Virus record (IMG/VR): IMGVR_UViG_2675903060_000001
Location: 42,864-106,863 of that record
DNA length: 64,000 bases
Direction: 5' to 3' (one strand)
Source: a virus
Lineage: Duplodnaviria > Caudoviricetes
Shown: positions 1 to 64,000 of the stretch, one piece after another
How positions within the stretch are numbered: the first letter of the stretch is position 1
How the letters are laid out: every line of letters starts with the position of its first letter
Program-made: the position numbers and the translations under genes
The notes under the pieces: model-generated
What the model was told of the DNA's origin: nothing
Databases searched by the model: none
Seen by the model: the letters and a program-made list of their open reading frames with translations, nothing else

Positions 1-1
1 C

Positions 2-517
2 CGCCGGGACGCCCTGGTCTGGCGCTGCGCCTGGAAGGTCGCCAAGTTCTGGGGCGACCCCACGCCCGGCGCCGTCCCGTACGACGTGATCGAGGGCGAC
101 GGCAATCTGCTCATGCACGGCGGCGCGTCCGCGATCTGGCAGGCGCTCCTCGGCAACGGCACCGCCACCGCGGGCCAGGGCCTCACCTTCTTCAACGCGG
201 CGAACGCCCACGTGGGCGTCGGCGACTCCACCACGGCGGCAGCCGCGACCCAGACCGACCTCCAGGCCGCCACCAACAAGGTGCGCAAGGCGATGGACGC
301 CGGCTACCCGCAGCACACGGACGGCACGGGCAGCGGCAACGCCACCGTGACCTTCCGCGCCACCTTCGGCACCGGCGACGCGAACTTCGCCTGGAACGAG
401 TGGGGGATCTTCAACGGGGCGGCGGGCGGCCGGATGCTGAACCGCAAGGTGGAGAACCTGGGGTCCAAGAGCGCTGCCGCGTCGTGGCAGCTCACCGTCA
501 CCCTCACCCTGGCGTAG
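2..517 (+). CDS. Virion structural protein (tail-collar/fibre-base-like), 5' truncated
   Basis: Frame is open back to the window start (RRDALVWRCAWKVAKFWG...); GDANFAWNEWGIFN...MLNRKV motif typical of actinophage fibre-associated proteins. Confidence 0.6.
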   Translation, partial: RRDALVWRCAWKVAKFWGDPTPGAVPYDVIEGDGNLLMHGGASAIWQALLGNGTATAGQGLTFFNAANAHVGVGDSTTAAAATQTDLQAATNKVRKAMDAGYPQHTDGTGSGNATVTFRATFGTGDANFAWNEWGIFNGAAGGRMLNRKVENLGSKSAAASWQLTVTLTLA

Positions 518-521
518 TCCC

Positions 522-1985
522 ATGCCTGCGGCGGTCCGCCAAGTCACGTCGGCCCCGTCCGGCACGGCAGCCGCGTTCACCTGCGCCCGCCCGCCCACCG
601 CCGTCGCCGGGGACCTGCTCGTCGCCTACCAGGCCGCCGACATCGGCGACCTGACCGTCATGGGCGCCCCGTCCGGCGGCGGGACGTGGAACCTGCTCGT
701 CGCCCGCCAGTGGGGGTCAGGCTCCGGCGCGGGCGTGAAGCTCTGGTACAAGACGCACGGCGCGTCCGAACCGACGAACTACAGCTTCTCCCAGAACGGC
801 CAGGCGGACGGCCTCGCCATCGTCGTCGCCCTGTCCGGCGCGGCCACCCCGATCCTGTACCAGCCGCTCGACACCTACACCCCGAACGTCTTCCCAACCA
901 GCCACAACACGCCCGGCATCACGCCAGGTGGGCCGGATGACGTCGAGCTGCGGTTCATCGGATCGCCGTCCGGGTCGGCCACCACGTGGGGAGCACCCGC
1001 CGGCTTCACCCCCGGCACGAGCGTGCAGTCGCAGATCTACACCACGGCCTCGCTCGCTCACCGCGTCCTGAGCTCGTCAGCCCCGACCGGCACCGCGGCA
1101 TTCACGTCCTCGCCCGGCCTGTCGCTGACGATGGGGTTCACGCTCGCGATCCCCTCGGCCGGTCCGGCGCTGGTGACCAAGAGCGGCAGCGACACCGCCG
1201 TGGCGGCCGACCTCGCGACGCCATCGGTGACGCTGATCCGCCCGGACTCGGCCACGCTCACCGAGGAGGCGGCGGCGGGCCCGGCCGCCGCCGACGCCGC
1301 CACCGCAGCCGAGGACGCGGCGGTGGCCGCCGGGCCCGGCACCGGCGACGCCGCGGCCCTGGCCGAGCAGGCATCCACGGTCTCGAGTCCTGCCCGCGTC
1401 GAGACGGGCGCGCTGGCGGACGTGTCCGCGCTGGTCGTCTCCCTGTTCCGGGACGACTCCGCCTTCCTGGTCGAGCAGGCCAACGTCGGGCTCGCCGCCC
1501 TGGACGCCGCCACGCTCGCCGAGACGGCGGCGCGGGAGGAGACGATCGGCCCGTCCACCGGGGACGCGGCGGGCACCGCCGAGACGGCAGCCGTCGCCGG
1601 CGCGGCGGGCGCGGCCGACGAGGCGGCCCTGACCGAGTCGGCGCGGGTGGACGTGCTCAAGCAGTCCAGCGACTCGGCGGCACTCGCCGAGCACGCCGAC
1701 GCCGGCCCCGTCGCCGCCGACGCGGTGGCCCTGACCGAGTCGGCGTCGGTGCTCGTCGTCATCGACGCCTCCGACAGCGTGACCGCCGCCGACGCGGGCG
1801 CCGCGCTCCGGCCGGTCGCCGCCATGGACTCGGCGACCGCCACGGACTCCGCCGCGGTGGCCGAGGTCGGGCGGGCGCTCGACAGCGCGGACGGGCCGCG
1901 CCGCCTGTGGCACGCCAGCCTCGCGCCGCGCCCGTGGCGCGCTGAGCCGCCCCGCCGGTCCTGGTCCGCGACGCACCTGACGTAA
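522..1985 (+). CDS. Fibre/whisker-like virion protein with C-terminal repeats
   Basis: N-terminal beta-rich domain (AGDLLVA...LWYK...EPTNYSF) plus about 13 D-x-A-x-L-x-E-x-A repeats. Confidence 0.6.
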   Translation: MPAAVRQVTSAPSGTAAAFTCARPPTAVAGDLLVAYQAADIGDLTVMGAPSGGGTWNLLVARQWGSGSGAGVKLWYKTHGASEPTNYSFSQNGQADGLAIVVALSGAATPILYQPLDTYTPNVFPTSHNTPGITPGGPDDVELRFIGSPSGSATTWGAPAGFTPGTSVQSQIYTTASLAHRVLSSSAPTGTAAFTSSPGLSLTMGFTLAIPSAGPALVTKSGSDTAVAADLATPSVTLIRPDSATLTEEAAAGPAAADAATAAEDAAVAAGPGTGDAAALAEQASTVSSPARVETGALADVSALVVSLFRDDSAFLVEQANVGLAALDAATLAETAAREETIGPSTGDAAGTAETAAVAGAAGAADEAALTESARVDVLKQSSDSAALAEHADAGPVAADAVALTESASVLVVIDASDSVTAADAGAALRPVAAMDSATATDSAAVAEVGRALDSADGPRRLWHASLAPRPWRAEPPRRSWSATHLT

Positions 1986-1995
1986 GGAGCCCACG

Positions 1996-2295
1996 ATGGC
2001 GGAAACGATCTCCAGCCTGTCGCGTGAACTGCTCCCCATCTGGGTGCGAGGAGCGAACGGCACCGAGGACGTCGAGATCGCGTTCACGAAACCCGGCGTG
2101 AGACCCGTCGAGGACGACTGGGCCGAAGCCGAATGGGACACCGCGTCGGTCACCGGGAAAGGCGCGACCGCGCGCATCCTGTTCGGCCCCGGCGGCACCA
2201 TCTCCCGGCCGGAAGGCACCTGGCAGGCGTGGGTGCGGGTGACCGCGCCGCCGCAGCTTCCGGTGCTGCCTGCCGGACTGATCGACGTCATCTGA
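1996..2295 (+). CDS. Small beta-rich virion protein (Ig-like)
   Basis: AAGGAG RBS; GTWQAWVRVT..PQLPVL..G.I.V pattern; lies between fibre and portal genes. Confidence 0.55.
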   Translation: MAETISSLSRELLPIWVRGANGTEDVEIAFTKPGVRPVEDDWAEAEWDTASVTGKGATARILFGPGGTISRPEGTWQAWVRVTAPPQLPVLPAGLIDVI

Positions 2296-2322
2296 CTCTG
2301 CGAACAGTGAGGGCGAAAGATC

Positions 2323-3897
2323 ATGCCGCTTCCGGACCATGACCAGGAGTGGCCGCCGCCGCACATCCGGCGCGAGATGCGGCTGTATGAGGAGTGGGGA
2401 GCCTGGTACGCGGGCGACCCGGACCGGCTGGCCGACGTGTACGGCGCGTCCGGGGCGGTGCACGGCATCGGCCTGGACCCGAAGGGCTGGGACCGGCCGA
2501 ACAAGAGCTTCGGCGGCTGGCTCCAGCGCGCGGCACGCTACTTCTGGGGGACGCCGGTCCCGGCCGGGCAGGTCCGCTCCACGAAGCTGCACGTGCCGAT
2601 CGCCGGAGACATCTCCGCGACCAGCGCGGATCTTCTGTTCAGCGAGCCGCCGACGTTGAGGATCGCCGGGAAGAAGTCGCAGGCCCGCCTCGACAAGATC
2701 CTGCGGGACGCCGGGGTCTACGGGGCGCTCCTGGAGGCAGCCGAGACCAGCAGCGCGTACGGAGGCGTCTACCTGCGGGCCGGCTGGGACACGGAGATGT
2801 ACGACCACCCCGTCCTCAGCGTGCTCCCGCCGGACGCCGCCGTGCCCGAATTCCGGTACGGCAAGCTCGCCGCCGTCACGTTCTGGCGGGTGCTGGCCGA
2901 GGACGACGACCGGCAGGTGTGGCGGCACCTGGAACGGCACGAGAAAGGCCGCGTCTACCACGGCCTGTACCTGGGCACGCCCGACCGGCTCGGCATGCAG
3001 GTGCCGTTGGAGGACCACCCGGAGACGGCGATCTACGCCGACCAGGTGGACGAGAGCGGCGGGTTCGACTCCTACTACCCGCGCGGCCTGCTCGTCTCCT
3101 ACGTGCCGAACATGCGCCCCCACCGGCTGATCCGAGGCACCAGCCTGGGCCGCTCCGACTACCAGGGCGTCGAACACCTCATGGACGCCCTGGACGAGGT
3201 GTGGACGAGCTTCATGCGCGACTTCCGCATCGGCAAGGGCCGCGTGATCGTGCCGGACATCTTCCTCGACAGCCTCGGCCGCGGCCAGGGCGCGTCGTGG
3301 GACCCGGACCGGGAGATCTACGCGGGGCTCGGCATGCTGCCGCCGCCGGGGTCGGCCGCCAACAGCATGTTGACGCTGACGCAGTTCGCGATCCGGGTCA
3401 AGGAGCACGTGGACGGCGGGAAGGCGCTCGCCGCCCAGATCCTGCGCGGCGCCGGATACTCGGCCCAGTCCTTCGGGGAGGCGGACGGGTCCGGGCAGGC
3501 CGTCACCGCGACCGAGGTCCACTCCCGCGAGCGTAAGTCCTTCAGCACGCGGGGCCGGAAGACGGGCTACTGGAACCCCACGCTCCAGTGGGCGCCGGAC
3601 GTGCTGCTGTCGATCGACCGGGCCGTGTTCGGGCAGAAGGTGGCCGCCGACAAGATCGAAGTGCATTGGCCGGACGGCATCCAACCGGACCCGGAGTCGC
3701 TGGGCCGTACCGTCGAGCTGTTCAACCGGGCCCAGGCCATGTCGCTGGAGACGAAGATTCGCACCCTGCACCCGGAGTGGGACGACCACCAGGTCATCGA
3801 GGAACGCAACCGTCTGCGCGACGAGCTCGGCCTGAACGTGCCCGACCCCGACACGCTCGGCGACGTGCTCGTGCCCGACGCCGCCGGCGACGACTGA
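2323..3897 (+). CDS. Phage portal protein (SPP1/A118-like)
   Basis: 524 aa; LHVPIAGDI...ADLLFSEPP, GRSDYQG, LDEVWTS, TATEV, MSLETKIRTLHPEWDD motifs. Confidence 0.92.
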   Translation: MPLPDHDQEWPPPHIRREMRLYEEWGAWYAGDPDRLADVYGASGAVHGIGLDPKGWDRPNKSFGGWLQRAARYFWGTPVPAGQVRSTKLHVPIAGDISATSADLLFSEPPTLRIAGKKSQARLDKILRDAGVYGALLEAAETSSAYGGVYLRAGWDTEMYDHPVLSVLPPDAAVPEFRYGKLAAVTFWRVLAEDDDRQVWRHLERHEKGRVYHGLYLGTPDRLGMQVPLEDHPETAIYADQVDESGGFDSYYPRGLLVSYVPNMRPHRLIRGTSLGRSDYQGVEHLMDALDEVWTSFMRDFRIGKGRVIVPDIFLDSLGRGQGASWDPDREIYAGLGMLPPPGSAANSMLTLTQFAIRVKEHVDGGKALAAQILRGAGYSAQSFGEADGSGQAVTATEVHSRERKSFSTRGRKTGYWNPTLQWAPDVLLSIDRAVFGQKVAADKIEVHWPDGIQPDPESLGRTVELFNRAQAMSLETKIRTLHPEWDDHQVIEERNRLRDELGLNVPDPDTLGDVLVPDAAGDD

Positions 3898-5783
3898 TGA
3901 GTGCGCCGACGCTGGCGCTCCCGGCCGCGCAGCAGGAGGCCGCGCAGATCGAGGCCGCTCTCGACCACGCCCGCGCGGTGGCCGCGATCTACTGGCAGGC
4001 CGAGCGCGAGCTGCTGCGCGTCGTCTCGGAGGCCCTGGCCAAGCGCGAAGGCGAACCGGAGTACGCCGGGCCGCGCTTCGCCGAAGTGCGGGCGCTGCGG
4101 CGCGAAGCCGACCAGATCGTGCGGCGGCTGGAACGGCTGTCGGAGCGGCTGGTCACGGACGGCGTCAACGCCGCATGGCGGCGCGGCGCGCAGCGCGCCA
4201 CCGGCGACCTGGAACGGCTCGGCTCCCGCAAGGGCATCCCGCAGGGGCAGGGCGTCATCGAGATCGCCCGGCGCGCGACACGGCTGGTCGCCTCCACGCA
4301 GCCCGGAATGCGGTCGGCGCCGGAGTTCCTGTTCCAGCAGATCGTCAACCAGGTGGCCGCCCAGGCGCTCACCGGCGCGATCACCCGCCGCCAGGCCCAG
4401 GCCCGCCTCCTGGACCAGGTCGCCCGCCGAGGCATCACCGGCTTCACCGACACCTCCGGCCGGGTCTGGTCCGCCAGCGCGTACGCCGAGATGGCCACGC
4501 GGACCGCGATGGCGCAGGCCGCGACGGACGGCCACCTCGCCACCCTCGCCGCCAACGGCATCGACCTCGTCATCGTCTCCCGGCTGCCGTTCACGTGCGC
4601 CCGGTGCGCCGTCTGGGAGGGCACGGTCCTGTCGCAGGAAGGGCCGATCGGGTGGCGGCGCGAGGAGTCCGCCGTCTCCGACGACCTGGTGGACGTGCTC
4701 GTGGAAGGCACCGTGACGCAGGCCCGCGCCGCCGGGCTGCTGCATCCCGGCTGCGGCCACACGCTCGGCGCCTACCTGCCAGGCGTGACCCGCCCGCCGC
4801 GGCCGGCCATGCATCCCGCCGGGCCGGACGGCTATCGGGCGTCGCAGAAGATGCGCCGCCTCGAATCCGAGCTGCGCGCCGCGAACCGGCAGGCGGCGGT
4901 CGCGCTCGACGCCGACCAGCGGCGCAAGGCGGCGGCCCGCGCCGACCGGCTCACCCACCAGATCCGGGACCACGCGAAGACGTCGGGCATCCCCGCCCGC
5001 GCCGACCGGGTCCGGCAGGAGACGATCCCGCGTGACCTCGACCAGCGCACGGACGAGGAACTAGCCGGACTGCTCGGCCGGTGGGCCGACGACGAGGCAG
5101 CGGTCGCCCGCATCACCGACGTGCTGGAGCAGCGCGACCGCGACCGCGACCGGCAGCGGGACGAGCGGGTGCGCGAAGCGGTCGCCGACCTGCCGCCCGA
5201 GTTCGCCAACGCCGGCGACGACCAGGTGCTGGAACTGGTGCGGCGCTTCTCCGACGAGGGCGACCCCGTCGCGCTGGAGCGGCTGCTGGAGGCGCTCGAC
5301 GCCCGCGAGCAGAACCCGACGTGGTCGTGGCGGTCCGACGACACCGCCGAGGAACGCGCCGTCACCGACCTCATCGCGGACGGCATCGACCCGATGGACG
5401 CCTACGGGCAGGTGTACGGCGTGGACCCCGAGCAGATGCGGCGGCAGGACTCCCGCGCGCACGCCGAAGCCCAGCGGCGGCCGGGCGAGACCCTGGACCA
5501 GGTCGTCCGCCGCCTGTACGACGAGTGGCTTGAGCTTCAGTTCATCGCCGCCGAACGCTACGCCCGCGGCGTCCTCACCAACGCGGCCGGGCGGGCGGCA
5601 GGGATCGACGGCCGGACGCTGCTGTCTGGGCCGCAGTCCCGCGCCGACAAGTACGCCTCGGAGGAGCTGCGCGCGTGGTGGGAGCAGCACCCGCGCATGA
5701 CGCTGGTGGAGTTCCGGGCGCAGATGCTCGGCCGCGCCTCCGACCGCAAGGCCGCCCAGCGAGCGAAGGAGCAGCGGCGGTGA
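3897..5783 (+). CDS. Phage minor capsid protein (MuF-like) with long C-terminal extension
   Basis: ATG overlaps portal stop (TGATG); GFTDTSGRVW..SAYAEMATRT, C..C..WEG.VLS, GLLHPGCGH motifs. Confidence 0.85.
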   Translation: MSAPTLALPAAQQEAAQIEAALDHARAVAAIYWQAERELLRVVSEALAKREGEPEYAGPRFAEVRALRREADQIVRRLERLSERLVTDGVNAAWRRGAQRATGDLERLGSRKGIPQGQGVIEIARRATRLVASTQPGMRSAPEFLFQQIVNQVAAQALTGAITRRQAQARLLDQVARRGITGFTDTSGRVWSASAYAEMATRTAMAQAATDGHLATLAANGIDLVIVSRLPFTCARCAVWEGTVLSQEGPIGWRREESAVSDDLVDVLVEGTVTQARAAGLLHPGCGHTLGAYLPGVTRPPRPAMHPAGPDGYRASQKMRRLESELRAANRQAAVALDADQRRKAAARADRLTHQIRDHAKTSGIPARADRVRQETIPRDLDQRTDEELAGLLGRWADDEAAVARITDVLEQRDRDRDRQRDERVREAVADLPPEFANAGDDQVLELVRRFSDEGDPVALERLLEALDAREQNPTWSWRSDDTAEERAVTDLIADGIDPMDAYGQVYGVDPEQMRRQDSRAHAEAQRRPGETLDQVVRRLYDEWLELQFIAAERYARGVLTNAAGRAAGIDGRTLLSGPQSRADKYASEELRAWWEQHPRMTLVEFRAQMLGRASDRKAAQRAKEQRR

Positions 5784-5947
5784 GCCTCACCGACCTCGAC
5801 CGGCGCGCGGCCATCACGACCGCGCGGTGGGCCGCGCTGCACGACCGGCCGGTCACCGAATGCCCGTACGACCCCGCCGGCGACGCGCGCTCTCAAGCGC
5901 TCGCGCTGCTGTGGGTGCGCATCTACCGCAGGTACCGGCCGGCCTGA
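5780..5947 (+). CDS. Small Rmf/CrpP-fold-like protein
   Basis: GTGA overlap with upstream stop; 55 aa with PVTECPY...LWVRIY motif. Confidence 0.55.
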   Translation: MSLTDLDRRAAITTARWAALHDRPVTECPYDPAGDARSQALALLWVRIYRRYRPA

Positions 5948-6026
5948 CGCCGGGCCGTACGCCTGTGTGATCCGTTGGGCCCGCCTGGCGCGGGCCTTCC
6001 TCTTGTCCGGCTCCGGGAGGGCCAAG

Positions 6027-6932
6027 ATGTTCGATCACTCGTTGCTGACGACGCCTGGCGCGATCATCGGCTACCGCAAGTCCGGCGCCCCGATCCGGCT
6101 CATCGCCGGAGGCAGCGGCGAAGGCGACGGCTCCGGCGGCGACGGCGGCGGCGCTGCTGGCGGATCTCAGTTCGGCGGCGAAGGCCAGCCGCAGGACGGC
6201 GGCGCCCAGCAGGACGGCGGCACGTCAGCGGCCGGGGTCACGCACCCGGACCGGTCCTCGTGGATCAACCCGGACGAGCCGATCAACCCTGACGCGATCA
6301 AGGTGGATCAGCTTCCGGCGTGGGGTCAGAAGCTGTTCCGCGACCTGCGGAAGGAAGCGGCCGACTACCGGTCCAAGATGGCCGACGCGCAGAAGGCCGC
6401 CGACGAGGCCGCCAAGAAGGCAGGCCCGTCGCCGGAGGAGGTCACCGCGCAGGTGCGGGCCGACTTCGCGCAGCAGATCGGCCAGGCGCTCGGCCTGATC
6501 GGCGGCGAGCAGGAGAAGCAGCTCACGCCCGAGCAGGTGATCGACCAGCTCACCGCTGAGAAGGACACGACCGCGAAGGAACGCGATCAGGAGAAGGAGC
6601 GGCACCGCCGTGCCCTGATCGAGCTGGCGGTGCACCGCGCCGGCTCGCAGATGGGCGCCGACCCGGAAGCCCTCCTCGACTCCAGGTCCTTCGTGAAGAA
6701 GGTCCGCGACCTGGACCCGGACGGCGAGGACTTCGCGACGAAGCTCGGCGAGGTCATCCAGCTCGCGATCGATGAACACCCGAAGTACAAGGCGGGCTCC
6801 CTGGCGGGGCCGCCTCCCCGGAGCGGAGGGGAGTTCGCCGGCGGGCCTGGCGCGCGTCCCAGCGGCTCCGAACCCACCATCGACGACTTCCGGAAGCGCC
6901 GCGCGGCGGCGGCCAAGGAGAAGTCGTCCTAA
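6027..6932 (+). CDS. Capsid scaffolding protein
   Basis: GGGAGG RBS; LPAWGQK..RDLRKEAADYR coiled coil, ADPEALLDSRSF; directly upstream of capsid gene. Confidence 0.85.
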   Translation: MFDHSLLTTPGAIIGYRKSGAPIRLIAGGSGEGDGSGGDGGGAAGGSQFGGEGQPQDGGAQQDGGTSAAGVTHPDRSSWINPDEPINPDAIKVDQLPAWGQKLFRDLRKEAADYRSKMADAQKAADEAAKKAGPSPEEVTAQVRADFAQQIGQALGLIGGEQEKQLTPEQVIDQLTAEKDTTAKERDQEKERHRRALIELAVHRAGSQMGADPEALLDSRSFVKKVRDLDPDGEDFATKLGEVIQLAIDEHPKYKAGSLAGPPPRSGGEFAGGPGARPSGSEPTIDDFRKRRAAAAKEKSS

Positions 6933-6938
6933 CGCGCT

Positions 6939-6958
6939 CGTTGGCGGTAACGCCAACG
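6939..6958. repeat. Dispersed 20-bp palindrome, copy 1 (CGTTGGCGGTAACGCCAACG)
   Basis: Read directly; intergenic between scaffold and capsid genes. Confidence 0.85.
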
Positions 6959-6980
6959 GCATCCGTCAGGAGAAGGCCCG

Positions 6981-7931
6981 ATGCCGAACACGTTCCTCAC
7001 CCCGTCGATCATCGCCCGGCAGGCGCTGGCGAACCTGTATGAAACCACGGTCATGGCCCAACTGGTCCACCGCGACTACGAGGCCGAGTTCGTGAACCGG
7101 ATCGGCGACACGATCACGATCAGGAAGCCCGCGATCTTCGAGGCCAAGAGCTTCAACCGGACGACGGGCATCGAGATCCAGAACGCGACCGAGGGCAGCA
7201 TTCCGATCACCCTCGACAAGTTCGTTGACGTCAGCTTCGCTGTTACGTCGGAAGAGTTGACGTTGGACATCATCGACTTCAACGCCCAGCTCCTTGCCCC
7301 GGCGGTCGAGGCCATCGCGCAGCGGATCGACCGCGACATTTTGTCGCTGCGCGCCGACGTCCTCCAGAGGGTCGGTACGGCCGGGACCACGGTGACCGGC
7401 GTCGGCGGCCCCGTCACCGGCACCAACGAGTGGGCGTGGGACAACCCGCGCGTGGTCATCGACGCGCGCCGCGTGCTGAACCAGCGGAACGTGCCGCCCA
7501 CGGACAGGTTCGTCGTGGTCGGGCCGGAGATCGAGGCGCAGTGGCTCGGCGACCCGCTGTTCCACCAGGCCGACACCCGAGGTGACACCGAGGGTCTGCG
7601 TGAGGCCAACCTCGGTAGGCGCGTCTTCGGTCACGACGGCTACCAGACGCAGAACATCAAGGGCCCGTCCGGCACGCCGACGACCGGCCAGCCGAACACG
7701 GAGATCGGCGTCGCATTTCATAAGACGGCGTTCGCGTTGGTGACGCGCCCGCTGGTGTTGCCGCAGGGCGCCGCGAACGCGCACGTCGAGTCCTACAAGG
7801 GATTCGCGTTGAGAGTGGTCATGGGCTACGACCAGGCCAAGAAGCAGGACATCGTCAGCATCGACACCCTGTACGGGGTCAAGACGCTCGACGCCGACCG
7901 CGCCGTGAAGATTCACGGGGTCGTCGCGTGA
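6981..7931 (+). CDS. Major capsid protein (P22 coat-like)
   Basis: AGGAG RBS; NTFLTP.II..ALANL, GDTITIRKP, AFHKTAFALVTRPL, SIDTLYGVKTLD. Confidence 0.92.
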   Translation: MPNTFLTPSIIARQALANLYETTVMAQLVHRDYEAEFVNRIGDTITIRKPAIFEAKSFNRTTGIEIQNATEGSIPITLDKFVDVSFAVTSEELTLDIIDFNAQLLAPAVEAIAQRIDRDILSLRADVLQRVGTAGTTVTGVGGPVTGTNEWAWDNPRVVIDARRVLNQRNVPPTDRFVVVGPEIEAQWLGDPLFHQADTRGDTEGLREANLGRRVFGHDGYQTQNIKGPSGTPTTGQPNTEIGVAFHKTAFALVTRPLVLPQGAANAHVESYKGFALRVVMGYDQAKKQDIVSIDTLYGVKTLDADRAVKIHGVVA

Positions 7932-8251
7932 GGTGGCGGTACGCGAACGCCAACACCGGCGACGTGGTGCTCCTGGACGAGCGTGACCCGTGCCTGGACA
8001 TGCTCCCCAACTGGACCGTCTCCGGTTCCACCAGCGTGGGGGAACCGGAGTCAGGCCCGTCGAACTCCGGCCAGGCTACGCCTGGCCGGCCGCCCGAGTC
8101 CGCGAACAAGGCCGCGTGGGTCGCCTACGCCGTGGCGCGCGGCATGGCCGAGGCCGACGCGAAGGGCCTGCGCAAGGACGCGCTCATCGAGGAGTTCGGC
8201 GAGAACTCCGACAACGACGACGAGGAGGGGGGCGGCGGTGGCCAGGACTGA
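7928..8251 (+). CDS. Small head-associated protein
   Basis: GTGA overlap; ANKAAWVAYA...KDALI helical motif common after actinophage capsid genes. Confidence 0.6.
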   Translation: MRWRYANANTGDVVLLDERDPCLDMLPNWTVSGSTSVGEPESGPSNSGQATPGRPPESANKAAWVAYAVARGMAEADAKGLRKDALIEEFGENSDNDDEEGGGGGQD

Positions 8252-8585
8252 CCTTCCGATCACGCCCATGCCGAAGGCGGGGCTGTCCCTGGCGGGCGCG
8301 CTGCCCACCGCGGCGGCCGTGGACGGACACGCCTTCGGCCACTCGGCGAAGCGGCTGGTCCGGATCCGGAACAGCTCCGGCAGCCCGAAGACGGTGACCG
8401 CGGTCATCCCCGGCGAGGTCGAGGGGCAACCGCTCGCCGACCGGCCGTACGTCATCCCGGCCACGACCGGCGACGTGCTGATCCCGCCGTTCGGCGACAT
8501 CTACGCCCAGGACGACGGCAAGGTGTACCTCGACTACCCGGCCGACCCGTCAGGGCTGACGGTCGCCGTGTACGAGATGCCGTAG
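8238..8585 (+). CDS. Putative capsid decoration/structural protein
   Basis: GTG start after GAGG; ARTDL...VRIRN...YAQDDGKVYLDY. Confidence 0.6.
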   Translation: MARTDLPITPMPKAGLSLAGALPTAAAVDGHAFGHSAKRLVRIRNSSGSPKTVTAVIPGEVEGQPLADRPYVIPATTGDVLIPPFGDIYAQDDGKVYLDYPADPSGLTVAVYEMP

Positions 8586-8595
8586 GCAGGCCGAC

Positions 8596-8988
8596 ATGGT
8601 GTACGCGAACGCGGACGACTACGCGGCCTACACCGGCAAGCCGGCCCCGGACGGGATCGACGCCGTGCTGGCCCGGGCCAGCGAGCGGATCGATGAACTG
8701 CTGGTGACGGCGGTCTACGCGGTGGACCCGGCCACAGAGCTGCCGACCGATGAGAAGGTGGCCGACGCCATCCGGCGGGCGACCTGCGCCCAGGCCGCCT
8801 GGTCGGTGGCGGTCGGCGACCCGTACGGCGTGGCCGCCGCGTTCAAATCGGTGTCGATCGGCTCCGTGAAGCTCGACCGCGCCGGCGGGGGCGAAGCGGG
8901 ACCGGCCCGGCATGCGCCGGACGCGGCGTCGATCCTGCGCGTCGCGGGCCTGCTGCCCGGCTTCGTGATCGACCAGGGCGCGTGGTGA
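8596..8988 (+). CDS. Head-tail adaptor
   Basis: YANADDY...LARASERIDELL...RRATCAQ...SVSIGSV; position in head-tail block. Confidence 0.8.
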   Translation: MVYANADDYAAYTGKPAPDGIDAVLARASERIDELLVTAVYAVDPATELPTDEKVADAIRRATCAQAAWSVAVGDPYGVAAAFKSVSIGSVKLDRAGGGEAGPARHAPDAASILRVAGLLPGFVIDQGAW

Positions 8989-8991
8989 GCG

Positions 8992-9303
8992 GTGCTGATC
9001 CCCGAGTGGGTATTCACGCACACCGCGACGATCGAGCCGTACGAGGGCGACGGCGCGTACGGCCCCATCTTCGGCTCTCAGGTGACGGAGCGGTGCCTGG
9101 TGGACGACGAGCGGCGGCTTGTCCGCAACGCGGAGGGCTCGGAAGTTGTGTCCGATACGACGATCTTCTTCCCGCCCGGCACGCACTGCCCGGAGGGGTC
9201 GCGGGTGACCGTGAACGACCGGACGACCACGGTCATCGCGTCCCATAACCGATCCGGTGGGGGCCTGCCGACGCCGGACCATACGGAGGTGGTGTGCCGA
9301 TGA
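8992..9303 (+). CDS. Head closure/stopper protein
   Basis: HTATIEPYEG.GAYG...RLVRNAEG.EVVS...P.GSRVT; position. Confidence 0.75.
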   Translation: MLIPEWVFTHTATIEPYEGDGAYGPIFGSQVTERCLVDDERRLVRNAEGSEVVSDTTIFFPPGTHCPEGSRVTVNDRTTTVIASHNRSGGGLPTPDHTEVVCR

Positions 9304-9674
9304 CGCAACGCGGCATCGACGTGGACGTGCGGTTGGACCTGCACGTCAACCCCGAGGCGCTGGAGGCCAAGGCGCGGGTGGCGATCGAGCGGGGTCTCCA
9401 GGCGGCGACCGAGCACGTGCTGACGGCGACCCAGCCGAAGGTGCCGTGGCAGACCGGCGACCTGGAACGGTCAGGGTCGGCGGTCGTGGACCGGTCGAAC
9501 CTCGACGGCGTGATCTCGTTCGATCAGCCGTACGCGGTCGCCCAGCATGAACAGCTCGACTGGGAGCACCCGCTGAAGGGCGAGCCGAAGTACCTGGAGA
9601 CGACCCTGTACGAGGAGGCCGAGGTGGTGCGGGCGATGGTGGCCAAGGCGGTGCGGAAGGCGCTCGGCGGATGA
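9300..9674 (+). CDS. Tail completion protein (HK97 gp10-like)
   Basis: VP..TGDLERSG...YAVAQHE...H...KYLE motif. Confidence 0.8.
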   Translation: MTQRGIDVDVRLDLHVNPEALEAKARVAIERGLQAATEHVLTATQPKVPWQTGDLERSGSAVVDRSNLDGVISFDQPYAVAQHEQLDWEHPLKGEPKYLETTLYEEAEVVRAMVAKAVRKALGG

Positions 9675-10141
9675 CCACGCCGTCACCGCCGCTGCCGGGC
9701 CAGTTCTCGCGGGCGCTGCTGAACGGGCTGGCCGCGCTGCTCGCGGAGCGTGGGGTCGGCGTGTGGTCGCCGGTCGGCGCGTACGGGCCGCATCAGCTCG
9801 CGCTCACGATCGGCGGCTTGCCCGCCACCCCGGACACCGCGATCTCGCTGGCCATCTACGGGACCGGCGGCGACGACCTGGACGGCGGCGACTCGACGGT
9901 GCTCGTGCAGCTCCGGATGCGGGCCAAGGGCGACCCGCGTGACGTGGGCGACTACGCCGACGCCGTCTTCTCCGTGCTGCACGGCCTGACCGAGGTCCGG
10001 CTGTCGTCCGGGGTGCTGGTGCTGCGCGCGCGGCGCACGGTGGTGGCGCCGCCCGGCCGGGACTCCTCCGGCCGGTGGGAACGCGCCGACAGCTACGAGC
10101 TGATGGTGCACTGGCCCACCGCTCAGCGGGACGACGACTAG
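9671..10141 (+). CDS. Tail terminator-like protein
   Basis: P.TPD.AI.L..Y...VQLRMR...AVFSVLHG...GRDSSGRWE; position before tail tube. Confidence 0.75.
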   Translation: MTTPSPPLPGQFSRALLNGLAALLAERGVGVWSPVGAYGPHQLALTIGGLPATPDTAISLAIYGTGGDDLDGGDSTVLVQLRMRAKGDPRDVGDYADAVFSVLHGLTEVRLSSGVLVLRARRTVVAPPGRDSSGRWERADSYELMVHWPTAQRDDD

Positions 10142-10209
10142 CCCCGCTCCCTTTCCTTCATCGCGGGCCTGGCGCGGCCAGGATCGCGCGCACGAACGGA
10201 GACACGATC

Positions 10210-10686
10210 ATGACTCTGGTGAGCATGCTCGCCAAGCACTGGTGCATGGACGTCAACACCGCAGGGCCGGGCGCTCCCGCCCCCTCGTGGACCCGCGTTC
10301 GTGGCCTGTCCAAGTGGGAGAAGTCCACCGACGACAACGTCGAGGACGACGGCGACTTCGATGACGAGTCCGGGTACGGCTCGGACGTCATCACCGAACG
10401 CAAGTGGAAGATCGAGGCCGAGGGCCGCCGGAAGCGGAACAACACCGAGGTGTTCGTGCCCGACGCCGGCCAGGAGTACATCCGCAAGGCCGCCCGCAAG
10501 GTCGGCCTGGGCGCGTTCATCGAGGTCCGCTGGTACCGGCGGGACGGCTCCGACGAGGCGTACCAGGGGCTGTGCCAGGTCAACGAGTTCACGATGGGCG
10601 GCGAGAAGACCGACCTCGAACCCTTCAGCTTCACTCTGTTGGGCTCGGGCGAGGACGTCGAGATCGACAACCCGCTGGCGGCATGA
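10210..10686 (+). CDS. Major tail (tube) protein
   Basis: GGAG RBS; W..VRGL...D.GDFD...DAGQEYIR...VRWY...FSFTLLGSG. Confidence 0.85.
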   Translation: MTLVSMLAKHWCMDVNTAGPGAPAPSWTRVRGLSKWEKSTDDNVEDDGDFDDESGYGSDVITERKWKIEAEGRRKRNNTEVFVPDAGQEYIRKAARKVGLGAFIEVRWYRRDGSDEAYQGLCQVNEFTMGGEKTDLEPFSFTLLGSGEDVEIDNPLAA

Positions 10687-11177
10687 TGGCGCAGTTCCGG
10701 AACCTGGACGAGTTCTTCGACCCGTACCTGCGGCTACCGGTCGGCGGCAAGACGTACGCGGTCCCGCCGCCGAACGGCGAGGTGGGCCTGCTGGTGCAGC
10801 GGCTCATGCACGCCGGGATCGCCGCCGAGGCCGGTCAGGACGTGGACGCCGAAGGGCTCGGCGACCTGGCCAAGTCCGTGCTGGAGGGCGACAGCGGCGA
10901 CAGCGGCGACACCGACCTGTACCAGCGCATCCTTGGCCCCGTCTGGGACGAACTGTTCGCCGACAAGCTCGACTGGCCGGTGATCCAGCACATCGGCGAG
11001 ACGGCGATGCTGTGGATCGCCGCCGGGGCGGACGCCGCCGCGAAGCACTGGGAGGCCGGCGCGGGGGAAGCGGAGGCCCCGAACCGGAAGGCTCGCCGGG
11101 CGGCGGCGGCGCAGGCCCGATCGACCCGGTCACGGGGCTCGCGGAGTGGTACGACCCGGACGACGGACTCGGCCTGA
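10683..11177 (+). CDS. Tail assembly chaperone (G-like)
   Basis: ATGA overlap; LRLPVGGKTYAVPPP...ILGPVWDELFAD; between tube and tape measure genes. Confidence 0.8.
   Translation: MMAQFRNLDEFFDPYLRLPVGGKTYAVPPPNGEVGLLVQRLMHAGIAAEAGQDVDAEGLGDLAKSVLEGDSGDSGDTDLYQRILGPVWDELFADKLDWPVIQHIGETAMLWIAAGADAAAKHWEAGAGEAEAPNRKARRAAAAQARSTRSRGSRSGTTRTTDSA
11063..11069 (+). promoter_or_regulatory. Programmed -1 frameshift site GGGGGAA
   Basis: In-frame G GGG GAA; the -1 frame is open to 11398 and encodes W.LIEADL...YGIDL...SWRWLRTRI.GLL. Confidence 0.8.
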
Positions 11178-11398
11178 CCGGAGGCCCCGCAGTGTCCTGG
11201 CTGGACCTGCTGACCCGCTGGGACCTGATCGAGGCTGACCTGCACCAGACGTACGGCATCGACCTCGACCGGTCGGGCGCACTGCGCGACCGGTCGTGGC
11301 GGTGGCTGCGGACCCGGATCGCCGGGCTGCTCGTGTGTGACTCGCGGATCGCCCGCGCGCTCGACCCCGGCGACGACGGCCCCGGCCGCCGCCGCTGA
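11063..11398 (+). CDS. Tail assembly chaperone frameshift extension (GT-like)
   Basis: -1 frame continuation of the 10683 gene with a typical actinophage chaperone motif. Confidence 0.75.
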   Translation, partial: GGSGGPEPEGSPGGGGAGPIDPVTGLAEWYDPDDGLGLTGGPAVSWLDLLTRWDLIEADLHQTYGIDLDRSGALRDRSWRWLRTRIAGLLVCDSRIARALDPGDDGPGRRR

Positions 11399-11423
11399 CC
11401 CCTCCCTCCCCCTTCTCTCCTTC

Positions 11424-11443
11424 TGCTGGCGTTACCGCCAGCG
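11424..11443. repeat. Dispersed palindrome, copy 2 (TGCTGGCGTTACCGCCAGCG)
   Basis: Intergenic before tape measure gene; symmetric substitutions relative to copy 1. Confidence 0.75.
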
Positions 11444-11486
11444 TTCAGGCCGCCACGCCTCCTGATCTTTCTCTGATCGAAGGGCG

Positions 11487-13733
11487 GTGGCCGTCGTGAA
11501 CGTCGGCGAGCTGTTCGCCAGGCTCCGGCTGAAGGACCACCTCACCAGCGCGCTCGGCCGCGCCATCGGCTTCTTCCGGGCCAAGGCCGCCGAGTTCCGC
11601 GCGCACGCCGGCTCCATCGCTGCCGGGTCGGTGCAGATGGGTGCCCGGCTGGCGGCGACCGCCGTGGCCGGTGCGACCGCCGCCGCCGGCCTGGCCGCCG
11701 CGGCGCAGGGCGCGCTCGGCCTGATCGCGGCGCTCGCGCCCGCCGCCGGGATCGTGGCCGCGCTGCCCGGCGCGCTCGCGCTCGGCGCCGGAGCGCTGGC
11801 CACACTCAAGATCGCGCTGTCCGGGGTCGGCGACGCCTTCTCGGCGGCGCTCGCCGACGACCCGAAGAAGTTCGCCGAGTCCCTGGCCGGGCTGTCACCG
11901 GCCGCGCGGGCGGCGGCGATGGAGCTGCGCGCGGCCAAGCCCGCGATCGACGCCCTCAAGAGCAGCGTCCAGGAGGCGTTCTTCGCCCCGCTGGCCGGCC
12001 AGATCGCCGCCGTGGCGGCGGCGCTGTCGGGTCCGCTCAGGTCCGGCATGTCCGGCGTCGCCTCGCAGATGGGGCTCGGCGCGGCCGAGGTGGCGCGGTT
12101 CGCCTCGTCCGGGCAGACCGTCGCCGCCCTGTCTTCGATCTTCGCGTCGCTACGGTCCGCCGTGGCGGCGACGCTGCCCGCGATCCAGCCGGTCCTGGCC
12201 GGGTTCCGGGACCTGGCCGTCGTCGGCGCCGGCTTCTCGGCCGGGCTCGCGCCGGGGATCGCCGCGGCGGCGGCCCGGTTCGGCGAGTTCCTGTCGCAGG
12301 CCGCCGCCAGCGGCAAGGCGCTCGCCTGGATGCAGGGCGCCGTCGCGGTGTTCCAGCAGCTCGGCCAGATCGCCGGGAACCTGATCGGGATCGTCCGAGG
12401 GGTCTTCTCGGCGATGCAGACCGGCGGGTCCGGCGCGCTCGGCGTGCTCGGCCAACTCCTCGGCCAGCTAAACCAGTTCGTCAACAGTGCGCAGGGCCAG
12501 CAGATCCTTGTCACGATCTTCCAGTCGCTCGCCCAGGTCGGCGGCGTGCTGATGCCGATCTTCACGGCGCTCGGGGGTGCGCTGGCGCTGGTCGCGCCGC
12601 ACGTGGCCGCCATCGCGGTCGCCCTCGGCCCTGGGCTCGCCGCCGCTGTCGGTGCGCTCGGTCCTGCGCTGGCCGCGCTCGGTCCAGGGCTGACGCTCGT
12701 GGCGCAGATGCTGTCGCAGGCGTTCGCGAACCCGGCGATGCAGGCGGGGTTGCTCGCGCTCGGTCAGGGGATCTCGGCGGTGCTCGCTGCGGCGGCTCCA
12801 CTCCTGCCGGTGGTGGGTCAGCTCGCCGGGATTCTGGGTCAACTTCTGGGCGCGGCGCTGGCGAATCTGGCGGCGCTGCTCGCCCCCGTGATTTCGGCGC
12901 TTTCGTCCAGTTTGCAGCCACTTCTTCCGGTTTTGTCGAGCGCGATCACGGATCTGGCGGCGGCCACGGCCCCACTCGCCGCTCAAATCGGACAAGTGCT
13001 AGCAATAGCCATCAAAACGGTGCTTCCGCCCCTGGTGCAGCTCGCGGTGGATCTGCTCCCGCCCCTGGTGGAGCTGACGAAGCAACTGATCCCGCTGATC
13101 ACCTCCTGGGTGAGCAGCATGTCCTCCATCCTGGGCGTGATTCAGCCGATCGTCCCACCATTGGTGCAGATCGCGACGTCGCTCCTGCCCTTCTGGATCA
13201 AGATCATCACGGCCCTGGTGAAACTGATCAACGGCGACTTCAAGGGTGCCTTCCAATCGATCATGTCGGCCATCAAGGGCTTCGGCGACACGATCATGAA
13301 CGCCGGGAAAGCCCTGATGGACGGCCTCTGGAACGGCATCGTCGCCGCCGGAAACCAGATCAAATCCAAGATCGTCGGCTTCCTCCGGTCCATCCTCCCG
13401 CAGCCCGTGCTCGACTTCCTCGGCATCCACTCGCCGTCGAAGCTGTTCGCCAAGATGGGCCGCGAGGTACCCGCCGGACTCGCCCTCGGCATCACCCAGG
13501 CCGGAGGACTGGTGCGCACCGCCGTGCAGCGCATGGCCGGGATCGTCGCCGGCGCGGGCATCCCCGACATGCAGATGCCGGGCCTGGCCGTGCCGGGCGG
13601 AGCGGCCGGGACGGGCCTCGGCGGAGCGTCGCGCGTCGTCGTGCACCAGACGAACTACTACCCGCAAGCCGAACCGACCTCGGCCAGCGTGAACCGCGGG
13701 CTTCAGCTCACGAGCGCCTTGGGGGTGATCTAG
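11487..13733 (+). CDS. Tape measure protein
   Basis: 748 aa Ala/Gly/Leu-rich helical; NVGELFARL start; LGIHSPSKLF motif. Confidence 0.92.
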   Translation: MAVVNVGELFARLRLKDHLTSALGRAIGFFRAKAAEFRAHAGSIAAGSVQMGARLAATAVAGATAAAGLAAAAQGALGLIAALAPAAGIVAALPGALALGAGALATLKIALSGVGDAFSAALADDPKKFAESLAGLSPAARAAAMELRAAKPAIDALKSSVQEAFFAPLAGQIAAVAAALSGPLRSGMSGVASQMGLGAAEVARFASSGQTVAALSSIFASLRSAVAATLPAIQPVLAGFRDLAVVGAGFSAGLAPGIAAAAARFGEFLSQAAASGKALAWMQGAVAVFQQLGQIAGNLIGIVRGVFSAMQTGGSGALGVLGQLLGQLNQFVNSAQGQQILVTIFQSLAQVGGVLMPIFTALGGALALVAPHVAAIAVALGPGLAAAVGALGPALAALGPGLTLVAQMLSQAFANPAMQAGLLALGQGISAVLAAAAPLLPVVGQLAGILGQLLGAALANLAALLAPVISALSSSLQPLLPVLSSAITDLAAATAPLAAQIGQVLAIAIKTVLPPLVQLAVDLLPPLVELTKQLIPLITSWVSSMSSILGVIQPIVPPLVQIATSLLPFWIKIITALVKLINGDFKGAFQSIMSAIKGFGDTIMNAGKALMDGLWNGIVAAGNQIKSKIVGFLRSILPQPVLDFLGIHSPSKLFAKMGREVPAGLALGITQAGGLVRTAVQRMAGIVAGAGIPDMQMPGLAVPGGAAGTGLGGASRVVVHQTNYYPQAEPTSASVNRGLQLTSALGVI

Positions 13734-14614
13734 TGCCGTCGTACACGCTGGACGGCGTGCCGCTCGACCACCCGGCCGGCTGCTGGAAGCTGAAGAAGGG
13801 CACCCAGCGCAGGCCGCTCCCCGGCGCGCGGGCCGTGCGCGTCTCCGTGCCCGGCCGCGCCGGTGAATTGCCCATCACGGGCCTCGACCACGAGATCACG
13901 TCGTTCTCTCTGGTGTTCACCGTGACGGGCGCGACCCCGACCGGCGGCGACGGCGGCTTTGCCCAGCTCGAAACCAACCTGGAAGCGTTGGCGGCGATGC
14001 TCGGCGTCCGGCACCGGCTCATGAGCCTCCGCTACCAGGCCGGGGCGATCGTGCGGGTGGCCGACGTGACCGTGGTTGCCGCCAGCGAGCCCGAGCTGCG
14101 GGTCGGTGCGGCCCGCGCCAGACTGACCGCCGTGGTCGAGGTGCCCGGCGTTTACTGGCGCGACGAAACCACCGCCACCTGGCAGGGGGCGGCGAACACC
14201 GCCGACCAGCCGATCGCGACCCTCGCCGGGAGCACCGCGCCCGTCACCGACGCTCTGATCCGCGTCACGGGGCCGGCCACGAACATCACCGTGCGGGACG
14301 TGGCCACGCAGGGCGCGGTGGGTCTGCTCGCTGCCGGGGCGAACTCCATCACGGCTTCGGAGCGGCTGCTGATCGACGCCGCCGCCATGCGCGCCGCCAT
14401 CGTCACCACCGACACCTGGGACCTCGCCGGAGGCACGGACCGGACGGGCGTGATCAGCGTGTTCGGGCCGGGATCGGCGTCGCGATGGATACACCTGACC
14501 CCGGCGATGGCCGTGGGCGATCCGTTCTCCCGCGCGGTGCTCATCTCGTGCACGGCGACCGGAACCACCGCGGCGTCGAAGCTCGAAGTTCGCGCCCGAC
14601 GCTCTTATCTCTGA
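13733..14614 (+). CDS. Distal tail protein (Dit-like)
   Basis: Follows tape measure; YTLDGVPLD...VPGRAG...GSTAPVTDA...VRARRSYL. Confidence 0.75.
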   Translation: MPSYTLDGVPLDHPAGCWKLKKGTQRRPLPGARAVRVSVPGRAGELPITGLDHEITSFSLVFTVTGATPTGGDGGFAQLETNLEALAAMLGVRHRLMSLRYQAGAIVRVADVTVVAASEPELRVGAARARLTAVVEVPGVYWRDETTATWQGAANTADQPIATLAGSTAPVTDALIRVTGPATNITVRDVATQGAVGLLAAGANSITASERLLIDAAAMRAAIVTTDTWDLAGGTDRTGVISVFGPGSASRWIHLTPAMAVGDPFSRAVLISCTATGTTAASKLEVRARRSYL

Positions 14615-14821
14615 GGAACAACAGCGCGAACGAGCCAAGAAATGGTGCGTTGGAAGGAACTTGGATGTGCGGGGCTCTGAACAAGCGAGGCAGCTACACA
14701 GTATGGTTTACGAGGGAGTGAGTCATGCATGATTCATTCGCGGAGTTGTCGCGAGGCCCCGGCCACCGTGCCAATGGAGAGCCGAGGCCCCGCGTGGGGG
14801 CTCAGTCAGCCGCTGGTGCGG

Positions 14822-14926
14822 CTAGCTGAGCCCTCCTCTGTTGAGAGCCCAGTCGAGCAGGATGAGCAGCAGTTGCAGGAGCAACAGCCTGTCTTCGCCG
14901 TCTGGTTCTCTCGGGGAGCTGTGCAG
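14822..14926 (-). CDS. Small hydrophobic peptide (34 aa), type I toxin-like; not in ORF track
   Basis: AGGAGG RBS (14935-14940) 8 nt before a CTG start (alternative GTG at 14935); HSSPREPDGEDRLLLLQLLLILLDWALNRGGLS; hairpin overlaps the stop. Confidence 0.5.
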   Translation of the reverse strand: MHSSPREPDGEDRLLLLQLLLILLDWALNRGGLS

Positions 14927-15312
14927 CGAACTCACCTCCTGGACCGGATCAGGAACCTTGTGGGGTTGGCCCCGGTCCGCCGGCCGACCCAATTGGACGC
15001 CGACCGGCTAGTGAGATCGCTTGCTACCAGCTCCCTTGAATCGTAGTGACTTCGCCGCGAGTGCGGCGATCGTAGTAACGAGATTCCGGCGGTCATTTTG
15101 TCCGTTCTAATCGGACATGGCCTGCGTTCGTGGGCGTAATCCGCCCAAAAAAACTTTCGGACAAACAAGAACTGTAGGTAATTGATTCACTGCGGATGGT
15201 GAGAAACGGGGGTGTTTCCTGCGGAAACCCCTCCATTCCGGGACATATGCCAACCCCGCCCGAAATTCCTCGCAGCTTTTCTGAAATACGTTCCACCGGG
15301 TGAGGAGGGATC

Positions 15313-16467
15313 GTGCCCTTCGACCTCCGCCTCGTCGCCTACGCCCCGAACGGGGCGCGGCTGGGCATCCTCCCGCACCCGACGTCTCTCCAGGTGTCCT
15401 GGCCGCTCAACGACGTTCCAGCGCTCAAGTTCACCTACAGTGCGCACGCCGTGGGCGCTCAACTGATCGCACAGCCGTGCGAGATCGGCGTGCAGTGGTC
15501 GGCGGATGGCACCACCTGGACGGAGAACGGCGACGGCCGGTTCCTCCTCCTCCGCCGCGAGGGCGACCAGCTCGACCCGTCCGGAGTGTGGCGGTTCGAC
15601 TGCCCCTCCTACCTGTGGGTGCTGAAGAAGGCCGTCACGTACGCGCACGCCTCCATCGCCCCCGTCAACGGCCAGCGCATGTACGGCAGCCCGACGCCGA
15701 ACGCCACCGCCGGGTTCATCATGAACTCGCTCCTGACCGAAGCGCAGGCGCGCGGCGCCCTGTTCAACTTCGGGTGGACGTTCACCGGCACCACCGACAG
15801 CGCCACCACCACCTGGAGCCAGACCTTCGGTCTCGGCATCCCCCTCGGCACCGACGTGCTCTCGGTCCTGCTGACGCTCGTGGACGCCGGGCTCATCGAC
15901 ATCCGCATGACCGGCCCCCGCACTCTGTCCGCGTGGCGGCCCGGAACCGCGATCTTCCGCAACCTCACCACCGTCCCCGCCCCGGTCGAGCTCGCCGCCG
16001 GCCGCGACATCCGCGCCGCCCCCGACGTCGGCACGCTGGAGGACATGGCCAGCGCCGTGTACGTCGTCGGCGACGCCAGCTTCCGCATCGAGCGGACGAA
16101 CATCGGCACCCCTCTGCCGTGGGGCCGGTGGGAGGTCGGCGTGCGCCAAGTCGGCGTGACCGAGACCAGCGCCGCGGCGCTCGTGGGCGACTCGCTGCTC
16201 GTGCGCGGCGCCGTCGAACGCACCCAGCGCACCCGCGAACTGTCGTTCACCGCCGCGCGGTGGCTGCCGCTGCGGGACTACCTGCCCGGCGACCTCATCT
16301 ACGCGCCGGGCGAGGCCGGACAGCGCAAGGCGATGCGCGTCCGTCAGATCACGTTGACCCGGACCGACCGCGGGGTGGTCGGCGGGAACCTCGTCCTCGA
16401 TGACCGGCTCGCCGACCTGGAGCTTCTGGTGCGCCGCCGGGTCGCGCTCCTTGCCCGTCGCCCCTGA
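15313..16467 (+). CDS. Minor tail/baseplate hub protein, short paralog
   Basis: GAGGAGG RBS; colinear with the N-terminal ~380 aa of the next gene. Confidence 0.75.
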   Translation: MPFDLRLVAYAPNGARLGILPHPTSLQVSWPLNDVPALKFTYSAHAVGAQLIAQPCEIGVQWSADGTTWTENGDGRFLLLRREGDQLDPSGVWRFDCPSYLWVLKKAVTYAHASIAPVNGQRMYGSPTPNATAGFIMNSLLTEAQARGALFNFGWTFTGTTDSATTTWSQTFGLGIPLGTDVLSVLLTLVDAGLIDIRMTGPRTLSAWRPGTAIFRNLTTVPAPVELAAGRDIRAAPDVGTLEDMASAVYVVGDASFRIERTNIGTPLPWGRWEVGVRQVGVTETSAAALVGDSLLVRGAVERTQRTRELSFTAARWLPLRDYLPGDLIYAPGEAGQRKAMRVRQITLTRTDRGVVGGNLVLDDRLADLELLVRRRVALLARRP

Positions 16468-16487
16468 GTGGAACTGAGAGGAGCACC

Positions 16488-19217
16488 GTGCAGGTCATCA
16501 CGCCCGGACGTCCGGAGCCGTACGCGCTGCGGCTGACCGCCTACGCCCCGAACGGCGCGCGGCTCGGGACGCTGCCGCACCACCTCGGGTTCGAGGCCGG
16601 GATACCGCTCAACGACGTGCCGAGCCTGCGACTCACCTACCCGGCGGCCGGCGCGGGCGCCGAGCTGCTGACCGCGCCAGTGGAGATCGCCGTCGAGGTG
16701 TCGGTCGGCGGCGGCCCGTGGCTGGAACCGAACGACGCCCGCTTCCTGCGGATCAAGCGGGGGAGCAACGCCACCGACGCCACCGGCGCGCGGAGCTACG
16801 ACTGCCCCGGCTACGCGTGGATGCTGCGCAAGCTCGTGCTGCATCCAGGCCCGGTCATGGTCGAGGGCAAGCGGCCGTTCTCCGCCGTGTCGGCGGGGGC
16901 GATCCTTCGGACGTTCGTGGACGAGGGCCACGCGCGCGGCACGCTGCCCGGCCTCGCGGTGGCGTTCACCACCACGCACGACTCCGCCGGGCAGCCGTGG
17001 GACAAGACGCTGACGCTCCAGGTAGAGCCCGGCGCGGACCTGCTCACTCTCCTGCTCAACCTCAGCGAACAGGGCGTGCTCGACTGGACGATGACCGGCC
17101 GCACCCTCCGCGCCTACAACGAAGGCACGATCCTGGGCGAAGACCTCGCCGCCGGGCACGCTCCGGTGGACCTGCGGCTCGGCCGCGACATCGACGACGC
17201 CCCCGCGACCGCAACTCTCGAGGATCTGGCGTCGGCGATCCTCGTGCGCGGCGAGGCCGGGCTGAGCGTCGAGGTGACCAACCCCAGCGCGCCGCAGCCG
17301 TGGGGCCGGTGGGAGACCGCCCAGTCCCAGGGCGGCGTGGCCGACGAGGGGACGGCGATCCTCCTCGGCACCAACGCGCTCGCCCGCGCCGGCCGAGAGA
17401 GGACCCAGCTCACGCGCGGCATCCGCGTCGAGGCGGCGCGGTGGCTGCCGCTCGTGCACTACCGGCCCGGAGACCTGGTGCTCGCCCCCGGCGAGACCGG
17501 CGCGATGGAACCGGTCCGGGTCCGGCAGATCACCGTGTCCGTGGGCCAGGACGGCGGCATCGGCGGCAACCTCGTCCTGCACGACCGGTTCATCGAGCGG
17601 GAACTGCGGCTCGCCCGCCAGGCGGCGGGCATCCTCGCCGGCGGCGTCTCCTCCGGCGGGACGGGCGGCACTCCGGCGCCGGAGCCGTCCGGCCGCGTGG
17701 CGGCGGCCCCGGCCGGGCTCATCGTGGAACCGGCCGCGTACACCGACGAGCACGGGTTCGCCCGCGGTCAGATCACGGCCACCTGGACGCCGGTCACCGC
17801 TGACGTGAACGGCGTCGCCCTGGACGTGGACGGCTACGAGCTGTACGCCCGCGTCAACGCGACCGGGCAGGTGTGGCGGCACATCGCCACCAGCGACGAC
17901 ACCACGGCGACGTACTCGCCGCTCGTCGTGGCCACCACGTACGCATTCAAAGTCCGCGCCACCGCCGCGGGCACCAAGGGCGCGTTCGGGCCGGAGTTCG
18001 TGGTCCTGGTCCCGGACGACGTCACCCCGCCGCCCGTCCCCTCGACGCCGGTGCTCTCGACGCGGCTCGGCGTCATCGACGCCGCATGGAACGGCCTCGG
18101 GTCGTCAGGCGAGCCGATGCCGCCGGACTTCGAGCACGTCCGGGTGCACATGGCGGCCGACGCCGAAGGCCCGTGGACAGTCGTGGATCACCTGCGGGCG
18201 GCCGGGTCCGCGCTCATCGCCGACCAGCCGTACAACACGCCGCGCTGGTTCCGGCTGACGTCGGTGGACCGGCGCGGCAACACCTCGGCGCCCTCGGCCG
18301 CCGCCTCCATCGCGACGCAGCCGCTCGTCAACGGCGACATCATCGGCGAGGTCATCGACGGCGCGAACATCGTGCCCGGCACGGTGAACGCGGCCGACGC
18401 CGTCATCGCCAACACGATCACCGGAGGGCTCATCCAGGCCCTCGCCATCGAGACCCCGCACCTCAAGGCCAACGCGGTCACGCTCGACAAGCTCGCCGCC
18501 GGGTCCGTGGACGCGACCCGGCTGACCGCGACCGCCATCGACGGCAAGACCATCACCGGGGCGTTCATCCGCACCGCCGCGACCGGCCGGCGGCTGGAGT
18601 TCGCGCCGCCCGGCGCGACGTACCCGGAGATGCGGTTCATCCCGGCCAGTGCCGGGAGCAACTACACCCGGCTGAGGACGCGCGACGACCAGTGGCCCGG
18701 CGAGGCGACGTTCGAGATCACGAGCGGAACCAACTCGGGTGTGACCGCCGCGAGCCAGACCTCGATCGCGGCTGGGTTCATGCAGATGCAGGTCAGGGAC
18801 TCGACCCTGTCGAATCCCAATGGTGGGCTCATGGAACTGGCCGAGTCGTATGCCCGGTACGGCTACTTCCGCAGCGCCGACCGCGAGCAATACTTCTGGT
18901 TCGACAACTCCGGCCGCACCCGCCACGTCGGCAAGTGGTGGGACTTCACCGCACTCGGCCCCACCGCGGGCATCCTCGCCGGCTCCGTCACCTTCGCCTC
19001 GGCCGGGTCGGGCGCGAACATCCGCTTCCTGTCCTACGGCGCGTCCATGGACGGCAACATGGGGCCCGTCGTCGTCATGCGGCGCGGCCTGTCCAGCCCG
19101 ACCTCGCACACCCCGTCCGGGTCGTGGTACGTGACCGAGTCCCTCCAAACCGGCTTCCGGATCTCCACCAGCTTCCCGGACGGTTTCGCGATCTACTGGT
19201 GGGCTCACCGGCATTGA
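16488..19217 (+). CDS. Minor tail/baseplate hub-fibre protein with FN3-like domains
   Basis: Hub-like N-terminus; W..V...DGYELY...YAFKVRA and WFRLTSVDRRGNTSAPS FN3 motifs; ANAVTLDKLAAGSV stalk repeats. Confidence 0.85.
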   Translation: MQVITPGRPEPYALRLTAYAPNGARLGTLPHHLGFEAGIPLNDVPSLRLTYPAAGAGAELLTAPVEIAVEVSVGGGPWLEPNDARFLRIKRGSNATDATGARSYDCPGYAWMLRKLVLHPGPVMVEGKRPFSAVSAGAILRTFVDEGHARGTLPGLAVAFTTTHDSAGQPWDKTLTLQVEPGADLLTLLLNLSEQGVLDWTMTGRTLRAYNEGTILGEDLAAGHAPVDLRLGRDIDDAPATATLEDLASAILVRGEAGLSVEVTNPSAPQPWGRWETAQSQGGVADEGTAILLGTNALARAGRERTQLTRGIRVEAARWLPLVHYRPGDLVLAPGETGAMEPVRVRQITVSVGQDGGIGGNLVLHDRFIERELRLARQAAGILAGGVSSGGTGGTPAPEPSGRVAAAPAGLIVEPAAYTDEHGFARGQITATWTPVTADVNGVALDVDGYELYARVNATGQVWRHIATSDDTTATYSPLVVATTYAFKVRATAAGTKGAFGPEFVVLVPDDVTPPPVPSTPVLSTRLGVIDAAWNGLGSSGEPMPPDFEHVRVHMAADAEGPWTVVDHLRAAGSALIADQPYNTPRWFRLTSVDRRGNTSAPSAAASIATQPLVNGDIIGEVIDGANIVPGTVNAADAVIANTITGGLIQALAIETPHLKANAVTLDKLAAGSVDATRLTATAIDGKTITGAFIRTAATGRRLEFAPPGATYPEMRFIPASAGSNYTRLRTRDDQWPGEATFEITSGTNSGVTAASQTSIAAGFMQMQVRDSTLSNPNGGLMELAESYARYGYFRSADREQYFWFDNSGRTRHVGKWWDFTALGPTAGILAGSVTFASAGSGANIRFLSYGASMDGNMGPVVVMRRGLSSPTSHTPSGSWYVTESLQTGFRISTSFPDGFAIYWWAHRH

Positions 19218-19265
19218 CCAGCCCATCCGCCGCACCCCCGACGCCGACATGAGAAGGACTCCGCG

Positions 19266-19961
19266 ATGCCCGAGCTGGTCGAGGTGTGGGACGCCGAGCT
19301 GTCCTACACGCACACGCCCCTGATGGACACGCCGGGGCCGGTCCCCGCGCACGCGGACGGCGCCGAACCGCTGTGGTGCGTCTACCAGTACGCGCCCGCG
19401 ACGCAGATGGAGATCCACCACGCTCTGCCGCACACCCTGTTCGAGTGGCGGGCCGCGATGCACGGCATCGACCCCGACGACACCGCGACACTGCTCGACG
19501 TCGCGCTGCACGAGCCGTACCTGCCCGCCGCCGACGACATGTTCGCGTCCGACGACCCGTCCGCCGCGTCGGTGCTCGCCGAGACGCGCGGCCTGCCGAC
19601 GTGGCAGACACCGGGCGTGCCCGACGCTGACCGGCTCGCCGCGTGCCTGGCCCAGATCGAGGCGGTGAAGACGCACCGGGTGCGGCTGGAAGCGGCTCCG
19701 CTGACGGCCCGGCTCAAGGCGCTGGTGTACGTCGGCTCCGACCGCGCCCTGGCCGACGACCCGCTGGAGCCGGTCACGTCGCTGATGCGGCTCGACCCCG
19801 TCCGCGTGCAGGCCCGTCGCCAGGCGGTCGAATGGGTGAGAGCTGGCCGGGAAGCCGCTGCCGCGGCCGGGCGGGGCCTGATCGTGCCGACGTTCCACGG
19901 GCCGAAACCTGCCGGGACGTTCGTCGGGATGCAGCCCCGGCCAGGGGGGAGCAGCCTGTGA
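19266..19961 (+). CDS. Hypothetical tail-region protein
   Basis: GAAGGA RBS; high-GC3 codon usage; FEWRAAMHGIDPDDTATLLDVALHEPY. Confidence 0.65.
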   Translation: MPELVEVWDAELSYTHTPLMDTPGPVPAHADGAEPLWCVYQYAPATQMEIHHALPHTLFEWRAAMHGIDPDDTATLLDVALHEPYLPAADDMFASDDPSAASVLAETRGLPTWQTPGVPDADRLAACLAQIEAVKTHRVRLEAAPLTARLKALVYVGSDRALADDPLEPVTSLMRLDPVRVQARRQAVEWVRAGREAAAAAGRGLIVPTFHGPKPAGTFVGMQPRPGGSSL

Positions 19962-20299
19962 GCGCCGACGACATGCCCAGCGTCGCCCTGTCGCTGGAGA
20001 CACTGCGACGCCTGGTCGAAGTCGGCTTCGCCCAGGTCAACGGCCAGATCGCGTTGGTCCGGCAGGAGCTGGAGCAGGTGAACGCTCAGCACGCCAGCCT
20101 CGCGCAGCGCGTCGAGCAGGACAGGATGACCGCCGACGTCCGCCACGCCGCGCTGGAGACCCGCCTGGACGCTCTCGAACGGGAGGCGGTGACGCGGTCC
20201 CAGCTCGCCGACCGCACCCGCCAGATCATCGCCGTCGTGACCGTGCTGCTGCTCGTCGCGGGCACCGTCATATCGCTGATCAGCCTGACCCGGAACTGA
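19958..20299 (+). CDS. Coiled-coil protein with C-terminal TM helix (lysis-cassette membrane protein)
   Basis: GTGA overlap; LETLRRLVEVGFAQVNGQ coiled coil; hydrophobic C-terminus. Confidence 0.65.
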   Translation: MSADDMPSVALSLETLRRLVEVGFAQVNGQIALVRQELEQVNAQHASLAQRVEQDRMTADVRHAALETRLDALEREAVTRSQLADRTRQIIAVVTVLLLVAGTVISLISLTRN

Positions 20300-20427
20300 G
20301 CCCCCTGTTGATCGTGTTCCCCGCGCGGGACGGCCTGCTCGTCGTGCCCGCTGTTCTGCCCATCCACGTCAGCGACGACGAGCTCAAGATGACCGTCGCC
20401 GACTGGCTCACCCACCGGGAGATCCCC

Positions 20428-20595
20428 ATGTCCGACCCCTCCGCCGAGCCGATCGAGGTCCTGGACGGCCAGGACCCGCTTCCGCTGCCGCCGTTCGCCG
20501 GCGCGGGCGTGACCGCGCTCGACCCCGACCAGGACGCGCTCCCGCAGGAGCCCGGCAGCGCCATCGAGGAGGTGCCCGCCGATGACCACGCCTGA
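20428..20595 (+). CDS. Small acidic hypothetical protein
   Basis: GGGAG RBS before ATG 20428; upstream TTG 20308 also possible. Confidence 0.45.
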   Translation: MSDPSAEPIEVLDGQDPLPLPPFAGAGVTALDPDQDALPQEPGSAIEEVPADDHA

Positions 20596-20854
20596 CCGGC
20601 CACCCATCACCGGAGACATCGTCCGCTACCGAGGCAAGCACGGTTTCCACGCGGTTCGCGCCGCCATCGTGACGGCCGACGTGGACACCCTCGATCCCGC
20701 CGGTGTGCGCGTTGGCACCGTGCCCGCGCTCGACAGCCCCGCACACGTCCACCTGCTGGTGTTCACCCCCGGCGCGCGCGGCTCGTTCTGGGAGTTCAAC
20801 GTGCCGCCCGGCGACGAGCCCGGCACCTGGCACTGGCCGCCGGAGCGGTCATGA
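20582..20854 (+). CDS. Small phage protein (SH3-like)
   Basis: GGAGG RBS; GDIVRY...RAAIVT...VHLLVF...PGTWHWPPE motif. Confidence 0.65.
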   Translation: MTTPDRPPITGDIVRYRGKHGFHAVRAAIVTADVDTLDPAGVRVGTVPALDSPAHVHLLVFTPGARGSFWEFNVPPGDEPGTWHWPPERS

Positions 20855-21621
20855 AGGTCACGGACCCCGTGGACCGGCTCCTGTCCGAGGCCCGCGCGCA
20901 GCTCGGCTACACCGAGAGCCCGACCGGCTGGACCGTGTTCGGGTCGTGGTGGGCCAAACGCCACGGCAAACCGTCGTCGTGGGCGCTGGAGCCGTGGTGC
21001 GACATGTTCGTCGCCTGGTGCGCGTACAAGGCCGGGCTGCTGCCCGTCGTCGGCGACCACGCCTGGACGGTCGGCCACGCGCAGTGGTTCAAAGCGCGCG
21101 GCCAATGGGGGCACACCCCGCGGCGGGGCGCGATCGTGTTCTTCGACTGGGGCGGCTCCCGCGACATCCAGCGCATCGACCACGTCGGCATCGTGGAGGC
21201 CGTCCGCGACGGCAGCCGGACCATCGTCACGATCGAGGGCAACACCGACAACCGCGTGAGACGCCGTGAACGGTCGCTGGCGAACGTGGCCGGGTTCGGC
21301 TACCCCGTCTACCTGCCCGCGCCTGCGACTCCGAAGCCGCCCGCTACTCCGGCGCTCACCTGGACGGAGACGATGATGAAGAACCTCCCGACGCTGCGGC
21401 GCGGCGACGGCAAGGACCCGAACGACCCGAAGCGGTGGCACGTCAAGACCGCGTTCTACCTGCTGCACGCCCGAGGCCACGGCCTGGCGGGCGGCATAGA
21501 CGACACCGTGTTCGGCGGCCCCATGGAGGACGCCGTCCGCGCCGTCCAGCGCGCCGCGGGCAAGCGCGTGGACGGCGTGATCGGGCCGGAAACCTGGCCC
21601 GTGCTCGTCCGCGTCTCCTGA
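20851..21621 (+). CDS. Endolysin: CHAP domain + peptidoglycan-binding domain
   Basis: PWCDMFVAWC, GAIVFFDW, HVGIVE, TIEGNT; C-terminal AVRAVQ...VDGVIGPETW. Confidence 0.92.
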   Translation: MKVTDPVDRLLSEARAQLGYTESPTGWTVFGSWWAKRHGKPSSWALEPWCDMFVAWCAYKAGLLPVVGDHAWTVGHAQWFKARGQWGHTPRRGAIVFFDWGGSRDIQRIDHVGIVEAVRDGSRTIVTIEGNTDNRVRRRERSLANVAGFGYPVYLPAPATPKPPATPALTWTETMMKNLPTLRRGDGKDPNDPKRWHVKTAFYLLHARGHGLAGGIDDTVFGGPMEDAVRAVQRAAGKRVDGVIGPETWPVLVRVS

Positions 21622-21638
21622 CACCCCAAGGAGTGATC

Positions 21639-22049
21639 ATGCTGAGGTTCCTGTCCACCGTGCTCGCCGCCCTCGCTGCCGTGCTGCTCGCGGCCGGGCT
21701 CGGCGGCACCATCGCCACCGCCACCACCACGGCGGCGGCCCCGAAGACGCTCGGCTTCTGCGCCAAGCAAGCCGGCGGCGCGGTCCGCATGCTGGAGCCC
21801 AAGAACACCGCCAAGTCGCAGTTCGGCGCCTGCAAGAAGGGCGAGACCCGCGTCCAGCTCCCCACCACCACGGCCAAGGGCCCGAAGGGCGACACCGGAC
21901 CGGCCGGCCCCAAGGGCGAGACCGGCAAGGACGGCAAGGACGGGCGCGGGCTCGACGGCGCACCCTTCAAGATGACGTTCACCGGCAACGGCCCCTGGTC
22001 CTGCTCGTGGAAGGCCGACACCGAGACGCTCGCCTGCATCACCCCATAG
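21639..22049 (+). CDS. Secreted protein with short collagen-like (G-x-y) repeat
   Basis: Signal peptide; GPKGDTGPAGPKGETGKDGKDG. Confidence 0.75.
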   Translation: MLRFLSTVLAALAAVLLAAGLGGTIATATTTAAAPKTLGFCAKQAGGAVRMLEPKNTAKSQFGACKKGETRVQLPTTTAKGPKGDTGPAGPKGETGKDGKDGRGLDGAPFKMTFTGNGPWSCSWKADTETLACITP

Positions 22050-22055
22050 TTCATT

Positions 22056-22075
22056 CGTTTGCGTAACCGCCAACT
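22056..22075. repeat. Dispersed palindrome, copy 3 (CGTTTGCGTAACCGCCAACT)
   Basis: Intergenic before holin. Confidence 0.7.
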
Positions 22076-22096
22076 CACCCCTCTTGGAGGACTGGC

Positions 22097-22483
22097 ATGT
22101 CCATCGTGAAGAAGACGCCGACCGTCTGGGGGCAGGAGCCCGCGGTCATCGCGTACGTGCTGAACGCGCTGCTGGCGTTCCTCGTCACCATCCCCGCCCT
22201 CGGCCTGGACGAGACCGCGGCGGGCTACATCTCGACCATCGGGTCGGGGGTGCTCGCGCTCATCGTCGCGTGGCAGACCCGGCCGTGGGTCATCTCCGCG
22301 CTGACCGGCTCGGTGTCCACGATCCTGACGGGCGTCTCGCACTTCTGGCTGGTGCTCACCCCCGCGCAGACGGCGGCGTTCATTCTGCTGCTGTCGTCGG
22401 TCCTCGGCCTGGTCCTGCGCGGCCATGTGTCCCCGAAGGCGGGGCCGGTCGCACCGGTCGTCGTCGTGAATCGACTGTCGTAG
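22097..22483 (+). CDS. Holin-like membrane protein
   Basis: GGAGG RBS; GQEPA start, about 4 TM segments, LRGHVSP end. Confidence 0.75.
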   Translation: MSIVKKTPTVWGQEPAVIAYVLNALLAFLVTIPALGLDETAAGYISTIGSGVLALIVAWQTRPWVISALTGSVSTILTGVSHFWLVLTPAQTAAFILLLSSVLGLVLRGHVSPKAGPVAPVVVVNRLS

Positions 22484-22496
22484 CCTCCCCAGACCG

Positions 22497-22539
22497 AGAT
22501 GGCCCCTGCTCGCCCATCATGGGCGAGTAGGGGCCATCT
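22497..22539 (+). terminator. Hairpin terminator ending the late operon
   Basis: AGATGGCCCCTGCTCGCCCAT / ATGGGCGAGTAGGGGCCATCT followed by a T-rich run. Confidence 0.8.
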
Positions 22540-22577
22540 TCTGTCTCTTCGCAGATCAATGCCTCACACCGGGGAGG

Positions 22578-22823
22578 CTACCTGCCCGAGGGGATCGCAA
22601 TGGTGAGCTCTACCCCGGTGCTCGTCACGATGATGACGAGCACGAGAAGGACGAGAAGCTTCCATCCTCGCCCCACAGGGTTGTAGACCTGGCCGGCTGT
22701 GATGATGCACGGCTGGTAGATGGACCCGAGGGTAGCGAGAGTGTTAGCCACTACCTTCTTAATGGCTTCGTAGGGGACTACGAAGCCTCCTTGGTTAATG
22801 TAATCAGGTTGGTAGTCGGTCAC
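22578..22823 (-). CDS. Small membrane protein in lower-GC island
   Basis: C-terminal WKLLVLLVLVIIVT helix; atypical codon usage; start uncertain. Confidence 0.4.
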   Translation of the reverse strand: MTDYQPDYINQGGFVVPYEAIKKVVANTLATLGSIYQPCIITAGQVYNPVGRGWKLLVLLVLVIIVTSTGVELTIAIPSGR

Positions 22824-23215
22824 TGTCTTATGTCTCTCTCTTACTAGAGAGCCTGCTATCCAACCTGTTAGTGGAGTCCTGTAGCTCCCCGGTTTAACTT
22901 AATCCGGTACGATGGAGCTGCACAGTACAGGAGTCCTACCACGAACAGGCTGGTAGCGGGCTCGGTACCTTGGGGGGGTCTGGTCGCTCCAACGACCAGC
23001 CCCCCCCGTTTGCCGTTCCAATAGTAGCCGCACTCAGGACACTCTGTGGGGTTTGGCCTTTGACGTGCGGAAACGCAAGAACGTGCGCAGAGAATTGCGT
23101 AGATGGGCGCGCAGAAACGGGGAGTCCCAAAGGACAACATGGCCATCCCCAGACCTCATAGTGGAGAGACGAGAGGGTTCTTGGCGATTGAACCCTCGCC
23201 CGCGCCACAGGACAT

Positions 23216-23251
23216 AGAAGGCCCCACCCGCTCCGGCGGGTGGGGCCTTCT
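23216..23251. terminator. Hairpin terminator (possibly bidirectional)
   Basis: AGAAGGCCCCACCCG-ctccgg-CGGGTGGGGCCTTCT just past the stop of the leftward gene. Confidence 0.8.
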
Positions 23252-23257
23252 TCGCGT

Positions 23258-23470
23258 TCAGATGATCAGTGTGGGCCAGCCGTCGAGTTCCACCTCGTGA
23301 TTCGGGATCACGTACAGCAGTTCGTGCTCGCTCTCGCCGTATCCGTGCTCGGTGGCCCACTGCTGTGCGTGCTCGGGCAGGTCGTCCCAGTCGATCCCTG
23401 ATGCGGCCAGTTCGACGGCGCCCTCGGGCATGATGTCGCCGGCTGATGCGGAGATGAGAGTCATGACCAT
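23258..23470 (-). CDS. Small acidic hypothetical protein
   Basis: AGGAGG RBS before ATG 23470; IDWDDLPEHAQQWA. Confidence 0.65.
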   Translation of the reverse strand: MVMTLISASAGDIMPEGAVELAASGIDWDDLPEHAQQWATEHGYGESEHELLYVIPNHEVELDGWPTLII

Positions 23471-23644
23471 GATTCCTCCTGGGGGACATGCCGAAGCGGG
23501 GTTATCCCTCCAGGGTGATGAAGTCAGCGGGCCTGGGCTCCGCAACCGAGGGTACAGCGGCTACCTGCCGCCGGTCCTTGGGTCAGCCTGCGTACTTCAG
23601 GCACTGCCACCGTCGGGCGCGGCAGGCTGGATGCCGAGCATGGC

Positions 23645-24028
23645 TCACTCGGCCTCACCACCAGACGAGCCCATTTGCAAGGCCCAGCCGCCTTGACGCC
23701 ACGACCAGCCGTAGTCAGGGATGCCCACGAGGTGCCGGAGGGTGCCGTCCTCGGCCTGCTCGATGAGCTGGGTGGCCTGGTCCTCGTACTCGTCGTAGTG
23801 GCCTCGCCCGCCGTGGGCGGCGTGCAGGGCCGCCATGAGGGCGATTCGGGCCTCGTCCGCCACGTGGTAGGCGAGATTCACCTTCGCGATGTTCTCTGGT
23901 GTGGTGGTGCTGTGGCGGGCGTTCTCCGCCTCGAAGGTGGACAGCTTGGTTTTCGCGCGGCTGGCCAGTGCCAGGAGAATCGCTTCGCTGCCCTCGGGAA
24001 GGTCGCTCATCGGCACCTTCATGATCAT
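23645..24028 (-). CDS. Hypothetical protein
   Basis: GAAGAGG RBS; helical protein. Confidence 0.6.
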   Translation of the reverse strand: MIMKVPMSDLPEGSEAILLALASRAKTKLSTFEAENARHSTTTPENIAKVNLAYHVADEARIALMAALHAAHGGRGHYDEYEDQATQLIEQAEDGTLRHLVGIPDYGWSWRQGGWALQMGSSGGEAE

Positions 24029-24131
24029 GACCTCTTCTCTGCGCAGAGTGATTCGGGAGTCGTCAGGACTCCCGTGGACCCCCACCTGCGTGAGGAGAAG
24101 GACCCCGCATGCACGGGGAGCAGTTCCGAGC

Positions 24132-24322
24132 CTACGCGTCTGGCAGGCCAGGGTCGTGGCGTCTCACGATCTGCCAGTATTCGTCGCTGGGAATGGCGTC
24201 GATGCTCGTGATTCGTAGCCGTAGGTGCTGCCGATTTCCTCGATGATGCCTTCGATGTCGAAGGTGTCCGGGTGATCGCCAAGGGTTTGGCGTATGGCAG
24301 TTGCCAGGTCTTGCTGGGTCAT
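24132..24322 (-). pseudogene. Small acidic protein gene with apparent 1-nt frameshift near 24212
   Basis: AAGGAGG RBS; MTQQDLATAIRQTLGDHPDTFDIEGIIEEIGSTYGYE continues plausibly only in another frame as ITSIDAIPSDEYWQIVRRHD. Confidence 0.6.
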
Positions 24323-25092
24323 GTTCCTCCTTCGCTCTGTAGAGATAGTGCCTGTTCGAGAAAGCGCACGCGGGCCGGGTTGGCGATGATGCGCAGGAGC
24401 TCCACCGCCCGGCCGCGCCCGTCCGCGATGACCTGGTCGGCGGCCAGCACCCATGCCCCGGCCGCGAGACCGAGCCCCTTCGCCTCGTCGCCGGTCGCGG
24501 GCCGCGCCCCGATGGCGCGGCGGACGACGGCGGCGGGGGCGTGCCCGGCCTGGGCCAGCGTGCCGTAGATGCCGCCCGGCACCTGCTGCTTGGCCGCGAT
24601 CGGCGTGCCTTCGACCAGCTCGGCCGGGTAGATCGCCTCGTCCAGTCGGACCGGGACGTCGCCGGCGTGCGCGGTCCGGGCGCGGATCACGACTGCGGCG
24701 CCGGGGGCGACGCCCAGCAGGGCCGCCTCGTCCTGGGCGGCGGCCCTGCTGGTGACGGAGGTCGTGACCGTGCGCCCCTCCAGGCCGGCGAGCTTGCAGC
24801 ATTCGGCCCAGGGGAGGGGGCCGTGGCCTAGCGGGTTGTGGAGTGTCAGGTCCACGACCGGCGGGTTCGGATCTTGGACGATCATGCCGACCGCCGCGTT
24901 GCGGCGGATCAGCCCTTCCTCTTTGAGGATCTTGTACGCCTTGAGCAGGACGTTGTCGGAGCCGAGTCCGTATTTCCTTATCAGGTCGCGGGTGTGGGGA
25001 AGCGGCTGGCCTACGGGGTAGATGCCGCTGACGATCTTCGCGCGGAGATCGTCAGCGACCTGCTGGTAGCGGGGGAGGGGCTTCTCGGCCAT
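24319..25092 (-). CDS. GntR-UTRA (HutC/KorA-like) regulator
   Basis: PRYQQVADDLRAKI.SG.YPVG..LP wHTH; UTRA motif ARPATGDEAKGLGL. Confidence 0.9.
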   Translation of the reverse strand: MAEKPLPRYQQVADDLRAKIVSGIYPVGQPLPHTRDLIRKYGLGSDNVLLKAYKILKEEGLIRRNAAVGMIVQDPNPPVVDLTLHNPLGHGPLPWAECCKLAGLEGRTVTTSVTSRAAAQDEAALLGVAPGAAVVIRARTAHAGDVPVRLDEAIYPAELVEGTPIAAKQQVPGGIYGTLAQAGHAPAAVVRRAIGARPATGDEAKGLGLAAGAWVLAADQVIADGRGRAVELLRIIANPARVRFLEQALSLQSEGGT

Positions 25093-25127
25093 GAGGGCAT
25101 GTTACGCGCGGAACATGGCGATGTCTA
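25093..25127 (-). promoter_or_regulatory. Leaderless promoter TAGACA-N17-TAACAT with overlapping CATGTT-N8-AACATG palindrome
   Basis: -10 lies 6 nt before the ATG; the palindrome is a likely operator. Confidence 0.6.
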
Positions 25128-25143
25128 GGGTGCCGCATGCGTC

Positions 25144-26478
25144 TCACGCAGCAGTGATCAACTCGTGGAACTCGCGGGCCTGTGCCTGGTCGGGCCACCG
25201 CGACATCAAGATCGCATCCAGGCGCACCAGCTCCGCCCGCACCGACTGTGAACCCGCCTCCGTCGCGATCACCAACGCCTCACCCGCCGTCATCGCCGCC
25301 TCGTCGGGTGCCTGCGCGGCGGCGTGCGCGTGCGCCAGCCGCGCCATGTAGCTGGCCTTGTCCCGGCGCTGCGTCGGCCGCAACCCCGTGATGCAGCTCG
25401 TCAGCAGATCGACGGCCTCACCGGGCCGCCCCGCCTCCAGGTACGCCGTCGCCGCCTCCGCGTCCCCGAAACGCGAGCCGTAGAACCGCAGATACCCCGG
25501 CGTCTCCTCGCCCGGCGACACGGCCAGCAACTCGCCCGCACGCTCCATGTCCGCGTCCGGTCGGCCGCCGGCGAGCGCCCGGCCGCGCGCCAGGTAGGCG
25601 TGACCGATGCCGGCCAGCACGGGCGGGATCGGCCACGACGGGTTGACCGCCTGCTCGGCCAGGTCCAGCGCGGTCCGGTGGTCACGCCCGTCAAGCGCCA
25701 GCGACGCCTTGCGGAGCTGCATGTACGTCACCATCGGGTAGTCGCCGCTGTCCATCGCCCACAGCGCGGCGCGCTCGGCCCAGGCCAGGCAGCCGGACAG
25801 GTCCCCGGCCTCCTTGCTCAACCAGCTCAGGTGCTCGGCGTACGCGCCCTGCACCGTGCGGAGCTTCCGGCGGGTGGCCGCGTCGCACGACTGCCGGATC
25901 TGCTCGATCCCGTCCAGCCGCTTCCGCAGCGCCTCGATGTGCACCGCGGGCGGGAACAGGTGGTGCGCGTCCTGGTGCCCGACGAGGAACCGGGTGGCGT
26001 AGGCGACCGGGTCCTCGTCGCGAGGCCAGGCGGGAGCCGACACCGCGGCGGCGGGTGCGGCCGGGAGGACTCCGGCGCCGCCGGCTGCGAGAAGCCCGAG
26101 GAGCGTGCGGCGAGACAACGACACGTGGACCACCTTCCCGGCGATGCTGATCGGCACGGTGACCGCGTCGTCATCAGGGTAATCGCCGCCGTTCGACATG
26201 GACATCTCCAGGATGCCCGGAATGGTGTTGCGCGGCGGAAAGAGTGTTGCGTTTTGTGTTGCGCCTTGCCGCAACACCACAAGAAGGCCGTCCGTGTGAA
26301 GTACCTGGTCAACGGCCTTCACCGCAGAAGGCGACAGCCGGGCCAGGCCGTTCTCGGCGCGGGAGATGCGGCTCGGGTCCACGCGCGCCGCCTTGGCTAA
26401 GCCCCGGACGCTGAGCCCTTGAGCCTCGCGGAAATGGCGCATGACCTGCCCGAACAGGACTGCTGTGCCGTCTGGCAT
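25144..26478 (-). CDS. XRE-family HTH regulator with TPR-like C-terminal domain
   Basis: FGQVMRHFREAQGLSVRGLA...PSRISRAENG HTH; internal SRRTLL; helical repeats. Confidence 0.88.
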   Translation of the reverse strand: MPDGTAVLFGQVMRHFREAQGLSVRGLAKAARVDPSRISRAENGLARLSPSAVKAVDQVLHTDGLLVVLRQGATQNATLFPPRNTIPGILEMSMSNGGDYPDDDAVTVPISIAGKVVHVSLSRRTLLGLLAAGGAGVLPAAPAAAVSAPAWPRDEDPVAYATRFLVGHQDAHHLFPPAVHIEALRKRLDGIEQIRQSCDAATRRKLRTVQGAYAEHLSWLSKEAGDLSGCLAWAERAALWAMDSGDYPMVTYMQLRKASLALDGRDHRTALDLAEQAVNPSWPIPPVLAGIGHAYLARGRALAGGRPDADMERAGELLAVSPGEETPGYLRFYGSRFGDAEAATAYLEAGRPGEAVDLLTSCITGLRPTQRRDKASYMARLAHAHAAAQAPDEAAMTAGEALVIATEAGSQSVRAELVRLDAILMSRWPDQAQAREFHELITAA

Positions 26479-26525
26479 CTCGCCTCCCGAGGTGTTGCGC
26501 CTAGGCGCAACACAAGACGCAACAC
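26244..26525. repeat. 34-bp inverted repeats (31/34 identical) built from GTGTTGCG half-sites, at 26244-26277 and 26492-26525
   Basis: Read directly; each arm contains GTGTTGCG-N6-CGCAACAC plus an extra half-site. Confidence 0.85.
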
Positions 26526-26671
26526 CCAGTTTGCCAACAAGGCTGCGACAGGAGCAGCGTGTTGTTCAACCCGAGTTCCGATCGCAGGGTAACTCCCGAA
26601 GCCGGAGGTCTGCTATGCGCGACGCAGCGATAGCACGCCGTGAAAGCCCGAGGCGTGGCATGCAGCCTTGC

Positions 26672-27460
26672 TCAGTCCTCCAGCTCGATCGTGTACCGCA
26701 AGATCGACATGTGGGTCGGGATCACGTAGAGCGTCACCTTGACCGGCTCGCCCGCCTCGTTGACGGTGACGTGCTGGATGTCGAACACCCGCTGATCCTC
26801 GGTCATCGACAAGAACTCGATCTCGTCCGGCTCGGGCGGGCGCACGCTGATGGTCTCAGTAAGCCTCTTCTGTCGCTGGCCCAGGTCTGCGAGCCGGCTA
26901 CTGATGCCGCCGACGCCGGTGTCTTCGTCCTCGATCTGGGTGCCTTCGGCGATCGAGAGCGGGATGTAGCTGATCGCGATCTGGTAGGGCACATGCCGCG
27001 CGCCCGGCGCTGGCACGATCTTCATGTAGCGGGCCCGCATGACGGTGGACACCTCACCGGAGCTCACGCCCAGCAGGTCGGCTACGCGCTTCGGTGGCGC
27101 CACGCGGTCGATGATGTTGCGGGTGTCGTAGCTGAGATCGCGCTCGGCCAGCTCGGAGGCGAACGCGCCACGGGCGCCGCCTCGCTCCCTGCGGGTCTTG
27201 CTGTGGCGGACGGAGGCGTCTCGGACGATCGGCATGATGTCGCGGACGATCGTGCCAACGCCTCGGTGGACGCGGACCCAGCCTTCTGCCACGAGGATGC
27301 GCAGCGCCCGGTTCACGGTGACGCGGGTGACGCCGTACTGCTCGGCCAGCTCCACTTCGGTGGGCAGCTTCTGGCCAAGTGGATACGTACCGTCTTCGAT
27401 CTTCGCGCGGATGTCGTGGGCGACCTCCCGGAAGATGCTCGTGCTTCGCGCGGATGTCAT
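26672..27460 (-). CDS. GntR-UTRA regulator, KorA/TraR-like repressor of transfer genes
   Basis: FREVAHDIRAKI..G.YPLG.KLPTE.ELAEQYGVTRVTVNRAL; UTRA domain; divergent from the traB operon. Confidence 0.9.
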   Translation of the reverse strand: MTSARSTSIFREVAHDIRAKIEDGTYPLGQKLPTEVELAEQYGVTRVTVNRALRILVAEGWVRVHRGVGTIVRDIMPIVRDASVRHSKTRRERGGARGAFASELAERDLSYDTRNIIDRVAPPKRVADLLGVSSGEVSTVMRARYMKIVPAPGARHVPYQIAISYIPLSIAEGTQIEDEDTGVGGISSRLADLGQRQKRLTETISVRPPEPDEIEFLSMTEDQRVFDIQHVTVNEAGEPVKVTLYVIPTHMSILRYTIELED

Positions 27461-27476
27461 GTCTCTAACCCTATCG

Positions 27477-27536
27477 GTAGGAACTACCCTCCCGTCTTCA
27501 GGCTTGACGTAGTTCCTAAAAAGGAGTAGGAACTAC
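27477..27536. promoter_or_regulatory. Divergent promoter region with three GTAGGAACTAC-type operators; rightward TTGACG-N17-TAGGAA
   Basis: Copies at 27477-27487, 27509-27518 (inverted) and 27526-27536; GT...AC symmetry typical of GntR operators. Confidence 0.7.
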
Positions 27537-27557
27537 CTATAGAAAGACGCGAGCCGA

Positions 27558-27670
27558 GGCGCTGGAACGCCGGAGTTCGTGAAGCACGACAGATCCCACC
27601 TGGTGCTGGAACACCGGCGGAGATCCCCAGGAACGCAAGACGGCCCCCGGTGCTGGAACACCGGAGGCCG
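27558..27670 (+). repeat. Three hairpins GGYG-CTGGAA-CRCC in the transfer-operon leader
   Basis: Copies at 27558, 27602 and 27649; stem covaries (C-G vs T-A), loop invariant. Confidence 0.75.
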
Positions 27671-27708
27671 CCGACTCAGGTCACTCCTCGCGAAAAGAGA
27701 TCAACCTG

Positions 27709-28182
27709 ATGCCGTCCATCATCGCACCACGCCCGCCCGGCGTGAACCACAGGCCGGCCCCGCAGCCGCGCCTCTCCCTGGAGATGCGGCTCCGCAACGA
27801 ACGCCGCACGCTCGCTCCCCAGCTCGCCAACCCCGCGCGGCCCTGCCGCGCCGACGCCTCGGCCTGGGACGAGAACGGCACCCAGGACGACGCCCGCGCT
27901 CTCTGCTACGGCTGCCCCATCCAGGCAGCGTGCGGGACGGTCGCCGTCATCGACGAAGCGATTATCCTCGCCGACAGGGGCCACACGGCTATCCACGCGG
28001 TCGTGTCCGGCACCCGCGGCGGCGTGACCGCCCGCGCTCGCCGACCGGCCGTGCTCAAGCTGGCCGACCGGATCATCACCGACCGCATGGCTCGCGCCGA
28101 GCAGGCCCGCGCCGACGCCGAGCGCCAGCAGGCCGAGGCCGAGGCCGAGGCCGACGCCCAGAAGGCGGGAGCGGCGGCATGA
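27709..28182 (+). CDS. WhiB-like Fe-S regulator (divergent)
   Basis: C...ARALCYGCPIQAAC...SGTRGGVTARARR matches the WhiB C-xn-CxxC-x5-C and G-x-WGG pattern with W replaced by R. Confidence 0.7.
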   Translation: MPSIIAPRPPGVNHRPAPQPRLSLEMRLRNERRTLAPQLANPARPCRADASAWDENGTQDDARALCYGCPIQAACGTVAVIDEAIILADRGHTAIHAVVSGTRGGVTARARRPAVLKLADRIITDRMARAEQARADAERQQAEAEAEADAQKAGAAA

Positions 28183-28520
28183 TCCTCGAAGCTGACCGTG
28201 GCAACCACATCAACAGTCACGACGCACCCGACGCCGCGCCCGGCATGCCCGGCGGCTTCTGCCACCTGATGAGATCCGAGAATAACCCGGACCTCACGTA
28301 CCACGAGCGGATCGTCACACTCGGCGGCACCCCCGGCGACCCTCAGGCGGGCACCCGCGACGAGCCGATCGTCACGTGGCGGGCGCTCTGCGTGGACGTC
28401 TGCCCCCCGTTGAACGGAGCCGGCGTGTTCGACTGCCTCGGCTGCTCCGTCCGCCATCGGTCGGGCACGCTGGCCGACGCCCAGCAGCACGTCACCTCCT
28501 GCAAGGGGGGTGCGGCGTGA
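28179..28520 (+). CDS. Hypothetical protein with CxxC...HxxxC motif
   Basis: ATGA overlap; FDCLGC...AQQHVTSC. Confidence 0.65.
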   Translation: MILEADRGNHINSHDAPDAAPGMPGGFCHLMRSENNPDLTYHERIVTLGGTPGDPQAGTRDEPIVTWRALCVDVCPPLNGAGVFDCLGCSVRHRSGTLADAQQHVTSCKGGAA

Positions 28521-29032
28521 TCACGAGAATCACTCTCGCCACGCTGGCCCTCGCCGCCCTGCCGATGGCCGCCGCCAGCCGGTGCGCGCCCGAGGCGAAC
28601 GCGGCCGGCGGCGCTGTGGTGCCGGGCACGTCGTGCCGGGCTGGGCTGACCAGCTCGCAGGCGGCCAACGCCCGCGCCGTGCTCGGCGTGGCCGACGAGA
28701 TGGGGCTGGGGACGCGGGCGAAGGTCATCGCCATCGCCACCACCCTCCAGGAGTCCGGCCTGGACGAGACCACGGTCGGCGACGGCGGCCAGGCGGTCGG
28801 CGTGTTCCAGCAGCACCCGCACTGGGGCCGCAACCGCACCGACCCGGCCACGTCCGCGCGCCGCTTCTACTCCCGGCTCGTCAAGGTGCCGCGCTGGGAC
28901 ACCCGGCCGCTGACCGAGGCGGCCCAGGCCGTCCAGCGGTCCGCGTTCCCGAACGCGTACGCCAAGCACGAGACCCGCGCCAAGAAGATCGTCGCCACCC
29001 TCTCCTCCCGCTCGTGCAAGGGGGCCCGCTGA
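28517..29032 (+). CDS. Secreted lysozyme-like peptidoglycan hydrolase
   Basis: Signal peptide; IAIATTLQESGL...GVFQQ..HWG...SARRFY...AAQAVQRSAFPNAYAKHE. Confidence 0.8.
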   Translation: MITRITLATLALAALPMAAASRCAPEANAAGGAVVPGTSCRAGLTSSQAANARAVLGVADEMGLGTRAKVIAIATTLQESGLDETTVGDGGQAVGVFQQHPHWGRNRTDPATSARRFYSRLVKVPRWDTRPLTEAAQAVQRSAFPNAYAKHETRAKKIVATLSSRSCKGAR

Positions 29033-29283
29033 TGAGCCTGTTCAACCTGGCGCACGCCATGGGCAGACCCGGCCAGAACACCCGGACCTCGCTCGGCGTG
29101 CACATGTCGCCGACCGGTGAGCCGTGCTCGCTGTACCGCGACCCCGACAGCCGCGAGATCGAGCACGTGATCGAGCGCGACGTGGACGGCGTCGAGGTGG
29201 AGGTTCGGGCCGCCGGCGCGTGCCCCGCGCTCAACCTGGCGCCCGCCATCGAGACGACCGGGACGACGACGATCCCCACGTGA
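29032..29283 (+). CDS. Hypothetical protein
   Basis: TGATG coupling with upstream gene. Confidence 0.55.
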   Translation: MSLFNLAHAMGRPGQNTRTSLGVHMSPTGEPCSLYRDPDSREIEHVIERDVDGVEVEVRAAGACPALNLAPAIETTGTTTIPT

Positions 29284-29329
29284 TCCACCCACCTATCCAC
29301 CCTGCACGTCCACCAGAGGAGATGACCCC

Positions 29330-30412
29330 GTGACCACCCAGCCCAGCACTCAAGGCCACACGCGATGGCCGTTGTGGGGCCTGCTCGTGTTCTGCGGGGG
29401 CATCTCCCTGACCCTGAGCGTCATGCACGCGATGGAGAAGGCCGCAGACGGAGACGATCTGGCTCTGGTGAAGGGCTTCCTGATCGGCATCGCGCCGGTC
29501 ATCGCCGCCGCGTTCCTAGCGCATCTGCTCACCGACCCCTACGCCTCCCCCTTCCTGAAGGGCGGCGTCGGGATGGTGTTCCTGGGCGGCATGGCGCTCA
29601 GCGTGAGCGCACAGAAGGCGGTCGTGATGCCCTTCGTTGAAGGTGACGAAGGGCTCGCGACCCTCTTCCCGATCATGCTCGACCTGTCCACGATCGTGGC
29701 GCTCCTGGCGCTGTCCGGAGTCGGCTACTCCTACAACCGGGCCGTCCAGTTGGAAGCGCTCCGCGAGGAACTCCTGCCCGCGCTCACACGGGAACTGGAG
29801 GAGAAGTTCGCGGCGGAACTGGCCGCCCGCGAGACGGAACTGCGGGCGGAACTCGGGCGGAACAAGGAGAGGGAAATCGCGGAACTCCGGAGGGAACTCA
29901 CGGAGGAACGCCGGGCGGAACTCGTGGACGTCCGGAGGGAACTCACGGAGGAACACGGCAGGGAACTCGCGAAGATCCAGCAGGCGCACAGCGAGGAACT
30001 GACCGAACAAGAGCAAGCCCTCCGGAACGAGTTCGCGACCCGCTGGGCACACGCTGAGGAGCAGATTCGGAACGATGCCGAAGCCCGAATCCAGGACCGG
30101 GTCCGGGACGCCGAGATTGCAGCCGAGGCCCGCGTCCGGCTGGAGCTGACGAGGAGCGGCACCGCGAGTAAAGGGCCGCGCAAGGCGCTCGGCCGGGGCA
30201 CCAAGGACGACCGCAAGCCGCAGGTGAGCGTGCGCGACCGCGCCGCCGCCCTGCTCCGCGACACCCCTGACATGAAGGCGAGCGACCTCGCCACCGCCCT
30301 GGACTGCACACCGAAGTACGCCCGCGACCTGATCAAGGAGTTGGTGCCTGGTCGTGGAAACGGCCAGGACGAAACCGGCGAAGGCGGGGTGCGTCTCCAT
30401 GCGGTCCCGTAG
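29330..30412 (+). CDS. Spread (Spd)/DUF2637-like protein: 4 TM + coiled coil + C-terminal HTH
   Basis: TM N-terminus ending LFPIMLD; EL-rich coiled coil; PDMKASDLATALDCTPKYARDL HTH. Confidence 0.7.
   Translation: MTTQPSTQGHTRWPLWGLLVFCGGISLTLSVMHAMEKAADGDDLALVKGFLIGIAPVIAAAFLAHLLTDPYASPFLKGGVGMVFLGGMALSVSAQKAVVMPFVEGDEGLATLFPIMLDLSTIVALLALSGVGYSYNRAVQLEALREELLPALTRELEEKFAAELAARETELRAELGRNKEREIAELRRELTEERRAELVDVRRELTEEHGRELAKIQQAHSEELTEQEQALRNEFATRWAHAEEQIRNDAEARIQDRVRDAEIAAEARVRLELTRSGTASKGPRKALGRGTKDDRKPQVSVRDRAAALLRDTPDMKASDLATALDCTPKYARDLIKELVPGRGNGQDETGEGGVRLHAVP
29767..30000 (+). repeat. Array of 11 GGAACT hexamers inside the coiled-coil coding region
   Basis: Counted by eye; spacings of 12, 21, 24 and 33 bp. 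Confidence 0.7.
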
Positions 30413-30416
30413 CCGG

Positions 30417-30632
30417 AGTTCCGGCCCGTCTTCCTCCCGCGCAGGAGCGCCGGTTCCGCCCGGAGTTCCCTCAGCAGTTCCGCCCCGAGTTCCCTCCGTA
30501 CCGAGGGCCAGTTCCCTCTCGAGTTCCCCCCGTAGTTCCCTCAGCAGTTCCCCGCGAGTTCCCTCCGCGCCGGGGGCCAGTTCCCTCCCGAGTTCCCCGT
30601 TCCAGTTCCCTCGCCGGACCCCAAGGAGTTCC
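30417..30632 (-). repeat. Intergenic array of 13 AGTTCC hexamers (clt/iteron-like)
   Basis: After the first copy, spacings are 11-13 or 22-23 bp; internal ~70-bp duplication (30464-30529 vs 30534-30598). Confidence 0.85.
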
Positions 30633-30635
30633 CCT

Positions 30636-31079
30636 TTGAACGCCACCGACATCCTCGCCCGCTACATGCCGATCCCGGTCCGGGACATGGCGAGCGGCGA
30701 CATCCTCGCCGGCGAACTCGTCTACGGCCCCGGCCTCGAACCCCACCAGGTGACCGTGCTGCTGCCCGGCCAGCGGCCGATGCTCGTCCCGCACGCCGAC
30801 CTCGCCGCCTGCCTCACCCGCACCGTGCGGGTCGAGCTCGCCGGCGGCCTACGGCTGACCATGTTCCCGCAGGCCACGGGCGAGTCCGTGGTGTGGGAGC
30901 TGTCCAGCCCGGCCGCGGCCGACGTGGAGAAGCGGGTGACGCTGCTGCTCGTGCGGGTCGGCGTCGGCTGGCTGCTGCCGTACCTGGCGGCGGCGGCCGA
31001 CGCGGCTCCGGCCGGGGTCGATCTGCCGGTCGTGGACTGGGATTCGGCGGCGGCCGAGTGGTTCGGAGAGAACCCGTGA
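30636..31079 (+). CDS. SsgA-like (SALP) protein, divergent
   Basis: AAGGAG RBS + TTG; ELVY...PHQVTV...DLAACL...V.WELSSP...YL.....PAG....VDWDSAAAEWF follows the SsgA pattern. Confidence 0.6.
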   Translation: MNATDILARYMPIPVRDMASGDILAGELVYGPGLEPHQVTVLLPGQRPMLVPHADLAACLTRTVRVELAGGLRLTMFPQATGESVVWELSSPAAADVEKRVTLLLVRVGVGWLLPYLAAAADAAPAGVDLPVVDWDSAAAEWFGENP

Positions 31080-31252
31080 TCGCGACTCTCTGTGACCGGC
31101 CCGCCAAGGCGCTGAGCCTGGGCACCCCCGCAGGTAGGCCAGTCAGGAGCCTCTCCAGGGGGGCTCAAGGTGGGCACAGCCTCATGCATGCGCGTGCGCG
31201 CGAGACACGCTACCGCACACCACGCACAGTTACCAGCATCGAGGAGATGTTC

Positions 31253-31513
31253 ATGCCCCGGACGCGCCGCCCGCGCCGCGCAGACCCCCGTGAGAACAGG
31301 GGCAAGTCCAACGCGCGCAAGCTCGCCGCCGCCGAGGCCAGCGGCGACTGGCGGGAGTACTACGTCATCGCCTCCCAGTGGGTGATGGCCGAGGCCAAGC
31401 ACATCGGCTACATCGATCCCGCCAAGGAGAACGACATCTACAGGGCGCTCGCCGCGCCCCTCGCGAGCGCCGCGAAGCGGCTGAACGAACAGACCTGGAG
31501 TCTCCATGCCTAA
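31253..31513 (+). CDS. Hypothetical protein
   Basis: GAGGAG RBS. Confidence 0.6.
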   Translation: MPRTRRPRRADPRENRGKSNARKLAAAEASGDWREYYVIASQWVMAEAKHIGYIDPAKENDIYRALAAPLASAAKRLNEQTWSLHA

Positions 31514-32060
31514 CACCCCCGCCCAGGACGACTGGCTGAAGGACGTCATCCCGAGCGCTCCCAGCGAGCCCGCCGGGCCGACTCCGCCTGATCCGGCCGC
31601 CGCGCCGCCCCCGGCGACCGGCCCGCACGAGACGCACGACGAGCTGGACGACGCCGACCCGGACGAGCCCAAGGTCCGGCCGGCCCGGCGCGGACCGATC
31701 GCCGCCATCGCCCACTTCTACGGCATGGCCGCTGAGGACCGGGCCGCGCGCAGGCGGCGTGGCAACGGCACCAACTGGTGGATGCGGTGGATGAGCGAAC
31801 AGCCCACCAGCGTCGAGGCCCATCTCTTCTACTACCTGCACGAGCGGTTCGCCCGCCGCGACGGCCGGAAGGGCTGGGACCTCGACACGCACTCTCCGCT
31901 GGTGAACTTCGTGTTCGCCTGCTTCTACCGCGCGTACGGACTGACGATCGGGCTGCTGTTCGGCTGCCTGCTGCCGTACGCGTTCGGGTGGATCAACCAG
32001 AGGCCCGGCCGTGGGCTGCTGGCGTTCGTCCTCATCGTGGCCTCGATCTGGCACCCCTGA
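31506..32060 (+). CDS. Membrane protein (transfer region)
   Basis: Pro-rich N-terminus; two C-terminal TM segments. Confidence 0.7.
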   Translation: MPNTPAQDDWLKDVIPSAPSEPAGPTPPDPAAAPPPATGPHETHDELDDADPDEPKVRPARRGPIAAIAHFYGMAAEDRAARRRRGNGTNWWMRWMSEQPTSVEAHLFYYLHERFARRDGRKGWDLDTHSPLVNFVFACFYRAYGLTIGLLFGCLLPYAFGWINQRPGRGLLAFVLIVASIWHP

Positions 32061-32090
32061 CCGAAACGAAGTGAAAGGAGGCATGACGCG

Positions 32091-32588
32091 ATGGTTACCG
32101 CAGTTCTCGGGGTTGCGCTGCTGCTGCTGATCAAGGTCATCAACAATGCGATGAAGGGCAACCGCCTCCGGGCGGTCAAGTTCCTCGTCGGCGGAGGCGG
32201 CGGTGGAGGTGGACCCCAGGGCGCCCCTGGCGCTCAGGGCGGGCCTGCACGGGGCCCCTCCGCAGCCTGGCTGCCGTTGATCAAGCTGGTCGTGTCCGCG
32301 CTGGCGGGCTGGTGCTTCTGCTCCGAATGGTTCTCCAGCACCTTCCTCCAGTGGGCGGACTTCCACATCGGCCCGCTGTCGTGGCTGATCGCCCCGATCC
32401 TGTTCTGCCTGGGCTGGCTGGTCGTGGACTTCGTGGACCGGGGCGGCATCAAGCCGCTGTCGAACAAGCTGGCGTTCGCACTGCCGATGCTGATCGCGGC
32501 CACCCACGGCACCCTGCACGACTGGATCGTCTACCTGCCGTCACAGCCCGACACGATCATCGTCCAGACGCTCGACGCCTGGCTGTAG
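32091..32588 (+). CDS. Membrane protein (transfer region)
   Basis: AAGGAGG RBS; about 4 hydrophobic segments. Confidence 0.7.
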   Translation: MVTAVLGVALLLLIKVINNAMKGNRLRAVKFLVGGGGGGGGPQGAPGAQGGPARGPSAAWLPLIKLVVSALAGWCFCSEWFSSTFLQWADFHIGPLSWLIAPILFCLGWLVVDFVDRGGIKPLSNKLAFALPMLIAATHGTLHDWIVYLPSQPDTIIVQTLDAWL

Positions 32589-32598
32589 GAGGCAATCC

Positions 32599-33927
32599 GT
32601 GGACCCGCTGACGTTGTCGCTGATCGTCGCATGGGCGATCGTGCGCGCCCTGGGCGAGACGGCCTGGTACGGCTACCAGTCCGTCCGGCAGATCCCCGCC
32701 CGCCGGCGGCGCGCGATCGACGTCGGCTACGACCCGGCCGCTCCCGAGACGAAGCCGTTCACGTGGGAGCGGGTGTTCCGCCGCCGCGCTGAGGGCCGTC
32801 ACGCCGCCGCGGCGGTGTGCGCGCTCGGCGCGATGGCGCGAGGTGTTCTCTCGCTGATCGGCTCGCCGTTCACTCTGGCCCGTCAGGCGGGCGAGGGATG
32901 GCAGGCCGGGTGGGACGAGCAGCGCCGCCGCCTCGCCGAGAACGAGGAGTGGAAGGCGTGGTGGAAGGACTGGAAGGGGTGGTGGCTGGACCGGCCCGCG
33001 CCGGAGCCGGGGACGACCCGGCGGCCCCGTTTCCGCCGCCCTGACCCTGACGCTCCCGTACGGCCGAACCGCCGGCCCGCCAACACGTCCAGGCCACGGC
33101 CCAGCAGCGACGGAAGCGACGCTGCGCGGCCGACTGTGCGGGGCACCGTCGTGGACAGTCGCCGTCCGACGCCGGAACGTCCGGTCACCGGCGAGCGTCC
33201 GGCCCGGCGCCGCTCGGGTGACCGGCGACCGGTGTACGTGCCCCCCGCCCAGCGGACCACACCTCGCCGGCCACGGCCACTCATCGACCTCTCCATCACC
33301 CTCGACCTCCAGCGCGACCACCCGCGGCGTACGCACCCCGGCCAGCTCGCAGGGCCGGCCGCGACCGGTGCCGCGCCGACGCTCGTGGCCGTCATCGACC
33401 GCCCCGCTCCCGCACCCCCGGCGGTCACGAACGAGACGATTCCGGCAGCACCCGCACCGGCACTCACCGAAGGAGACCCTGACATGTCCGGACAGATCGC
33501 CACCCGCAGCGCAGGAACCGCCACCGCGACGCGCGGCGGAGGAACGTCCGCGCCCGCTCCTGTCGCCGTCAGGCACGAGGACGCCAAGCGCATCGGCGAG
33601 GCCATCGTCAAGCGCGTCGCGTCCCGTCTCCAAGAGATCGAAGCCCTCAAGGACCACATCAAGAGCGACATGGAGTGGATCTCCTCCCAGATCGATGACC
33701 TGGAAGCGGCCGGGATCGGTGGTGACCTGGTCGCCAACTGGTGCTTTGCCCTCACGGACGGCGAGATCGTCCACCAGACCGCCGTCAAGCTCACCAGCGA
33801 CACCGTCACCATGCACGGGTCCGCCCGTGACGCGCTCGCCGCGCAACGCCGCGCCGGAGACACGATGGCCGCCGCCAAGCGGCAGGTGGGCGAGGAGAAC
33901 GTCGCCGCCAACAAGGACTACTACTGA
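32599..33927 (+). CDS. Transfer-associated protein (TM anchor, Pro/Arg linker, helical C-terminal domain); possible internal start at 33484
   Basis: AGGAGG RBS; directly upstream of traB; strong internal AAGGAG RBS before ATG 33484. Confidence 0.65.
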   Translation: MDPLTLSLIVAWAIVRALGETAWYGYQSVRQIPARRRRAIDVGYDPAAPETKPFTWERVFRRRAEGRHAAAAVCALGAMARGVLSLIGSPFTLARQAGEGWQAGWDEQRRRLAENEEWKAWWKDWKGWWLDRPAPEPGTTRRPRFRRPDPDAPVRPNRRPANTSRPRPSSDGSDAARPTVRGTVVDSRRPTPERPVTGERPARRRSGDRRPVYVPPAQRTTPRRPRPLIDLSITLDLQRDHPRRTHPGQLAGPAATGAAPTLVAVIDRPAPAPPAVTNETIPAAPAPALTEGDPDMSGQIATRSAGTATATRGGGTSAPAPVAVRHEDAKRIGEAIVKRVASRLQEIEALKDHIKSDMEWISSQIDDLEAAGIGGDLVANWCFALTDGEIVHQTAVKLTSDTVTMHGSARDALAAQRRAGDTMAAAKRQVGEENVAANKDYY

Positions 33928-34000
33928 TCAGCTCAGCGCGCCGGGCCGAGCCCGGCGCTTCAGCCCCTCACCGACACGACCTGGAAGGAACCCCGCCGTC

Positions 34001-36052
34001 ATGACCGCCACGCCAACGGAGACGGACACCACTCGGGCTGCCGTACCGACGAGCGAAGCCGTCCTGGCCGCCGCCGGGCGGGCACCCGACCGCGACTTTC
34101 CCCTCGGTGGGGAGATGAACCGCGCCGCCATCACCTTGTGGGGGAAGTCCCGGATCGGTCTCGCCCCGGTCGGCGTCATCGCCGGCCTGGCCGCCGCCGG
34201 GCACGCCATGCATGAGAACGCCGCGAACCCGCTCATCGGCGTCGTGATTCCCGCCGCTGCGCTGGCTGCCGCGCTCACCAAACACCGGGTGCGCGCGTGG
34301 CTGGCTGCCGCGCCGTGGCGGCGCACCTGGGCGACCGGGTGCCTGGCCGCCGCCGCCGCGAGCACGTCCACCGTCGCCGTTCACGGGCTGCATGGCAACC
34401 TCGCTGCGCTGGTCGCGGCTGGGTCGCTGCTGGCCGCCCCGTGGTGGTGGGCGAACCGGTGGGTGCCGCGCCGGGCGTGGGAGGCTCCGGCCCGCCACGG
34501 CAAGCCGGACGCCGCCGGCGAGCAGCCGTCGGCGCAGACCGCGACAGAGGGTGCGCAGCCGGTGCAGGCAGCGCCCACGCACCCCGCGATCGAGGCCGCC
34601 CGCCACCCGCACCAGGACCGCTGGGACAACACCCTCGGCAAGCATGAGCTGGCAGGCACCACACTGGAGGAGCCGCAGACGGTGCTCGACCACAAGGGCG
34701 AGCCGAACGGCGCCGCGTTCGTCATCAACGGCTCCGACGCCCGCGTGTCCTGGACGAAGATATTTCAGCGGCTGTCGGACATCTACGCCACCTACGACGC
34801 CCCCAACGTGGAAAAACTCGTCCACGTCGAGCGGCACCAGGGGTGGGAGACCCGCGCACGCCTGGTGATTCTCGAGCGTGACCCGTTCGCCGAGGTGATC
34901 GAGTGGTCGCGGCCCATGCTGGACGACAAGGGCACGGTGCCGTTCGCGGTCTACCCGGACGGGTCCGGGTGGGCGCCGTACACGCTGTACGTGCCGGGCT
35001 GGGGTACCCCGCACGACATGGTGGTTGGCGAGACCGGCGGCGGCAAGGGCGGCGGCCTGCGGCTGATCGCGATCGAGACGCTGGCGTTCGGCAGCCGCCT
35101 CGTCCTCATGGACCCGCACCTGACCGGCGCTCTGGAGGACTGCACCGGCCTGGTCCGCAACCCGCTGTCCACCCCCCAGGAGATCCTCGCCGGGATGCGC
35201 GGCATCGAGGCGGCGCTGGAGGAACGCATCATCATGCGCGCCGAGCTGGGCAAGGAGCGGTTCGGACCCGAGTTCGGGCATAACATCCTGCACGCGATGG
35301 TGGACGAGACGTCGCAGGTCATGACGATGGACAAGGAGATCGGTCGTATTCTCGGCCGCGTCTACCGGGAGGGCCGCAAGTTCTACGTCAAGGGGTCGCT
35401 CGCGGACCAGTCCACCGCGTTCGGTGACCTGCTCGGCCACTCCGGCGCGGTCATCCGTGACCAGGCGCAGGGCGGCAACACGATCTTGTACCGGATGTCG
35501 CCGCAGGAGGGGCGCCGCACCAACCCTGGTGTGCCGTTGCCGAAGCCGCCGCACGAGCTACCCCAATGGATCAACGAGGATCTGAAGATCCGCGCCACCG
35601 GCGTCGGGTACGTGCTGGGCGGCTCGTCGCGGGCGCTGATGTCGCGCACCCAGTGGGTCCCCTCGGAGGCGTTCGCCGCCTGGTGCCCGCCCGTCGAGCG
35701 GCAGGTGCTGGACGACCGCACCGAGGAGGCGTTCGAGCGCGGGTTCGAGCGGGCGATGGGCCGCATGACCGGCGACGAAGGCCAGCCCTCCCGCGACCGT
35801 GACCGCGACGAGGGAGCGGCCGGCGGCAAAGTGACGGCGCTGTACCCGCAGAGCGACCCCGACGAGGACGAGCGGTTGACGCGGCGGCTCCTGGAGTTCC
35901 TGCACGACCAGGGCGGGCACGCCACTCGCGCGCAGATCTCCGACGCGGGGATCTGCCCGGCGACGAAGGCGCACCGGCTGCTGACCGAGCTGGAGAAGTC
36001 CGGCGAGGTCACCCAGCCGCAGCGCGGCGAGTTCCGGCTGCGTGCCTCGTGA
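34001..36052 (+). CDS. traB: FtsK/SpoIIIE-family conjugative DNA translocase TraB
   Basis: N-terminal TMs; Walker A GETGGGKG; Walker B HAMVDET; REGRK; C-terminal winged helix. Confidence 0.85.
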   Translation: MTATPTETDTTRAAVPTSEAVLAAAGRAPDRDFPLGGEMNRAAITLWGKSRIGLAPVGVIAGLAAAGHAMHENAANPLIGVVIPAAALAAALTKHRVRAWLAAAPWRRTWATGCLAAAAASTSTVAVHGLHGNLAALVAAGSLLAAPWWWANRWVPRRAWEAPARHGKPDAAGEQPSAQTATEGAQPVQAAPTHPAIEAARHPHQDRWDNTLGKHELAGTTLEEPQTVLDHKGEPNGAAFVINGSDARVSWTKIFQRLSDIYATYDAPNVEKLVHVERHQGWETRARLVILERDPFAEVIEWSRPMLDDKGTVPFAVYPDGSGWAPYTLYVPGWGTPHDMVVGETGGGKGGGLRLIAIETLAFGSRLVLMDPHLTGALEDCTGLVRNPLSTPQEILAGMRGIEAALEERIIMRAELGKERFGPEFGHNILHAMVDETSQVMTMDKEIGRILGRVYREGRKFYVKGSLADQSTAFGDLLGHSGAVIRDQAQGGNTILYRMSPQEGRRTNPGVPLPKPPHELPQWINEDLKIRATGVGYVLGGSSRALMSRTQWVPSEAFAAWCPPVERQVLDDRTEEAFERGFERAMGRMTGDEGQPSRDRDRDEGAAGGKVTALYPQSDPDEDERLTRRLLEFLHDQGGHATRAQISDAGICPATKAHRLLTELEKSGEVTQPQRGEFRLRAS

Positions 36053-36063
36053 ACGGCAGCACG

Positions 36064-36675
36064 TCAGGAGGCCAGCCGCGTTATCCGCTGCCGCAGCAAG
36101 GGAGCCGCGACCTGGGCCGCGAGGAACCCCGCCGGGGGTTCCTCGCCAGCGCGTTCGGCGTACCAGGTCAGCGCGTCATGCACGCTCTGGCGGCCGACCC
36201 ATTCGGTGGCCAGCTCGTCGGCCGCGTGGACCCGTTCACGGAAAGCGGCAGCGCCGATCAGCCGCTCCCGCCAGCCGAAGAACACGCCGATGAGCGCGAT
36301 GCCCCCGCTGAACATCAGCCACGGGCTGCCGGCCAGCATGCCGAGCACGAAGGCGGCGATGCTCACCTTGGCCAGGGTGGGAGCCCACCACCCTGCGCGT
36401 TCGCGAGCGCGCTGCCCTGGAGCGTCGGCGAGGGAAGCGGAGGCGACTTCGACGGCGACGATGCCCTTGATCACGTCGCGCGGCGCCTCGATGGCCATCC
36501 GCTGGCCGACCGTGAGCACCGGCCGGGGCCTGTCCGGTGTTGGCCTGGCGACCGTGATGGCGATGCCGTCCCCGGCGACGAGCACGTCCGGGTCGCGGAA
36601 CTGCTCGGGCACGGGGATCTCCGCGACCCGGTCGCGGACGAGCTGCGCGTAGGACTCGGCGTGCGAGGGCTCCAT
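36064..36675 (-). CDS. Membrane protein, degenerate M48/M56 peptidase-like
   Basis: 2 TMs; ERVHAADELATEWVG and P....RI.RL ending, but no HExxH. Confidence 0.5.
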   Translation of the reverse strand: MEPSHAESYAQLVRDRVAEIPVPEQFRDPDVLVAGDGIAITVARPTPDRPRPVLTVGQRMAIEAPRDVIKGIVAVEVASASLADAPGQRARERAGWWAPTLAKVSIAAFVLGMLAGSPWLMFSGGIALIGVFFGWRERLIGAAAFRERVHAADELATEWVGRQSVHDALTWYAERAGEEPPAGFLAAQVAAPLLRQRITRLAS

Positions 36676-36738
36676 GCGCGCATGGTAAGTCCGGCCCCTA
36701 CAGGTCGTACAGGACGGAATTCCCGCAGTGATCACGGC

Positions 36739-37068
36739 ATGCGACTGCTGATGCGGGTGTTGCCGCTGGTCGGATGGGTGGCCGCCGCGCCGCTGCTCGG
36801 CCTCGCCGCCGGCGTGACCCGAGCGGACCTGCTGCTCGTGGTGCCCGCGACGGCTCTGGCCGTGACCCTGGTCGCGGTGACCGTCCGGCGGCGCGTCTCC
36901 CCGTTTGCGCTTGCGCCAACGATCACCGCGACGGTACTGCTGGCCGCCCTGACGTGGGGGCCGATCACCGGGGGCGCGCTGTGCGTCACCGCCGCCCTGG
37001 CCGCTGACCAGGCCATGAGCTTCCTGCGGCGGCCCCGCCGCAGGTCAACCGGCCCACGACGGGCCTGA
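36739..37068 (+). CDS. Small hydrophobic membrane protein
   Basis: Several TM segments, basic tail. Confidence 0.5.
   Translation: MRLLMRVLPLVGWVAAAPLLGLAAGVTRADLLLVVPATALAVTLVAVTVRRRVSPFALAPTITATVLLAALTWGPITGGALCVTAALAADQAMSFLRRPRRRSTGPRRA
36902..36921. repeat. Dispersed palindrome, copy 4 (CGTTTGCGCTTGCGCCAACG), intragenic
   Basis: Encoded by rare codons TTT/CTT/CCA. Confidence 0.55.
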
Positions 37069-37082
37069 CGAAAGGAACACCC

Positions 37083-37481
37083 GTGATCAGAGTCATCTCG
37101 TTCGGGTTCGGTCACGAGCCCCCGCCGCGCGCCGACCTCGTCATCGACGTGCGCGAGCTCCTGCGCAACCCGCACCACGACCCCGCCTTGCGGGAGATGA
37201 CGGGACTGGACGAGCCGGTCCGCCGCCACGTGCTGGACACGCCCGGTGCGCTCGGGCTCCTCCACCACGTGGCGGCCACGGCATCCGCTCTCGCCGCCGA
37301 CCTGGCGCCCCAGAACCGGACGGTCACGGTGGCCTGGGGATGCAGCGGCGGGCGGCACCGCGCCGCCGCCCTCGCCGAGGAAACCGCCGATCTGCTGTGG
37401 GCGTCGGGCGTGAACATCGTCCACGTCGAGCACCGCGACGTGGACAAACCCCTCCTCGCCCCGCAGGAGGTGCAGGCATGA
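37083..37481 (+). CDS. Stand-alone RapZ C-terminal-like domain protein
   Basis: VISFGFGH...ADLVIDVR..LRNPH.DPALR.MTGLD..V...GCSGGRHR...VEHRDV. Confidence 0.88.
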   Translation: MIRVISFGFGHEPPPRADLVIDVRELLRNPHHDPALREMTGLDEPVRRHVLDTPGALGLLHHVAATASALAADLAPQNRTVTVAWGCSGGRHRAAALAEETADLLWASGVNIVHVEHRDVDKPLLAPQEVQA

Positions 37482-38026
37482 AGACCTGCGACAACACCAG
37501 CGTCGGAGCCCTCATCTTCGACCAGCAGGGGCGGCTGCTCGTGTTCGACCGCAACACCGACCCGCCCGGCGTCGCCGGCCCGGCCGGGCACGTGGACGAC
37601 CACGGCGGCCCTATGGACGCCGTCTGCACGGAGGTGTTCGAGGAGGTCGGGCTGACCGTCATGTCGGCCGAGCTGGTCACGGGCGGCTGGCACCCGAACC
37701 AGTGCCGCCGCCTGCCCGGCCCGCGCGGGGTCGGCCACCAGTGGCAAATCTTCCGCGTCGAGGTCGCCGGGGAGCTGAACCCGAGCACGCGGGAGACCCG
37801 CAACGCGCGCTGGGCCGACCGTGTCGAGCTCCAGTCGCTGACGCATCGCACGATCGACTACGCCTGCGGGTGGCTCGCCTACGAGGAGTTCCGCGCCCGG
37901 CCGGGGATCGAGCCGGTGTGGCTGCCGACGCTCGTCGCCGTGGGCCTGGTGGACGTGGCGCCGGAGCAGATGGCGCTGTTCAAGGAACTCATCGCGCGGC
38001 CCCTTCCGCAGGGGGATCGCGCATGA
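37478..38026 (+). CDS. NUDIX hydrolase
   Basis: SVGALIFDQQGRLL...AGHVDD...AVCTEVFEEVGL Nudix box. Confidence 0.85.
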   Translation: MKTCDNTSVGALIFDQQGRLLVFDRNTDPPGVAGPAGHVDDHGGPMDAVCTEVFEEVGLTVMSAELVTGGWHPNQCRRLPGPRGVGHQWQIFRVEVAGELNPSTRETRNARWADRVELQSLTHRTIDYACGWLAYEEFRARPGIEPVWLPTLVAVGLVDVAPEQMALFKELIARPLPQGDRA

Positions 38027-38361
38027 GCGGCGAGGTCATCACCCGCTACGCCAACCGGGCTGGCGCGGTCGTCGAGCTGCACCACCAGCGGTTCACCACG
38101 AAGACCGATTATCGGGGCTACTACCACGACGAGACGTCGTTCGAGCTGAGCGGCTTCAACTGGCGCTGCTTGGGATGCGGTGTCACCGGGTGCAGCGACA
38201 TCTACAAGGACCGTGCGTACCGCGACCTCGACAAGGCTCGCGCGGGTGGGCAGGAGCACGCCGACGCCTGCTCGGCGCTGCCACCCGAGGAGGAGCAGGA
38301 GGAACAGCGGCGACGCGGACTGTCCGCGTGGGTGTCCGGTCTTCTCGGGGGAGGGTCTTGA
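38023..38361 (+). CDS. Hypothetical protein with CxxC...HxxxC motif
   Basis: WRCLGCG...ARAGGQEHADACSALP. Confidence 0.65.
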   Translation: MSGEVITRYANRAGAVVELHHQRFTTKTDYRGYYHDETSFELSGFNWRCLGCGVTGCSDIYKDRAYRDLDKARAGGQEHADACSALPPEEEQEEQRRRGLSAWVSGLLGGGS

Positions 38362-38531
38362 TGTCCACCACTTCGGCTCGCCCAAAGCGTTCGCCGCTGG
38401 TCGCCGACGTCTTGTATGGCGTCGCGGGCGCGCTCGCCACCCTCGCGGTCGTCACCTACGCGGTGGCGGCCGTCACCGGCCGCACCACCAACCCCCTCGA
38501 CCAGGCCGACAGGAGTCCCCGGTCATGCTGA
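38361..38531 (+). CDS. Small single-TM protein
   Basis: TGATG coupling; one hydrophobic segment. Confidence 0.5.
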   Translation: MSTTSARPKRSPLVADVLYGVAGALATLAVVTYAVAAVTGRTTNPLDQADRSPRSC

Positions 38532-39379
38532 TCCTTCCCTTCGCCGACATCCCCGGCAACACCCACCACGTCTCCGAGGACAACCCCGCCTACGTCACCC
38601 ACGCCGATCAGTACCGGATGAGCTGGGCCACCATCATCGAGCGGAGCCACCCGAACTGGGACGCGCTCACCGAGGGCTTCGTCGAGGAGTACCGGCCGAC
38701 CGACACGTTCGGCGTCGCCGGTGCGGAGAGCCAGGAGCACTCCCTGATCTGGCTCGGCCCGGCCGACGTCATCGCCCGGCTCCAGGCCAACCCGGTCGAT
38801 GTTCCGTGGTCGGAGTTCAACCAGCACGGCATCTGGGCCGACCGGTGGCCGAACGGCGACGCGTGGAACGCGCTGATCCCGCGCACCACGTGGAACCCGG
38901 ACGGCCAGGGCGTCGTCACCGAGTACCCGTTCGAGGACGGCAACGGCAGCGTCGTCGTGTACGAGATGCTCGGCCGGCCCGCGCTGCTGTCGCCGGGAGT
39001 GAGCGAGTCGCCGGAGGGGCCGACTCCGCTGGTTACCTGGCACTGCACCCGGTGCCACGAGGAAGGCGACAGCCGCGACCGGTTCATGTCGGCCGCCCCG
39101 TCCGACCGGCGGACGGTGTGCATGAAGGCGCGGAAGCACATGCGGCCGGGCCAGTGCCGGGCCGAGGAGGCCAACGCCCGCGGCGACCGCATGGTGGCGG
39201 TCGTGCAGGAGGTGTTCGGTCGGCCCGTGACCGGCAACACCGCGGGCCTGTACGCAGCCCAGTGCGCGACGAAGGACCTCGACCCGAACGGGATCATGAT
39301 GACCAGCTCGTGCGCCGAGGTCAGCGAGGCACGGACGCACACCGACCGGCACCGCGTGGCGATTGGCGGCGGAAGCTGA
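38525..39379 (+). CDS. Hypothetical protein
   Basis: AGGAG RBS; WHCTRCH motif. Confidence 0.7.
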   Translation: MLILPFADIPGNTHHVSEDNPAYVTHADQYRMSWATIIERSHPNWDALTEGFVEEYRPTDTFGVAGAESQEHSLIWLGPADVIARLQANPVDVPWSEFNQHGIWADRWPNGDAWNALIPRTTWNPDGQGVVTEYPFEDGNGSVVVYEMLGRPALLSPGVSESPEGPTPLVTWHCTRCHEEGDSRDRFMSAAPSDRRTVCMKARKHMRPGQCRAEEANARGDRMVAVVQEVFGRPVTGNTAGLYAAQCATKDLDPNGIMMTSSCAEVSEARTHTDRHRVAIGGGS

Positions 39380-39705
39380 TGCCGTACGTGCACACGGACG
39401 GGCGGCCGGCCGGGGCCCGGATCACGCCGGAGACGCATCCGGGCAGGTGGCTGCCGGAGGATGTGGCGCTGTTCCGGCAGGGCCTCTGCTGCCACGTCAC
39501 CGAGCAGGGCAACTGGACCGGGACCACACACTGCGGTAAGCCGTCCGACCCGGAGGCGGACTTCGGCTACTGCACGGAGGACGCGCTGCGCAGCGAGGAC
39601 GAGGGCGGCGCGAACTGGTGGTCCGGCTTGGGCGAGGAGCACGAAGACCCGTCCATCGACTGGAAGCGTGACCCGGCCCTGCTGGAGCAGCACGCACAAG
39701 GATGA
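39379..39705 (+). CDS. Small Cys-containing hypothetical protein
   Basis: TGATG coupling; LCC...HCGKP...YC. Confidence 0.6.
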   Translation: MPYVHTDGRPAGARITPETHPGRWLPEDVALFRQGLCCHVTEQGNWTGTTHCGKPSDPEADFGYCTEDALRSEDEGGANWWSGLGEEHEDPSIDWKRDPALLEQHAQG

Positions 39706-40009
39706 TCCGATCTTCCGACCAATCGGAATGATCAAGCAAGAGTGCAGGTCACAGGGCTAGTCGTGGCCTAGTGGACAGATCCAAGCAGGCGACCATATGG
39801 TGTCAGGCGACGCGCGTTGATCGCGTCTCTTGCGCCGCTATCCGAGGTGATCGTTTCGGAGAGCGGCGCGGAGACGCGATCATCCGGCCGCCAGCCCCTC
39901 AAGGTCGCGCGGGAAGGGCCTTACATGATCGAGAACACGGAAAGTTGTGGCGCGACACGCCCGCGTGTCACTGGAATCGCGAATCGCATCTACGCCATCA
40001 TTGGCCACC

Positions 40010-40249
40010 ATGAGCGGAAGCAGACCCGGACGCGATGCCACGGTGATCTACAAGCACACCATGCGCTACGAGCGGCAGGACGTCCTCGACGCAGTGAGGG
40101 CCCTGGCCGCCAGTCGGGGATCACTGTCACGTGCGGTCGAGGAACTGCTTGCTTCTGCGCTCGGCCTGGGCGACCAGCGCCCGGACGACGAGCAGCAGCA
40201 GCTCACGCTCGGCCAGTCCACACCCCACGACAGGATGGTGGCTGCCTAG
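40010..40249 (+). CDS. Ribbon-helix-helix (CopG-like) protein upstream of rep
   Basis: KHTMRY..QDVLDAVRALAASRGSLSRAVEELLASALG beta-alpha-alpha pattern. Confidence 0.6.
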   Translation: MSGSRPGRDATVIYKHTMRYERQDVLDAVRALAASRGSLSRAVEELLASALGLGDQRPDDEQQQLTLGQSTPHDRMVAA

Positions 40250-40284
40250 CCGAAGGGCAGGCGCTTCACCGTGAAGGAGAACCC

Positions 40285-40320
40285 CTAACAACAAGAAAGC
40301 CCCGCAGAGCGGGGCGTTTC
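40285..40320 (-). terminator. Leftward terminator in rep leader (candidate countertranscript end)
   Basis: GCCCCGC-TCT-GCGGGGC followed by TTTCTTGTTGTT on the minus strand. Confidence 0.55.
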
Positions 40321-40481
40321 TCTGACGAGCGATCCACTACGTCGTTCGGCTCCAGGTTTCCTAGGCCACGAGAGCTGAGCAACAAGGAGGATCGTCCGGC
40401 CGGTTTGACCGCGTCGGCCTGGTTGGCCGCCCGCGGGCTTTGTTGTGCCTCCTGACCCACATCAGAAAGGCAATCGCCATT

Positions 40482-41786
40482 ATGGCATCCGAACGTGCGG
40501 CCATGCCAGCATGCGCCGAAACAGGAACCGTGGCGTGTCGGACACGCGCCACCAAAACGCCCGCGCAGCAGCGTCGTAGCGGCGTTCGCTGGACGGTGCT
40601 CTCCGGCGTGTCGGACCTGCCCGACCTCATGGCCGGGCCGTCGCGGGCGGTCATCGCCGCCGCGGTGCCGCGCGGCATGCGGCGGGCCGGCTCGCAGCAG
40701 GAGTGGCTGCGCACCCTCAAGGAGGACCTGGAGGTCCTGGAGCTCCGGGCCGATGGCTACTCGAACCTGCTGCGGGTCGCGAACCTCATCGTGTGGGCGG
40801 CCGACTGGTCCACGCTGTGCTCGCGGCCGACGATCGCGCGGATCGTGGACGTGACCGGCCTGGCCCGGCCGACCGTGAAGCGGTGGATCAGGTGGCTGCG
40901 GGATCGGGGCTGGCTCGGCGTTGTCGAGCAGGGGAGCACCTGCCGCTTCCGGAAGGGCACGGGCGCGGGCCTGCTGGATGACGGCCTGGGGAACCGGGCC
41001 GCGCTGTGGGTGCTGGCCGTGCCTCGCCGCACCGCTCGTGATCACCGCCAGGAACCGGCCGTTGACCAGCCTGAACAGATAAGTGAACCCCCCTCTGTTT
41101 CTCTCCGTAGGAGAGAAACTAGCTCTCCCACGCGCACGCGCGAGGAAAGATCACCTCGCCGTCGCAGCTCACGCATCTCGCCTACGTGGTCCTTGCACGA
41201 CACGGCCAGGACGAAACGCGACAAGATCGCCCTATGCGAGCGGCTTCGTGCGGAGGACCCGCTCCTGCGGCGCGTCACGGCCTGGTACCTCCGGTGGTGG
41301 CTGGCCCCCTTCATCGATGAGGGGTGGACGGCGGCCGACGTGCTGCATGCGCTGAACGTGCGTCCGGATGACTCGCGGTGGACGTACACGTGGTCGAGCG
41401 CGTCGGAGATCCGGCATGTGCCGGGCTGGGTGCGGCACCGGCTGGCGGCGTGGCTGGACTCCGAGGGGCGGCCGGTGCCGTCGCGGTCGCAGCGGCGTGC
41501 GGCGGCCGACGCCGCCCGGCGGGCGGAGCAGGCGGCGCGGCGGGCGGAGCGGGCGCGGATGGCCGCTGCCGCAGGGTGGCTGGAGGTGCCTGGGCCGCGT
41601 CCGGCGGCCGAGGACGACGGCCACCCCGTCGAGGCGGTGGCGTCCACGCCGGCGGCCGGGCCGAACGCGGCGTGGCGGAAGGCCCGTGCGGAGACCGAGC
41701 GTCGGCGGCGGGAGAAGGAGGCGGCCGAGCTGGCGGCGCTGGCCGCGTGGGAAGCACGGCGGCGGGCTGAGCGGAGGTCGGTGTGA
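40482..41786 (+). CDS. Plasmid replication initiator (HTH Rep, actinobacterial type)
   Basis: ADWSTLCSRPT.ARI...TGLARPTVKRWIRWLRDRGWLGVVEQGST...GNRAALWVL; GWTAADVLHAL; PGWVRHRLAAW. Confidence 0.75.
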   Translation: MASERAAMPACAETGTVACRTRATKTPAQQRRSGVRWTVLSGVSDLPDLMAGPSRAVIAAAVPRGMRRAGSQQEWLRTLKEDLEVLELRADGYSNLLRVANLIVWAADWSTLCSRPTIARIVDVTGLARPTVKRWIRWLRDRGWLGVVEQGSTCRFRKGTGAGLLDDGLGNRAALWVLAVPRRTARDHRQEPAVDQPEQISEPPSVSLRRRETSSPTRTREERSPRRRSSRISPTWSLHDTARTKRDKIALCERLRAEDPLLRRVTAWYLRWWLAPFIDEGWTAADVLHALNVRPDDSRWTYTWSSASEIRHVPGWVRHRLAAWLDSEGRPVPSRSQRRAAADAARRAEQAARRAERARMAAAAGWLEVPGPRPAAEDDGHPVEAVASTPAAGPNAAWRKARAETERRRREKEAAELAALAAWEARRRAERRSV

Positions 41787-42103
41787 TGGCGGACGCGCAG
41801 GCGTGGGCGGCTCTGGCGCGCGAATGGCTGAAGGCGACCTCGCCGCGGGCGGCCCAGGCGATGCGGGAGCAGGAGCAGGAGGCGGCCCGGCGCCGCCGGG
41901 ACTGGCGGCCGGGCGAGCACTGGCGGGGGAAACGCGCCGACGCCGACGCCGCCCAGGAGGTGGAGCAGGTGCGGTGGGCGACGGAGCCCGAGCCGGCGGC
42001 CGGCCCGAGCGAGGAGGAGATCGAGCGGGCACGGACGGCGTTGGAGCGGGAGATGGCGCTGGCGCGGGCTCGTGCTCGTGCCCGGCAGGAGCGGGGGCAG
42101 TGA
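41783..42103 (+). CDS. Hypothetical protein coupled to rep
   Basis: GGAGG RBS; overlaps rep stop. Confidence 0.55.
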   Translation: MMADAQAWAALAREWLKATSPRAAQAMREQEQEAARRRRDWRPGEHWRGKRADADAAQEVEQVRWATEPEPAAGPSEEEIERARTALEREMALARARARARQERGQ

Positions 42104-42110
42104 GTGATTG

Positions 42111-42355
42111 CGTGTCCCGCGACAAGATCGATCTACGTTGTAAAGACCCGCGTGCCGCACAGCCGTCCGGGCGGGTGCCCTGGTCGTGCTGCTCTCCCTG
42201 CCGGTGATACCGGACATGCGGGCAGGATTCCGGCTCTCGATGATGAGGAGCCGCGCCCGGTGCTGTGGGGGAGGGGCGTGCGGTGCGCTGGTCGTGGCGG
42301 GTTTGTGCAGCTCGCTCAGCTTTACGCCGTAGATTCGATCTTGTCGCGGGACACG
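42111..42355. other. Large fold-back element closed by a perfect 21-bp inverted repeat (origin, ssDNA signal or ncRNA candidate)
   Basis: CGTGTCCCGCGACAAGATCGA at 42111-42131 and its reverse complement at 42335-42355, with further nested stems. Confidence 0.7.
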
Positions 42356-42489
42356 GGCTGCGGCCTGGGGGCCGGGCCGGTGGCGCGGGTGGCCGGGAGT
42401 TCCGGCGTTCGGCGGCTCGGCCGAAGCGGCGCGAGACGCGCGGGAAGGTCTTCATGGTCGCCACTCGCAGGCGAACGGCGGTCCGCACG

Positions 42490-42509
42490 TGTTGCCGCTA
42501 CCGCCAACG
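42490..42509. repeat. Dispersed palindrome, copy 5 (TGTTGCCGCTACCGCCAACG)
   Basis: Intergenic, upstream of the accessory array. Confidence 0.65.
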
Positions 42510-42666
42510 ATGATCTTGGCGGAGAATCGCTCTCAGACAAGATCATTAACGTCTGAACTGCACCTATGCCTTACATATACATACGTGCGCGAAGTGGTAG
42601 ACTGGAGACAGCACCACACAAGATCAAAACAGGCAGTGACCAGGCCAAACCCCCGAAGGAGCCACC

Positions 42667-43554
42667 GTGAACCTGCCCCCGATCATCCACCGCGTCCCCA
42701 CCGGCCGTCCCAGCCCCGCCGACATCGGCGACGCCAACCGCGACATCGACCCCCTCGAACAGGTCCGCCTCGTCGCCAACGCGCTCGTCCAGGAACTCAC
42801 CGAGTACCACCACCCGTGGATTCCCCTCTTCCAGGTCCGCGACGCCGCCACCAACCTCCTGACGGGCGACCACGCCACCGGCACGTGGCACGAACGCACC
42901 TCCGCCGTCTACGCGGACCTGGAGCGGGGCCTGCTGGACGGCAGCCTGTACGACCTCGCCGAGAACGAGGGCGACGCCACCACCACGGTCCACGCCGGTC
43001 GCGTGGCCAGCCTCGCCGCCACCGAGCACCTGCGCCGCCACGACACCCCCGCCTGGGAGGTCGTCCACGAGGTCTGGGCGGAGACGCTGTGCCGCGCCCT
43101 CGACTACCTCGCCGCCAACGGCCACGGCCGGAACCTGCCCCGCATGTTCGAGGCATTCGACGCTCTCGACCACTACGACGCCGCCACCGGCAAGGCCCTC
43201 ATCCAGCACCTGACCGCCGTCCCCGCCGACGACATCGCCACCATCACCCCCTCCCAGGTCCTCGCCGACGCGCGGGCCGCCGGCGCCCGCCCCGAGCACG
43301 TCCTGGACGCCACTGCGGTCGCCATCACGTCGGTGCTGGCACCGGTGGCGGGCTGCAACTTCCACGACATGCTGCCCGACGCGGCGGCCGACGTGCGGTC
43401 GTCGGCGCACCGCTGGCTGGACGAGACGCACGACATCGACGCCTACGCGGACGGGTTCACCTACGAGGGCCTGTCCGAGCAGCAGGTGTCCGGGATGCTC
43501 GACCACGTCGCGGAGTTCGCCCGCATGTACGACTGGTACGCCGACCAGCGATAG
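42667..43554 (+). CDS. Acidic hypothetical protein, first gene of accessory array
   Basis: GAAGGAG RBS; TG-G-TAGACT extended -10 candidate at ~42595-42603. Confidence 0.75.
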   Translation: MNLPPIIHRVPTGRPSPADIGDANRDIDPLEQVRLVANALVQELTEYHHPWIPLFQVRDAATNLLTGDHATGTWHERTSAVYADLERGLLDGSLYDLAENEGDATTTVHAGRVASLAATEHLRRHDTPAWEVVHEVWAETLCRALDYLAANGHGRNLPRMFEAFDALDHYDAATGKALIQHLTAVPADDIATITPSQVLADARAAGARPEHVLDATAVAITSVLAPVAGCNFHDMLPDAAADVRSSAHRWLDETHDIDAYADGFTYEGLSEQQVSGMLDHVAEFARMYDWYADQR

Positions 43555-43556
43555 TT

Positions 43557-43576
43557 CGTTGGCGGTTCCGCCAACA
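43557..43576. repeat. Dispersed palindrome, copy 6 (CGTTGGCGGTTCCGCCAACA)
   Basis: Starts 2 nt after a stop codon. Confidence 0.85.
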
Positions 43577-43782
43577 AATCTCCAAACGCGTAGCGGCCGA
43601 ACCCACGCCACATGGGTTCGGCCGCTCATAGCAACAACTGACCTACCACGCCCCCACCACGAAGGCGTGCCCCGCGCCGGAATCGGCATCAGGGAGAACA
43701 ACCAGTGCTCCCACGATAACGCACCGCGCGGCCCGCACGACAACACCGAACCCGATCACCGCCCGACGCGATGGGAGACCCC

Positions 43783-44073
43783 ATGTCCTACTTCGAGGAC
43801 GACTACGGCACCGAGATGGAAGCGATCGAGGACGAGCGGCGCAACGCCGACCTGGAGCAGGCCCAGATGGAGCGCGAGGGCAACCGCCTCGCCGCCCTCC
43901 GCAGGCGGGGCATCTGCACGCACGGCTCGGTCGTCGGCTACGTCGGCAAGGTCATCTACCCCGAGCAGGAGGGACTGCAGCCGGGCCAGTCCCGCTGCAC
44001 CGAGGGCACCGGCGGCTGCAAGCGGATCTTCAACTCCGACGCCGAGTGGTACGCCGCCCAGGACGCGCTGTGA
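43783..44073 (+). CDS. Small acidic/Cys protein
   Basis: GGGAG RBS; CTH...RC.....GC. Confidence 0.7.
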   Translation: MSYFEDDYGTEMEAIEDERRNADLEQAQMEREGNRLAALRRRGICTHGSVVGYVGKVIYPEQEGLQPGQSRCTEGTGGCKRIFNSDAEWYAAQDAL

Positions 44074-44216
44074 CCGCCCTGTTCGATCTCGACCAGCCGT
44101 GCCCCAAGTGCGGCGCCGCCGCGGGCGTCGAGTGTGACCCCGACTGCCTGCTCATGCAGGACCCCGCCGACTGGTTCGACGGCCTAGAGATCTCCGACGC
44201 CGACCCTGGCCTGTGA
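44070..44216 (+). CDS. 48-aa Zn-finger-like protein (not in ORF track)
   Basis: GTGA overlap; CPKCGAAAGVECDPDC. Confidence 0.6.
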   Translation: MTALFDLDQPCPKCGAAAGVECDPDCLLMQDPADWFDGLEISDADPGL

Positions 44217-44230
44217 CAAGGAGGACCGTG

Positions 44231-44884
44231 ATGGACAAGCTCGTCGCGACCGGCAACCCGATCGTGGACGCCTACCTGAAGGTCGCCCGCGCCATGCTGG
44301 TGCCGCAGGCCATGCTCGAAGCCGCCGAAACCGTTCTCGACCGGGCGCAACAGGCCGACGCCGAGAAGCACGGGTTCCACGGCACGGCCGAGCGCCGCCA
44401 GCGAGCCGAGCGCGCCTACGACGAGGCCAACCGGCAGGCGTGCGCGGCCCGCCGTCCCGAGGATCACGCGAAGGAGTCCGCACGCGACGCTGACCCCCAC
44501 CTGTACGCCCTTGCCGCGGCTGAGGTCGAACGCATGTGGGAGTCGTTCTACGCCCGCAAGTACAGCACCGACCCGGCCCCCAGGTGGAGCGCCGACTGGC
44601 AGGCCAAGGCGCTGTCCACGGTGCCGACCCGGTGGGACGAGCTGGAGCCCGGCGCCGAGATCCACCTCACATACGAGACCACCGGGCAGACCATCGTGTG
44701 GCGGTTCGCCGGACTCGGCGACGTCCACCCCGACAACTCCGATCTGCGGATCGCCCGCTACACCGAGCACGGCTCGTGGCGGGACTCCGGCCAGGTTGTC
44801 GAGCTCGCCGTGCCGCCGGGCAACCGTGTGGCGGCGCACGTGAAGACGCCGCACATGACGATCGTCTCGTCGGGGCGGTTCTGA
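44231..44884 (+). CDS. Hypothetical protein
   Basis: AAGGAGG RBS. Confidence 0.7.
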   Translation: MDKLVATGNPIVDAYLKVARAMLVPQAMLEAAETVLDRAQQADAEKHGFHGTAERRQRAERAYDEANRQACAARRPEDHAKESARDADPHLYALAAAEVERMWESFYARKYSTDPAPRWSADWQAKALSTVPTRWDELEPGAEIHLTYETTGQTIVWRFAGLGDVHPDNSDLRIARYTEHGSWRDSGQVVELAVPPGNRVAAHVKTPHMTIVSSGRF

Positions 44885-45036
44885 TGCCTGAGTGGATTCG
44901 CGACGACCTGGTCAACCTGGCCGCCGTCATCGGGGTCGCCCTGGACGACCCGGCCGCTGACCACACGGCCATGCTCCAGCACGCCCACGAGGACCTGAAG
45001 CGCATCCTCGCCGAGGACGGGCGGGACAGCCGATGA
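44884..45036 (+). CDS. Small hypothetical protein
   Basis: Translationally coupled on both sides. Confidence 0.5.
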   Translation: MPEWIRDDLVNLAAVIGVALDDPAADHTAMLQHAHEDLKRILAEDGRDSR

Positions 45037-45656
45037 ACCTCACCTCGAAAATCGACGCCTGCAAGGCGCTCATCCACCACCCCAAAACCCCCGAGGAGGA
45101 ACGCGAGGCCGCCCGCCGCCTCCTGGTCCGCCTCCAGGCCCGCGCCCAGCGCGACGGCCACAACGACGGCGCCGCGCCCGGCACGCCCGGCTACCACGGG
45201 CCAGGCCGCCGCGCGTACGGGGCCAAGTACACCGGCTACATCCGGTCCGCCGCGCTGACCAAACTCATCCGCGCCGACATCGCCGTCCTGCGCAAGCTCG
45301 GGCGCCAGCCGGCCAGGCCGGGCGAGGTGAAGGCGCCCGAACCGATCGGGGACGCCCCCGCGAGCATCCGCTTCTCAGTGAAGAAGGACGACTACGCGGG
45401 CGGCCGGTCGATCGACATCACCATCACGGGCGTGCCCGCCGACTGGTGGATCGACCAGCCGGACCCCTACGACTCGACCATGAAGTGGCGGAAGGCCGGG
45501 CCGCAGCTCACCGCACTGAAGGAAGCCCTTCAAGAGATCACGTGGGCGTACAACTACGACGGCTCCGACCTGCTCACGGACTACCACGACCGCAACTTCT
45601 ACGACCACTACCGGGCAGACGGCCACGGCGAGGGCGACTACCCGCGCGACATCTGA
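45033..45656 (+). CDS. DUF2786-like N-terminus + LPD29-like (polyvalent-protein-associated) domain
   Basis: KI...KAL..HPKTPEEEREAA; IRFSVK...YAGGRSIDI...YNYDGSD..TDY.D.NFY. Confidence 0.65.
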   Translation: MNLTSKIDACKALIHHPKTPEEEREAARRLLVRLQARAQRDGHNDGAAPGTPGYHGPGRRAYGAKYTGYIRSAALTKLIRADIAVLRKLGRQPARPGEVKAPEPIGDAPASIRFSVKKDDYAGGRSIDITITGVPADWWIDQPDPYDSTMKWRKAGPQLTALKEALQEITWAYNYDGSDLLTDYHDRNFYDHYRADGHGEGDYPRDI

Positions 45657-45658
45657 CC

Positions 45659-45719
45659 TGCTGGCGCTGACGCGCCACCGTCAGCGCCAGCACCCCACCA
45701 CCACCGAGGAAGGCGAACG
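45659..45719 (+). promoter_or_regulatory. Hairpin + CCCCACCACCAC + AGGA gene leader (representative copy)
   Basis: Same architecture before genes at 48476, 50660, 54588, 55302 and 55728; partial at 47368 and 57214. Confidence 0.75.
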
Positions 45720-46004
45720 ATGACCTACCCGCCACTGCCAGCCGAACCCACCTGGGCCGACCTCGTCCCCGGCGACCGGATCGACCTGACCAACAGCACG
45801 AACCCCGACATCCGCTTCACGTGGACCATCCGCGCCGCCGTCGAGCCCATCACCGACAGGCCCGGCCACGTGACCGTGCCGTTCTACTCCAGCACCGACC
45901 CCACCCGGCCGCAGACGTTCCCCGAGCAGGGCGACCGGCTCGTGACCGACATCGGCGGGTGCGAGGTGGCTGTCCGGCCCTCTCCGGAGCGGAGGGCGCG
46001 ATGA
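45720..46004 (+). CDS. Hypothetical protein
   Basis: Leader motif + RBS; WADLVPGDRI. Confidence 0.65.
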   Translation: MTYPPLPAEPTWADLVPGDRIDLTNSTNPDIRFTWTIRAAVEPITDRPGHVTVPFYSSTDPTRPQTFPEQGDRLVTDIGGCEVAVRPSPERRAR

Positions 46005-46642
46005 GCCGCCACCAGGACCTGCTGACCACGAAAGCGCTGCTGACGAGGTGGGACCTCACCCGCGGCTGCGACGATGCCCAGCTCACGGTCAAGCTCGTCC
46101 GCGACCGCTGGTCGCTCCTCGTCCTCTACAGCGGAGACACGCCGACCAGCGCGTGGGTGCTGCCGCCGGGCGGCGCCGACTACGACAGCATCGACGTGCC
46201 TCACGTCGATCGGTGGATGAAGTGCAGCTCGGAGGAGATGGCGCTGTACGAGATCGGCGAGCGCGTCACCGTGGGCGGCCGGGCCGGGACCGTCGTCGGC
46301 TTCGGGCTGGAGGAGCGGCCCCCGGCCGCCGGCCCGTGGCGGTTCCGGCTCCGGGTCGTGTACGACGACGGCGTGGACGGCGACCCGCGCCCGGCCAGCG
46401 TTGTGCATCTCGCTCCGGCTCCGGCTGAGGCGGGGGAGTGCGAGGGCTGGCTGTGCGGCGAGGTCGGCGCGCTGATGTGTCTCACCCGCGCGTACGGCGT
46501 CCACGACGGCCCGATCGAGCGGAAGACGCTGTGCGAGTTCCACGCCAAGCACGGGGACCGGCGGCTGACCGTCGTCCGGGTCCTGCACGAAATCGTCACC
46601 CAGGCCGTCGCAGTGGCGGCCGACGATCGGAGGAAGGCATGA
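46001..46642 (+). CDS. Hypothetical protein
   Basis: ATGA overlap; YEIGERVTV SH3-like segment and Cys-rich end. Confidence 0.65.
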   Translation: MSRHQDLLTTKALLTRWDLTRGCDDAQLTVKLVRDRWSLLVLYSGDTPTSAWVLPPGGADYDSIDVPHVDRWMKCSSEEMALYEIGERVTVGGRAGTVVGFGLEERPPAAGPWRFRLRVVYDDGVDGDPRPASVVHLAPAPAEAGECEGWLCGEVGALMCLTRAYGVHDGPIERKTLCEFHAKHGDRRLTVVRVLHEIVTQAVAVAADDRRKA

Positions 46643-46923
46643 GCAAGGTCTACGTGAAGGGCGGCGACGTGGTCACCGTCTACGGCAAGTCCAGCGAGGC
46701 GGGCATGCACATCGGGTTCGCTGGACACCGGCTGGAGGTGGAGATCCACGACCACGGCGACGGTCGTCTCTACCCGGCCATCCGCAGCAAGCACAGCCCC
46801 GGCTACCCGCTGACCGGCTGCTCCATGAGCGAGGTCGCGTTCTACCACGACAACGAAGGCGGCTGGTTCTACTTCCAGGACGACGCCGACAGGGCTCAGC
46901 AGGCACCCGAGTGGAACGGCTGA
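46639..46923 (+). CDS. Hypothetical protein
   Basis: GGAGG RBS; ATGA overlap. Confidence 0.65.
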   Translation: MSKVYVKGGDVVTVYGKSSEAGMHIGFAGHRLEVEIHDHGDGRLYPAIRSKHSPGYPLTGCSMSEVAFYHDNEGGWFYFQDDADRAQQAPEWNG

Positions 46924-46930
46924 GCAACAG

Positions 46931-47371
46931 ATGACGGATCTCCTCGCCGACGCGCCGGAGCTGACCCCGGCCGACCTGATCCGCGACGCCATCGACCTGA
47001 TGCGCGCCACGTGGCGGGTACGGGGCGACTTCGTCATCGGCCGCCTCACGACCGGCCACGGCTTCTGCCCGGTCGGCGCGATGAGCGCAATCGCCGGAGA
47101 CGTGTTCGTTCGCGGGGTGCCGCAGCGCCGCGTCCAGGTCGTCCGGGACACGCTGTCGTGGCTCGTGACCTTCCACCGGCTGCCCCGCTCCAAGCCGGAG
47201 GTCGCGGCCGGGGCCGACGATTCGCGCATGGCGTACGCGCGTGTCGCCGAGTGGGCCGACTCGTTCCCCGAGTCGGCCGACGATGAGCTGTACGCCGCCC
47301 TGGATGCCGCCGCCGCCGCGTGGCGGCCCCGTTCGACCCTCACCAGCACCACCAACAGGAGAAATTCATGA
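46931..47371 (+). CDS. Hypothetical protein (DUF6197-like)
   Basis: AIDLMR..W..G......GFCPVGAM...W.D......E...AL..AA. Confidence 0.55.
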   Translation: MTDLLADAPELTPADLIRDAIDLMRATWRVRGDFVIGRLTTGHGFCPVGAMSAIAGDVFVRGVPQRRVQVVRDTLSWLVTFHRLPRSKPEVAAGADDSRMAYARVAEWADSFPESADDELYAALDAAAAAWRPRSTLTSTTNRRNS

Positions 47372-47889
47372 CCGCGTTCATCACCGACCCCGCCGACGTG
47401 CACGCTCAGCGCGCCTGGCGCGGGTTCGACCGCATCACCGCGGCCGACGAGATCGGGTACGAGTCCTCCACCGTCGCCGCGCCCGGCTGGTTGCAGTCCG
47501 AGTTTCGCACCCGGTGCGGCACCGGCTGCTGCTACGCGGGCCACGTCGCCCTCGACAACGGCGGAGTGTGGGTCGTGGAGATCACTCCCAACGGCGAGAT
47601 GGTCATCGACGGCACGCCCGTGACCAAGCACGACGACCAGGAGCTGCCCTGGGCGCTGTGGGAGTACATGCTCGCCGAGCCCGACGACCCGGAGTCGGCC
47701 ATCGAGACGGTACGCGGCAAGCGGGTCGTCCACGTGTCCACGCGAGCGGAACGTCTGCTTGGGCTCCCTCTCGGCCTGGCTCACTGCTTCTTCGCCAGCG
47801 GCAACGGCAGGTTCACGCTCGAACGGCTCATCACCGACCGCTTCGGCCCGCGCAACACCGTTGGCGGAACCGACAACGAAGGAGTCTGA
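47368..47889 (+). CDS. Actinophage protein with CGT..C.AG motif, paralog 1
   Basis: WLQSEF...CGTGCCYAGH...GGVW...AERLLGL. Confidence 0.7.
   Translation: MTAFITDPADVHAQRAWRGFDRITAADEIGYESSTVAAPGWLQSEFRTRCGTGCCYAGHVALDNGGVWVVEITPNGEMVIDGTPVTKHDDQELPWALWEYMLAEPDDPESAIETVRGKRVVHVSTRAERLLGLPLGLAHCFFASGNGRFTLERLITDRFGPRNTVGGTDNEGV
47859..47878. repeat. Dispersed palindrome, copy 7 (CGTTGGCGGAACCGACAACG)
   Basis: Exact reverse complement of the copy at 54521. Confidence 0.85.
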
Positions 47890-47891
47890 CC

Positions 47892-48413
47892 ATGAACACC
47901 CCGACCGCTCACCTGCGCAACCGGGCGCTGCTCGCCGCCATCATCGACCGGATCGAGACCGACACCGCCGCCCTCGGACGCCTGGAGGCCAGCGAGGAGC
48001 CGTTCACCTCCTGGTACCAGGGCTACTGGCGCGAGCACATCACCCGGAACGGCCGGTGCGGCACGAACCTGTGCGCGGCGGGCTACGCCATCGAACTGAC
48101 CGGCGGCACGTGGCTGACCACCCGCACCACGGAGGGAACCTTCCTCGCCGGGAGGCTCCTCCCCGACTACCAGTCGTCCTGGTGGGCCGAATACGTCCTG
48201 GCCGACGACACCGACCCCGAGGACGAGATCACGGTCATCGACGGGAACCGCGTGGTCAAGGCGGAGGACCGGGCGATGCGGCTCCTCGGCCTCGAACGCT
48301 CGTGGGACGGCTTTGACGCCGACGACGAGCACGACATCGAGCTGCACCCGCTGTTCCGGGGCCACAACACCCTGGACGACCTGCGCGGCTGGCTCGACCG
48401 GCTCCCCGCCTGA
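47892..48413 (+). CDS. Actinophage protein with CGT..C.AG motif, paralog 2
   Basis: WYQGYW...CGTNLCAAGY...GGTW...AMRLLGL. Confidence 0.7.
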   Translation: MNTPTAHLRNRALLAAIIDRIETDTAALGRLEASEEPFTSWYQGYWREHITRNGRCGTNLCAAGYAIELTGGTWLTTRTTEGTFLAGRLLPDYQSSWWAEYVLADDTDPEDEITVIDGNRVVKAEDRAMRLLGLERSWDGFDADDEHDIELHPLFRGHNTLDDLRGWLDRLPA

Positions 48414-48475
48414 CCCCTCACCGGCTGGCCCGCGCCGCGCGGGCCGGCCACCCCACCACCACGAGAGGAAGCCCT

Positions 48476-49753
48476 GTGGCAAGAAGCGACATGACCGACG
48501 ACGAACTGGCCGCCTGGAAGGCCCGCAAGGACGCCGGCCGGGCCCGCGCGTACGAAGCCGAGGTGAAGACCGCGACTCTCCTCCGAGACCACCCCGAGGC
48601 GATCGACGGGTTCCGCGTCTTCTGCGCCCGCATGGGCGGCTTCTACTCGATCCGCAACTGCATGCGCATCTACGGCCAGAACCCCAACGTCGCGCACGTT
48701 CAGCCGCGACGGTTCTGGGGCGGCTACGGCTTCAACCGCGAGGTGACCGACCCGAACGCGGCCATCTGGATCGTCGCGCCGAAGGTCGAGCGGACGTTCA
48801 CCAAGGAGGTCAAGAACGAGCGGACGGGCCAGACCGAGGAAGTGGAGGACTCCTACAAGGTGTGGCCGATCGAGGACATCTACCCGTCCGCGGCGACCGC
48901 GCCGAAGGGCGGACCCTGCGTGTTCTGCAACGGCCCCGAGGGCGAACCGTGCCCCGACTCCTGCCCGGTACGGCAGCCGCAGTCCGGGCCTCCCCCCACG
49001 CGGGAAGACGTGGCCGAGGCGGTGGCCGACGTCCTCAAGAAGCTCGGCGGGTTCGACGCCTCCGTGCTCACCACGCTCGGGCCAGATCCGATGCGGGACG
49101 GCTACGGCGATCCGTACGAGACGCCCGGCGTCCGCTGGGGGACCATCTCGGTCACGACGGGCGCGACGAACCGGAGCGGCAAGCCGAGGAAGCGCAGCTA
49201 CCGATTCCTGCACACGGTGGACCTCGACCGGCCCGGCGTCCGGTACGCCATCGCGGGGCTCGGCGTCATCTGGATCAGCCCGTACGAGCTCCGCAACGAC
49301 ACCGGCAACGGCCACGCGGCGGTCACCATCCAGTACGGCGACGACGTGCCCGCCGCCGACCGGCACTGGGACAGCCGCTTCCACAAGGAGGGGCCACACG
49401 CCCCCGTCCTCAACGGCATCACGTTCGCCGGAACGTCGCTGGTCTACCCGCACGAGGAGCGGTGGCGCTGGTTCTCCCCGAACCGCGCCGGCTACGGCGA
49501 GGTCACCGAGGGCGCGGCCGAGAAGATGGGCCAGATCCTCCGGCAGCTCCTCCCGCACTACCGGGGCCTGGTGGAGTTCGACGCCATCGAGGAGGCCGGG
49601 TTCCGCAAGCGCGCCGCGCGCCGGGCGCGTGAAGCGGACCATGAGGCCAAGCGGCTCGCCGAGCGCGAGCAGGAGCTGGCCGAGCAGCGCGCCGACGCGG
49701 AGCAGCGAGCGGCCGACCACCGCCACCAGGCCGCCAACCCGAACGAGCTGTAG
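48476..49753 (+). CDS. ArdC N-terminal-like (ssDNA-binding/antirestriction) domain protein
   Basis: FYSIRNCMRIYGQNPNVAHV....W...G...AAIWIVAPK...YKVWPIEDI resembles the YSxxNxxLIxxQxPxA.xV...IxAP...VFD pattern. Confidence 0.6.
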   Translation: MARSDMTDDELAAWKARKDAGRARAYEAEVKTATLLRDHPEAIDGFRVFCARMGGFYSIRNCMRIYGQNPNVAHVQPRRFWGGYGFNREVTDPNAAIWIVAPKVERTFTKEVKNERTGQTEEVEDSYKVWPIEDIYPSAATAPKGGPCVFCNGPEGEPCPDSCPVRQPQSGPPPTREDVAEAVADVLKKLGGFDASVLTTLGPDPMRDGYGDPYETPGVRWGTISVTTGATNRSGKPRKRSYRFLHTVDLDRPGVRYAIAGLGVIWISPYELRNDTGNGHAAVTIQYGDDVPAADRHWDSRFHKEGPHAPVLNGITFAGTSLVYPHEERWRWFSPNRAGYGEVTEGAAEKMGQILRQLLPHYRGLVEFDAIEEAGFRKRAARRAREADHEAKRLAEREQELAEQRADAEQRAADHRHQAANPNEL

Positions 49754-49853
49754 GCGCGAGCCCGTCCCAACCGGGCTCGCGCCACACACCGATCGTACGA
49801 GCTCCCGCCCACCAGCGGGCGGGAGCATCCTCAACCGAGAGGGAGCAACCACG

Positions 49854-50312
49854 ATGAAGCTCGCAGCGCTCGCCGTCGCAGCGCTTCTCACCGTCCAGCC
49901 CGCCGGATGCGGCGGCAAGGGCACCACCACCGACCCGTACAAGCCCGGCGCGCTCGGGTGCGAGCGGGCCGTGCACGTCGAGGCCGTTCGCATCGGGTCA
50001 GCGGAACCGCGGGTCCGCGTCCTCGTCAACGAGGAATGCACCGACCCGTCCGGGATCGGCACGCAGCTCTTGTCCATCGACCTGGAGTACCGCGAGTCGT
50101 TGGGCGCCCCGTGGCTGGCCGTCAACAGCGCTCGGTTCCCGAACGTGGCCCCGGACCACCAGTACGTCCTCACCCACCACCCGTGCCTGTCCGGCCGCTA
50201 CCGGGCGAAGGTCGGCGTGGCGGGCACGTTCGACACCGGCAAGGAGTACCGGGCCTCGGTGGAGGAGTCGGCGCGGATCAACTGCGACAAGCCGCGCGAC
50301 ATCTCCTCCTAG
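49854..50312 (+). CDS. Putative lipoprotein
   Basis: MKLAALAVAALLTVQPAG-C lipobox-like. Confidence 0.65.
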   Translation: MKLAALAVAALLTVQPAGCGGKGTTTDPYKPGALGCERAVHVEAVRIGSAEPRVRVLVNEECTDPSGIGTQLLSIDLEYRESLGAPWLAVNSARFPNVAPDHQYVLTHHPCLSGRYRAKVGVAGTFDTGKEYRASVEESARINCDKPRDISS

Positions 50313-50659
50313 CAGGGGCGCCACCAGCGGCGGCGGGCGGCGCGAGCGCGGAAACGCGCCTCGCCGTCCGGGTCGCCGCCGTACGGGCACCGCACCCGCA
50401 GCCTCGGGTGCGGCGGTACGACGCCGACCGCCCAGCACGAAGCCGCGTCCGGCGCGGCGTGCGTGATGTTGCCGGTGGCGTACGCGGGCGGCTCGTCCCG
50501 GTCCGGCGTCTCGCCAGGCCACACGCCCCACCCGTCGCCCCACCAGGCGACCGTCCACACCTGCACAGCTTCCACGAATCCGATCGTACGGCCCCGCCCG
50601 CCGGCGGGCGGGGCCATCCCCACCACCACACCGCCACACCCAAGGAAGGGAGGGGAGCA

Positions 50660-51292
50660 GTGGCCAACGCTGCGATCCCCATCCATCTCGCCCACGTCCC
50701 CACCCACAACGGGATGGTCATCCCGTACATCACCCTCCGCCACGCGGACGGTACCCCCGAACTGGGCCGCGTCGATCACAACCTGGTCGCCGAATGCCTC
50801 ACCGGCCGCCGCTGCCAGCTCTGCGCCCGCCCCCTCGACACCGGCGCCGACGCCGCCGCGGTAGTGATGGCCCGGCCGATGGACTTCGGATACGGGTACG
50901 TCCCCGAGCCCGCCCAGCACCCCGAGTGCGCCGCCTACGCGATCCGAGCGTGCCCGATGCTGTCGGGCCGGCTGCCGCGTCTGCGTGACCGGACCCGGCC
51001 GCAGCGACGCCAGTGCACCGCCGTGGCGGCGTGCTGGTGCGGCCTGGACGAGCCGCCCAGCGTGGACGCCATCGTCCGGTCCGGCCGCCCGGCGACGCCG
51101 TGGTACTCGGTCCGGTTCCCCATGACGGAGTACGAGCTGCTGATGACGGCGCGACAAGGGCCGCGCGGCATCTCCCTCCACGCCCTCACCAACCCGAAGA
51201 TCCGGCTCGTGTCCTGGGGCGACCCGGAATGGGACGACATGGGCCGCGCCGTGGTGTACGGGCTGCCCCTCCCGGACGGAGCCGACTCGTGA
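50660..51292 (+). CDS. Cys/His-rich hypothetical protein
   Basis: CL..RRCQLCARPL...EPAQHPECAAYAIRACPML. Confidence 0.7.
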   Translation: MANAAIPIHLAHVPTHNGMVIPYITLRHADGTPELGRVDHNLVAECLTGRRCQLCARPLDTGADAAAVVMARPMDFGYGYVPEPAQHPECAAYAIRACPMLSGRLPRLRDRTRPQRRQCTAVAACWCGLDEPPSVDAIVRSGRPATPWYSVRFPMTEYELLMTARQGPRGISLHALTNPKIRLVSWGDPEWDDMGRAVVYGLPLPDGADS

Positions 51293-52473
51293 TGAACGTC
51301 GTCTTCTCCTACGGCATGGGCGCCAACGGCACCGCGGCGCTCCTCCGCCTGCTGTTCGAGCCCGCCACCCGGCCGCCCGAGCTGGCCGACGACCTGTCCA
51401 ACCTCATCGTCATTACCGCGCAGACGGGTGACGAGTTCCTGGACACCGCCGTCATGGTCGAACAGCACATCTACCCGCTGCTCGCCGCCCGGCGGGTGCG
51501 GACAGTGCAGGTCGCCCGCGCGGGCCACTACGAACGGGACGGCATCGTCGTCCTGGACGACACCCGCGAGCCGATCCTGTGCCTGACCAGCGGCGCGTAC
51601 GCGCTGCTGGAGGAGATGACGAGCACCGCGACCGTACCCCAGTCGAAGGACCGGAAGCACAGCCAGAAGTTCAAAGGCTGGGTCATCGACCAGTGGCTCA
51701 AGACGAACATCGGCGACGAGCCGTACCTGCACGTCATGGGGTACGACGTGAGCGAGCCCGACCGGGTCGCCGGGGACCTGGCGCTCGGCCTCCCCAACAA
51801 GATCCCGTGGTATCCGCTCGTGGACTGGGGCTGGGACTGGGACGCCTGCGAGCGCTACATCTTCGCCCGGCTCGGCGTGCGGTGGAAGCGCTCGCACTGC
51901 GTCGAGTGCCCGTTCGCGTTCTCCGTCACCAAGGGAGGCCGGGCGCGGACCATCCCGCGCCTGCTCGCGCACCCGCACCAGGCGATGGACGCGCTGACGA
52001 TGGAGTACCTGGCCGTCGCCTGCAACCCCAAGCAGGGGCTGATCGCGGGCAAGGAGCAGCTCTACGACCTGATCGCCGACTGGCCGGGCGGCCCCATCCT
52101 GCTGAAGCTGTTCCACCACCACCTCGACGCCGCCGAGTGGGCGGTGTACGACGTGCAGCGCGGATTCGGCAGGAAGCCCGACGACCCGATGAAGCGCGGA
52201 CAGCCGGCCCGCAGCATGCGCCCGCTCATCACCGGCAGCCGCACCGACATGCTCGCCCACCTGGAGCGCGCCGCCGGCCTGCTCGGGCGGCGGCTGGAGA
52301 CGGACGGCCGCCACTGGCGGGTGTGGTGGCGGCGGCGCGGCATCTACTTCCCGACCGTCGAGCACCTGCTGACCGCCGCGCCCGCGCTGGCGCAGCACAA
52401 GACCAACTCCTCGTTCCCGAAGCTGTGGCGGGAGGGCCTGAAGGCCACCCGGCAGCTCGAACTCGCCATCTGA
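51292..52473 (+). CDS. PAPS-reductase-like PP-loop protein
   Basis: VFSYGMGANGT PP-loop variant, AQTGDEF, SQKFKG.VI, YPLVDWGW...C..YI, RSHCVECPF. Confidence 0.7.
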   Translation: MNVVFSYGMGANGTAALLRLLFEPATRPPELADDLSNLIVITAQTGDEFLDTAVMVEQHIYPLLAARRVRTVQVARAGHYERDGIVVLDDTREPILCLTSGAYALLEEMTSTATVPQSKDRKHSQKFKGWVIDQWLKTNIGDEPYLHVMGYDVSEPDRVAGDLALGLPNKIPWYPLVDWGWDWDACERYIFARLGVRWKRSHCVECPFAFSVTKGGRARTIPRLLAHPHQAMDALTMEYLAVACNPKQGLIAGKEQLYDLIADWPGGPILLKLFHHHLDAAEWAVYDVQRGFGRKPDDPMKRGQPARSMRPLITGSRTDMLAHLERAAGLLGRRLETDGRHWRVWWRRRGIYFPTVEHLLTAAPALAQHKTNSSFPKLWREGLKATRQLELAI

Positions 52474-52488
52474 CCGGAGGACCCTCGC

Positions 52489-54519
52489 ATGGCATCGTCA
52501 CAACGCAGCCGCGTCAGGAAGCGGCAGCAGCCTCGCGTCGCCACGCACCGCCCGGCCGTGCGCCCGCGCCGGTTCCGCCACGACGACCTCATCGCCGTGG
52601 ACCTGTTCTCCGGCTTCGGAGGGCTCACGAAGGGCATCGAGGACGCCGGGTTCACCACGATCCTCGCGGCCAACCACAACGAGTACAAGGTCAAGGTCCA
52701 CGAGAAGAACCACCCGCACGCCGAGCACTGGATCGCCGACCTCGTGGACAAGGAGGCGTCCGACTACCACTCCGCCGCCGACCTTCCCCGCGCTGACCTC
52801 CTCGTCGCGGGCGTGAGCTGCACCAATCACTCGCAGGCGAACACGCAGAAGGCTTACCAGTTGGGCCTGGCGCTGTTCGAGCTGGACGACCCCGAGTATC
52901 AGGAGCGCGCGACTCGATCGGAGAAGGACAGAGCGACGGCGACGTGCGCGCTGCAATACGCGGCCAAGCACCACCCGAGGATGGCTCTCATCGAGTGCAC
53001 CACGGAACTGTACTCATGGGGGCCTCGGGTACCAGGCAAGAAGTACGGCGACGGCTCCACCTATCGGTGGTGGCTCAAACAGTGGGAAAACGAGGGCTAC
53101 AACTTCCGCATCCTCTACCTCAACAGCATGTTCTTCGGGGTGCCGCAGTCCCGTGACCGGCTTTACATCATCTTCTGGGACGAGAAACTGCCCGCGCCGG
53201 ACCTCGACCACCGGCCCGAGTCGTGGTGCGGCTTCTGCGGCACGATCGTCCAGGCGGTGTGGACCTGGAGGACCGGGATTCCGGCCACGGGCAGCGTCCG
53301 CTACAGCAAGCAGTACGAGTACCGGTGCCCCTCCTGCCGCCGGATCGTGATCCCGCCGTTCGCTCCGTCGATCAACGCGCTGGACCTGTCCGACCTCGGC
53401 CCCAAGATCGGTGACAGGCCGCTCAAGGAGTTCACGGACAAGAAGACGGGCGAGACCGTCATGAGCCCGCTGGCGCCCTCCACGATGGCCAGGGCCGAGC
53501 GGTGCAGGCAGAAGTTCGCCGACTTCCCCGCCGTGCTCATGCCGGCCAAGGCCGTCCACGGGTCCGAGCGCCACCCGTGGCAGCCCCTCTCGACGCAGAC
53601 CAGCCAGCAGGAGACGGCAATCCTCTCGACCGGGGCGCTCGTCGCCGCCGCGGGCAACACCTTCGAGCGGCCCGGCTCCGACTGCCGTACCCGCACCCTG
53701 GACGAGCCTCTGCCGTCGCAGACCGCGACGAACACGCAGGCGCTGCTCACGCCGCCGGTCTCCGTGGTGACGGGGCAGGTGATGGTCGCGCACCGGCACA
53801 ACGGCGATGGCCAGCACATCACCGAGCCGATGGACACCGTCACCAGCGTGCACGAGAAAGCGGTCCTGCTCGCGGTCAACAACTTCCAGGGCTCCCCTCG
53901 TGGCGTCGATGAGGTGCTGCCCACGCAGGGCGGCTCGGAGACGCTGGGGCTGCTGTCCGCTGGCGTCGTGCCGTTCCGGAAGAACACGCTGCCGACCTCG
54001 CACGCCGAGGCCATGCCCACTGTCACGTCCGATCAGATCCCCGGCCTGATCACCGCCGCTGGGATGGTGCAGTTCCGGCAAGGAACCGACCGCCGCGTAG
54101 CAGGTGTTGATCGGCCGCTGAACACGGTGGTCGCTGATGGTGCTGGGCATGGCCTGCTGTTTTCCGGCTGGTACAAGCAGAACGGGTCTGAGGCCGACGC
54201 GACAGCGCCGCACCCCGCGAGCGACCCGCTCGGCACGCTGACCGCCCGCGACACCACGGCTCTACTCCACGCGCAGTGGCGCGAGGTCCTTGCGGATCTG
54301 AGGCTGGAGGACTGTCACTTCCGCATGATGGCCCCGCACGAAGTCGGCGTTGGCTGCGGCTTCGATGTCGATTTCGGCAACCACAAGGGGTCGTTCATCG
54401 TCTGGGGCTCCGCGAGAGACCAGATTGACGGCTTCGGCAACGCCGTCAGCCCTCCCGTTGGAGAGTGGATCGGCAGACGCCTTCGCGCTGTTCTTCACGG
54501 AGAACAGCTTGACGATTAG
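52489..54519 (+). CDS. DNA (cytosine-5) methyltransferase with repeated TRD-like units
   Basis: Motif I DLFSGFGG; catalytic SC; GVPQSRDRLY; FRMM.PHE...GF; GNAVSPP. Confidence 0.9.
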   Translation: MASSQRSRVRKRQQPRVATHRPAVRPRRFRHDDLIAVDLFSGFGGLTKGIEDAGFTTILAANHNEYKVKVHEKNHPHAEHWIADLVDKEASDYHSAADLPRADLLVAGVSCTNHSQANTQKAYQLGLALFELDDPEYQERATRSEKDRATATCALQYAAKHHPRMALIECTTELYSWGPRVPGKKYGDGSTYRWWLKQWENEGYNFRILYLNSMFFGVPQSRDRLYIIFWDEKLPAPDLDHRPESWCGFCGTIVQAVWTWRTGIPATGSVRYSKQYEYRCPSCRRIVIPPFAPSINALDLSDLGPKIGDRPLKEFTDKKTGETVMSPLAPSTMARAERCRQKFADFPAVLMPAKAVHGSERHPWQPLSTQTSQQETAILSTGALVAAAGNTFERPGSDCRTRTLDEPLPSQTATNTQALLTPPVSVVTGQVMVAHRHNGDGQHITEPMDTVTSVHEKAVLLAVNNFQGSPRGVDEVLPTQGGSETLGLLSAGVVPFRKNTLPTSHAEAMPTVTSDQIPGLITAAGMVQFRQGTDRRVAGVDRPLNTVVADGAGHGLLFSGWYKQNGSEADATAPHPASDPLGTLTARDTTALLHAQWREVLADLRLEDCHFRMMAPHEVGVGCGFDVDFGNHKGSFIVWGSARDQIDGFGNAVSPPVGEWIGRRLRAVLHGEQLDD

Positions 54520-54520
54520 T

Positions 54521-54540
54521 CGTTGTCGGTTCCGCCAACG
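54521..54540. repeat. Dispersed palindrome, copy 8 (CGTTGTCGGTTCCGCCAACG)
   Basis: Starts 1 nt after the methyltransferase stop. Confidence 0.85.
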
Positions 54541-54587
54541 GACACGCCCGCTCCCTCGCGGAGCGGGCCACACCACCAAGGAGAACC

Positions 54588-55235
54588 ATGTCGATCACCG
54601 ACACCACCGCCACGCCGACCATCGCCGAGCTGGTCAACGCCACCGGCCTGCCCGGTAACACCGACCTCCGTCTCCTCCCCGGCATGCACGCCCTCCCGCG
54701 CAACCTCATGCTCCGTGAGGGCATCCGAACGCTCGCCATCCTGGCCGAGCACGACGATGCGTCCCTCATGGACATCCGGAACTTCGGGGTGTGGTGCCGG
54801 GACCACGTTCGCGCCGTCCTGGCCGAGCTGGGCGAGCGCCACGCGGCCATCATGCGGAACGCGCCGCCCTGGCACCAGGAGATCGCCGACCTCGCCGGAG
54901 CCCTCCGGGACGGCTACGACGAGCACCTCATCACCTCCGTCCTGGCCCGTGTCACTGAGGCGGGTGCCCCCGGCTACCTGCTGTGCGTGTGGGCCGAGCA
55001 CGACGCGGCCGGGTACGGCGGCGACTCGGAGGTTTACATCGACGCCGACCACGGCGGCGGCCTCTGTCACGTCGGCGGGGACCTGTGGGCGTGGCTGTCC
55101 CAGCACCCCCTCACGCCCGGCACGCCGGCCACCCCCGGAGACCCGGCCACGTGGAAGGGCAACTCCGCCGGGTTCGACCTGGACAGCCTGCCCGTGGACG
55201 ACGGCCGCCACAACTTCGCCCGCACCAGCTACTAG
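54588..55235 (+). CDS. Protein with RNA polymerase alpha-CTD-like domain fused to an unknown domain
   Basis: RNLMLREGIRTLAILAEHDDASLMDIRNFGVWCRDHVRAVLAELG mirrors the actinobacterial RpoA NCLKREGI...LLDIRNFG pattern. Confidence 0.75.
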   Translation: MSITDTTATPTIAELVNATGLPGNTDLRLLPGMHALPRNLMLREGIRTLAILAEHDDASLMDIRNFGVWCRDHVRAVLAELGERHAAIMRNAPPWHQEIADLAGALRDGYDEHLITSVLARVTEAGAPGYLLCVWAEHDAAGYGGDSEVYIDADHGGGLCHVGGDLWAWLSQHPLTPGTPATPGDPATWKGNSAGFDLDSLPVDDGRHNFARTSY

Positions 55236-55301
55236 CCCGCCCGCGTCCCCGCCGGCCGCATGGTCGGCGGGGACCACCCCACCACCACCAAGGAGAAGGT
55301 C

Positions 55302-55658
55302 ATGGCAATCGACCTGGAGTCCGACCAAGCCAAACACGTCATCACCGAGCACAACAACTGGGTCAACTACGGCAACGGACGTGGCGGCCTTCACGCCTAC
55401 ACATTCTGCGGCTGGCTCTACGCGGATGGCCGTATGGAGGGCGCCTACATCTACGGCGACTGGTGGCAGAACCCGGACATCAAGAACGTGTGCCCGCACT
55501 GCGTGCACGCCCTCACCTGCGACGTGATCTTCAACGAGGCCCGCGCCGCCGAGCGCGCCACCTGCTCGGGCTGTGCTGCATACGACGCCGACAAGGCTCT
55601 CGGCCACCCGGCGAAGCGCAGCCAAACGGCCGAACACGCCAGCGCCGAACACCCGTAG
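55302..55658 (+). CDS. Cys-rich hypothetical protein
   Basis: AAGGAG RBS; TFCG...CPHC...C...CSGC. Confidence 0.7.
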   Translation: MAIDLESDQAKHVITEHNNWVNYGNGRGGLHAYTFCGWLYADGRMEGAYIYGDWWQNPDIKNVCPHCVHALTCDVIFNEARAAERATCSGCAAYDADKALGHPAKRSQTAEHASAEHP

Positions 55659-55727
55659 ACCACCGCGCCCCCGCCGGCCGCCGGGCGGGCGGGGGCCTCC
55701 CCACCACCACGAAAGGAAGGCCCCGAG

Positions 55728-56024
55728 ATGGGCAAGTACGACCAGCAGAACGAAGACCTGCACACCACCCTCACCCAGGCCGGGATCGCCGCCCGGATCG
55801 ACTACGACGGCGACGAACACGAGGTCACCGTCGAGCTCCCCACCGGGCGGCTCATCTTCGACCCGACCGACGACGGCGCGTGGCGGCTCGACATCGAGAG
55901 CGACTACAACGACGGCTGGGTCGCGCGGGAGAACGTGCTGACCGGGATCGGCGTCGAGTACGCGGCCCCGGTCGTGGAGGGCCTGCTGCGCTGGTTCCAG
56001 GCACGCTCGGCGGCAGGTGCCTGA
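55728..56024 (+). CDS. Acidic hypothetical protein
   Basis: Leader motif + RBS. Confidence 0.7.
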   Translation: MGKYDQQNEDLHTTLTQAGIAARIDYDGDEHEVTVELPTGRLIFDPTDDGAWRLDIESDYNDGWVARENVLTGIGVEYAAPVVEGLLRWFQARSAAGA

Positions 56025-56344
56025 TGGGCGAGAAGACGTTGTTCTACCGCCACAACGCCCAGGGCCAGATCTGGCTCATCGAGGACGACCACAGCCGCCA
56101 GGTCATGGATGCCTTTCCGAACCCGCTGGCGTGCGCGGTCGTGCACGAGCTGAACAACGCGCTCCAGCGCGGGCAGCTCACCAGCGGCACGGCCACGTAC
56201 CGCGCGCACGACACGACCGTGCTCATGACGCCCGCGCATGGGTTCGGGGAGCGGCCACTGCCGGTGGACGGCCTCACCCGCGAGCAGGCAATCGCGCTCG
56301 CGGTCGAGCTGCACCAGGCCGGCCAGATGGGCGCCTACACGTGA
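56024..56344 (+). CDS. Hypothetical protein
   Basis: TGATG coupling. Confidence 0.6.
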   Translation: MGEKTLFYRHNAQGQIWLIEDDHSRQVMDAFPNPLACAVVHELNNALQRGQLTSGTATYRAHDTTVLMTPAHGFGERPLPVDGLTREQAIALAVELHQAGQMGAYT

Positions 56345-56580
56345 AGCGCAGTTCCACTAAGCCGCCGCGAGCTCGACGGCCCTCGCTCGCGGAGCTGGAG
56401 GCTCCGTGCGGGAGGTGTGGTTGCCAAAACGGTGGCCACACCCTCGGCCGCAGGGTGACCTCGTGGGCGCAGGGCGAGTGGGCGGCCCTCTTTGACGAGG
56501 TGTTCATGACCGCGTCGGGCGCGTGCGCGAATCCCGGCTGCGGCTGCCCCGGCCGCACGGAAGGAGGCGGCCCTCGATGA
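56341..56580 (+). CDS. Small Cys-rich protein
   Basis: CGRCGC....H...GAC....CGC. Confidence 0.55.
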   Translation: MKRSSTKPPRARRPSLAELEAPCGRCGCQNGGHTLGRRVTSWAQGEWAALFDEVFMTASGACANPGCGCPGRTEGGGPR

Positions 56581-57224
56581 GTCGCCAACTCGCGCTGCGG
56601 ATGTCGCCCGTGGTCGCGTTCTACCAGGTGGACGTGGACGAAGTCGTGGAACTGCTGATCCGGTGGCGGCACCCGCTCCACCTCCCCAGCGACGAGCACC
56701 CCGAGGGCCGACCGTACAAACGCCCGTACGGCTCCCTGGGTTTCGTCATGGAGGACCGCGGCCGGGTGGCCGCTGCCGTGATCCTGGCCAGCACCGTGAA
56801 CACCTCGGTCTGCAAAGACCGAGGGCTGCACCGGTACAACACGGTGGACCTGTCCAGGATCGCGCGCAGCCCGGACCGGCGCGACGAGCAGTGCCTGCGG
56901 GCGGTGCTGCGCATCGCGCGGCTCTACCTGGTGCCGTTGTGGCTCGGCACCTACGCCGGGTGGGACGCCCACTCGGCAGAGAAGTGCGGCGGCCAGCCGC
57001 GCATCGAGGCGGTGTCGTCCACATCGCTGCCCGGCACGCCCGGCAACCTGTACCGGTTCGACGGCTGGGAGAAGCTCCGCACCTCCAAGGGCCCCATGGG
57101 CGGCGGCCGTCAGAAGCCTTCCGCCGCGAACGAAATCGCGGACGGGGCGCGCGGCCTGTGGGTCTACCGCTACCCCGAACCGATCACCACCACCACCACG
57201 AAGGAGATCACCCATGTCGGATAA
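56577..57224 (+). CDS. Mom-like GNAT-fold DNA modification protein
   Basis: LL.RWRHPL...VDLSRIAR...RAVLR...PGNLYRFDGW matches the Mom-family (E/D)LxR and GxxYRxxGW pattern. Confidence 0.6.
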   Translation: MSRQLALRMSPVVAFYQVDVDEVVELLIRWRHPLHLPSDEHPEGRPYKRPYGSLGFVMEDRGRVAAAVILASTVNTSVCKDRGLHRYNTVDLSRIARSPDRRDEQCLRAVLRIARLYLVPLWLGTYAGWDAHSAEKCGGQPRIEAVSSTSLPGTPGNLYRFDGWEKLRTSKGPMGGGRQKPSAANEIADGARGLWVYRYPEPITTTTTKEITHVG

Positions 57225-58221
57225 CAGCGCCATCGAATGGCTCCGAGGCCCGGACGGACGACGCGGCGCCACCTGGAACTTCGTCACCGGCTGCACGAAG
57301 GTGTCGGAGGGGTGCCGCCGCTGCTACATCGAACGGCAGACGCCGATGCGGGTCGCCGGCCGCCGGTTCGACGGCCCGCACATCGGCGCCACCACCGGGG
57401 TCATGCTGCACCCCGAGCGGCTCGACATGCCGCTGAAGAAGCGCGACCCGCTTCGCATCTTCGTCAACAGCATGTCCGATCTCTGGCACGACGACGTGCC
57501 CACCGAGATGGTCGCGCACGCGTTCGCCGTGATGGCGATGACGCCCCAGCACACCTATCTGATCCTCACCAAGCGGCCCGGCCCCATGCGGTCGATGCTC
57601 CGCTCGGATGACTTCTGGAAGGCAGTCGGCGAAGCAGGCAGAGGCATCGCGTTCGCGCGAGTCCGGGGCAAGTACCGGTCGGCGTCCCCGATGCAGCTCA
57701 CCCCGGACTCCAGCGCGGACGGCTACTGGATGCCGGTCCGGCCGCTGCCGAACGTTCAGATCGGGGTGTCCACCGAGGACCAGGCCACCGCCGACCTGCG
57801 CATCCCGACGCTGCTGGCCACCCCGCACATCGCCGTCCGGTGGATCTCGGCGGAACCGCTGCTCGGGCCGGTCGTGCTCCGCGATGAATGGCTCGCCGCC
57901 GACCCCGAGAGCAGCACGCCCGCGCTCGACTGGGTCGTCGCCGGCGGCGAGTCCGGCACCGACGCACGGCTCATGCACCCGGACTGGCCGCGCAGTCTCC
58001 GCGACCAGTGCACCGCAGCGGGGGTGCCCTTCTTCTTCAAGCAATGGGGTGCCTGGACGCCGACCGGCATGGTCGGCATCGGCAACCAGGGGCCGCGCTT
58101 CGCGTACATCGGTGACCCCGTGGATGAGCACGGCCACCGCATCGTCATGGAGAACGTCGGCAAGCACCAGGCGGGCGCCATCCTCGACGGCCAGACGTGG
58201 ACGGAGTACCCCGATGCCTGA
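57214..58221 (+). CDS. DUF5131 / phage Gp37Gp68 family protein
   Basis: SAIEW...TWN.VTGCTKVSEGCRRCY, FVNSMSDL, ILTKRP, ISAEPLLG, WVVAGGESG, FFFKQWG. Confidence 0.93.
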   Translation: MSDNSAIEWLRGPDGRRGATWNFVTGCTKVSEGCRRCYIERQTPMRVAGRRFDGPHIGATTGVMLHPERLDMPLKKRDPLRIFVNSMSDLWHDDVPTEMVAHAFAVMAMTPQHTYLILTKRPGPMRSMLRSDDFWKAVGEAGRGIAFARVRGKYRSASPMQLTPDSSADGYWMPVRPLPNVQIGVSTEDQATADLRIPTLLATPHIAVRWISAEPLLGPVVLRDEWLAADPESSTPALDWVVAGGESGTDARLMHPDWPRSLRDQCTAAGVPFFFKQWGAWTPTGMVGIGNQGPRFAYIGDPVDEHGHRIVMENVGKHQAGAILDGQTWTEYPDA

Positions 58222-58609
58222 CCTGACCCTCTGGGAAGAACTGGAGACGGCGGCTGAGATCATCCTCGCCGCAGCCGCGCAGGCCCACGACGGCCCGTGG
58301 ATCGCCGTCCAAGATGCGGTCTGCTACGAGAGCGGGTCGTGCATAGCCGCCGTCTACGAGGGCGCCAACGACGCCACCTGGATGGCGCTGAACGACCCCG
58401 CGATGGGGCCTCTGTTCGCCGCCGTCCTGAAGGACGCCGCCCAGAGATGGAAGTCCGAGGTGCGGTTCCAGGCGGACGGCTGGTACCACCGGGCGTGCGA
58501 TGGCGTCTCCGGCCCTGGCACCGACGAGGACTGCACGTGTTTCGCCTCCGTGCTGGGCCTCGCGCGGCACATCCGAGCGAAGTGGGCGAAGGTGTCGGGC
58601 CGTGGGTAG
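58214..58609 (+). CDS. Hypothetical protein
   Basis: GGAG RBS; A..GPW...DATWMAL.DP. Confidence 0.6.
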   Translation: MPDLTLWEELETAAEIILAAAAQAHDGPWIAVQDAVCYESGSCIAAVYEGANDATWMALNDPAMGPLFAAVLKDAAQRWKSEVRFQADGWYHRACDGVSGPGTDEDCTCFASVLGLARHIRAKWAKVSGRG

Positions 58610-58901
58610 GCGGGTCAAGGTCAGCGGGGACCTGTTCCACGGCCAGGTCCCCGCCGGAGCCGTCTACATCGGCCGGCCCGCGCCGAGCCTGCCGGGGTCG
58701 CCGTTCGCGAACCCGTACAGCGTCAAGACGTACGGGCTGGAGAACGCGCTCGCCCGCTACCGGAAGCATTTGGCCGAGCATCCGGAGCTGGTGGAGCGGG
58801 CCATCGAGGAGATCGGCGACCGGGACGTGGCGTGCTGGTGCAAGCCGGACGCTCGGTGCCACGGGGACATCCTGCTCGCCGCGATGGCGGCCAGGAGGTG
58901 A
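58602..58901 (+). CDS. DUF4326 family protein
   Basis: GAVYIGRP...SPFANPY...ACWC...CHGDIL. Confidence 0.88.
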   Translation: MGRRVKVSGDLFHGQVPAGAVYIGRPAPSLPGSPFANPYSVKTYGLENALARYRKHLAEHPELVERAIEEIGDRDVACWCKPDARCHGDILLAAMAARR

Positions 58902-58905
58902 CCCG

Positions 58906-59808
58906 GTGGAGTTCTTTCTCGGGACGAGCTCGTCTTCCTGGCTCAGGCGGGAGGACGTGGGCGTGCCGCTCTGCGTCGCCTACCCGCGCCTGGCCGCGAT
59001 CAAGGGTGAGCTGCCGCGCGCCGTGGTGCCGTGGATTCTCGACTCCGGTGGCTTCAACGAGGTCACGCAGCGGGGCGAGTACAGGGCCGCGGCGATCGAC
59101 TACGTGCGGGCGGTGCGCCGGTACGCCGACGAGATCGGCAACCTGCGGTGGGCGGCCTGCCAGGACTGGATGTGCGAGCCGCCTGCGCTCGCCAGGTCGG
59201 GCCGGTCGGTGAACGGCCACCAGCACCTGTCGATCGACAACTACATCACCCTGCGCGGGGAGTGGGGGCCGGGCTCCCCGTTCGTGCCGCCGCTCCAGGG
59301 CAACAGCCGAGACGCCTTCCTCCGCCACGTCGATATGTACGCGCGGCGCGGCATCGACCTGACGAGAGCGCCGCTCGTCAGCGTCGGATCGGTGTGCCGG
59401 ATGCAGAGCACGTCGGAGATCGGGCGCGTGCTCGGCGCGCTGGCCAGCCTGGGCCTCAAGATGCACGGCTTCGGTGTGAAGACGCTCGGGTTGCGCGCGT
59501 TCTGGCCCTTCCTTCTCTCGGCTGACTCGCAGGCGTGGTCGAAGAACGCCCGCGCGAACGCCGACGACATCTACATCGACGTCCCCGAACACACCCACCC
59601 CCGCGGCGGCAAGACCTGTTCGAGCTGCCACGTCTACGCGCTGGCCTGGCGGAAGCGGATGCTGGCCAGCCTCCCGGCCGCGCCCTCGCACACGGTGATG
59701 GAACTGCCCGGCATCTACGGGGAGGGGCGGTCCTCCCTGACCAGGGCGGAGCCGCCGCGCGTGCGCTACAGGCCGGGCATCCCCATCTACTCCAGGAGAT
59801 CATCATGA
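58906..59808 (+). CDS. TGT-fold base-exchange enzyme (DpdA-like)
   Basis: AGGAGG RBS; FFLGT...WILDSGGF, QDWMCEP, P.LQG, VGSVCR, HGFGVK, SADS.AWS. Confidence 0.8.
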   Translation: MEFFLGTSSSSWLRREDVGVPLCVAYPRLAAIKGELPRAVVPWILDSGGFNEVTQRGEYRAAAIDYVRAVRRYADEIGNLRWAACQDWMCEPPALARSGRSVNGHQHLSIDNYITLRGEWGPGSPFVPPLQGNSRDAFLRHVDMYARRGIDLTRAPLVSVGSVCRMQSTSEIGRVLGALASLGLKMHGFGVKTLGLRAFWPFLLSADSQAWSKNARANADDIYIDVPEHTHPRGGKTCSSCHVYALAWRKRMLASLPAAPSHTVMELPGIYGEGRSSLTRAEPPRVRYRPGIPIYSRRSS

Positions 59809-60572
59809 CCCAGCTCAACAGCCCTGCCCCCAGCGCGGGACCGGCTGGCCGCTTACATCTCAAGCTCGTCGTCTACCAGCCCCCCGAGCAGGACGCCGGC
59901 CCGGCCGCGCCGCCGATCGGGGTCCCGTACGAGATACGCGACCATCTCGCCCGCAAGGTGGCCGTGGCGCTGGACGTGCTCGCCCTGGCGGAGGCGGATG
60001 GGGTGGCGGCGGTGTGCGCCGCAGCCGCTGAGGACGCGGCGTACCCGCTGAACCAGCTCATCGACTTGTTCGCTGCCCGCTACCAGACGAGCGCGGGCCG
60101 GGCGCGAAGCCATGCGATGCGCATGGTGCGCGAGCGGATGGGCGTGGTGCAAGACCGATGCTGGGAGAAGGTGTCGGCGCGGGAACGCCGGGAACAGATC
60201 ACGTCTCTCGTCCGTGAGGGCCTGTCGGTGGAGGCCATCGCCCAGCGGCTGAAGGTGACCGTACGCACTGTCCTGCGGCACAAGCATGCGGCCGGGCTGA
60301 CCAGCAGGACGTACCTGTACGACGAGTGGGCGCCGCGTATCCTCGGCCATCTCCGCGTGTTCCCGGAGACCGAGTTCAGTGGCGGCGATCTCGCGCGGCT
60401 GCTGCTGGGGGAGCCCAGCAACCGGTTCGTTCCGACGCTGCGCCGCCTGGAGCGTGAGGGGCAGGTCATCTCGGTCGCGTGCATCCGCGACTCCAGTTCT
60501 CCGACCGTCAGGGTGACGCGGTGGCGGCTCGCCCCGGAGGAGGGAGGTGGCAGTGGCGACGCCGAAGTGTGA
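59805..60572 (+). CDS. Multi-HTH DNA-binding protein
   Basis: EGLSVEAIAQRLKVTVRTVLRH plus C-terminal winged helix. Confidence 0.75.
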   Translation: MTQLNSPAPSAGPAGRLHLKLVVYQPPEQDAGPAAPPIGVPYEIRDHLARKVAVALDVLALAEADGVAAVCAAAAEDAAYPLNQLIDLFAARYQTSAGRARSHAMRMVRERMGVVQDRCWEKVSARERREQITSLVREGLSVEAIAQRLKVTVRTVLRHKHAAGLTSRTYLYDEWAPRILGHLRVFPETEFSGGDLARLLLGEPSNRFVPTLRRLEREGQVISVACIRDSSSPTVRVTRWRLAPEEGGGSGDAEV

Positions 60573-60870
60573 GAGCTGCCGGAAGCGGCCCGTCGCGCCC
60601 AAGGCGAGCGTCTGGTGCAGGGCCTGCGGCGACCGGTGGAAGCGCGCAGGGAAGCCCGAGGATGGCCCGCCGCCACCGAAGAAGGGAGGCCGGCCCCGCG
60701 AGGCAGACACCGAGGAGCGCGTGCAGAAGACTCGGGAGCTGCTGGCCGCGGGCAAGGGCACGATGGAGATCGCCCGCCTGTTCGGCGTGCCTGGGTCCAG
60801 GGTGAGCTATTACAAGCGGCGGCTGGCCGAGCGCGGCGAGTTGCCCAAGGCCGTCACATCTCGACGTTGA
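60553..60870 (+). CDS. Zn-finger + HTH small regulator
   Basis: CESC...CRAC; GTMEIARLFGVPGSRVSYY. Confidence 0.7.
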   Translation: MATPKCESCRKRPVAPKASVWCRACGDRWKRAGKPEDGPPPPKKGGRPREADTEERVQKTRELLAAGKGTMEIARLFGVPGSRVSYYKRRLAERGELPKAVTSRR

Positions 60871-60884
60871 CGGTTCCGTCAACG
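60865..60884. repeat. Dispersed palindrome, copy 9 (CGTTGACGGTTCCGTCAACG)
   Basis: Overlaps a stop codon; symmetric substitutions relative to consensus. Confidence 0.8.
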
Positions 60885-60891
60885 AGCTAAG

Positions 60892-60917
60892 CGGCTCCAG
60901 CCTTGAGGCTGGGGCCG
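60892..60917 (+). terminator. Hairpin after accessory operon
   Basis: CGGCTCCAGCC-TTGA-GGCTGGGGCCG. Confidence 0.55.
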
Positions 60918-61115
60918 CTGCCGTTTCACCATGAGCACCTGTAGAGTGCTGGAGGCTGCCGCGTTCAGCCTTCCCCGCAAGCCGATCCGCCCACGCCGGC
61001 TCGGCGCTCAATCGGGGAGAAGGTCCGTGATCGAGCGCCCCCGAGACCGCCGTTCATGTTCCGGTTGATGGTCTGGGCTGACGTGCGTGGGGCGAAGCCC
61101 TGGAAGGACCACCCG

Positions 61116-61826
61116 ATGCCAGAGAACGGCTACGAGAAGAAGCGCGTCCGCGACTACGCCAAGGCGCACGGCCTCACCTACCAGCAAGCCCACCAGGCTC
61201 TTACTGGCGAGCGTGAGCGCCGCCCTGTCGTCTTCGCCGCCGGGCTGACGCAGGACGGGCGTCCCTGGGTCTCCTCCTGGGACGGCGACCCTCACCACGA
61301 TGTGAACCCCGCGTGCGGTCACCACCTGCGTGCGCTGTGCGGCGGGTGCGGCGTCTGCACCACCTGCGACGGCTGCTACTGCGCCGAGCTGGCGCAGAAT
61401 GCCGCCCTGGACGCTGAGGCCGAGCGGGAGATGCGCGAGCACCTGGAGCACGACGAGCACCGGGCCGACTGCTGGCGTTGCGAGCGTGAGCGCGAGGAGT
61501 CCGCTGACTACACCCGCTGCCCGAAGTGCGGCCTGGCCTACCCGGACGGCATCGGCGACCACCACAGGCACAACCCGCCCTACTGCCGCCCGCTCCCGAC
61601 CTACCGGGTGGGCATCGACTGGGGATACCTGCGCGGCCAGCACGTGACGTTGGTCGGCACGCACTACAACATCACCGGGTACGTGCTGCCCGACCAGGAT
61701 GCACCGGACCCCACGGCCTACCACCCGTACATGCAGCTACGCCGGACCGATCCCGGCTATGAGGGCGAGGTGGCCCCGTTCTGCCCGCGTGACTGGCTGG
61801 AGGTCCATCCGGCTCCGGTTCAGTGA
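61116..61826 (+). CDS. Cys-rich hypothetical protein
   Basis: AAGGA RBS; KKRVRDYAKAHGLTYQQA N-terminus; CGH...CGGCGVCTTCDGCYC. Confidence 0.7.
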   Translation: MPENGYEKKRVRDYAKAHGLTYQQAHQALTGERERRPVVFAAGLTQDGRPWVSSWDGDPHHDVNPACGHHLRALCGGCGVCTTCDGCYCAELAQNAALDAEAEREMREHLEHDEHRADCWRCEREREESADYTRCPKCGLAYPDGIGDHHRHNPPYCRPLPTYRVGIDWGYLRGQHVTLVGTHYNITGYVLPDQDAPDPTAYHPYMQLRRTDPGYEGEVAPFCPRDWLEVHPAPVQ

Positions 61827-61887
61827 CGCGGAGCCTCCTGACGAGCTGAGGGGCGCCCAGGTGATGTGGGCGCCCCTCGAGTGAGTG

Positions 61888-61926
61888 GATCTTGTCTACC
61901 AATCCGCTCGATTGGTAGACAAGATC
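61888..61926. repeat. Perfect 17-bp inverted repeat at the end of the partition operon
   Basis: GATCTTGTCTACCAATC-cgctc-GATTGGTAGACAAGATC; a second GC hairpin at 61848-61878. Confidence 0.8.
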
Positions 61927-62773
61927 ATCCGTTGTCGGGGGCCGGGAGATCCGCCTCCAGCTCCTCCGCCGCCTGCCGCAACCGAGCCGCGAGCTCCCGC
62001 GCCCGATCCGGTGTCTCCACCGCGACCCGGCGCAGTCCCCGCAGGTCACCCAGCGCGCGGAACACCGGCTCGTAGCGCGGCCACACCACCTCCGGCTTCG
62101 GCCCGTCCTGCTTGGCCGCCTCCAGCGCCGGGAGGAACCCGAGGTCACGCGCCGCCGCGTCCAGGCCCGCGCCGGACGTCCGGCCGCGTTCCTCGGCCAG
62201 CTTCCACACCTGCCCGGCCGCCTCCGTGCCGTGCTGATCCACCACGGGGAGGAGCGCGCGGAGCTGCCGCTCGTTCGGCACCTCGTCCGTGACGCCCTCC
62301 AGGGCCTGCATCGCCCGTACCGAGTCGATGAGCTGGTAGGCGCGCGGCCGGGACATGTCCCACCGCTCGTCCACGTACCGCTCGAACGTCGCGAACCCGG
62401 CCGCTTTGTAGAGCTGGTTGTCCCGGATCTCCTTCAGGGCCGGGCCGGCGGTGAGCCGCCAGTACCGTTCGGCCTTCGTCAGGACCTTCTCCACCTTGGC
62501 CCGGGCGCGGGAGATGGTGGAGTCGTAGTGCGCGAACGCCGCCTCCGGGTCGGCGCCGTCGGCCGCGGGCGTGAAGTCCGGCGCGTCGGGGATGTCGGCC
62601 AGCGCGGCGACCGGCGGCACGAGCTGCCCTGTGAGCACCTGTTCGACGCTCTGGTCGGTCATCGGCTCCGCGACCGCGACAGCGGAAGCGACCTGCTCGC
62701 CCGTGATGACCGGCTCCGGCTCGGCGAGAATCCGGGGCCGCTCGGACGGCTTGCCACGCTGGACCTTCGCCAT
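61925..62773 (-). CDS. ParA partner protein (non-canonical, HTH-containing)
   Basis: Immediately downstream of parA; GPALKEIRDNQLYK..GFATFERYV.ERWDMSRPRAYQLI, NERQLRAL; no ParB GxxRxxA motif seen. Confidence 0.7.
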   Translation of the reverse strand: MAKVQRGKPSERPRILAEPEPVITGEQVASAVAVAEPMTDQSVEQVLTGQLVPPVAALADIPDAPDFTPAADGADPEAAFAHYDSTISRARAKVEKVLTKAERYWRLTAGPALKEIRDNQLYKAAGFATFERYVDERWDMSRPRAYQLIDSVRAMQALEGVTDEVPNERQLRALLPVVDQHGTEAAGQVWKLAEERGRTSGAGLDAAARDLGFLPALEAAKQDGPKPEVVWPRYEPVFRALGDLRGLRRVAVETPDRARELAARLRQAAEELEADLPAPDNG

Positions 62774-63640
62774 CTACTTCACCTCGATCTTCAGCTTGCC
62801 CAGGCCGGCCCGCTCGCTCAGGATCGAGGCGAGCGTGTCGTAGTTGTCCGCCATCTCGTTCCCGGCCGACCCGAGAGCCCTGAGCGGGCGCGGCGGGTCG
62901 GAGTCGGCGGCGTCCTTGACCGCCGCTCGCAGGGGCAGCATCGGCAGCATGAGGCCATCTCCGAACAGCTCGGGGATGTTCTCCTTGGTCTGGTAGGCGT
63001 CCGCGCCGAGCCGGGCGTCCACCTTGTTGACGATGTAGCCGATGATGCGGAGGTCGTCCTTGTCGAGCTTCTTCCGGCCGTTGGCGACGAAGTCCCGCAG
63101 AGCGATGGCGCCCTCAATGCCGTCGATCTCGGGGTCCATGACCACCAGGACGTCGTGCGTGGCCTTGAGGACCATCTGCGTGAGGTGACCCAGGTTCGGT
63201 GGGCAGTCCATCAGGACGATGTCGAAGTCGTCGTCGGCACCGTCGAGAGCGACGTCGAGCCGCTTGACCGCGCCGAGGAGGCCCGCTTCGGTGAGCGCCC
63301 GGTTCTCGAGATCGGGCCTGGACGGGATGAGCGTGATGTTGCTGCGGTAAGGCTCTGGCCAGCCGATCTCGGCGAATGCGTCGGCGGCGCACCCGGACAG
63401 GTCGGCGTCGGGCTGTTCGGCGATGGCTCTGAGCACGTCGGAGATGGTGACCTGGTTGGCGGCGAGCAGGGCCGCCAGCCGGCGGCCTGCGTTGCCCTGC
63501 GGGTCCATGTCGATGACCAGTACGCGCATGCCGTGGAAGGCCAGCGCGGCGGCGAGGTTGACGACAGCGCTGGTCTTGCCGGTGCCGCCCTTGTTGTTGG
63601 CGACGGCGATTCTTCGCGCTCGTCGCTGTGGCTGGGTCAC
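62774..63640 (-). CDS. parA: ParA/Soj partition ATPase
   Basis: NNKGGTGKTS deviant Walker A; LVIDMDPQGN; MDCPPNLG; AGGAG RBS before GTG 63640. Confidence 0.95.
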   Translation of the reverse strand: MTQPQRRARRIAVANNKGGTGKTSAVVNLAAALAFHGMRVLVIDMDPQGNAGRRLAALLAANQVTISDVLRAIAEQPDADLSGCAADAFAEIGWPEPYRSNITLIPSRPDLENRALTEAGLLGAVKRLDVALDGADDDFDIVLMDCPPNLGHLTQMVLKATHDVLVVMDPEIDGIEGAIALRDFVANGRKKLDKDDLRIIGYIVNKVDARLGADAYQTKENIPELFGDGLMLPMLPLRAAVKDAADSDPPRPLRALGSAGNEMADNYDTLASILSERAGLGKLKIEVK

Positions 63641-63689
63641 GGTGTCTCCTGTGGTGAGCAAGTCCTGCCGGTGGGCGCTGGGCGACATC

Positions 63690-64000
63690 CTAGGACTGGC
63701 CGCTCTGGTCGAGGTGGTCGAACCACGCGTTCAACGCCTGGGGGATGAACTCCTGGCCGCCCAGCCCCTCCAGGTGGCAGCCGTCGATGAGCCGGGCACG
63801 GGTGTTGGGTTCGAGCCGGGCGGTGATGAGTTTGAGCGCGCTCGGGTCGGCCGCGGGTTCGCTCGGCCGGGGGATGGGGTCGTGCGCGTTGTCGAGCGGC
63901 ATCTGCTCGGGGATGCCGAGCTGGTCGCAGTAGTAGTTGATGGCCTGCTCCCAGACGTCTCGGACGCCCAGGCCGGTGTTTTCGCAGGCGGCGTCCATGC
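63690..64000 (-). CDS. Tandem RHH-like DNA-binding protein, probably 5' truncated
   Basis: Two related units: DAACENTGLGVRDVWEQAINYYCDQL and ITARLEPNTRARLIDGCHLEGLGGQEFIPQALNAWFDHL. Confidence 0.55.
   Translation of the reverse strand, partial: MDAACENTGLGVRDVWEQAINYYCDQLGIPEQMPLDNAHDPIPRPSEPAADPSALKLITARLEPNTRARLIDGCHLEGLGGQEFIPQALNAWFDHLDQSGQS

Follow-up and report, generated by a model that had tools for sequence, protein, structure and literature searches.

The Streptomyces plasmid-phage pZL12/phiZL12, to which pSLE1 is related, is described as living both as a plasmid and as a lytic phage (Zhong et al. 2010, J Bacteriol 192:3747; PMC3583192, PMC4487206, PMC5431353). PhiNon1 of Nonomuraea gerenzanensis, a self-replicating, prophage-bearing element of 59 kb that integrates at a tRNA-Val attB, was described as reminiscent of pZL12; that report makes no mention of an FtsK-like transfer gene for it (PMC5431353). 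AICEs are elements of 9-24 kb that integrate via a tyrosine or serine recombinase (PMC2440964).

The DNA analyzed here (the window, 64 kb) is the terminal stretch of a 106,863-bp contig, C9. A preliminary description had placed it in a Streptomyces context. This has to be corrected: the host is a Nonomuraea strain, and the host and all relatives of the element belong to the Streptosporangiaceae. We interpret C9 as a circular extrachromosomal temperate siphophage (phage-plasmid) of ~106.8 kb, in which an FtsK/TraB-like operon most likely serves TraB-type dsDNA transfer, and we give this reading a probability of roughly 0.55.

Circular assembly, virion genes and related elements

The ends of C9 share an exact 95-bp overlap, which gives a circle of ~106.8 kb. 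Neither a second copy nor an att-like duplication of C9 was found among the other 39 contigs of the genome. The lack of an integrase, noted earlier for the window, extends to tyrosine integrases across the whole 106.8-kb contig, where a 228-aa resolvase is the sole recombinase. PLSDB plasmids gave no nucleotide match to C9. The packaging, virion and lysis genes are as follows, the terminase genes lying just left of the window.

C9:40825-41331, TerS
C9:41328-42623, TerL (Terminase_6N/6C, Terminase_3)
1-517 (start 7 bp left of the window) and 522-1985, +, genes of unknown function between the terminase genes and the portal (GC3 gene calls)
2323-3897, +, portal (SPP1_portal)
3897-5783, +, minor capsid protein 2
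5780-5947, +, small gene in the head module
5967-6932, +, scaffold
6981-7931, +, major capsid protein, P22-type coat
7928-10141, +, head-tail connectors
10219-11398, +, major tail protein and chaperones (by position)
11487-13733, +, tape measure (PHROG)
13733-14614, 15313-16467 and 16488-19217, +, distal/minor tail proteins (tail PHROGs)
19266-22483, +, lysis region including small genes
20851-21621, +, endolysin (CHAP and PG_binding)
21633-22049, +, collagen-like repeat protein (encoded repeat GPKGDTGKD)

The head, tail and lysis block (2-22.5 kb) had been called apparently intact, and domain and PHROG matches agree with this. For each virion and lysis gene, four to five related elements carry a homologue of full length, and the head, tail, terminase and lysis genes are collinear in the relatives at 45-94% identity. 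These facts indicate purifying selection. The gene pair at 1-1985 matches phrog_3329 (unknown function) and has homologues in the siblings.

It is worth noting another interpretation, in which C9 would be a plasmid whose phage-derived block yields no infectious virions, or transducing or GTA-like particles only, so that the element moves via cell contact only or not at all. A megablast search of isolated phages found no close relative, giving only a 38-bp match in the tape measure gene, and the replication module of the nearest isolated phages (the Hiyaa group) is of another, lytic type; both facts would fit this interpretation. We nevertheless consider it improbable, because the head, tail, terminase and lysis genes all keep their full length and their order in five independent relatives, a repressor-type palindrome network spans the phage genes, and C9 carries RecET, RuvC and DNA-modification genes such as functional temperate phages typically have.

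The architecture of C9 is repeated on at least four further Nonomuraea contigs (95-113 kb), each of which carries both the capsid and the Rep-like gene.

G307:C39, 102.8 kb, 95-bp end overlap
G306:C335, 112.9 kb
G098:C75, 94.7 kb, 38-bp end overlap
G309:C26, 106.3 kb

The order in this lineage is fixed: TerS/TerL, head, tail, lysis, regulators and the FtsK-like membrane operon, then the Rep-like gene, accessory/DNA-modification genes, Par and RecET-type early genes. Since one gene order is found on independent Nonomuraea contigs, two of them with end overlaps, a misassembly and a one-off co-integrate are ruled out. The proposal of one replicon with virion, partition and FtsK/TraB-like modules therefore stands, these modules lying on a single circular contig that is unique in the genome. 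As the evidence for circularity is an overlap of the assembler type only, one might still regard C9 as an assembly chimera or as the excised replicative form of a chromosomal prophage. This is very improbable, given the repetition of the module order in four other genomes, the presence of ParA, and the absence from C9 of an integrase and from the other 39 contigs of a second copy or att-like duplication. An integrated relative was found in the N. thailandensis chromosome, where a tyrosine integrase adjoins the Rep-like gene; ParA and the FtsK-like module were not found there with C9 queries.

Putative maintenance genes, regulators and the dispersed palindrome

The right part of the window carries the putative maintenance genes and the accessory block.

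40482-41786, +, Rep-like winged-helix protein, putative replication initiator
42667-61826, +, accessory/early block, largely of unknown function
52558-54519, +, C5 cytosine methylase
57301-58221, +, DUF5131
58906-59808, +, DpdA-like
59805-60572, +, HTH protein
61925-62773, -, ParB-like protein, 282 aa, no family above threshold
62774-63688, -, ParA

The ParA cassette of the preliminary description was recovered, and its plasmid Rep holds in part. The product of 40482-41786 is a conserved winged-helix protein, the gene of which shares a contig with the capsid gene in the relatives, and its role as initiator is putative; searches returned no family match but a generic winged-helix fold, and the matches to RepA_N-type initiators are weak (E 0.04-0.08). 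The database model of this gene (392 aa) starts 42 codons further in. A homologue, 38% identical, is present on pNon2 (48 kb, N. gerenzanensis). The RHH gene said to lie beside Rep gave no match in the search. In the plasmid state, C9 would be maintained by the Rep-like protein together with ParA and its partner.

Three regulators precede the operon.

24319-25092, -, GntR/UTRA regulator
25144-26478, -, Xre-type HTH_31 regulator
26672-27460, -, GntR/UTRA regulator, divergent from the + strand operon
27470-27700, divergent control region with three operator-like GGTAG-GAA/TTC-CTACC palindromes

Long starts were chosen for the second and third of these genes because the N-terminal HTH is then complete. 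The third faces the + strand operon, in line with the regulated traB operon predicted earlier. The choice between routes of spread that the preliminary description gave to the 24-27.7 kb regulators is hypothetical. The sequence CGCAACAC occurs 7 times within the regulator region (24319-27460), a perfect 22-bp palindrome lies at 26492, and the control region also holds three hairpin-like CCGGTGCTGGAACACCGG repeats.

A further palindrome, cGTTGGCGGwwCCGCCAACg, is dispersed over the element. The window contains 7 copies with at most 2 mismatches, against 0 expected; 17 copies are found on C9 against 2 in the other 9.94 Mb of the genome.

6940, 22057, 42491, 43558, 47860, 54522 and 60866, GTTGGCGGwwCCGCCAAC (18-20 bp, <=2 mismatches)
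11425 and 36903, copies with 3 mismatches

Ten further copies lie on C9 beyond the window. Head, lysis, accessory and early regions all hold copies, whereas only the degenerate one at 36903 falls within the transfer module; at that position one sibling element has a good copy. The sibling contigs G307:C39 and G306:C335 hold 21 and 18 copies, respectively, and none was found in more distant relatives. Judged by analogy, the palindrome, which is element-specific and common to close siblings only, behaves like an immunity group. The stoperators of cluster A mycobacteriophages and the conserved inverted repeats of phiC31 are dispersed actinophage repressor sites. C9 resembles them in having ~20 copies of a short site in short intergenic gaps, but its site is a symmetric 18-20-bp palindrome of another sequence, and the binding protein is putative. 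A dimeric repressor on these ~20 palindromes would silence the phage genes, possibly in a stoperator-like manner given the very short intergenic gaps. The palindrome had been taken as evidence that all modules co-evolved. The network on C9 is strong, but for the transfer module the argument is weak, because only one copy, a degenerate one, lies in that module and siblings have exchanged its core cassette.

The FtsK/TraB-like operon and its repeat arrays

The membrane operon and its downstream genes are arranged as follows.

27742-33927, +, small-protein operon with many membrane proteins, upstream of the translocase
29372-30412, +, TM/coiled-coil/HTH protein, 346 aa, with 3 predicted TM segments, REL/AEL repeats and a C-terminal HTH
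30417-30633, +, non-coding array of 13 direct AGTTCC(C) repeats, spacing ~11-12 bp
34001-36052, +, FtsK/TraB-like protein, 683 aa, with a predicted N-terminal TM region, P-loop motor and predicted C-terminal winged helix
36064-36675, -, 203-aa gene
37083-37481, RapZ_C-like
37478-38026, NUDIX hydrolase
38525-39379 and 39379-39705, unknowns at the module tail

The earlier assignment of 34001-36052 as traB is only partly upheld. The protein, which has Walker A (GETGGGKG) and Walker B (VDE) motifs, gave no match in Pfam, NCBIfam or PHROGs. PF01580 was not found anywhere on C9, although it does detect the host's chromosomal FtsK/SpoIIIE-family genes, several of them a few kb from tyrosine-integrase genes. 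The family profile matched the FtsK motor (E 8e-6) and pCW3 TcpA (1.6e-5), and also EccC and TrwB, and the AlphaFold model (mean pLDDT 59) matched the FtsK motor (Foldseek E 3e-10) and then TcpA. The protein is thus, by profile and predicted fold, a divergent FtsK-like motor. In its clade (five sequences), Gly replaces Ser/Thr after the Walker A lysine (GKG), and the ATPase chemistry may therefore differ. Three siblings have proteins of 699 aa (G307), 653 aa (G098) and 653 aa (G309) at this position, and those of G098 and G307 belong to the family of the C9 protein as distant members (hhalign probability 99.7 each). The core cassette has been exchanged between sibling elements; the architecture is old, but C9 gained its cassette through recombination.

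No gene of the operon at 27742-33927 matches a Pfam family. Three of them (31506-32060, 32091-32588 and 32599-33927) are kept beside the translocase in other Streptosporangiaceae elements, and members of the 29372 family adjoin the FtsK-like gene in L001, L010 and L013. In addition to the non-coding array, which is a candidate clt-like, centromere-like or iteron-like binding array, 11 GGAACT repeats (29767-29995) lie inside the coding sequence of 29372-30412. Relatives show the same array layout with element-specific motifs. From element to element, the array motif changes together with the HTH of the 29372 family, whereas it does not follow the winged helix of the translocase, a departure from the TraB-TRS model.

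C9 has hallmarks of actinomycete transfer modules, namely the divergent GntR/UTRA regulator, the NUDIX hydrolase and small membrane proteins; such genes are the usual company of actinomycete transfer genes (pSAM2, pIJ101), and the NUDIX protein Pif is a transfer-immunity factor. We propose that the GntR-controlled operon (27.7-38 kb) would produce the divergent dsDNA translocase, with its TM helices and C-terminal winged helix, together with small membrane proteins, the NUDIX hydrolase and the membrane-anchored coiled-coil HTH protein. The presumed sites of the latter, 13 AGTTCC repeats and 11 complementary ones in its own gene, would make up a clt-like locus. The operon would most likely serve to pass the plasmid as double-stranded DNA, in the manner of TraB, from hypha to hypha or from one hyphal compartment to another, a route independent of virions.

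The same phage-plasmid could, however, use the operon for vertical inheritance and not for conjugation. The operon would then pump or tether the low-copy 107-kb plasmid across cross-walls and sporulation septa, so that each hyphal compartment and spore gets the plasmid, and the membrane-anchored HTH protein with its arrays would be a membrane-tethered centromere. Several facts fit this proposal. The co-variation of the arrays with the TM/coiled-coil/HTH protein is a layout typical of centromere-binding systems, and the FtsK-like gene and ParA occur in plasmid-form elements, whereas neither was found in the integrated relative. In its distant versions, the module also holds SsgA-like sporulation-division genes and a canonical FtsK, which hints at a septum or segregation role, and ssgA-like genes are also present on N. 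gerenzanensis extrachromosomal elements (PMC5431353). On the other hand, partition is already supplied by the ParA cassette, and the GntR regulator, NUDIX hydrolase and small membrane proteins accompany transfer genes. The module is also found on large contigs without phage genes within 10 kb, as would be expected of a mobile transfer module. Vertical inheritance is therefore a possible but clearly less likely function than TraB-type transfer; since Streptomyces TraB machinery serves intramycelial spread as well as conjugation, the two roles are not exclusive.

Comparison with known systems

Among characterised elements, the structural genes closest to those of C9 are, by capsid identity, those of the Streptomyces phages Keanu, Galactica, Spocter and Hiyaa (Hiyaavirus; 62-64%) and of phage-like plasmids of Rhodococcus rhodochrous and Prescottella equi (50-52%). 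Hiyaa has the terminase-to-tail order of C9, but it encodes a DNA polymerase, a primase and a helicase of its own; Par, Rep-like and FtsK-like genes were not found over the first 50 kb of its record. The C9 capsid is 26-27% identical to those of Streptomyces 88-93 kb plasmids with a P22-type coat gene, one of which, inspected over half its length, also has ParA.

Like the TraB/clt systems of Streptomyces (pSVH1, pIJ101, pJV1; PMC3583192), C9 combines one FtsK-like membrane-associated translocase carrying a C-terminal winged helix with a nearby non-coding array of short direct repeats and a GntR-type regulator, and has no relaxase or T4SS. It differs in that its translocase lacks a PF01580 match and has the GKG Walker A, its motif co-varies with a separate TM/coiled-coil/HTH protein instead of the translocase winged helix, and a mirrored array lies inside the gene of that protein. 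AICEs such as pSAM2 (PMC2440964) share the FtsK-like Tra, GntR-family regulator, NUDIX hydrolase and small membrane Spd-like proteins, whereas C9 is a 107-kb phage without an integrase. PhiNon1 shares the genus, but it is 59 kb and integrating, and C9 is 107 kb and has no integrase.

C9 is a plasmid-phage of the pZL12 type. By its description, pZL12 is likewise circular (~90 kb), resides in a mycelial actinomycete and carries phage particle genes and parAB. C9 differs from it in host family (Streptosporangiaceae) and, again by description, in a translocase not recognisable as an FtsK_SpoIIIE or TraB sequence; pSLE1, unlike C9, has integrases. On the basis of its genes, conjugation by C9 is plausible, and this pZL12-type element may spread both in virions and by hyphal DNA transfer.

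Replicon, host and phage genes

The window was found to be the final 64 kb of C9, a contig of 106,863 bp in a genome assembly of 10.05 Mb (40 contigs, about 70% G+C). Since the first 95 bp of C9 are exactly identical to its last 95 bp, and neither end matches another contig, C9 would close as a circle of about 106.8 kb on assembler-overlap evidence. The preliminary description had pointed to the flanks for circularity and a terminase; both were found, the former at assembly level and the latter as a large-subunit gene (TerL) at a distance of 240 bp from the left window edge, with a gene of small-subunit size before it. No DNA or protein copy of any part of C9 was detected elsewhere in the genome, apart from the gene of a resolvase. 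This 228-aa resolvase (C9:31567-32241, outside the window) is the sole recombinase of C9, and two tandem resolvase genes on contig C31 (8821-10504) share about 80% DNA identity with it; C31, of 37.6 kb, may be another plasmid. Profile scans of the genome with PF01580, PF00589 and PF00239 detected neither an FtsK_SpoIIIE protein nor an integrase on C9, and the reported absence of an integrase thus holds (no match to PF00589, tyrosine integrase). No tyrosine or large serine recombinase of the kind by which AICE integration is judged was found on C9. The ParA cassette that had been described was clearly recognized (AAA_31/CbiA, with a partner gene downstream). Scans for tRNA genes and Rfam families returned no match. 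We put the probability that C9 is an extrachromosomal phage-plasmid at about 0.85.

The host had been assumed to be a Streptomyces. However, its RecA belongs to a 90%-identity cluster that is nearly all Nonomuraea, and all relatives found for the key genes of the element are from Streptosporangiaceae. We therefore concluded that the host is a Nonomuraea.

Genes were called by GC3 frame bias, and the larger ones were searched against Pfam, PHROGs and NCBIfam. The head, tail and lysis genes, previously described as apparently intact, were recovered in the window in canonical order (Pfam, PHROGs): portal, minor capsid protein 2, scaffold, P22-type coat, connectors, tape measure, tail, and an endolysin with CHAP and PG_binding domains. 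The head, tail, packaging and lysis proteins are full length in comparison with five relatives. The remaining 43 kb of C9 contain early phage-type genes (YqaJ exonuclease, RecT, RuvC and Xre/DUF5753 regulators) and also a P450 and a methyltransferase. Megablast of window positions 1-25000 gave no match in PLSDB and only a 38-bp tape-measure match in INPHARED. The closest isolated phages are the Streptomyces phages Keanu, Galactica, Spocter and Hiyaa, with capsid proteins 62-64% identical to that of C9; Hiyaa has its own polymerase, primase and helicase, and no plasmid genes in the first 50 kb of its record.

A stretch of about 1.8 kb that separates the lysis genes from the regulators (22483-24319) is of lower G+C (0.62) and almost free of confident genes. 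A co-oriented block at 51289-59808, which includes a 394-aa gene 90% identical in a sibling element, contains the following genes.

DNA-modification block, 51289-59808
52558-54519: C5 cytosine methylase
57301-58221: DUF5131 / phage Gp37-Gp68
58906-59808: DpdA-like DNA transglycosylase

These annotations suggest a 7-deazaguanine-type or other modification of the phage DNA. Ten further accessory genes gave no Pfam match.

Related elements and exchange of the module core

The comparison with related elements turns on the following features.

Features of the window
About 26.7-38 kb: putative transfer module
29372-30412, plus strand: gene of a transmembrane, coiled-coil and HTH protein
34001-36052, plus strand: gene of an FtsK-like protein (the putative translocase), 683 aa
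40482-41786, plus strand: Rep-like gene
62774-63688, minus strand: ParA

Homologues of the Rep-like protein (n=74) are almost all from Nonomuraea and lie strikingly often on contigs of 83-113 kb. Four such contigs were fetched whole, and every C9 protein was compared with each.

Contigs related to C9 (percentages, protein identity to C9)
G307:C39, Nonomuraea sp. NPDC050786; 102,810 bp; 95-bp end overlap; close sibling
G306:C335; 112,881 bp; close sibling
G098:C75, N. maritima; 94,716 bp; 38-bp end overlap; more distant, 45-79%
G309:C26; 106,290 bp; more distant, 45-79%

Most phage structural proteins of the two close siblings are 80-94% identical to those of C9, and the circular module order is identical in all four relatives. 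A gene of 650-700 aa lies directly 5' of the Rep-like gene in G307, G098 and G309, the three inspected for it. Those of G098 and G307 belong to the FtsK-like family as distant members (22-24% identity; hhalign probability 99.7) and have a canonical GKS Walker A motif, and G098 has ParA at the equivalent position. This recurrence excludes both a misassembly and a recent one-off fusion. The proposal of a single replicon, as opposed to a recent co-integrate, was therefore borne out by the four Nonomuraea contigs.

A collinear relative is integrated in the chromosome of N. thailandensis (G004:C2:6459000-6550000, loci L016-L022), with TerL and capsid protein 74% identical to those of C9. Its Rep-like gene is adjoined by a tyrosine integrase gene (6548845-6549447), and ParA and the FtsK-like module were not found in it using C9 queries. 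Since the plasmid-form relatives differ in this way from the integrated one, ParA and the translocase seem to be linked to the plasmid state. A second integrase-like gene (6503161-6503688) lies inside the N. thailandensis prophage.

Within the transfer module, the two close siblings keep the left flank (27742-31079, including the transmembrane HTH protein; 77-79%) and the right flank (36064-38026, including RapZ_C and NUDIX genes; 51-82%). The core between them (31247-36052, four genes and the translocase) gave no tblastn match in either; genes of similar size but very different sequence occupy its position. The C9 core is 75% identical to a version in a 629-kb contig of Nonomuraea sp. NPDC046802, which has no phage genes within 10 kb. 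More distant versions, in a Streptosporangium plasmid and further contigs of Streptosporangiaceae, are often accompanied by SsgA-like genes and a canonical FtsK. The architecture as such is thus old, and the C9 cassette derives from recombination with other mobile elements.

Two of the distant modules, in the Streptosporangium plasmid (L001; NZ_CP109431.1, 9790-21094) and a metagenome contig, have a MerR-type gene and two SsgA-like sporulation-division genes. The canonical FtsK downstream (alpha, motor, gamma) gives these elements two FtsK-type proteins each. Nonomuraea contigs of 108.7 kb (L033) and 99.2 kb (L035) carry a Rep-like homologue with a canonical FtsK upstream, accompanied in one of them by ParB, a sigma factor and two NUDIX genes. 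The L033 genome contains no homologue of the capsid gene, so that the Rep-like and translocase backbone also occurs without this phage. Convergent cytochrome P450 and Methyltransf_19 genes in the early region (C9:4618-7843, outside the window), flanked by two Xre/DUF5753 regulators, are kept in G306:C335 (66-77%); G307:C39 shows only a weak 28% match to one regulator.

A 20-bp palindrome shared by the phage, transfer and accessory modules had been taken as an argument for one unit. No perfect 20-bp palindrome was found to recur; what recurs is an inverted repeat of 8+2+8 form in which mismatches are tolerated. This site, GTTGGCGG-ww-CCGCCAAC, mostly flanked by c/g, occurs 7 times in the window (up to 2 mismatches; 0 expected) and 17 times on C9, as against 2 in the other 9.94 Mb. 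The copies are nearly all intergenic, often 3-8 bp past a stop codon and 20-50 bp 5' of the next start, and they occur with both central orientations. Binding by a dimeric protein would account for this placement better than an RNA signal would. Copies were found in the head, lysis, accessory and early regions; between 22.1 and 42.4 kb, there is only one with 3 mismatches, at 36903. The two siblings have 21 and 18 copies, including a good one at the equivalent of 36903, and the more distant relatives have none; the palindrome therefore behaves like an immunity-group operator. As an argument for one unit, it connects the phage, accessory and early regions, but the support that it lends to the transfer module is weak. 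One copy lies directly 3' of the stop codon of a collagen-like Gly-X-Y repeat protein (GPKGDTGKD units; 21633-22049), encoded after the endolysin.

The putative translocase, the repeat arrays and the regulators

The 683-aa protein had been described as TraB. It has no match in Pfam, NCBIfam or PHROGs, and a single-sequence phmmer search of the PDB was uninformative. At E 0.01, PF01580 matched nothing on C9 and gave 21 matches elsewhere in the genome. Only 14 homologues were found among 5.8 billion clustered proteins, one of which has a precomputed PF01580 match. A profile built from the homologues, however, matched the FtsK motor in the PDB (E 8e-6), and also TcpA (the coupling protein of pCW3), EccC and TrwB. 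The AlphaFold model (mean pLDDT 59; motor core 70-94) gave the FtsK motor as the top Foldseek match (E 3e-10), followed by TcpA. Hydrophobic segments at residues 52-92 are predicted transmembrane helices, and the C-terminus is a winged helix (weak AbiEi_4 match; model helices 620-667). Thus, an FtsK-like motor was supported by profile and fold, and family membership was not: the predicted domain architecture is that of TraB, in a protein that is no member of FtsK_SpoIIIE at sequence level. A sample of 300 genomes of the family, searched under a stricter filter and including 7 of the genus, had given the FtsK-like protein in one other genome; the targeted searches superseded this result.

Walker B (DE) is present. 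Walker A (residues 343-352) reads GETGGGKGGG, with Gly in place of Ser/Thr after the Lys. The motif of its own clade is GETG[S/G]GKGG, and all five of the closest homologues keep the Gly, in contrast to GKS or GKT in the distant clade. Judged from the motif, such a GKG P-loop would be unusual for an active motor. No convincing 8-mer TRS-like repeats were found at the 3' end of the gene or downstream (35.7-37.1 kb), and the eight small genes of the operon gave no Pfam match. We give even or slightly better than even odds that the operon mediates intercellular or intramycelial DNA transfer. The main rival explanation is that this FtsK-like operon serves segregation through septa.

The product of 29372-30412 is predicted to have three transmembrane segments, a long coiled coil and a C-terminal HTH. 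The 223-bp gap 3' of the gene contains 13 direct AGTTCC(C) repeats at intervals of about one helical turn, the densest AGTTCC cluster on the replicon, and eleven complementary GGAACT copies lie within the coiled-coil region of the gene itself. The same arrangement (internal array, HTH-coding end, mirrored non-coding array) was observed beside an FtsK-like gene in five other elements. The motifs are element-specific, namely GTTCCGCC in three elements, CTCAC/GTGAG in one and TCACCG/CGGTGA in one. They track the HTH of the 29372 family, identical HTHs going with identical motifs. In locus L011, the winged helix of the translocase matches those of L010 and L013 despite a different motif, and the arrays of the siblings are still AGTTCC with a translocase only 22% identical. 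Because the motif follows the HTH protein and not the winged helix of the translocase, the arrays presumably serve as binding sites for the membrane-anchored HTH protein, and this protein would hand the DNA on to the translocase. Gene and arrays together would make up a candidate clt-like locus, in which the repeats, unlike those of a TraB clt, would not be read by the translocase wHTH. Alternatively, the arrays may be a centromere or an iteron.

The traB operon had been described as regulated by KorA-like proteins. Regulators are indeed encoded on the minus strand at 24.3-27.5 kb, namely two of the GntR/UTRA type and one Xre-type HTH protein. The interval 26157-26672, just 5' of the Xre-type HTH_31 gene, contains CGCAACAC seven times and, at 26492, the perfect 22-bp palindrome GTGTTGCGCCTAGGCGCAACAC; these repeats appear to be a second operator system, separate from the dispersed palindrome. 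At 27470-27700, three palindromes of the GGTAGGAACTACC type lie at the GntR start, and the leader of the plus-strand operon then has three CCGGTGCTGGAACACCGG repeats. The operator core there (GGAACT) resembles the repeat unit of the 30.4-kb array.

An RHH gene followed by Rep had also been proposed. The supposed RHH gene (39925-40249) gave no Pfam match. The Rep-like protein has homologues on small actinomycete plasmids, including pNon2 of N. gerenzanensis (PMC5431353), and its neighbour cluster in the ESM Atlas, a language-model resource, is named 'putative Replication protein'. Family searches gave no match, and the PDB profile search gave wHTH regulators only. The confident model is a generic winged helix, for which the top Foldseek matches are weak (E 0.04-0.08; RepA_N-type initiator domains among MarR, Fur and ArsR) and a wide VIA search returned generic wHTH proteins (Z up to 8.6). 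The role of the Rep-like protein as a plasmid-type replication initiator is putative, as are a repressor binding the palindrome and the functions of the 24-27.5 kb regulators.

Interpretation and known systems

The best-supported reading is that C9 is a temperate siphophage in plasmid form with an additional TraB-type module that would move dsDNA through the mycelium. A wider proposal, which we hold only tentatively and below even odds, is that Nonomuraea harbours a lineage of temperate phages of about 100 kb with a plasmid lifestyle, in which a constant locus holds an exchangeable cassette with a new FtsK/TraB-like family. DNA loading would be the task of the membrane-anchored HTH protein, acting at the mirrored arrays of its candidate binding sites, and the translocase operon would then allow a second, virion-independent spread, both within the mycelium and from strain to strain. 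In integrated relatives, an integrase would have replaced the cassette and ParA.

If the operon is such a transfer system, a tailed phage can retain two horizontal routes in the long term, where pZL12 taken alone might suggest an isolated case. Close relatives that have either an integrase or ParA plus translocase would allow the change between integrated and plasmid prophages to be studied as a natural experiment. The proposal would also add a branch of FtsK-like translocases undetectable by sequence, and the repeat arrays with the membrane HTH protein would be a testable DNA-loading locus. Possible genetic tools would follow for Nonomuraea, the producer of the glycopeptide precursor A40926.

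Phage-plasmid surveys treat these elements as virion-borne movers. Conjugation genes were sought in them by relaxase and MPF/T4SS models (PMC7969092), which would miss TraB-type systems of actinomycetes (PMC7969092; PMC12282955). Among characterised elements, the Streptomyces plasmid-phage pZL12 comes closest. The related pSLE1 carries ParAB together with genes for phage particles (PMC4487206), and PhiNon1 of Nonomuraea gerenzanensis is a smaller, integrating plasmid-phage (PMC5431353). The capsid protein of C9 is only 26-27% identical to the P22-type coat of Streptomyces plasmids of 88-93 kb. From the group of pZL12, pSLE1 and PhiNon1, C9 differs in host family, in showing no DNA match (PLSDB), in its distant capsid protein (as judged from the 88-93-kb plasmids) and in having no integrase. 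Further differences are the unrecognised translocase family, the separate HTH protein with its arrays, and a lineage that spans several genomes and has exchanged cassettes.

Follow-up and report, generated by a model that had tools for sequence, protein, structure and literature searches.

A probably mosaic row of putative DNA- and nucleotide-acting enzyme genes with an Orion-type DpdA in a phage-like element of a Nonomuraea-type actinomycete

Positions 51292–59808 of the window (the whole 64,000-nt stretch of DNA analysed here) are best explained, with a probability that we put at roughly 0.6, as the early part of a phage-like element, devoted to DNA metabolism, in which a co-transcribed, evolutionarily mosaic row of independent cassettes would contribute one DNA- or nucleotide-acting enzyme each. 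The element is phage-like and belongs to a Nonomuraea-type actinomycete; the left side of the window carries genes for a portal protein (PF05133) and a minor capsid protein (PF06152, 4.2e-45) and the right side a ParA-type AAA_31 gene at 62777–63730.

The GC3 frame plot and the start codons show that the block is co-oriented on the + strand, as a preliminary description of this DNA had stated, but it contains 12 ORFs and not only the six motif-bearing genes listed there. The six additional ORFs, all with coding-type GC3, are g7–g11 in the gap between the methyltransferase and GNAT genes, and g14 in the gap between the DUF5131 and DUF4326 genes. The close spacing originally described is present: successive genes between the GNAT and DUF4326 overlap by 11, 8 and 8 nt, and a 4-nt gap then precedes the DpdA (TGT-like) gene. 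Such packing extends over 55728–60572, and because the genes there overlap or sit 4 nt apart we take them to be expressed together and able, in principle, to cooperate. The leader/RBS motif CACCACSARRGR occurs five times against 0.18 expected, each time just 5′ of a start codon; it is common to five array genes, three of them in 51292–59808, and the DUF5131 copy sits within the 3′ end of g12. When the whole block was compared with phages and plasmids by megablast, only a 121-nt piece of DUF5131 and pieces of the methyltransferase gene were matched.

Two further genes flank the block. Gene g4 (50660–51292, + strand, supported by GC3 frame and RBS) encodes a 210-aa Cys-rich protein with no Pfam, PHROG or PADLOC match, and ends in a stop codon that overlaps the start of g5; it is syntenic in the relatives L054 and L063 (below), and locus L048 has two g4 paralogs directly 3′ of DpdA. 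Gene g17 (59805–60572, + strand), the final gene of the packed block, encodes a 255-aa HTH protein (HTH_38 5.8e-5, phrog_664 2.8e-5). Its start codon and the stop codon of DpdA overlap as ATGA, and it is syntenic in L054 and in part in L063.

Four of the earlier gene calls, the C5 methyltransferase, DUF5131, DUF4326 and DpdA, match their profiles (PF00145, PF07505, PF14216 and PF23859). The methyltransferase gene g6 (52489–54519, + strand) encodes a 676-aa C5 cytosine DNA methyltransferase (PF00145 5.9e-22, TIGR00675 2.4e-23) in which motifs I, IV, VI, VIII and X were located as FSGFG, SC, ECT, QSRDR and GNAV, with S-C instead of P-C in motif IV and a long variable region separating motifs VIII and X; part of the gene is 74–77% identical in nucleotide sequence to methyltransferase genes of actinobacterial plasmids. 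It is followed by the five small ORFs g7–g11 (54588–56580, + strand, by frame plot and starts; 215, 118, 98, 106 and 79 aa). One stretch of g7 weakly resembles the RNA polymerase alpha-CTD (RNA_pol_A_CTD 6.9e-4, NF003514 3.4e-6), and the set differs among relatives, with g7, g8, g10 and g11 unmatched in L054 and g8 and g11 in L063.

Upstream of the methyltransferase, g5 (51292–52473, + strand) encodes a 393-aa remote PP-loop/PAPS-reductase-like protein. The sole profile support for the original PAPS-reductase-like call is phrog_424 (7.8e-9), a match shared with DndC, SspD and phage PAPS-reductase-like PP-loop proteins; g5 has no Pfam or NCBIfam match, and PF01507 finds none of 23 family members. 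The family consensus has an N-terminal PP-loop-like SxGxGxDS(T/S) motif and a C-x2-CPF, but the copies in the window, L054 and L063 read GMGANGT, with Asn-Gly in place of Asp-Ser, and g5 has neither the PF01507 match nor the SGGxDS PP-loop of a PAPS reductase or PP-loop ATP pyrophosphatase. Unlike DndC and SspD, it has no Dnd or Ssp partner in PADLOC among the ten proteins scanned. Against PDB chains, g5 and DUF5131 gave nothing useful (a weak "PptA" match at E 0.08).

The product of g12 (56577–57224, + strand) is a 215-aa GNAT-fold protein of a small uncurated family (structure model pLDDT 88), distantly related to Mu Mom but outside the Mom family. Mom performs a Gly-tRNA-dependent N6-adenine modification (PMC13219725; PDB 8bv8). 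The preliminary "Mom-like GNAT" label was correct as to the fold, which in both proteins lacks the CoA P-loop glycine motif, and 8bv8 is a joint top structural match (VIA-align, Z 13.5 over 156 aligned residues); generic GNATs tie with it, and 8bv8 gives the longest alignment. The label does not extend to family membership: Pfam, PHROG, NCBIfam and PADLOC gave no match for g12, and PF25680, which scores Mu Mom at 2.4e-75 in the same library, finds none of 24 members of the g12 family at E<=1 and just 2 of 32 more distant members (best 4e-5). The g12 family HMM aligns colinearly with Mu Mom, weakly at 6.1 bits (E 4e-4 for a single comparison), and hhalign gave no significant match between the family and Mom. 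In the weak colinear alignment the Mom C-terminal insertion aligns with g12, R94 aligns with Mom R111 and a W181 equivalent is present, while other, non-conserved residues stand at Mom S124, D149 and R151. A further difference from Mom is that no Com-like zinc-finger partner is conserved 5′ of the GNAT gene, where the ORFs differ by locus. The family is small, with 234 representatives among 1.84 billion proteins; the GNAT had no tblastn match in 50,697 phage records and no homologue in a class-wide sample of 400 genomes. We take g12 to be a probable acyltransferase of nucleic-acid bases whose donor or chemistry differs from that of Mom.

The next three genes are DUF5131, g14 and DUF4326. The 335-aa DUF5131 protein (g13, 57214–58221, + strand; PF07505 2e-78, 263.7 bits) is radical-SAM-like, with a three-Cys motif in its translation (C27-x6-C34-x2-C37), and matches TIGR04471 (1.6e-11) and the PADLOC profiles PDC-M41B and PDC-M30B (1e-56); DUF5131 is a listed radical SAM subgroup (PMC9477430). 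We considered the gene 5′ of DUF5131 as a TcmP partner (TIGR04474) and rejected it when NCBIfam gave no match; the literature search on DUF5131 and TcmP returned almost nothing. The 131-aa g14 product (58214–58609, + strand, by frame plot) lacks a family match (Pfam, PHROG, NCBIfam, PADLOC), resembles DUF6221 clusters in its Atlas model (TM 0.61) and shares only some 40% identity with the proteins at the corresponding position in L054 and L063. The 99-aa DUF4326 protein (g15, 58602–58901, + strand; PF14216 1.1e-17, 64.9 bits against a cut-off of 25; phrog_464 6.3e-23) belongs to a family for which others predict a rhodanese-phosphatase-like enzyme with ADP-ribose derivatives as substrates (PMC9503650). 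PADLOC found no match for DUF4326, the GNAT or g5, nor a Dpd match or any other for DpdA.

The DpdA gene g16 (58906–59808, + strand) encodes a 300-aa TGT-fold, DNA transglycosylase-like protein of the Orion ("singleton") type, which scores 242 bits on PF23859 (E 8.6e-72, gathering cut-off 27 bits). Its AlphaFold model (pLDDT 81) has a TGT-type TIM barrel, for which the top Foldseek match is the DpdA of the Salmonella Montevideo Dpd system (7ui4) and the next 49 matches listed are all TGTs (probability 1.0, TM about 0.5). This link to DpdA and TGT in the PDB came from the fold search only; the sequence, alone or as a 22-sequence profile, matched no PDB chain. D46 (LDSGGF), D87 (QDWMCE), Q131 and D207 (SADS) are invariant in the 22 DpdA sequences, so that the catalytic Asp triad, on which the preliminary description had made its proposal depend, is intact. 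The equivalents of the general acid/base, base-recognition and nucleophile Asp residues were assigned by motif and TGT-like spacing (D46/F50, D87, Q131, D207), not by structural superposition, and the spacing to Q131 and D207 fits the Z. mobilis TGT numbering, Q203 and D280. The corresponding triad of bacterial DpdA is D95, D130 and D256 (PMC10164549); g16 differs from it in having Gln at the place of His181 and in having no DpdB or DpdC identified nearby. The TGT catalytic and guanine-recognition residues are kept in g16, which is probably a guanine-site DNA transglycosylase.

Sequence comparison places g16 with the Orion-type DpdAs and not with the preQ0-inserting Rosebush type. It is 47% identical to Orion DpdA and 45–50% identical to mycobacteriophage DpdAs, PF23859 matches Orion at 1.9e-142, and Rosebush gave no match to either g16 or PF23859. 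Like the mycobacteriophage singleton DpdAs, that of Orion among them (Hutinet et al. 2019, PMC6884629), it has no que genes in its element or host; it differs from them in its Streptosporangiaceae-type host and in being packed beside DUF4326 and DUF5131, the mycobacteriophage neighbours being unrelated. Carriers of this DpdA family are mainly temperate phages and conjugative-element-like loci with FtsK-type and Prim-Pol genes, and of 401 host-family genomes sampled, 27 have this clade, which mycobacteriophages carry as well.

The window has no folE, queC, queD or queE gene, as was first reported, and searches for QueC, QueD, TGT and the YhhQ transporter (PF06508, PF01242, PF01702, PF02592) gave 0 matches in the 100%-complete genome, including the whole element contig; across a set of 14 control genomes, the same searches matched in 9 to 14. 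Thus, a preQ0-type base is very unlikely here, and g16 should be unable to insert preQ0, preQ1, G+, ADG or CDG, since none of these is made by the host or the element. The earlier suggestion that the enzyme must use a host or a non-canonical base therefore loses its host branch for preQ0-type bases. The phage preQ0/G+ modules of Rosebush, CAjan and 9g (DpdA1 with FolE, QueD, QueE and QueC) likewise carry a TGT-fold enzyme in a DNA-metabolism region, but here the two pathway families searched, QueC and QueD, are absent from the whole genome and hence from the element.

Co-occurrence was sampled in a few dozen loci. Two related Nonomuraea elements, L054 and L063, have the same gene order, yet amino-acid identity among these syntenic relatives jumps from gene to gene between 40 and 92% (to L054: g12 85, DUF5131 50, g14 40, DUF4326 71 and DpdA 92%), and we conclude that the genes have independent histories. 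L063 keeps g4 through DUF4326 and has a sigma-region-4 HTH gene at DpdA's place. DpdA stands without these neighbours in 20 of 20 other Streptosporangiaceae family loci and in phages Larva and MarkPhew, and DUF5131 is found nowhere in the genomes of Orion, Larva and MarkPhew. The GNAT occurs alone in five loci (L055, L064, L065, L067 and L068) and DUF5131 alone in phages Zirinka and Sbash. In the sampled loci the genes do not co-occur as one set, and of the "layered" system that the preliminary description proposed, several separate DNA-acting enzymes expressed together are left, not one system. As far as these comparisons go, the array genes appear to behave as independent, swappable cassettes; the leader motif repeated ahead of five of them counts for the same reading.

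This distribution bears directly on the idea that the block is one integrated pathway, in which the PP-loop protein and DUF5131, perhaps with the GNAT, would build a non-canonical guanine analogue for DpdA to insert. Tight packing with overlapping stops and starts, the synteny in L054 and the formal correspondence of PP-loop, radical-SAM-like and TGT-like proteins to the enzyme classes of QueC, QueE and DpdA all speak for it, and in a host without the Que pathway any such base would be new. However, L063, which has no DpdA, retains the genes that would do the biosynthesis, the 20 loci and three phages have an Orion-type DpdA and not those genes, and the gene-by-gene identity jumps show separate histories; the PP-loop Asp-Ser is replaced in the window lineage, and the specific version with g5 as QueC-like and DUF5131 as QueE-like steps of a deazaguanine route failed on co-occurrence and on the lack of a QueD-like step. 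We regard such a pathway as improbable, and its six-enzyme appearance is probably an accident of cassette packing. Insertion of a classical 7-deazaguanine, preQ0 or a relative, obtained by environmental uptake or an overlooked host route, is how DpdA-only phages are read by default (PMC6884629), and full-length QueC is indeed present in 6 of the 27 DpdA-bearing family genomes. It is nevertheless absent from the other 21, this host lacks the three enzymes and the transporter at 100% completeness, the Orion-type clade is unmatched to preQ0-inserting DpdAs at the sequence level, and the DNA of Orion, the nearest relative for which such an analysis exists, assayed for these five known deazaguanines only, so that a base of another kind would have escaped, had dPreQ0, dADG, dG+, dPreQ1 and dQ each at <6 per 10^6 nt (PMC6884629); we consider this source highly improbable.

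DpdA and its neighbours might instead be counter-defence or inter-element weapons and not self-modifiers; for example, damaged or adducted guanine could be exchanged for free guanine while DUF4326 processed ADP-ribose-type products. The retention of catalytic and guanine-recognition residues without any deazaguanine supply, the family's prevalence in temperate phages and conjugative-element-like loci, the predicted ADP-ribose chemistry of DUF4326 (PMC9503650) and the DUF5131 matches to candidate defence systems PDC-M30 and PDC-M41 all speak for this. On the other side, the sampled loci have no conserved DpdA–DUF4326 pairing outside the window lineage, no temperate lifestyle is known for Orion, and the argument is inferential throughout; we hold this reading to be unlikely.

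In the favoured reading, the row of independent cassettes, the activities that we infer for the array enzymes can be ranked by confidence. The orphan C5 methyltransferase would put 5mC on the element DNA and so blunt host restriction; next, the Orion-type DpdA would probably act as a guanine-site DNA transglycosylase; then the Mom-related GNAT would probably be a base acylator with a non-Mom donor or chemistry; and DUF5131, DUF4326 and the PP-loop protein would be the remaining cassettes, in which confidence is lowest. That the block installs an undescribed base modification, as first proposed, is possible, and no evidence here points to one. In its boldest form, the Orion-type DpdA clade would install a guanine replacement from outside the queuosine pathway, missed by targeted MS, and the neighbouring GNAT would add a non-Mom base acylation; we think this doubtful, but if true, 5mC would be joined in the element DNA by two modifications not yet described.

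The tRNA-dependent chemistry of Mom was solved only in 2026 (PMC13219725), which makes the g12 family an obvious one to study next; by the weak HMM alignment it would keep the essential arginine and the special insertion of Mom but lack the remaining catalytic residues. More broadly, the element adds weight to a question that has stood since 2019, namely what role a singleton DpdA plays where no 7-deazaguanine can be made.

The window is the final 64 kb of the 106.9-kb contig C9 of a 10.05-Mb genome (~71% GC, completeness rated 100%), and the names on close homologues point to a Nonomuraea host, family Streptosporangiaceae. Because genes for a portal of the SPP1 type and for a minor capsid protein lie in the left part (within 2311–5780) and a ParA-type partition ATPase gene (62777–63730) lies at the right end, which is the contig end, the element is, by gene content, read as phage-like; it may not be an integrated prophage but a phage-plasmid. 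At such GC content, lists of raw ORFs are of no use, and genes were mapped by third-position GC frame plot with inspection of starts and ribosome binding sites, which gives 12 plus-strand ORFs (g5–g16) within 51292–59808. The preliminary description had six genes here, with overlaps from the Mom-like gene through the DUF4326 gene and a 4-nt gap before the TGT-like gene; this spacing is correct, but the count was too low and the block was understated, since every junction from g9 (55728) to the end of the HTH gene g17 (60572) is a 1–11 nt overlap or a 4-nt gap.

The last of the 12, g16 (58906–59808), matches PF23859 "DpdA" at 8.6e-72, and a structure search with its model (20 homologues, pLDDT 81) returns the bacterial DpdA 7ui4 at the top and then, among the matches listed, tRNA-guanine transglycosylases (TGTs) only. 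D46, D87, D207, Q131, and G132 are invariant in 22 DpdA sequences, with the Asp residues inside DSGGF, QDWMCE, and SADS motifs, and their spacing agrees with that of the residues used by TGT and DpdA for catalysis and for binding guanine (residue roles from PMC10164549). Profile, fold, and invariant Asp residues bear out the initial TGT/DpdA-like call. The protein is 45–50% identical to the DpdAs of ~400 mycobacteriophages, including that of phage Orion (47%), which PF23859 also matches, whereas neither g16 nor PF23859 finds a match in phage Rosebush, whose DpdA inserts preQ0. Orion is a "singleton" DpdA phage in whose DNA none of five 7-deazaguanines was found (Hutinet et al., PMC6884629). 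The absence of queC and queD from the window, remarked on earlier, extends genome-wide: QueC, TGT, QueD/PTPS, and YhhQ are all missing from the genome, the remainder of the contig included; of 14 control genomes searched in this way, 9 to 14 give matches. Within the family, g16-type DpdA occurs in 27 of 401 sampled genomes and full-length QueC matches (E<=1e-40) in 45 of the 401, six of these 45 also having DpdA; the QueC count is the only one that rests on G125, an unpublished genome among the 45.

The gene g12 (56577–57224, plus strand) had been likened to that of Mu Mom, a DNA-modifying GNAT. It has no match in Pfam, PHROGs, NCBIfam, or PADLOC, and its family numbers 234 representatives among 1.84 billion proteins. 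Built with 24 homologues, the AlphaFold model has high confidence (pLDDT 88) and a GNAT fold. After re-alignment of the matches, the crystal structure of Mu Mom (8bv8) is joint first at Z 13.5, its alignment over 156 residues being the longest among the leading matches. The fold is thus as proposed, but the Mom profile PF25680 matches 0 of 24 family members, though Mu Mom itself scores 2.4e-75, and hhalign of the family against Mu Mom is not significant, both of which argue against membership in the Mom family. A distant relationship is favored by PF25680 matches, the best at 4e-5, to two of 32 members that are more distant and by a family HMM colinear with Mom residues 55–225 (E 4e-4, single comparison). 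That alignment pairs g12 R94 with Mom R111, W164 with W181, and the g12 tail with the special insertion of Mom, whereas the positions of Mom S124, D149, and R151 are not conserved in the g12 family (residue roles, including the essential R111, from PMC13219725). On sequence and model, we read g12 as distantly related to Mom but in a family of its own, whose chemistry is probably different; this Mom-related GNAT family is undescribed. We also note that g11 (56341–56580; 79 aa, Cys-rich), which shares 4 nt with the start of the GNAT gene, is placed like Com before mom in Mu; in a search for a Com-like partner, the upstream ORFs of other GNAT loci were mutually unrelated. In a 2076-aa protein, P0249, 15 separate stretches match positions 141–194 of the GNAT-family profile, in its C-terminal part, and the protein may contain this segment in repeated form. 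In Planobispora rosea (BMQP01000026.1, 96820–117302), a GNAT homologue is surrounded by a long accessory array that includes a DNA methylase, a genuine PAPS reductase of PF01507, a gene resembling DprA, and one with an SRA_ScoMcrA domain.

Several other assignments hold up well. The C5 methyltransferase g6 (52489–54519) matches PF00145 at 5.9e-22 and has motifs I, IV, VI, VIII, and X. The product of g13 (57214–58221) is DUF5131 (2e-78) with the expected radical-SAM-like Cys motif, C-x6-C-x2-C; its match to a radical-SAM NCBIfam model is weak, and DUF5131 is among the radical SAM subgroups at RadicalSAM.org (PMC9477430). The DUF4326 gene g15 (58602–58901) matches at 1.1e-17, and DUF4326 is a predicted rhodanese-phosphatase-type enzyme with ADP-ribose derivatives as substrates (PMC9503650). 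The small protein of g14 (58214–58609) is unremarkable, its Atlas model being similar to DUF6221 clusters. The PAPS-reductase-like call for g5 (51292–52473) fares less evenly: its sole family match is the PHROG "PAPS reductase" (7.8e-9) and the family N-terminus resembles a PP-loop (SxGxGxDS), but PF01507 matches none of 23 homologues and g5, like its two nearest relatives, reads GMGANGT at the PP-loop position. The loop Asp-Ser is nearly invariant across the family and is Asn-Gly in three related Nonomuraea elements (the window, 51292–52473; L054, 3953–5128; L063, 1839–3017); the change is lineage-conserved and not a one-off lesion. The frame plot and starts place five small plus-strand ORFs, g7–g11, at 54588–56580; residues 39–84 of g7 (54588–55235) weakly match the C-terminal domain of RNA polymerase alpha (Pfam 6.9e-4, NCBIfam 3.4e-6), the N-terminal domain of alpha being absent, and g7 is matched in L063 and not in L054. 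Preceding g5 is g4 (50660–51292), a Cys-rich protein of 210 aa without known family. In L048, a contig from Planobispora, two g4 paralogs (11015–11593 and 11949–12572) lie immediately downstream of DpdA, and outside close relatives the only genes of the array found adjacent to DpdA are g4 and C5 methyltransferase genes (the latter in three loci).

The window has five copies of a leader motif, CACCACSARRGR, against 0.18 expected, and each lies shortly before the start codon of one of the genes g1, g7, g8, g9, and g13. These copies (CACCAC-S-A-RR-GR) are at 48457–48468, 54571–54582, 55283–55294, 55705–55716, and 57194–57205; the last, the DUF5131 leader, falls inside the non-conserved coding tail of g12 and looks like a cassette junction. 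Longer repeat copies of 37–45 nt, at 48430, 50593, 55252, and 55674, cover GC-rich, apparently self-complementary upstream stretches.

The Nonomuraea elements L054 and L063 are syntenic with the window. Identity to L054 is 85, 50, 40, 71, and 92% for g12 to g16, respectively, and L063 (Nonomuraea sp. NPDC050202) keeps g4 through the DUF4326 gene and has DpdA replaced by a gene (9356–10006) whose product, of 217 aa, contains an HTH of sigma-70 region 4. DpdA is without these neighbors in all 20 other family loci; 11 of these loci have a homologous 700–870-aa gene ~3 kb from DpdA (the one example scanned has an FtsK/SpoIIIE domain), and smaller subsets share Prim-Pol and DUF3631 genes, as conjugative elements do. 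The DpdA neighbors are likewise unrelated in phages Larva and MarkPhew, and DUF5131 was not found anywhere in Orion, Larva, or MarkPhew; 171 phage records contain it, with Zirinka and Sbash as cases where it stands alone. The GNAT is alone in five loci, and in a Planobispora element it lies ~19 kb from DpdA amid other DNA-related cassettes. The L054/L063 detail and the lone occurrences of DpdA, GNAT, and DUF5131 argue against these genes forming one unit. Thus, the preliminary description observed the gene block largely correctly, but its single layered anti-restriction system, perhaps installing a new base, is unsupported, and the co-occurrence in the loci and phages sampled goes against it. 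The block is best read as a mosaic of DNA-acting cassettes that are independent but expressed together, and 5mC protection is the one function that we assign to it with confidence.
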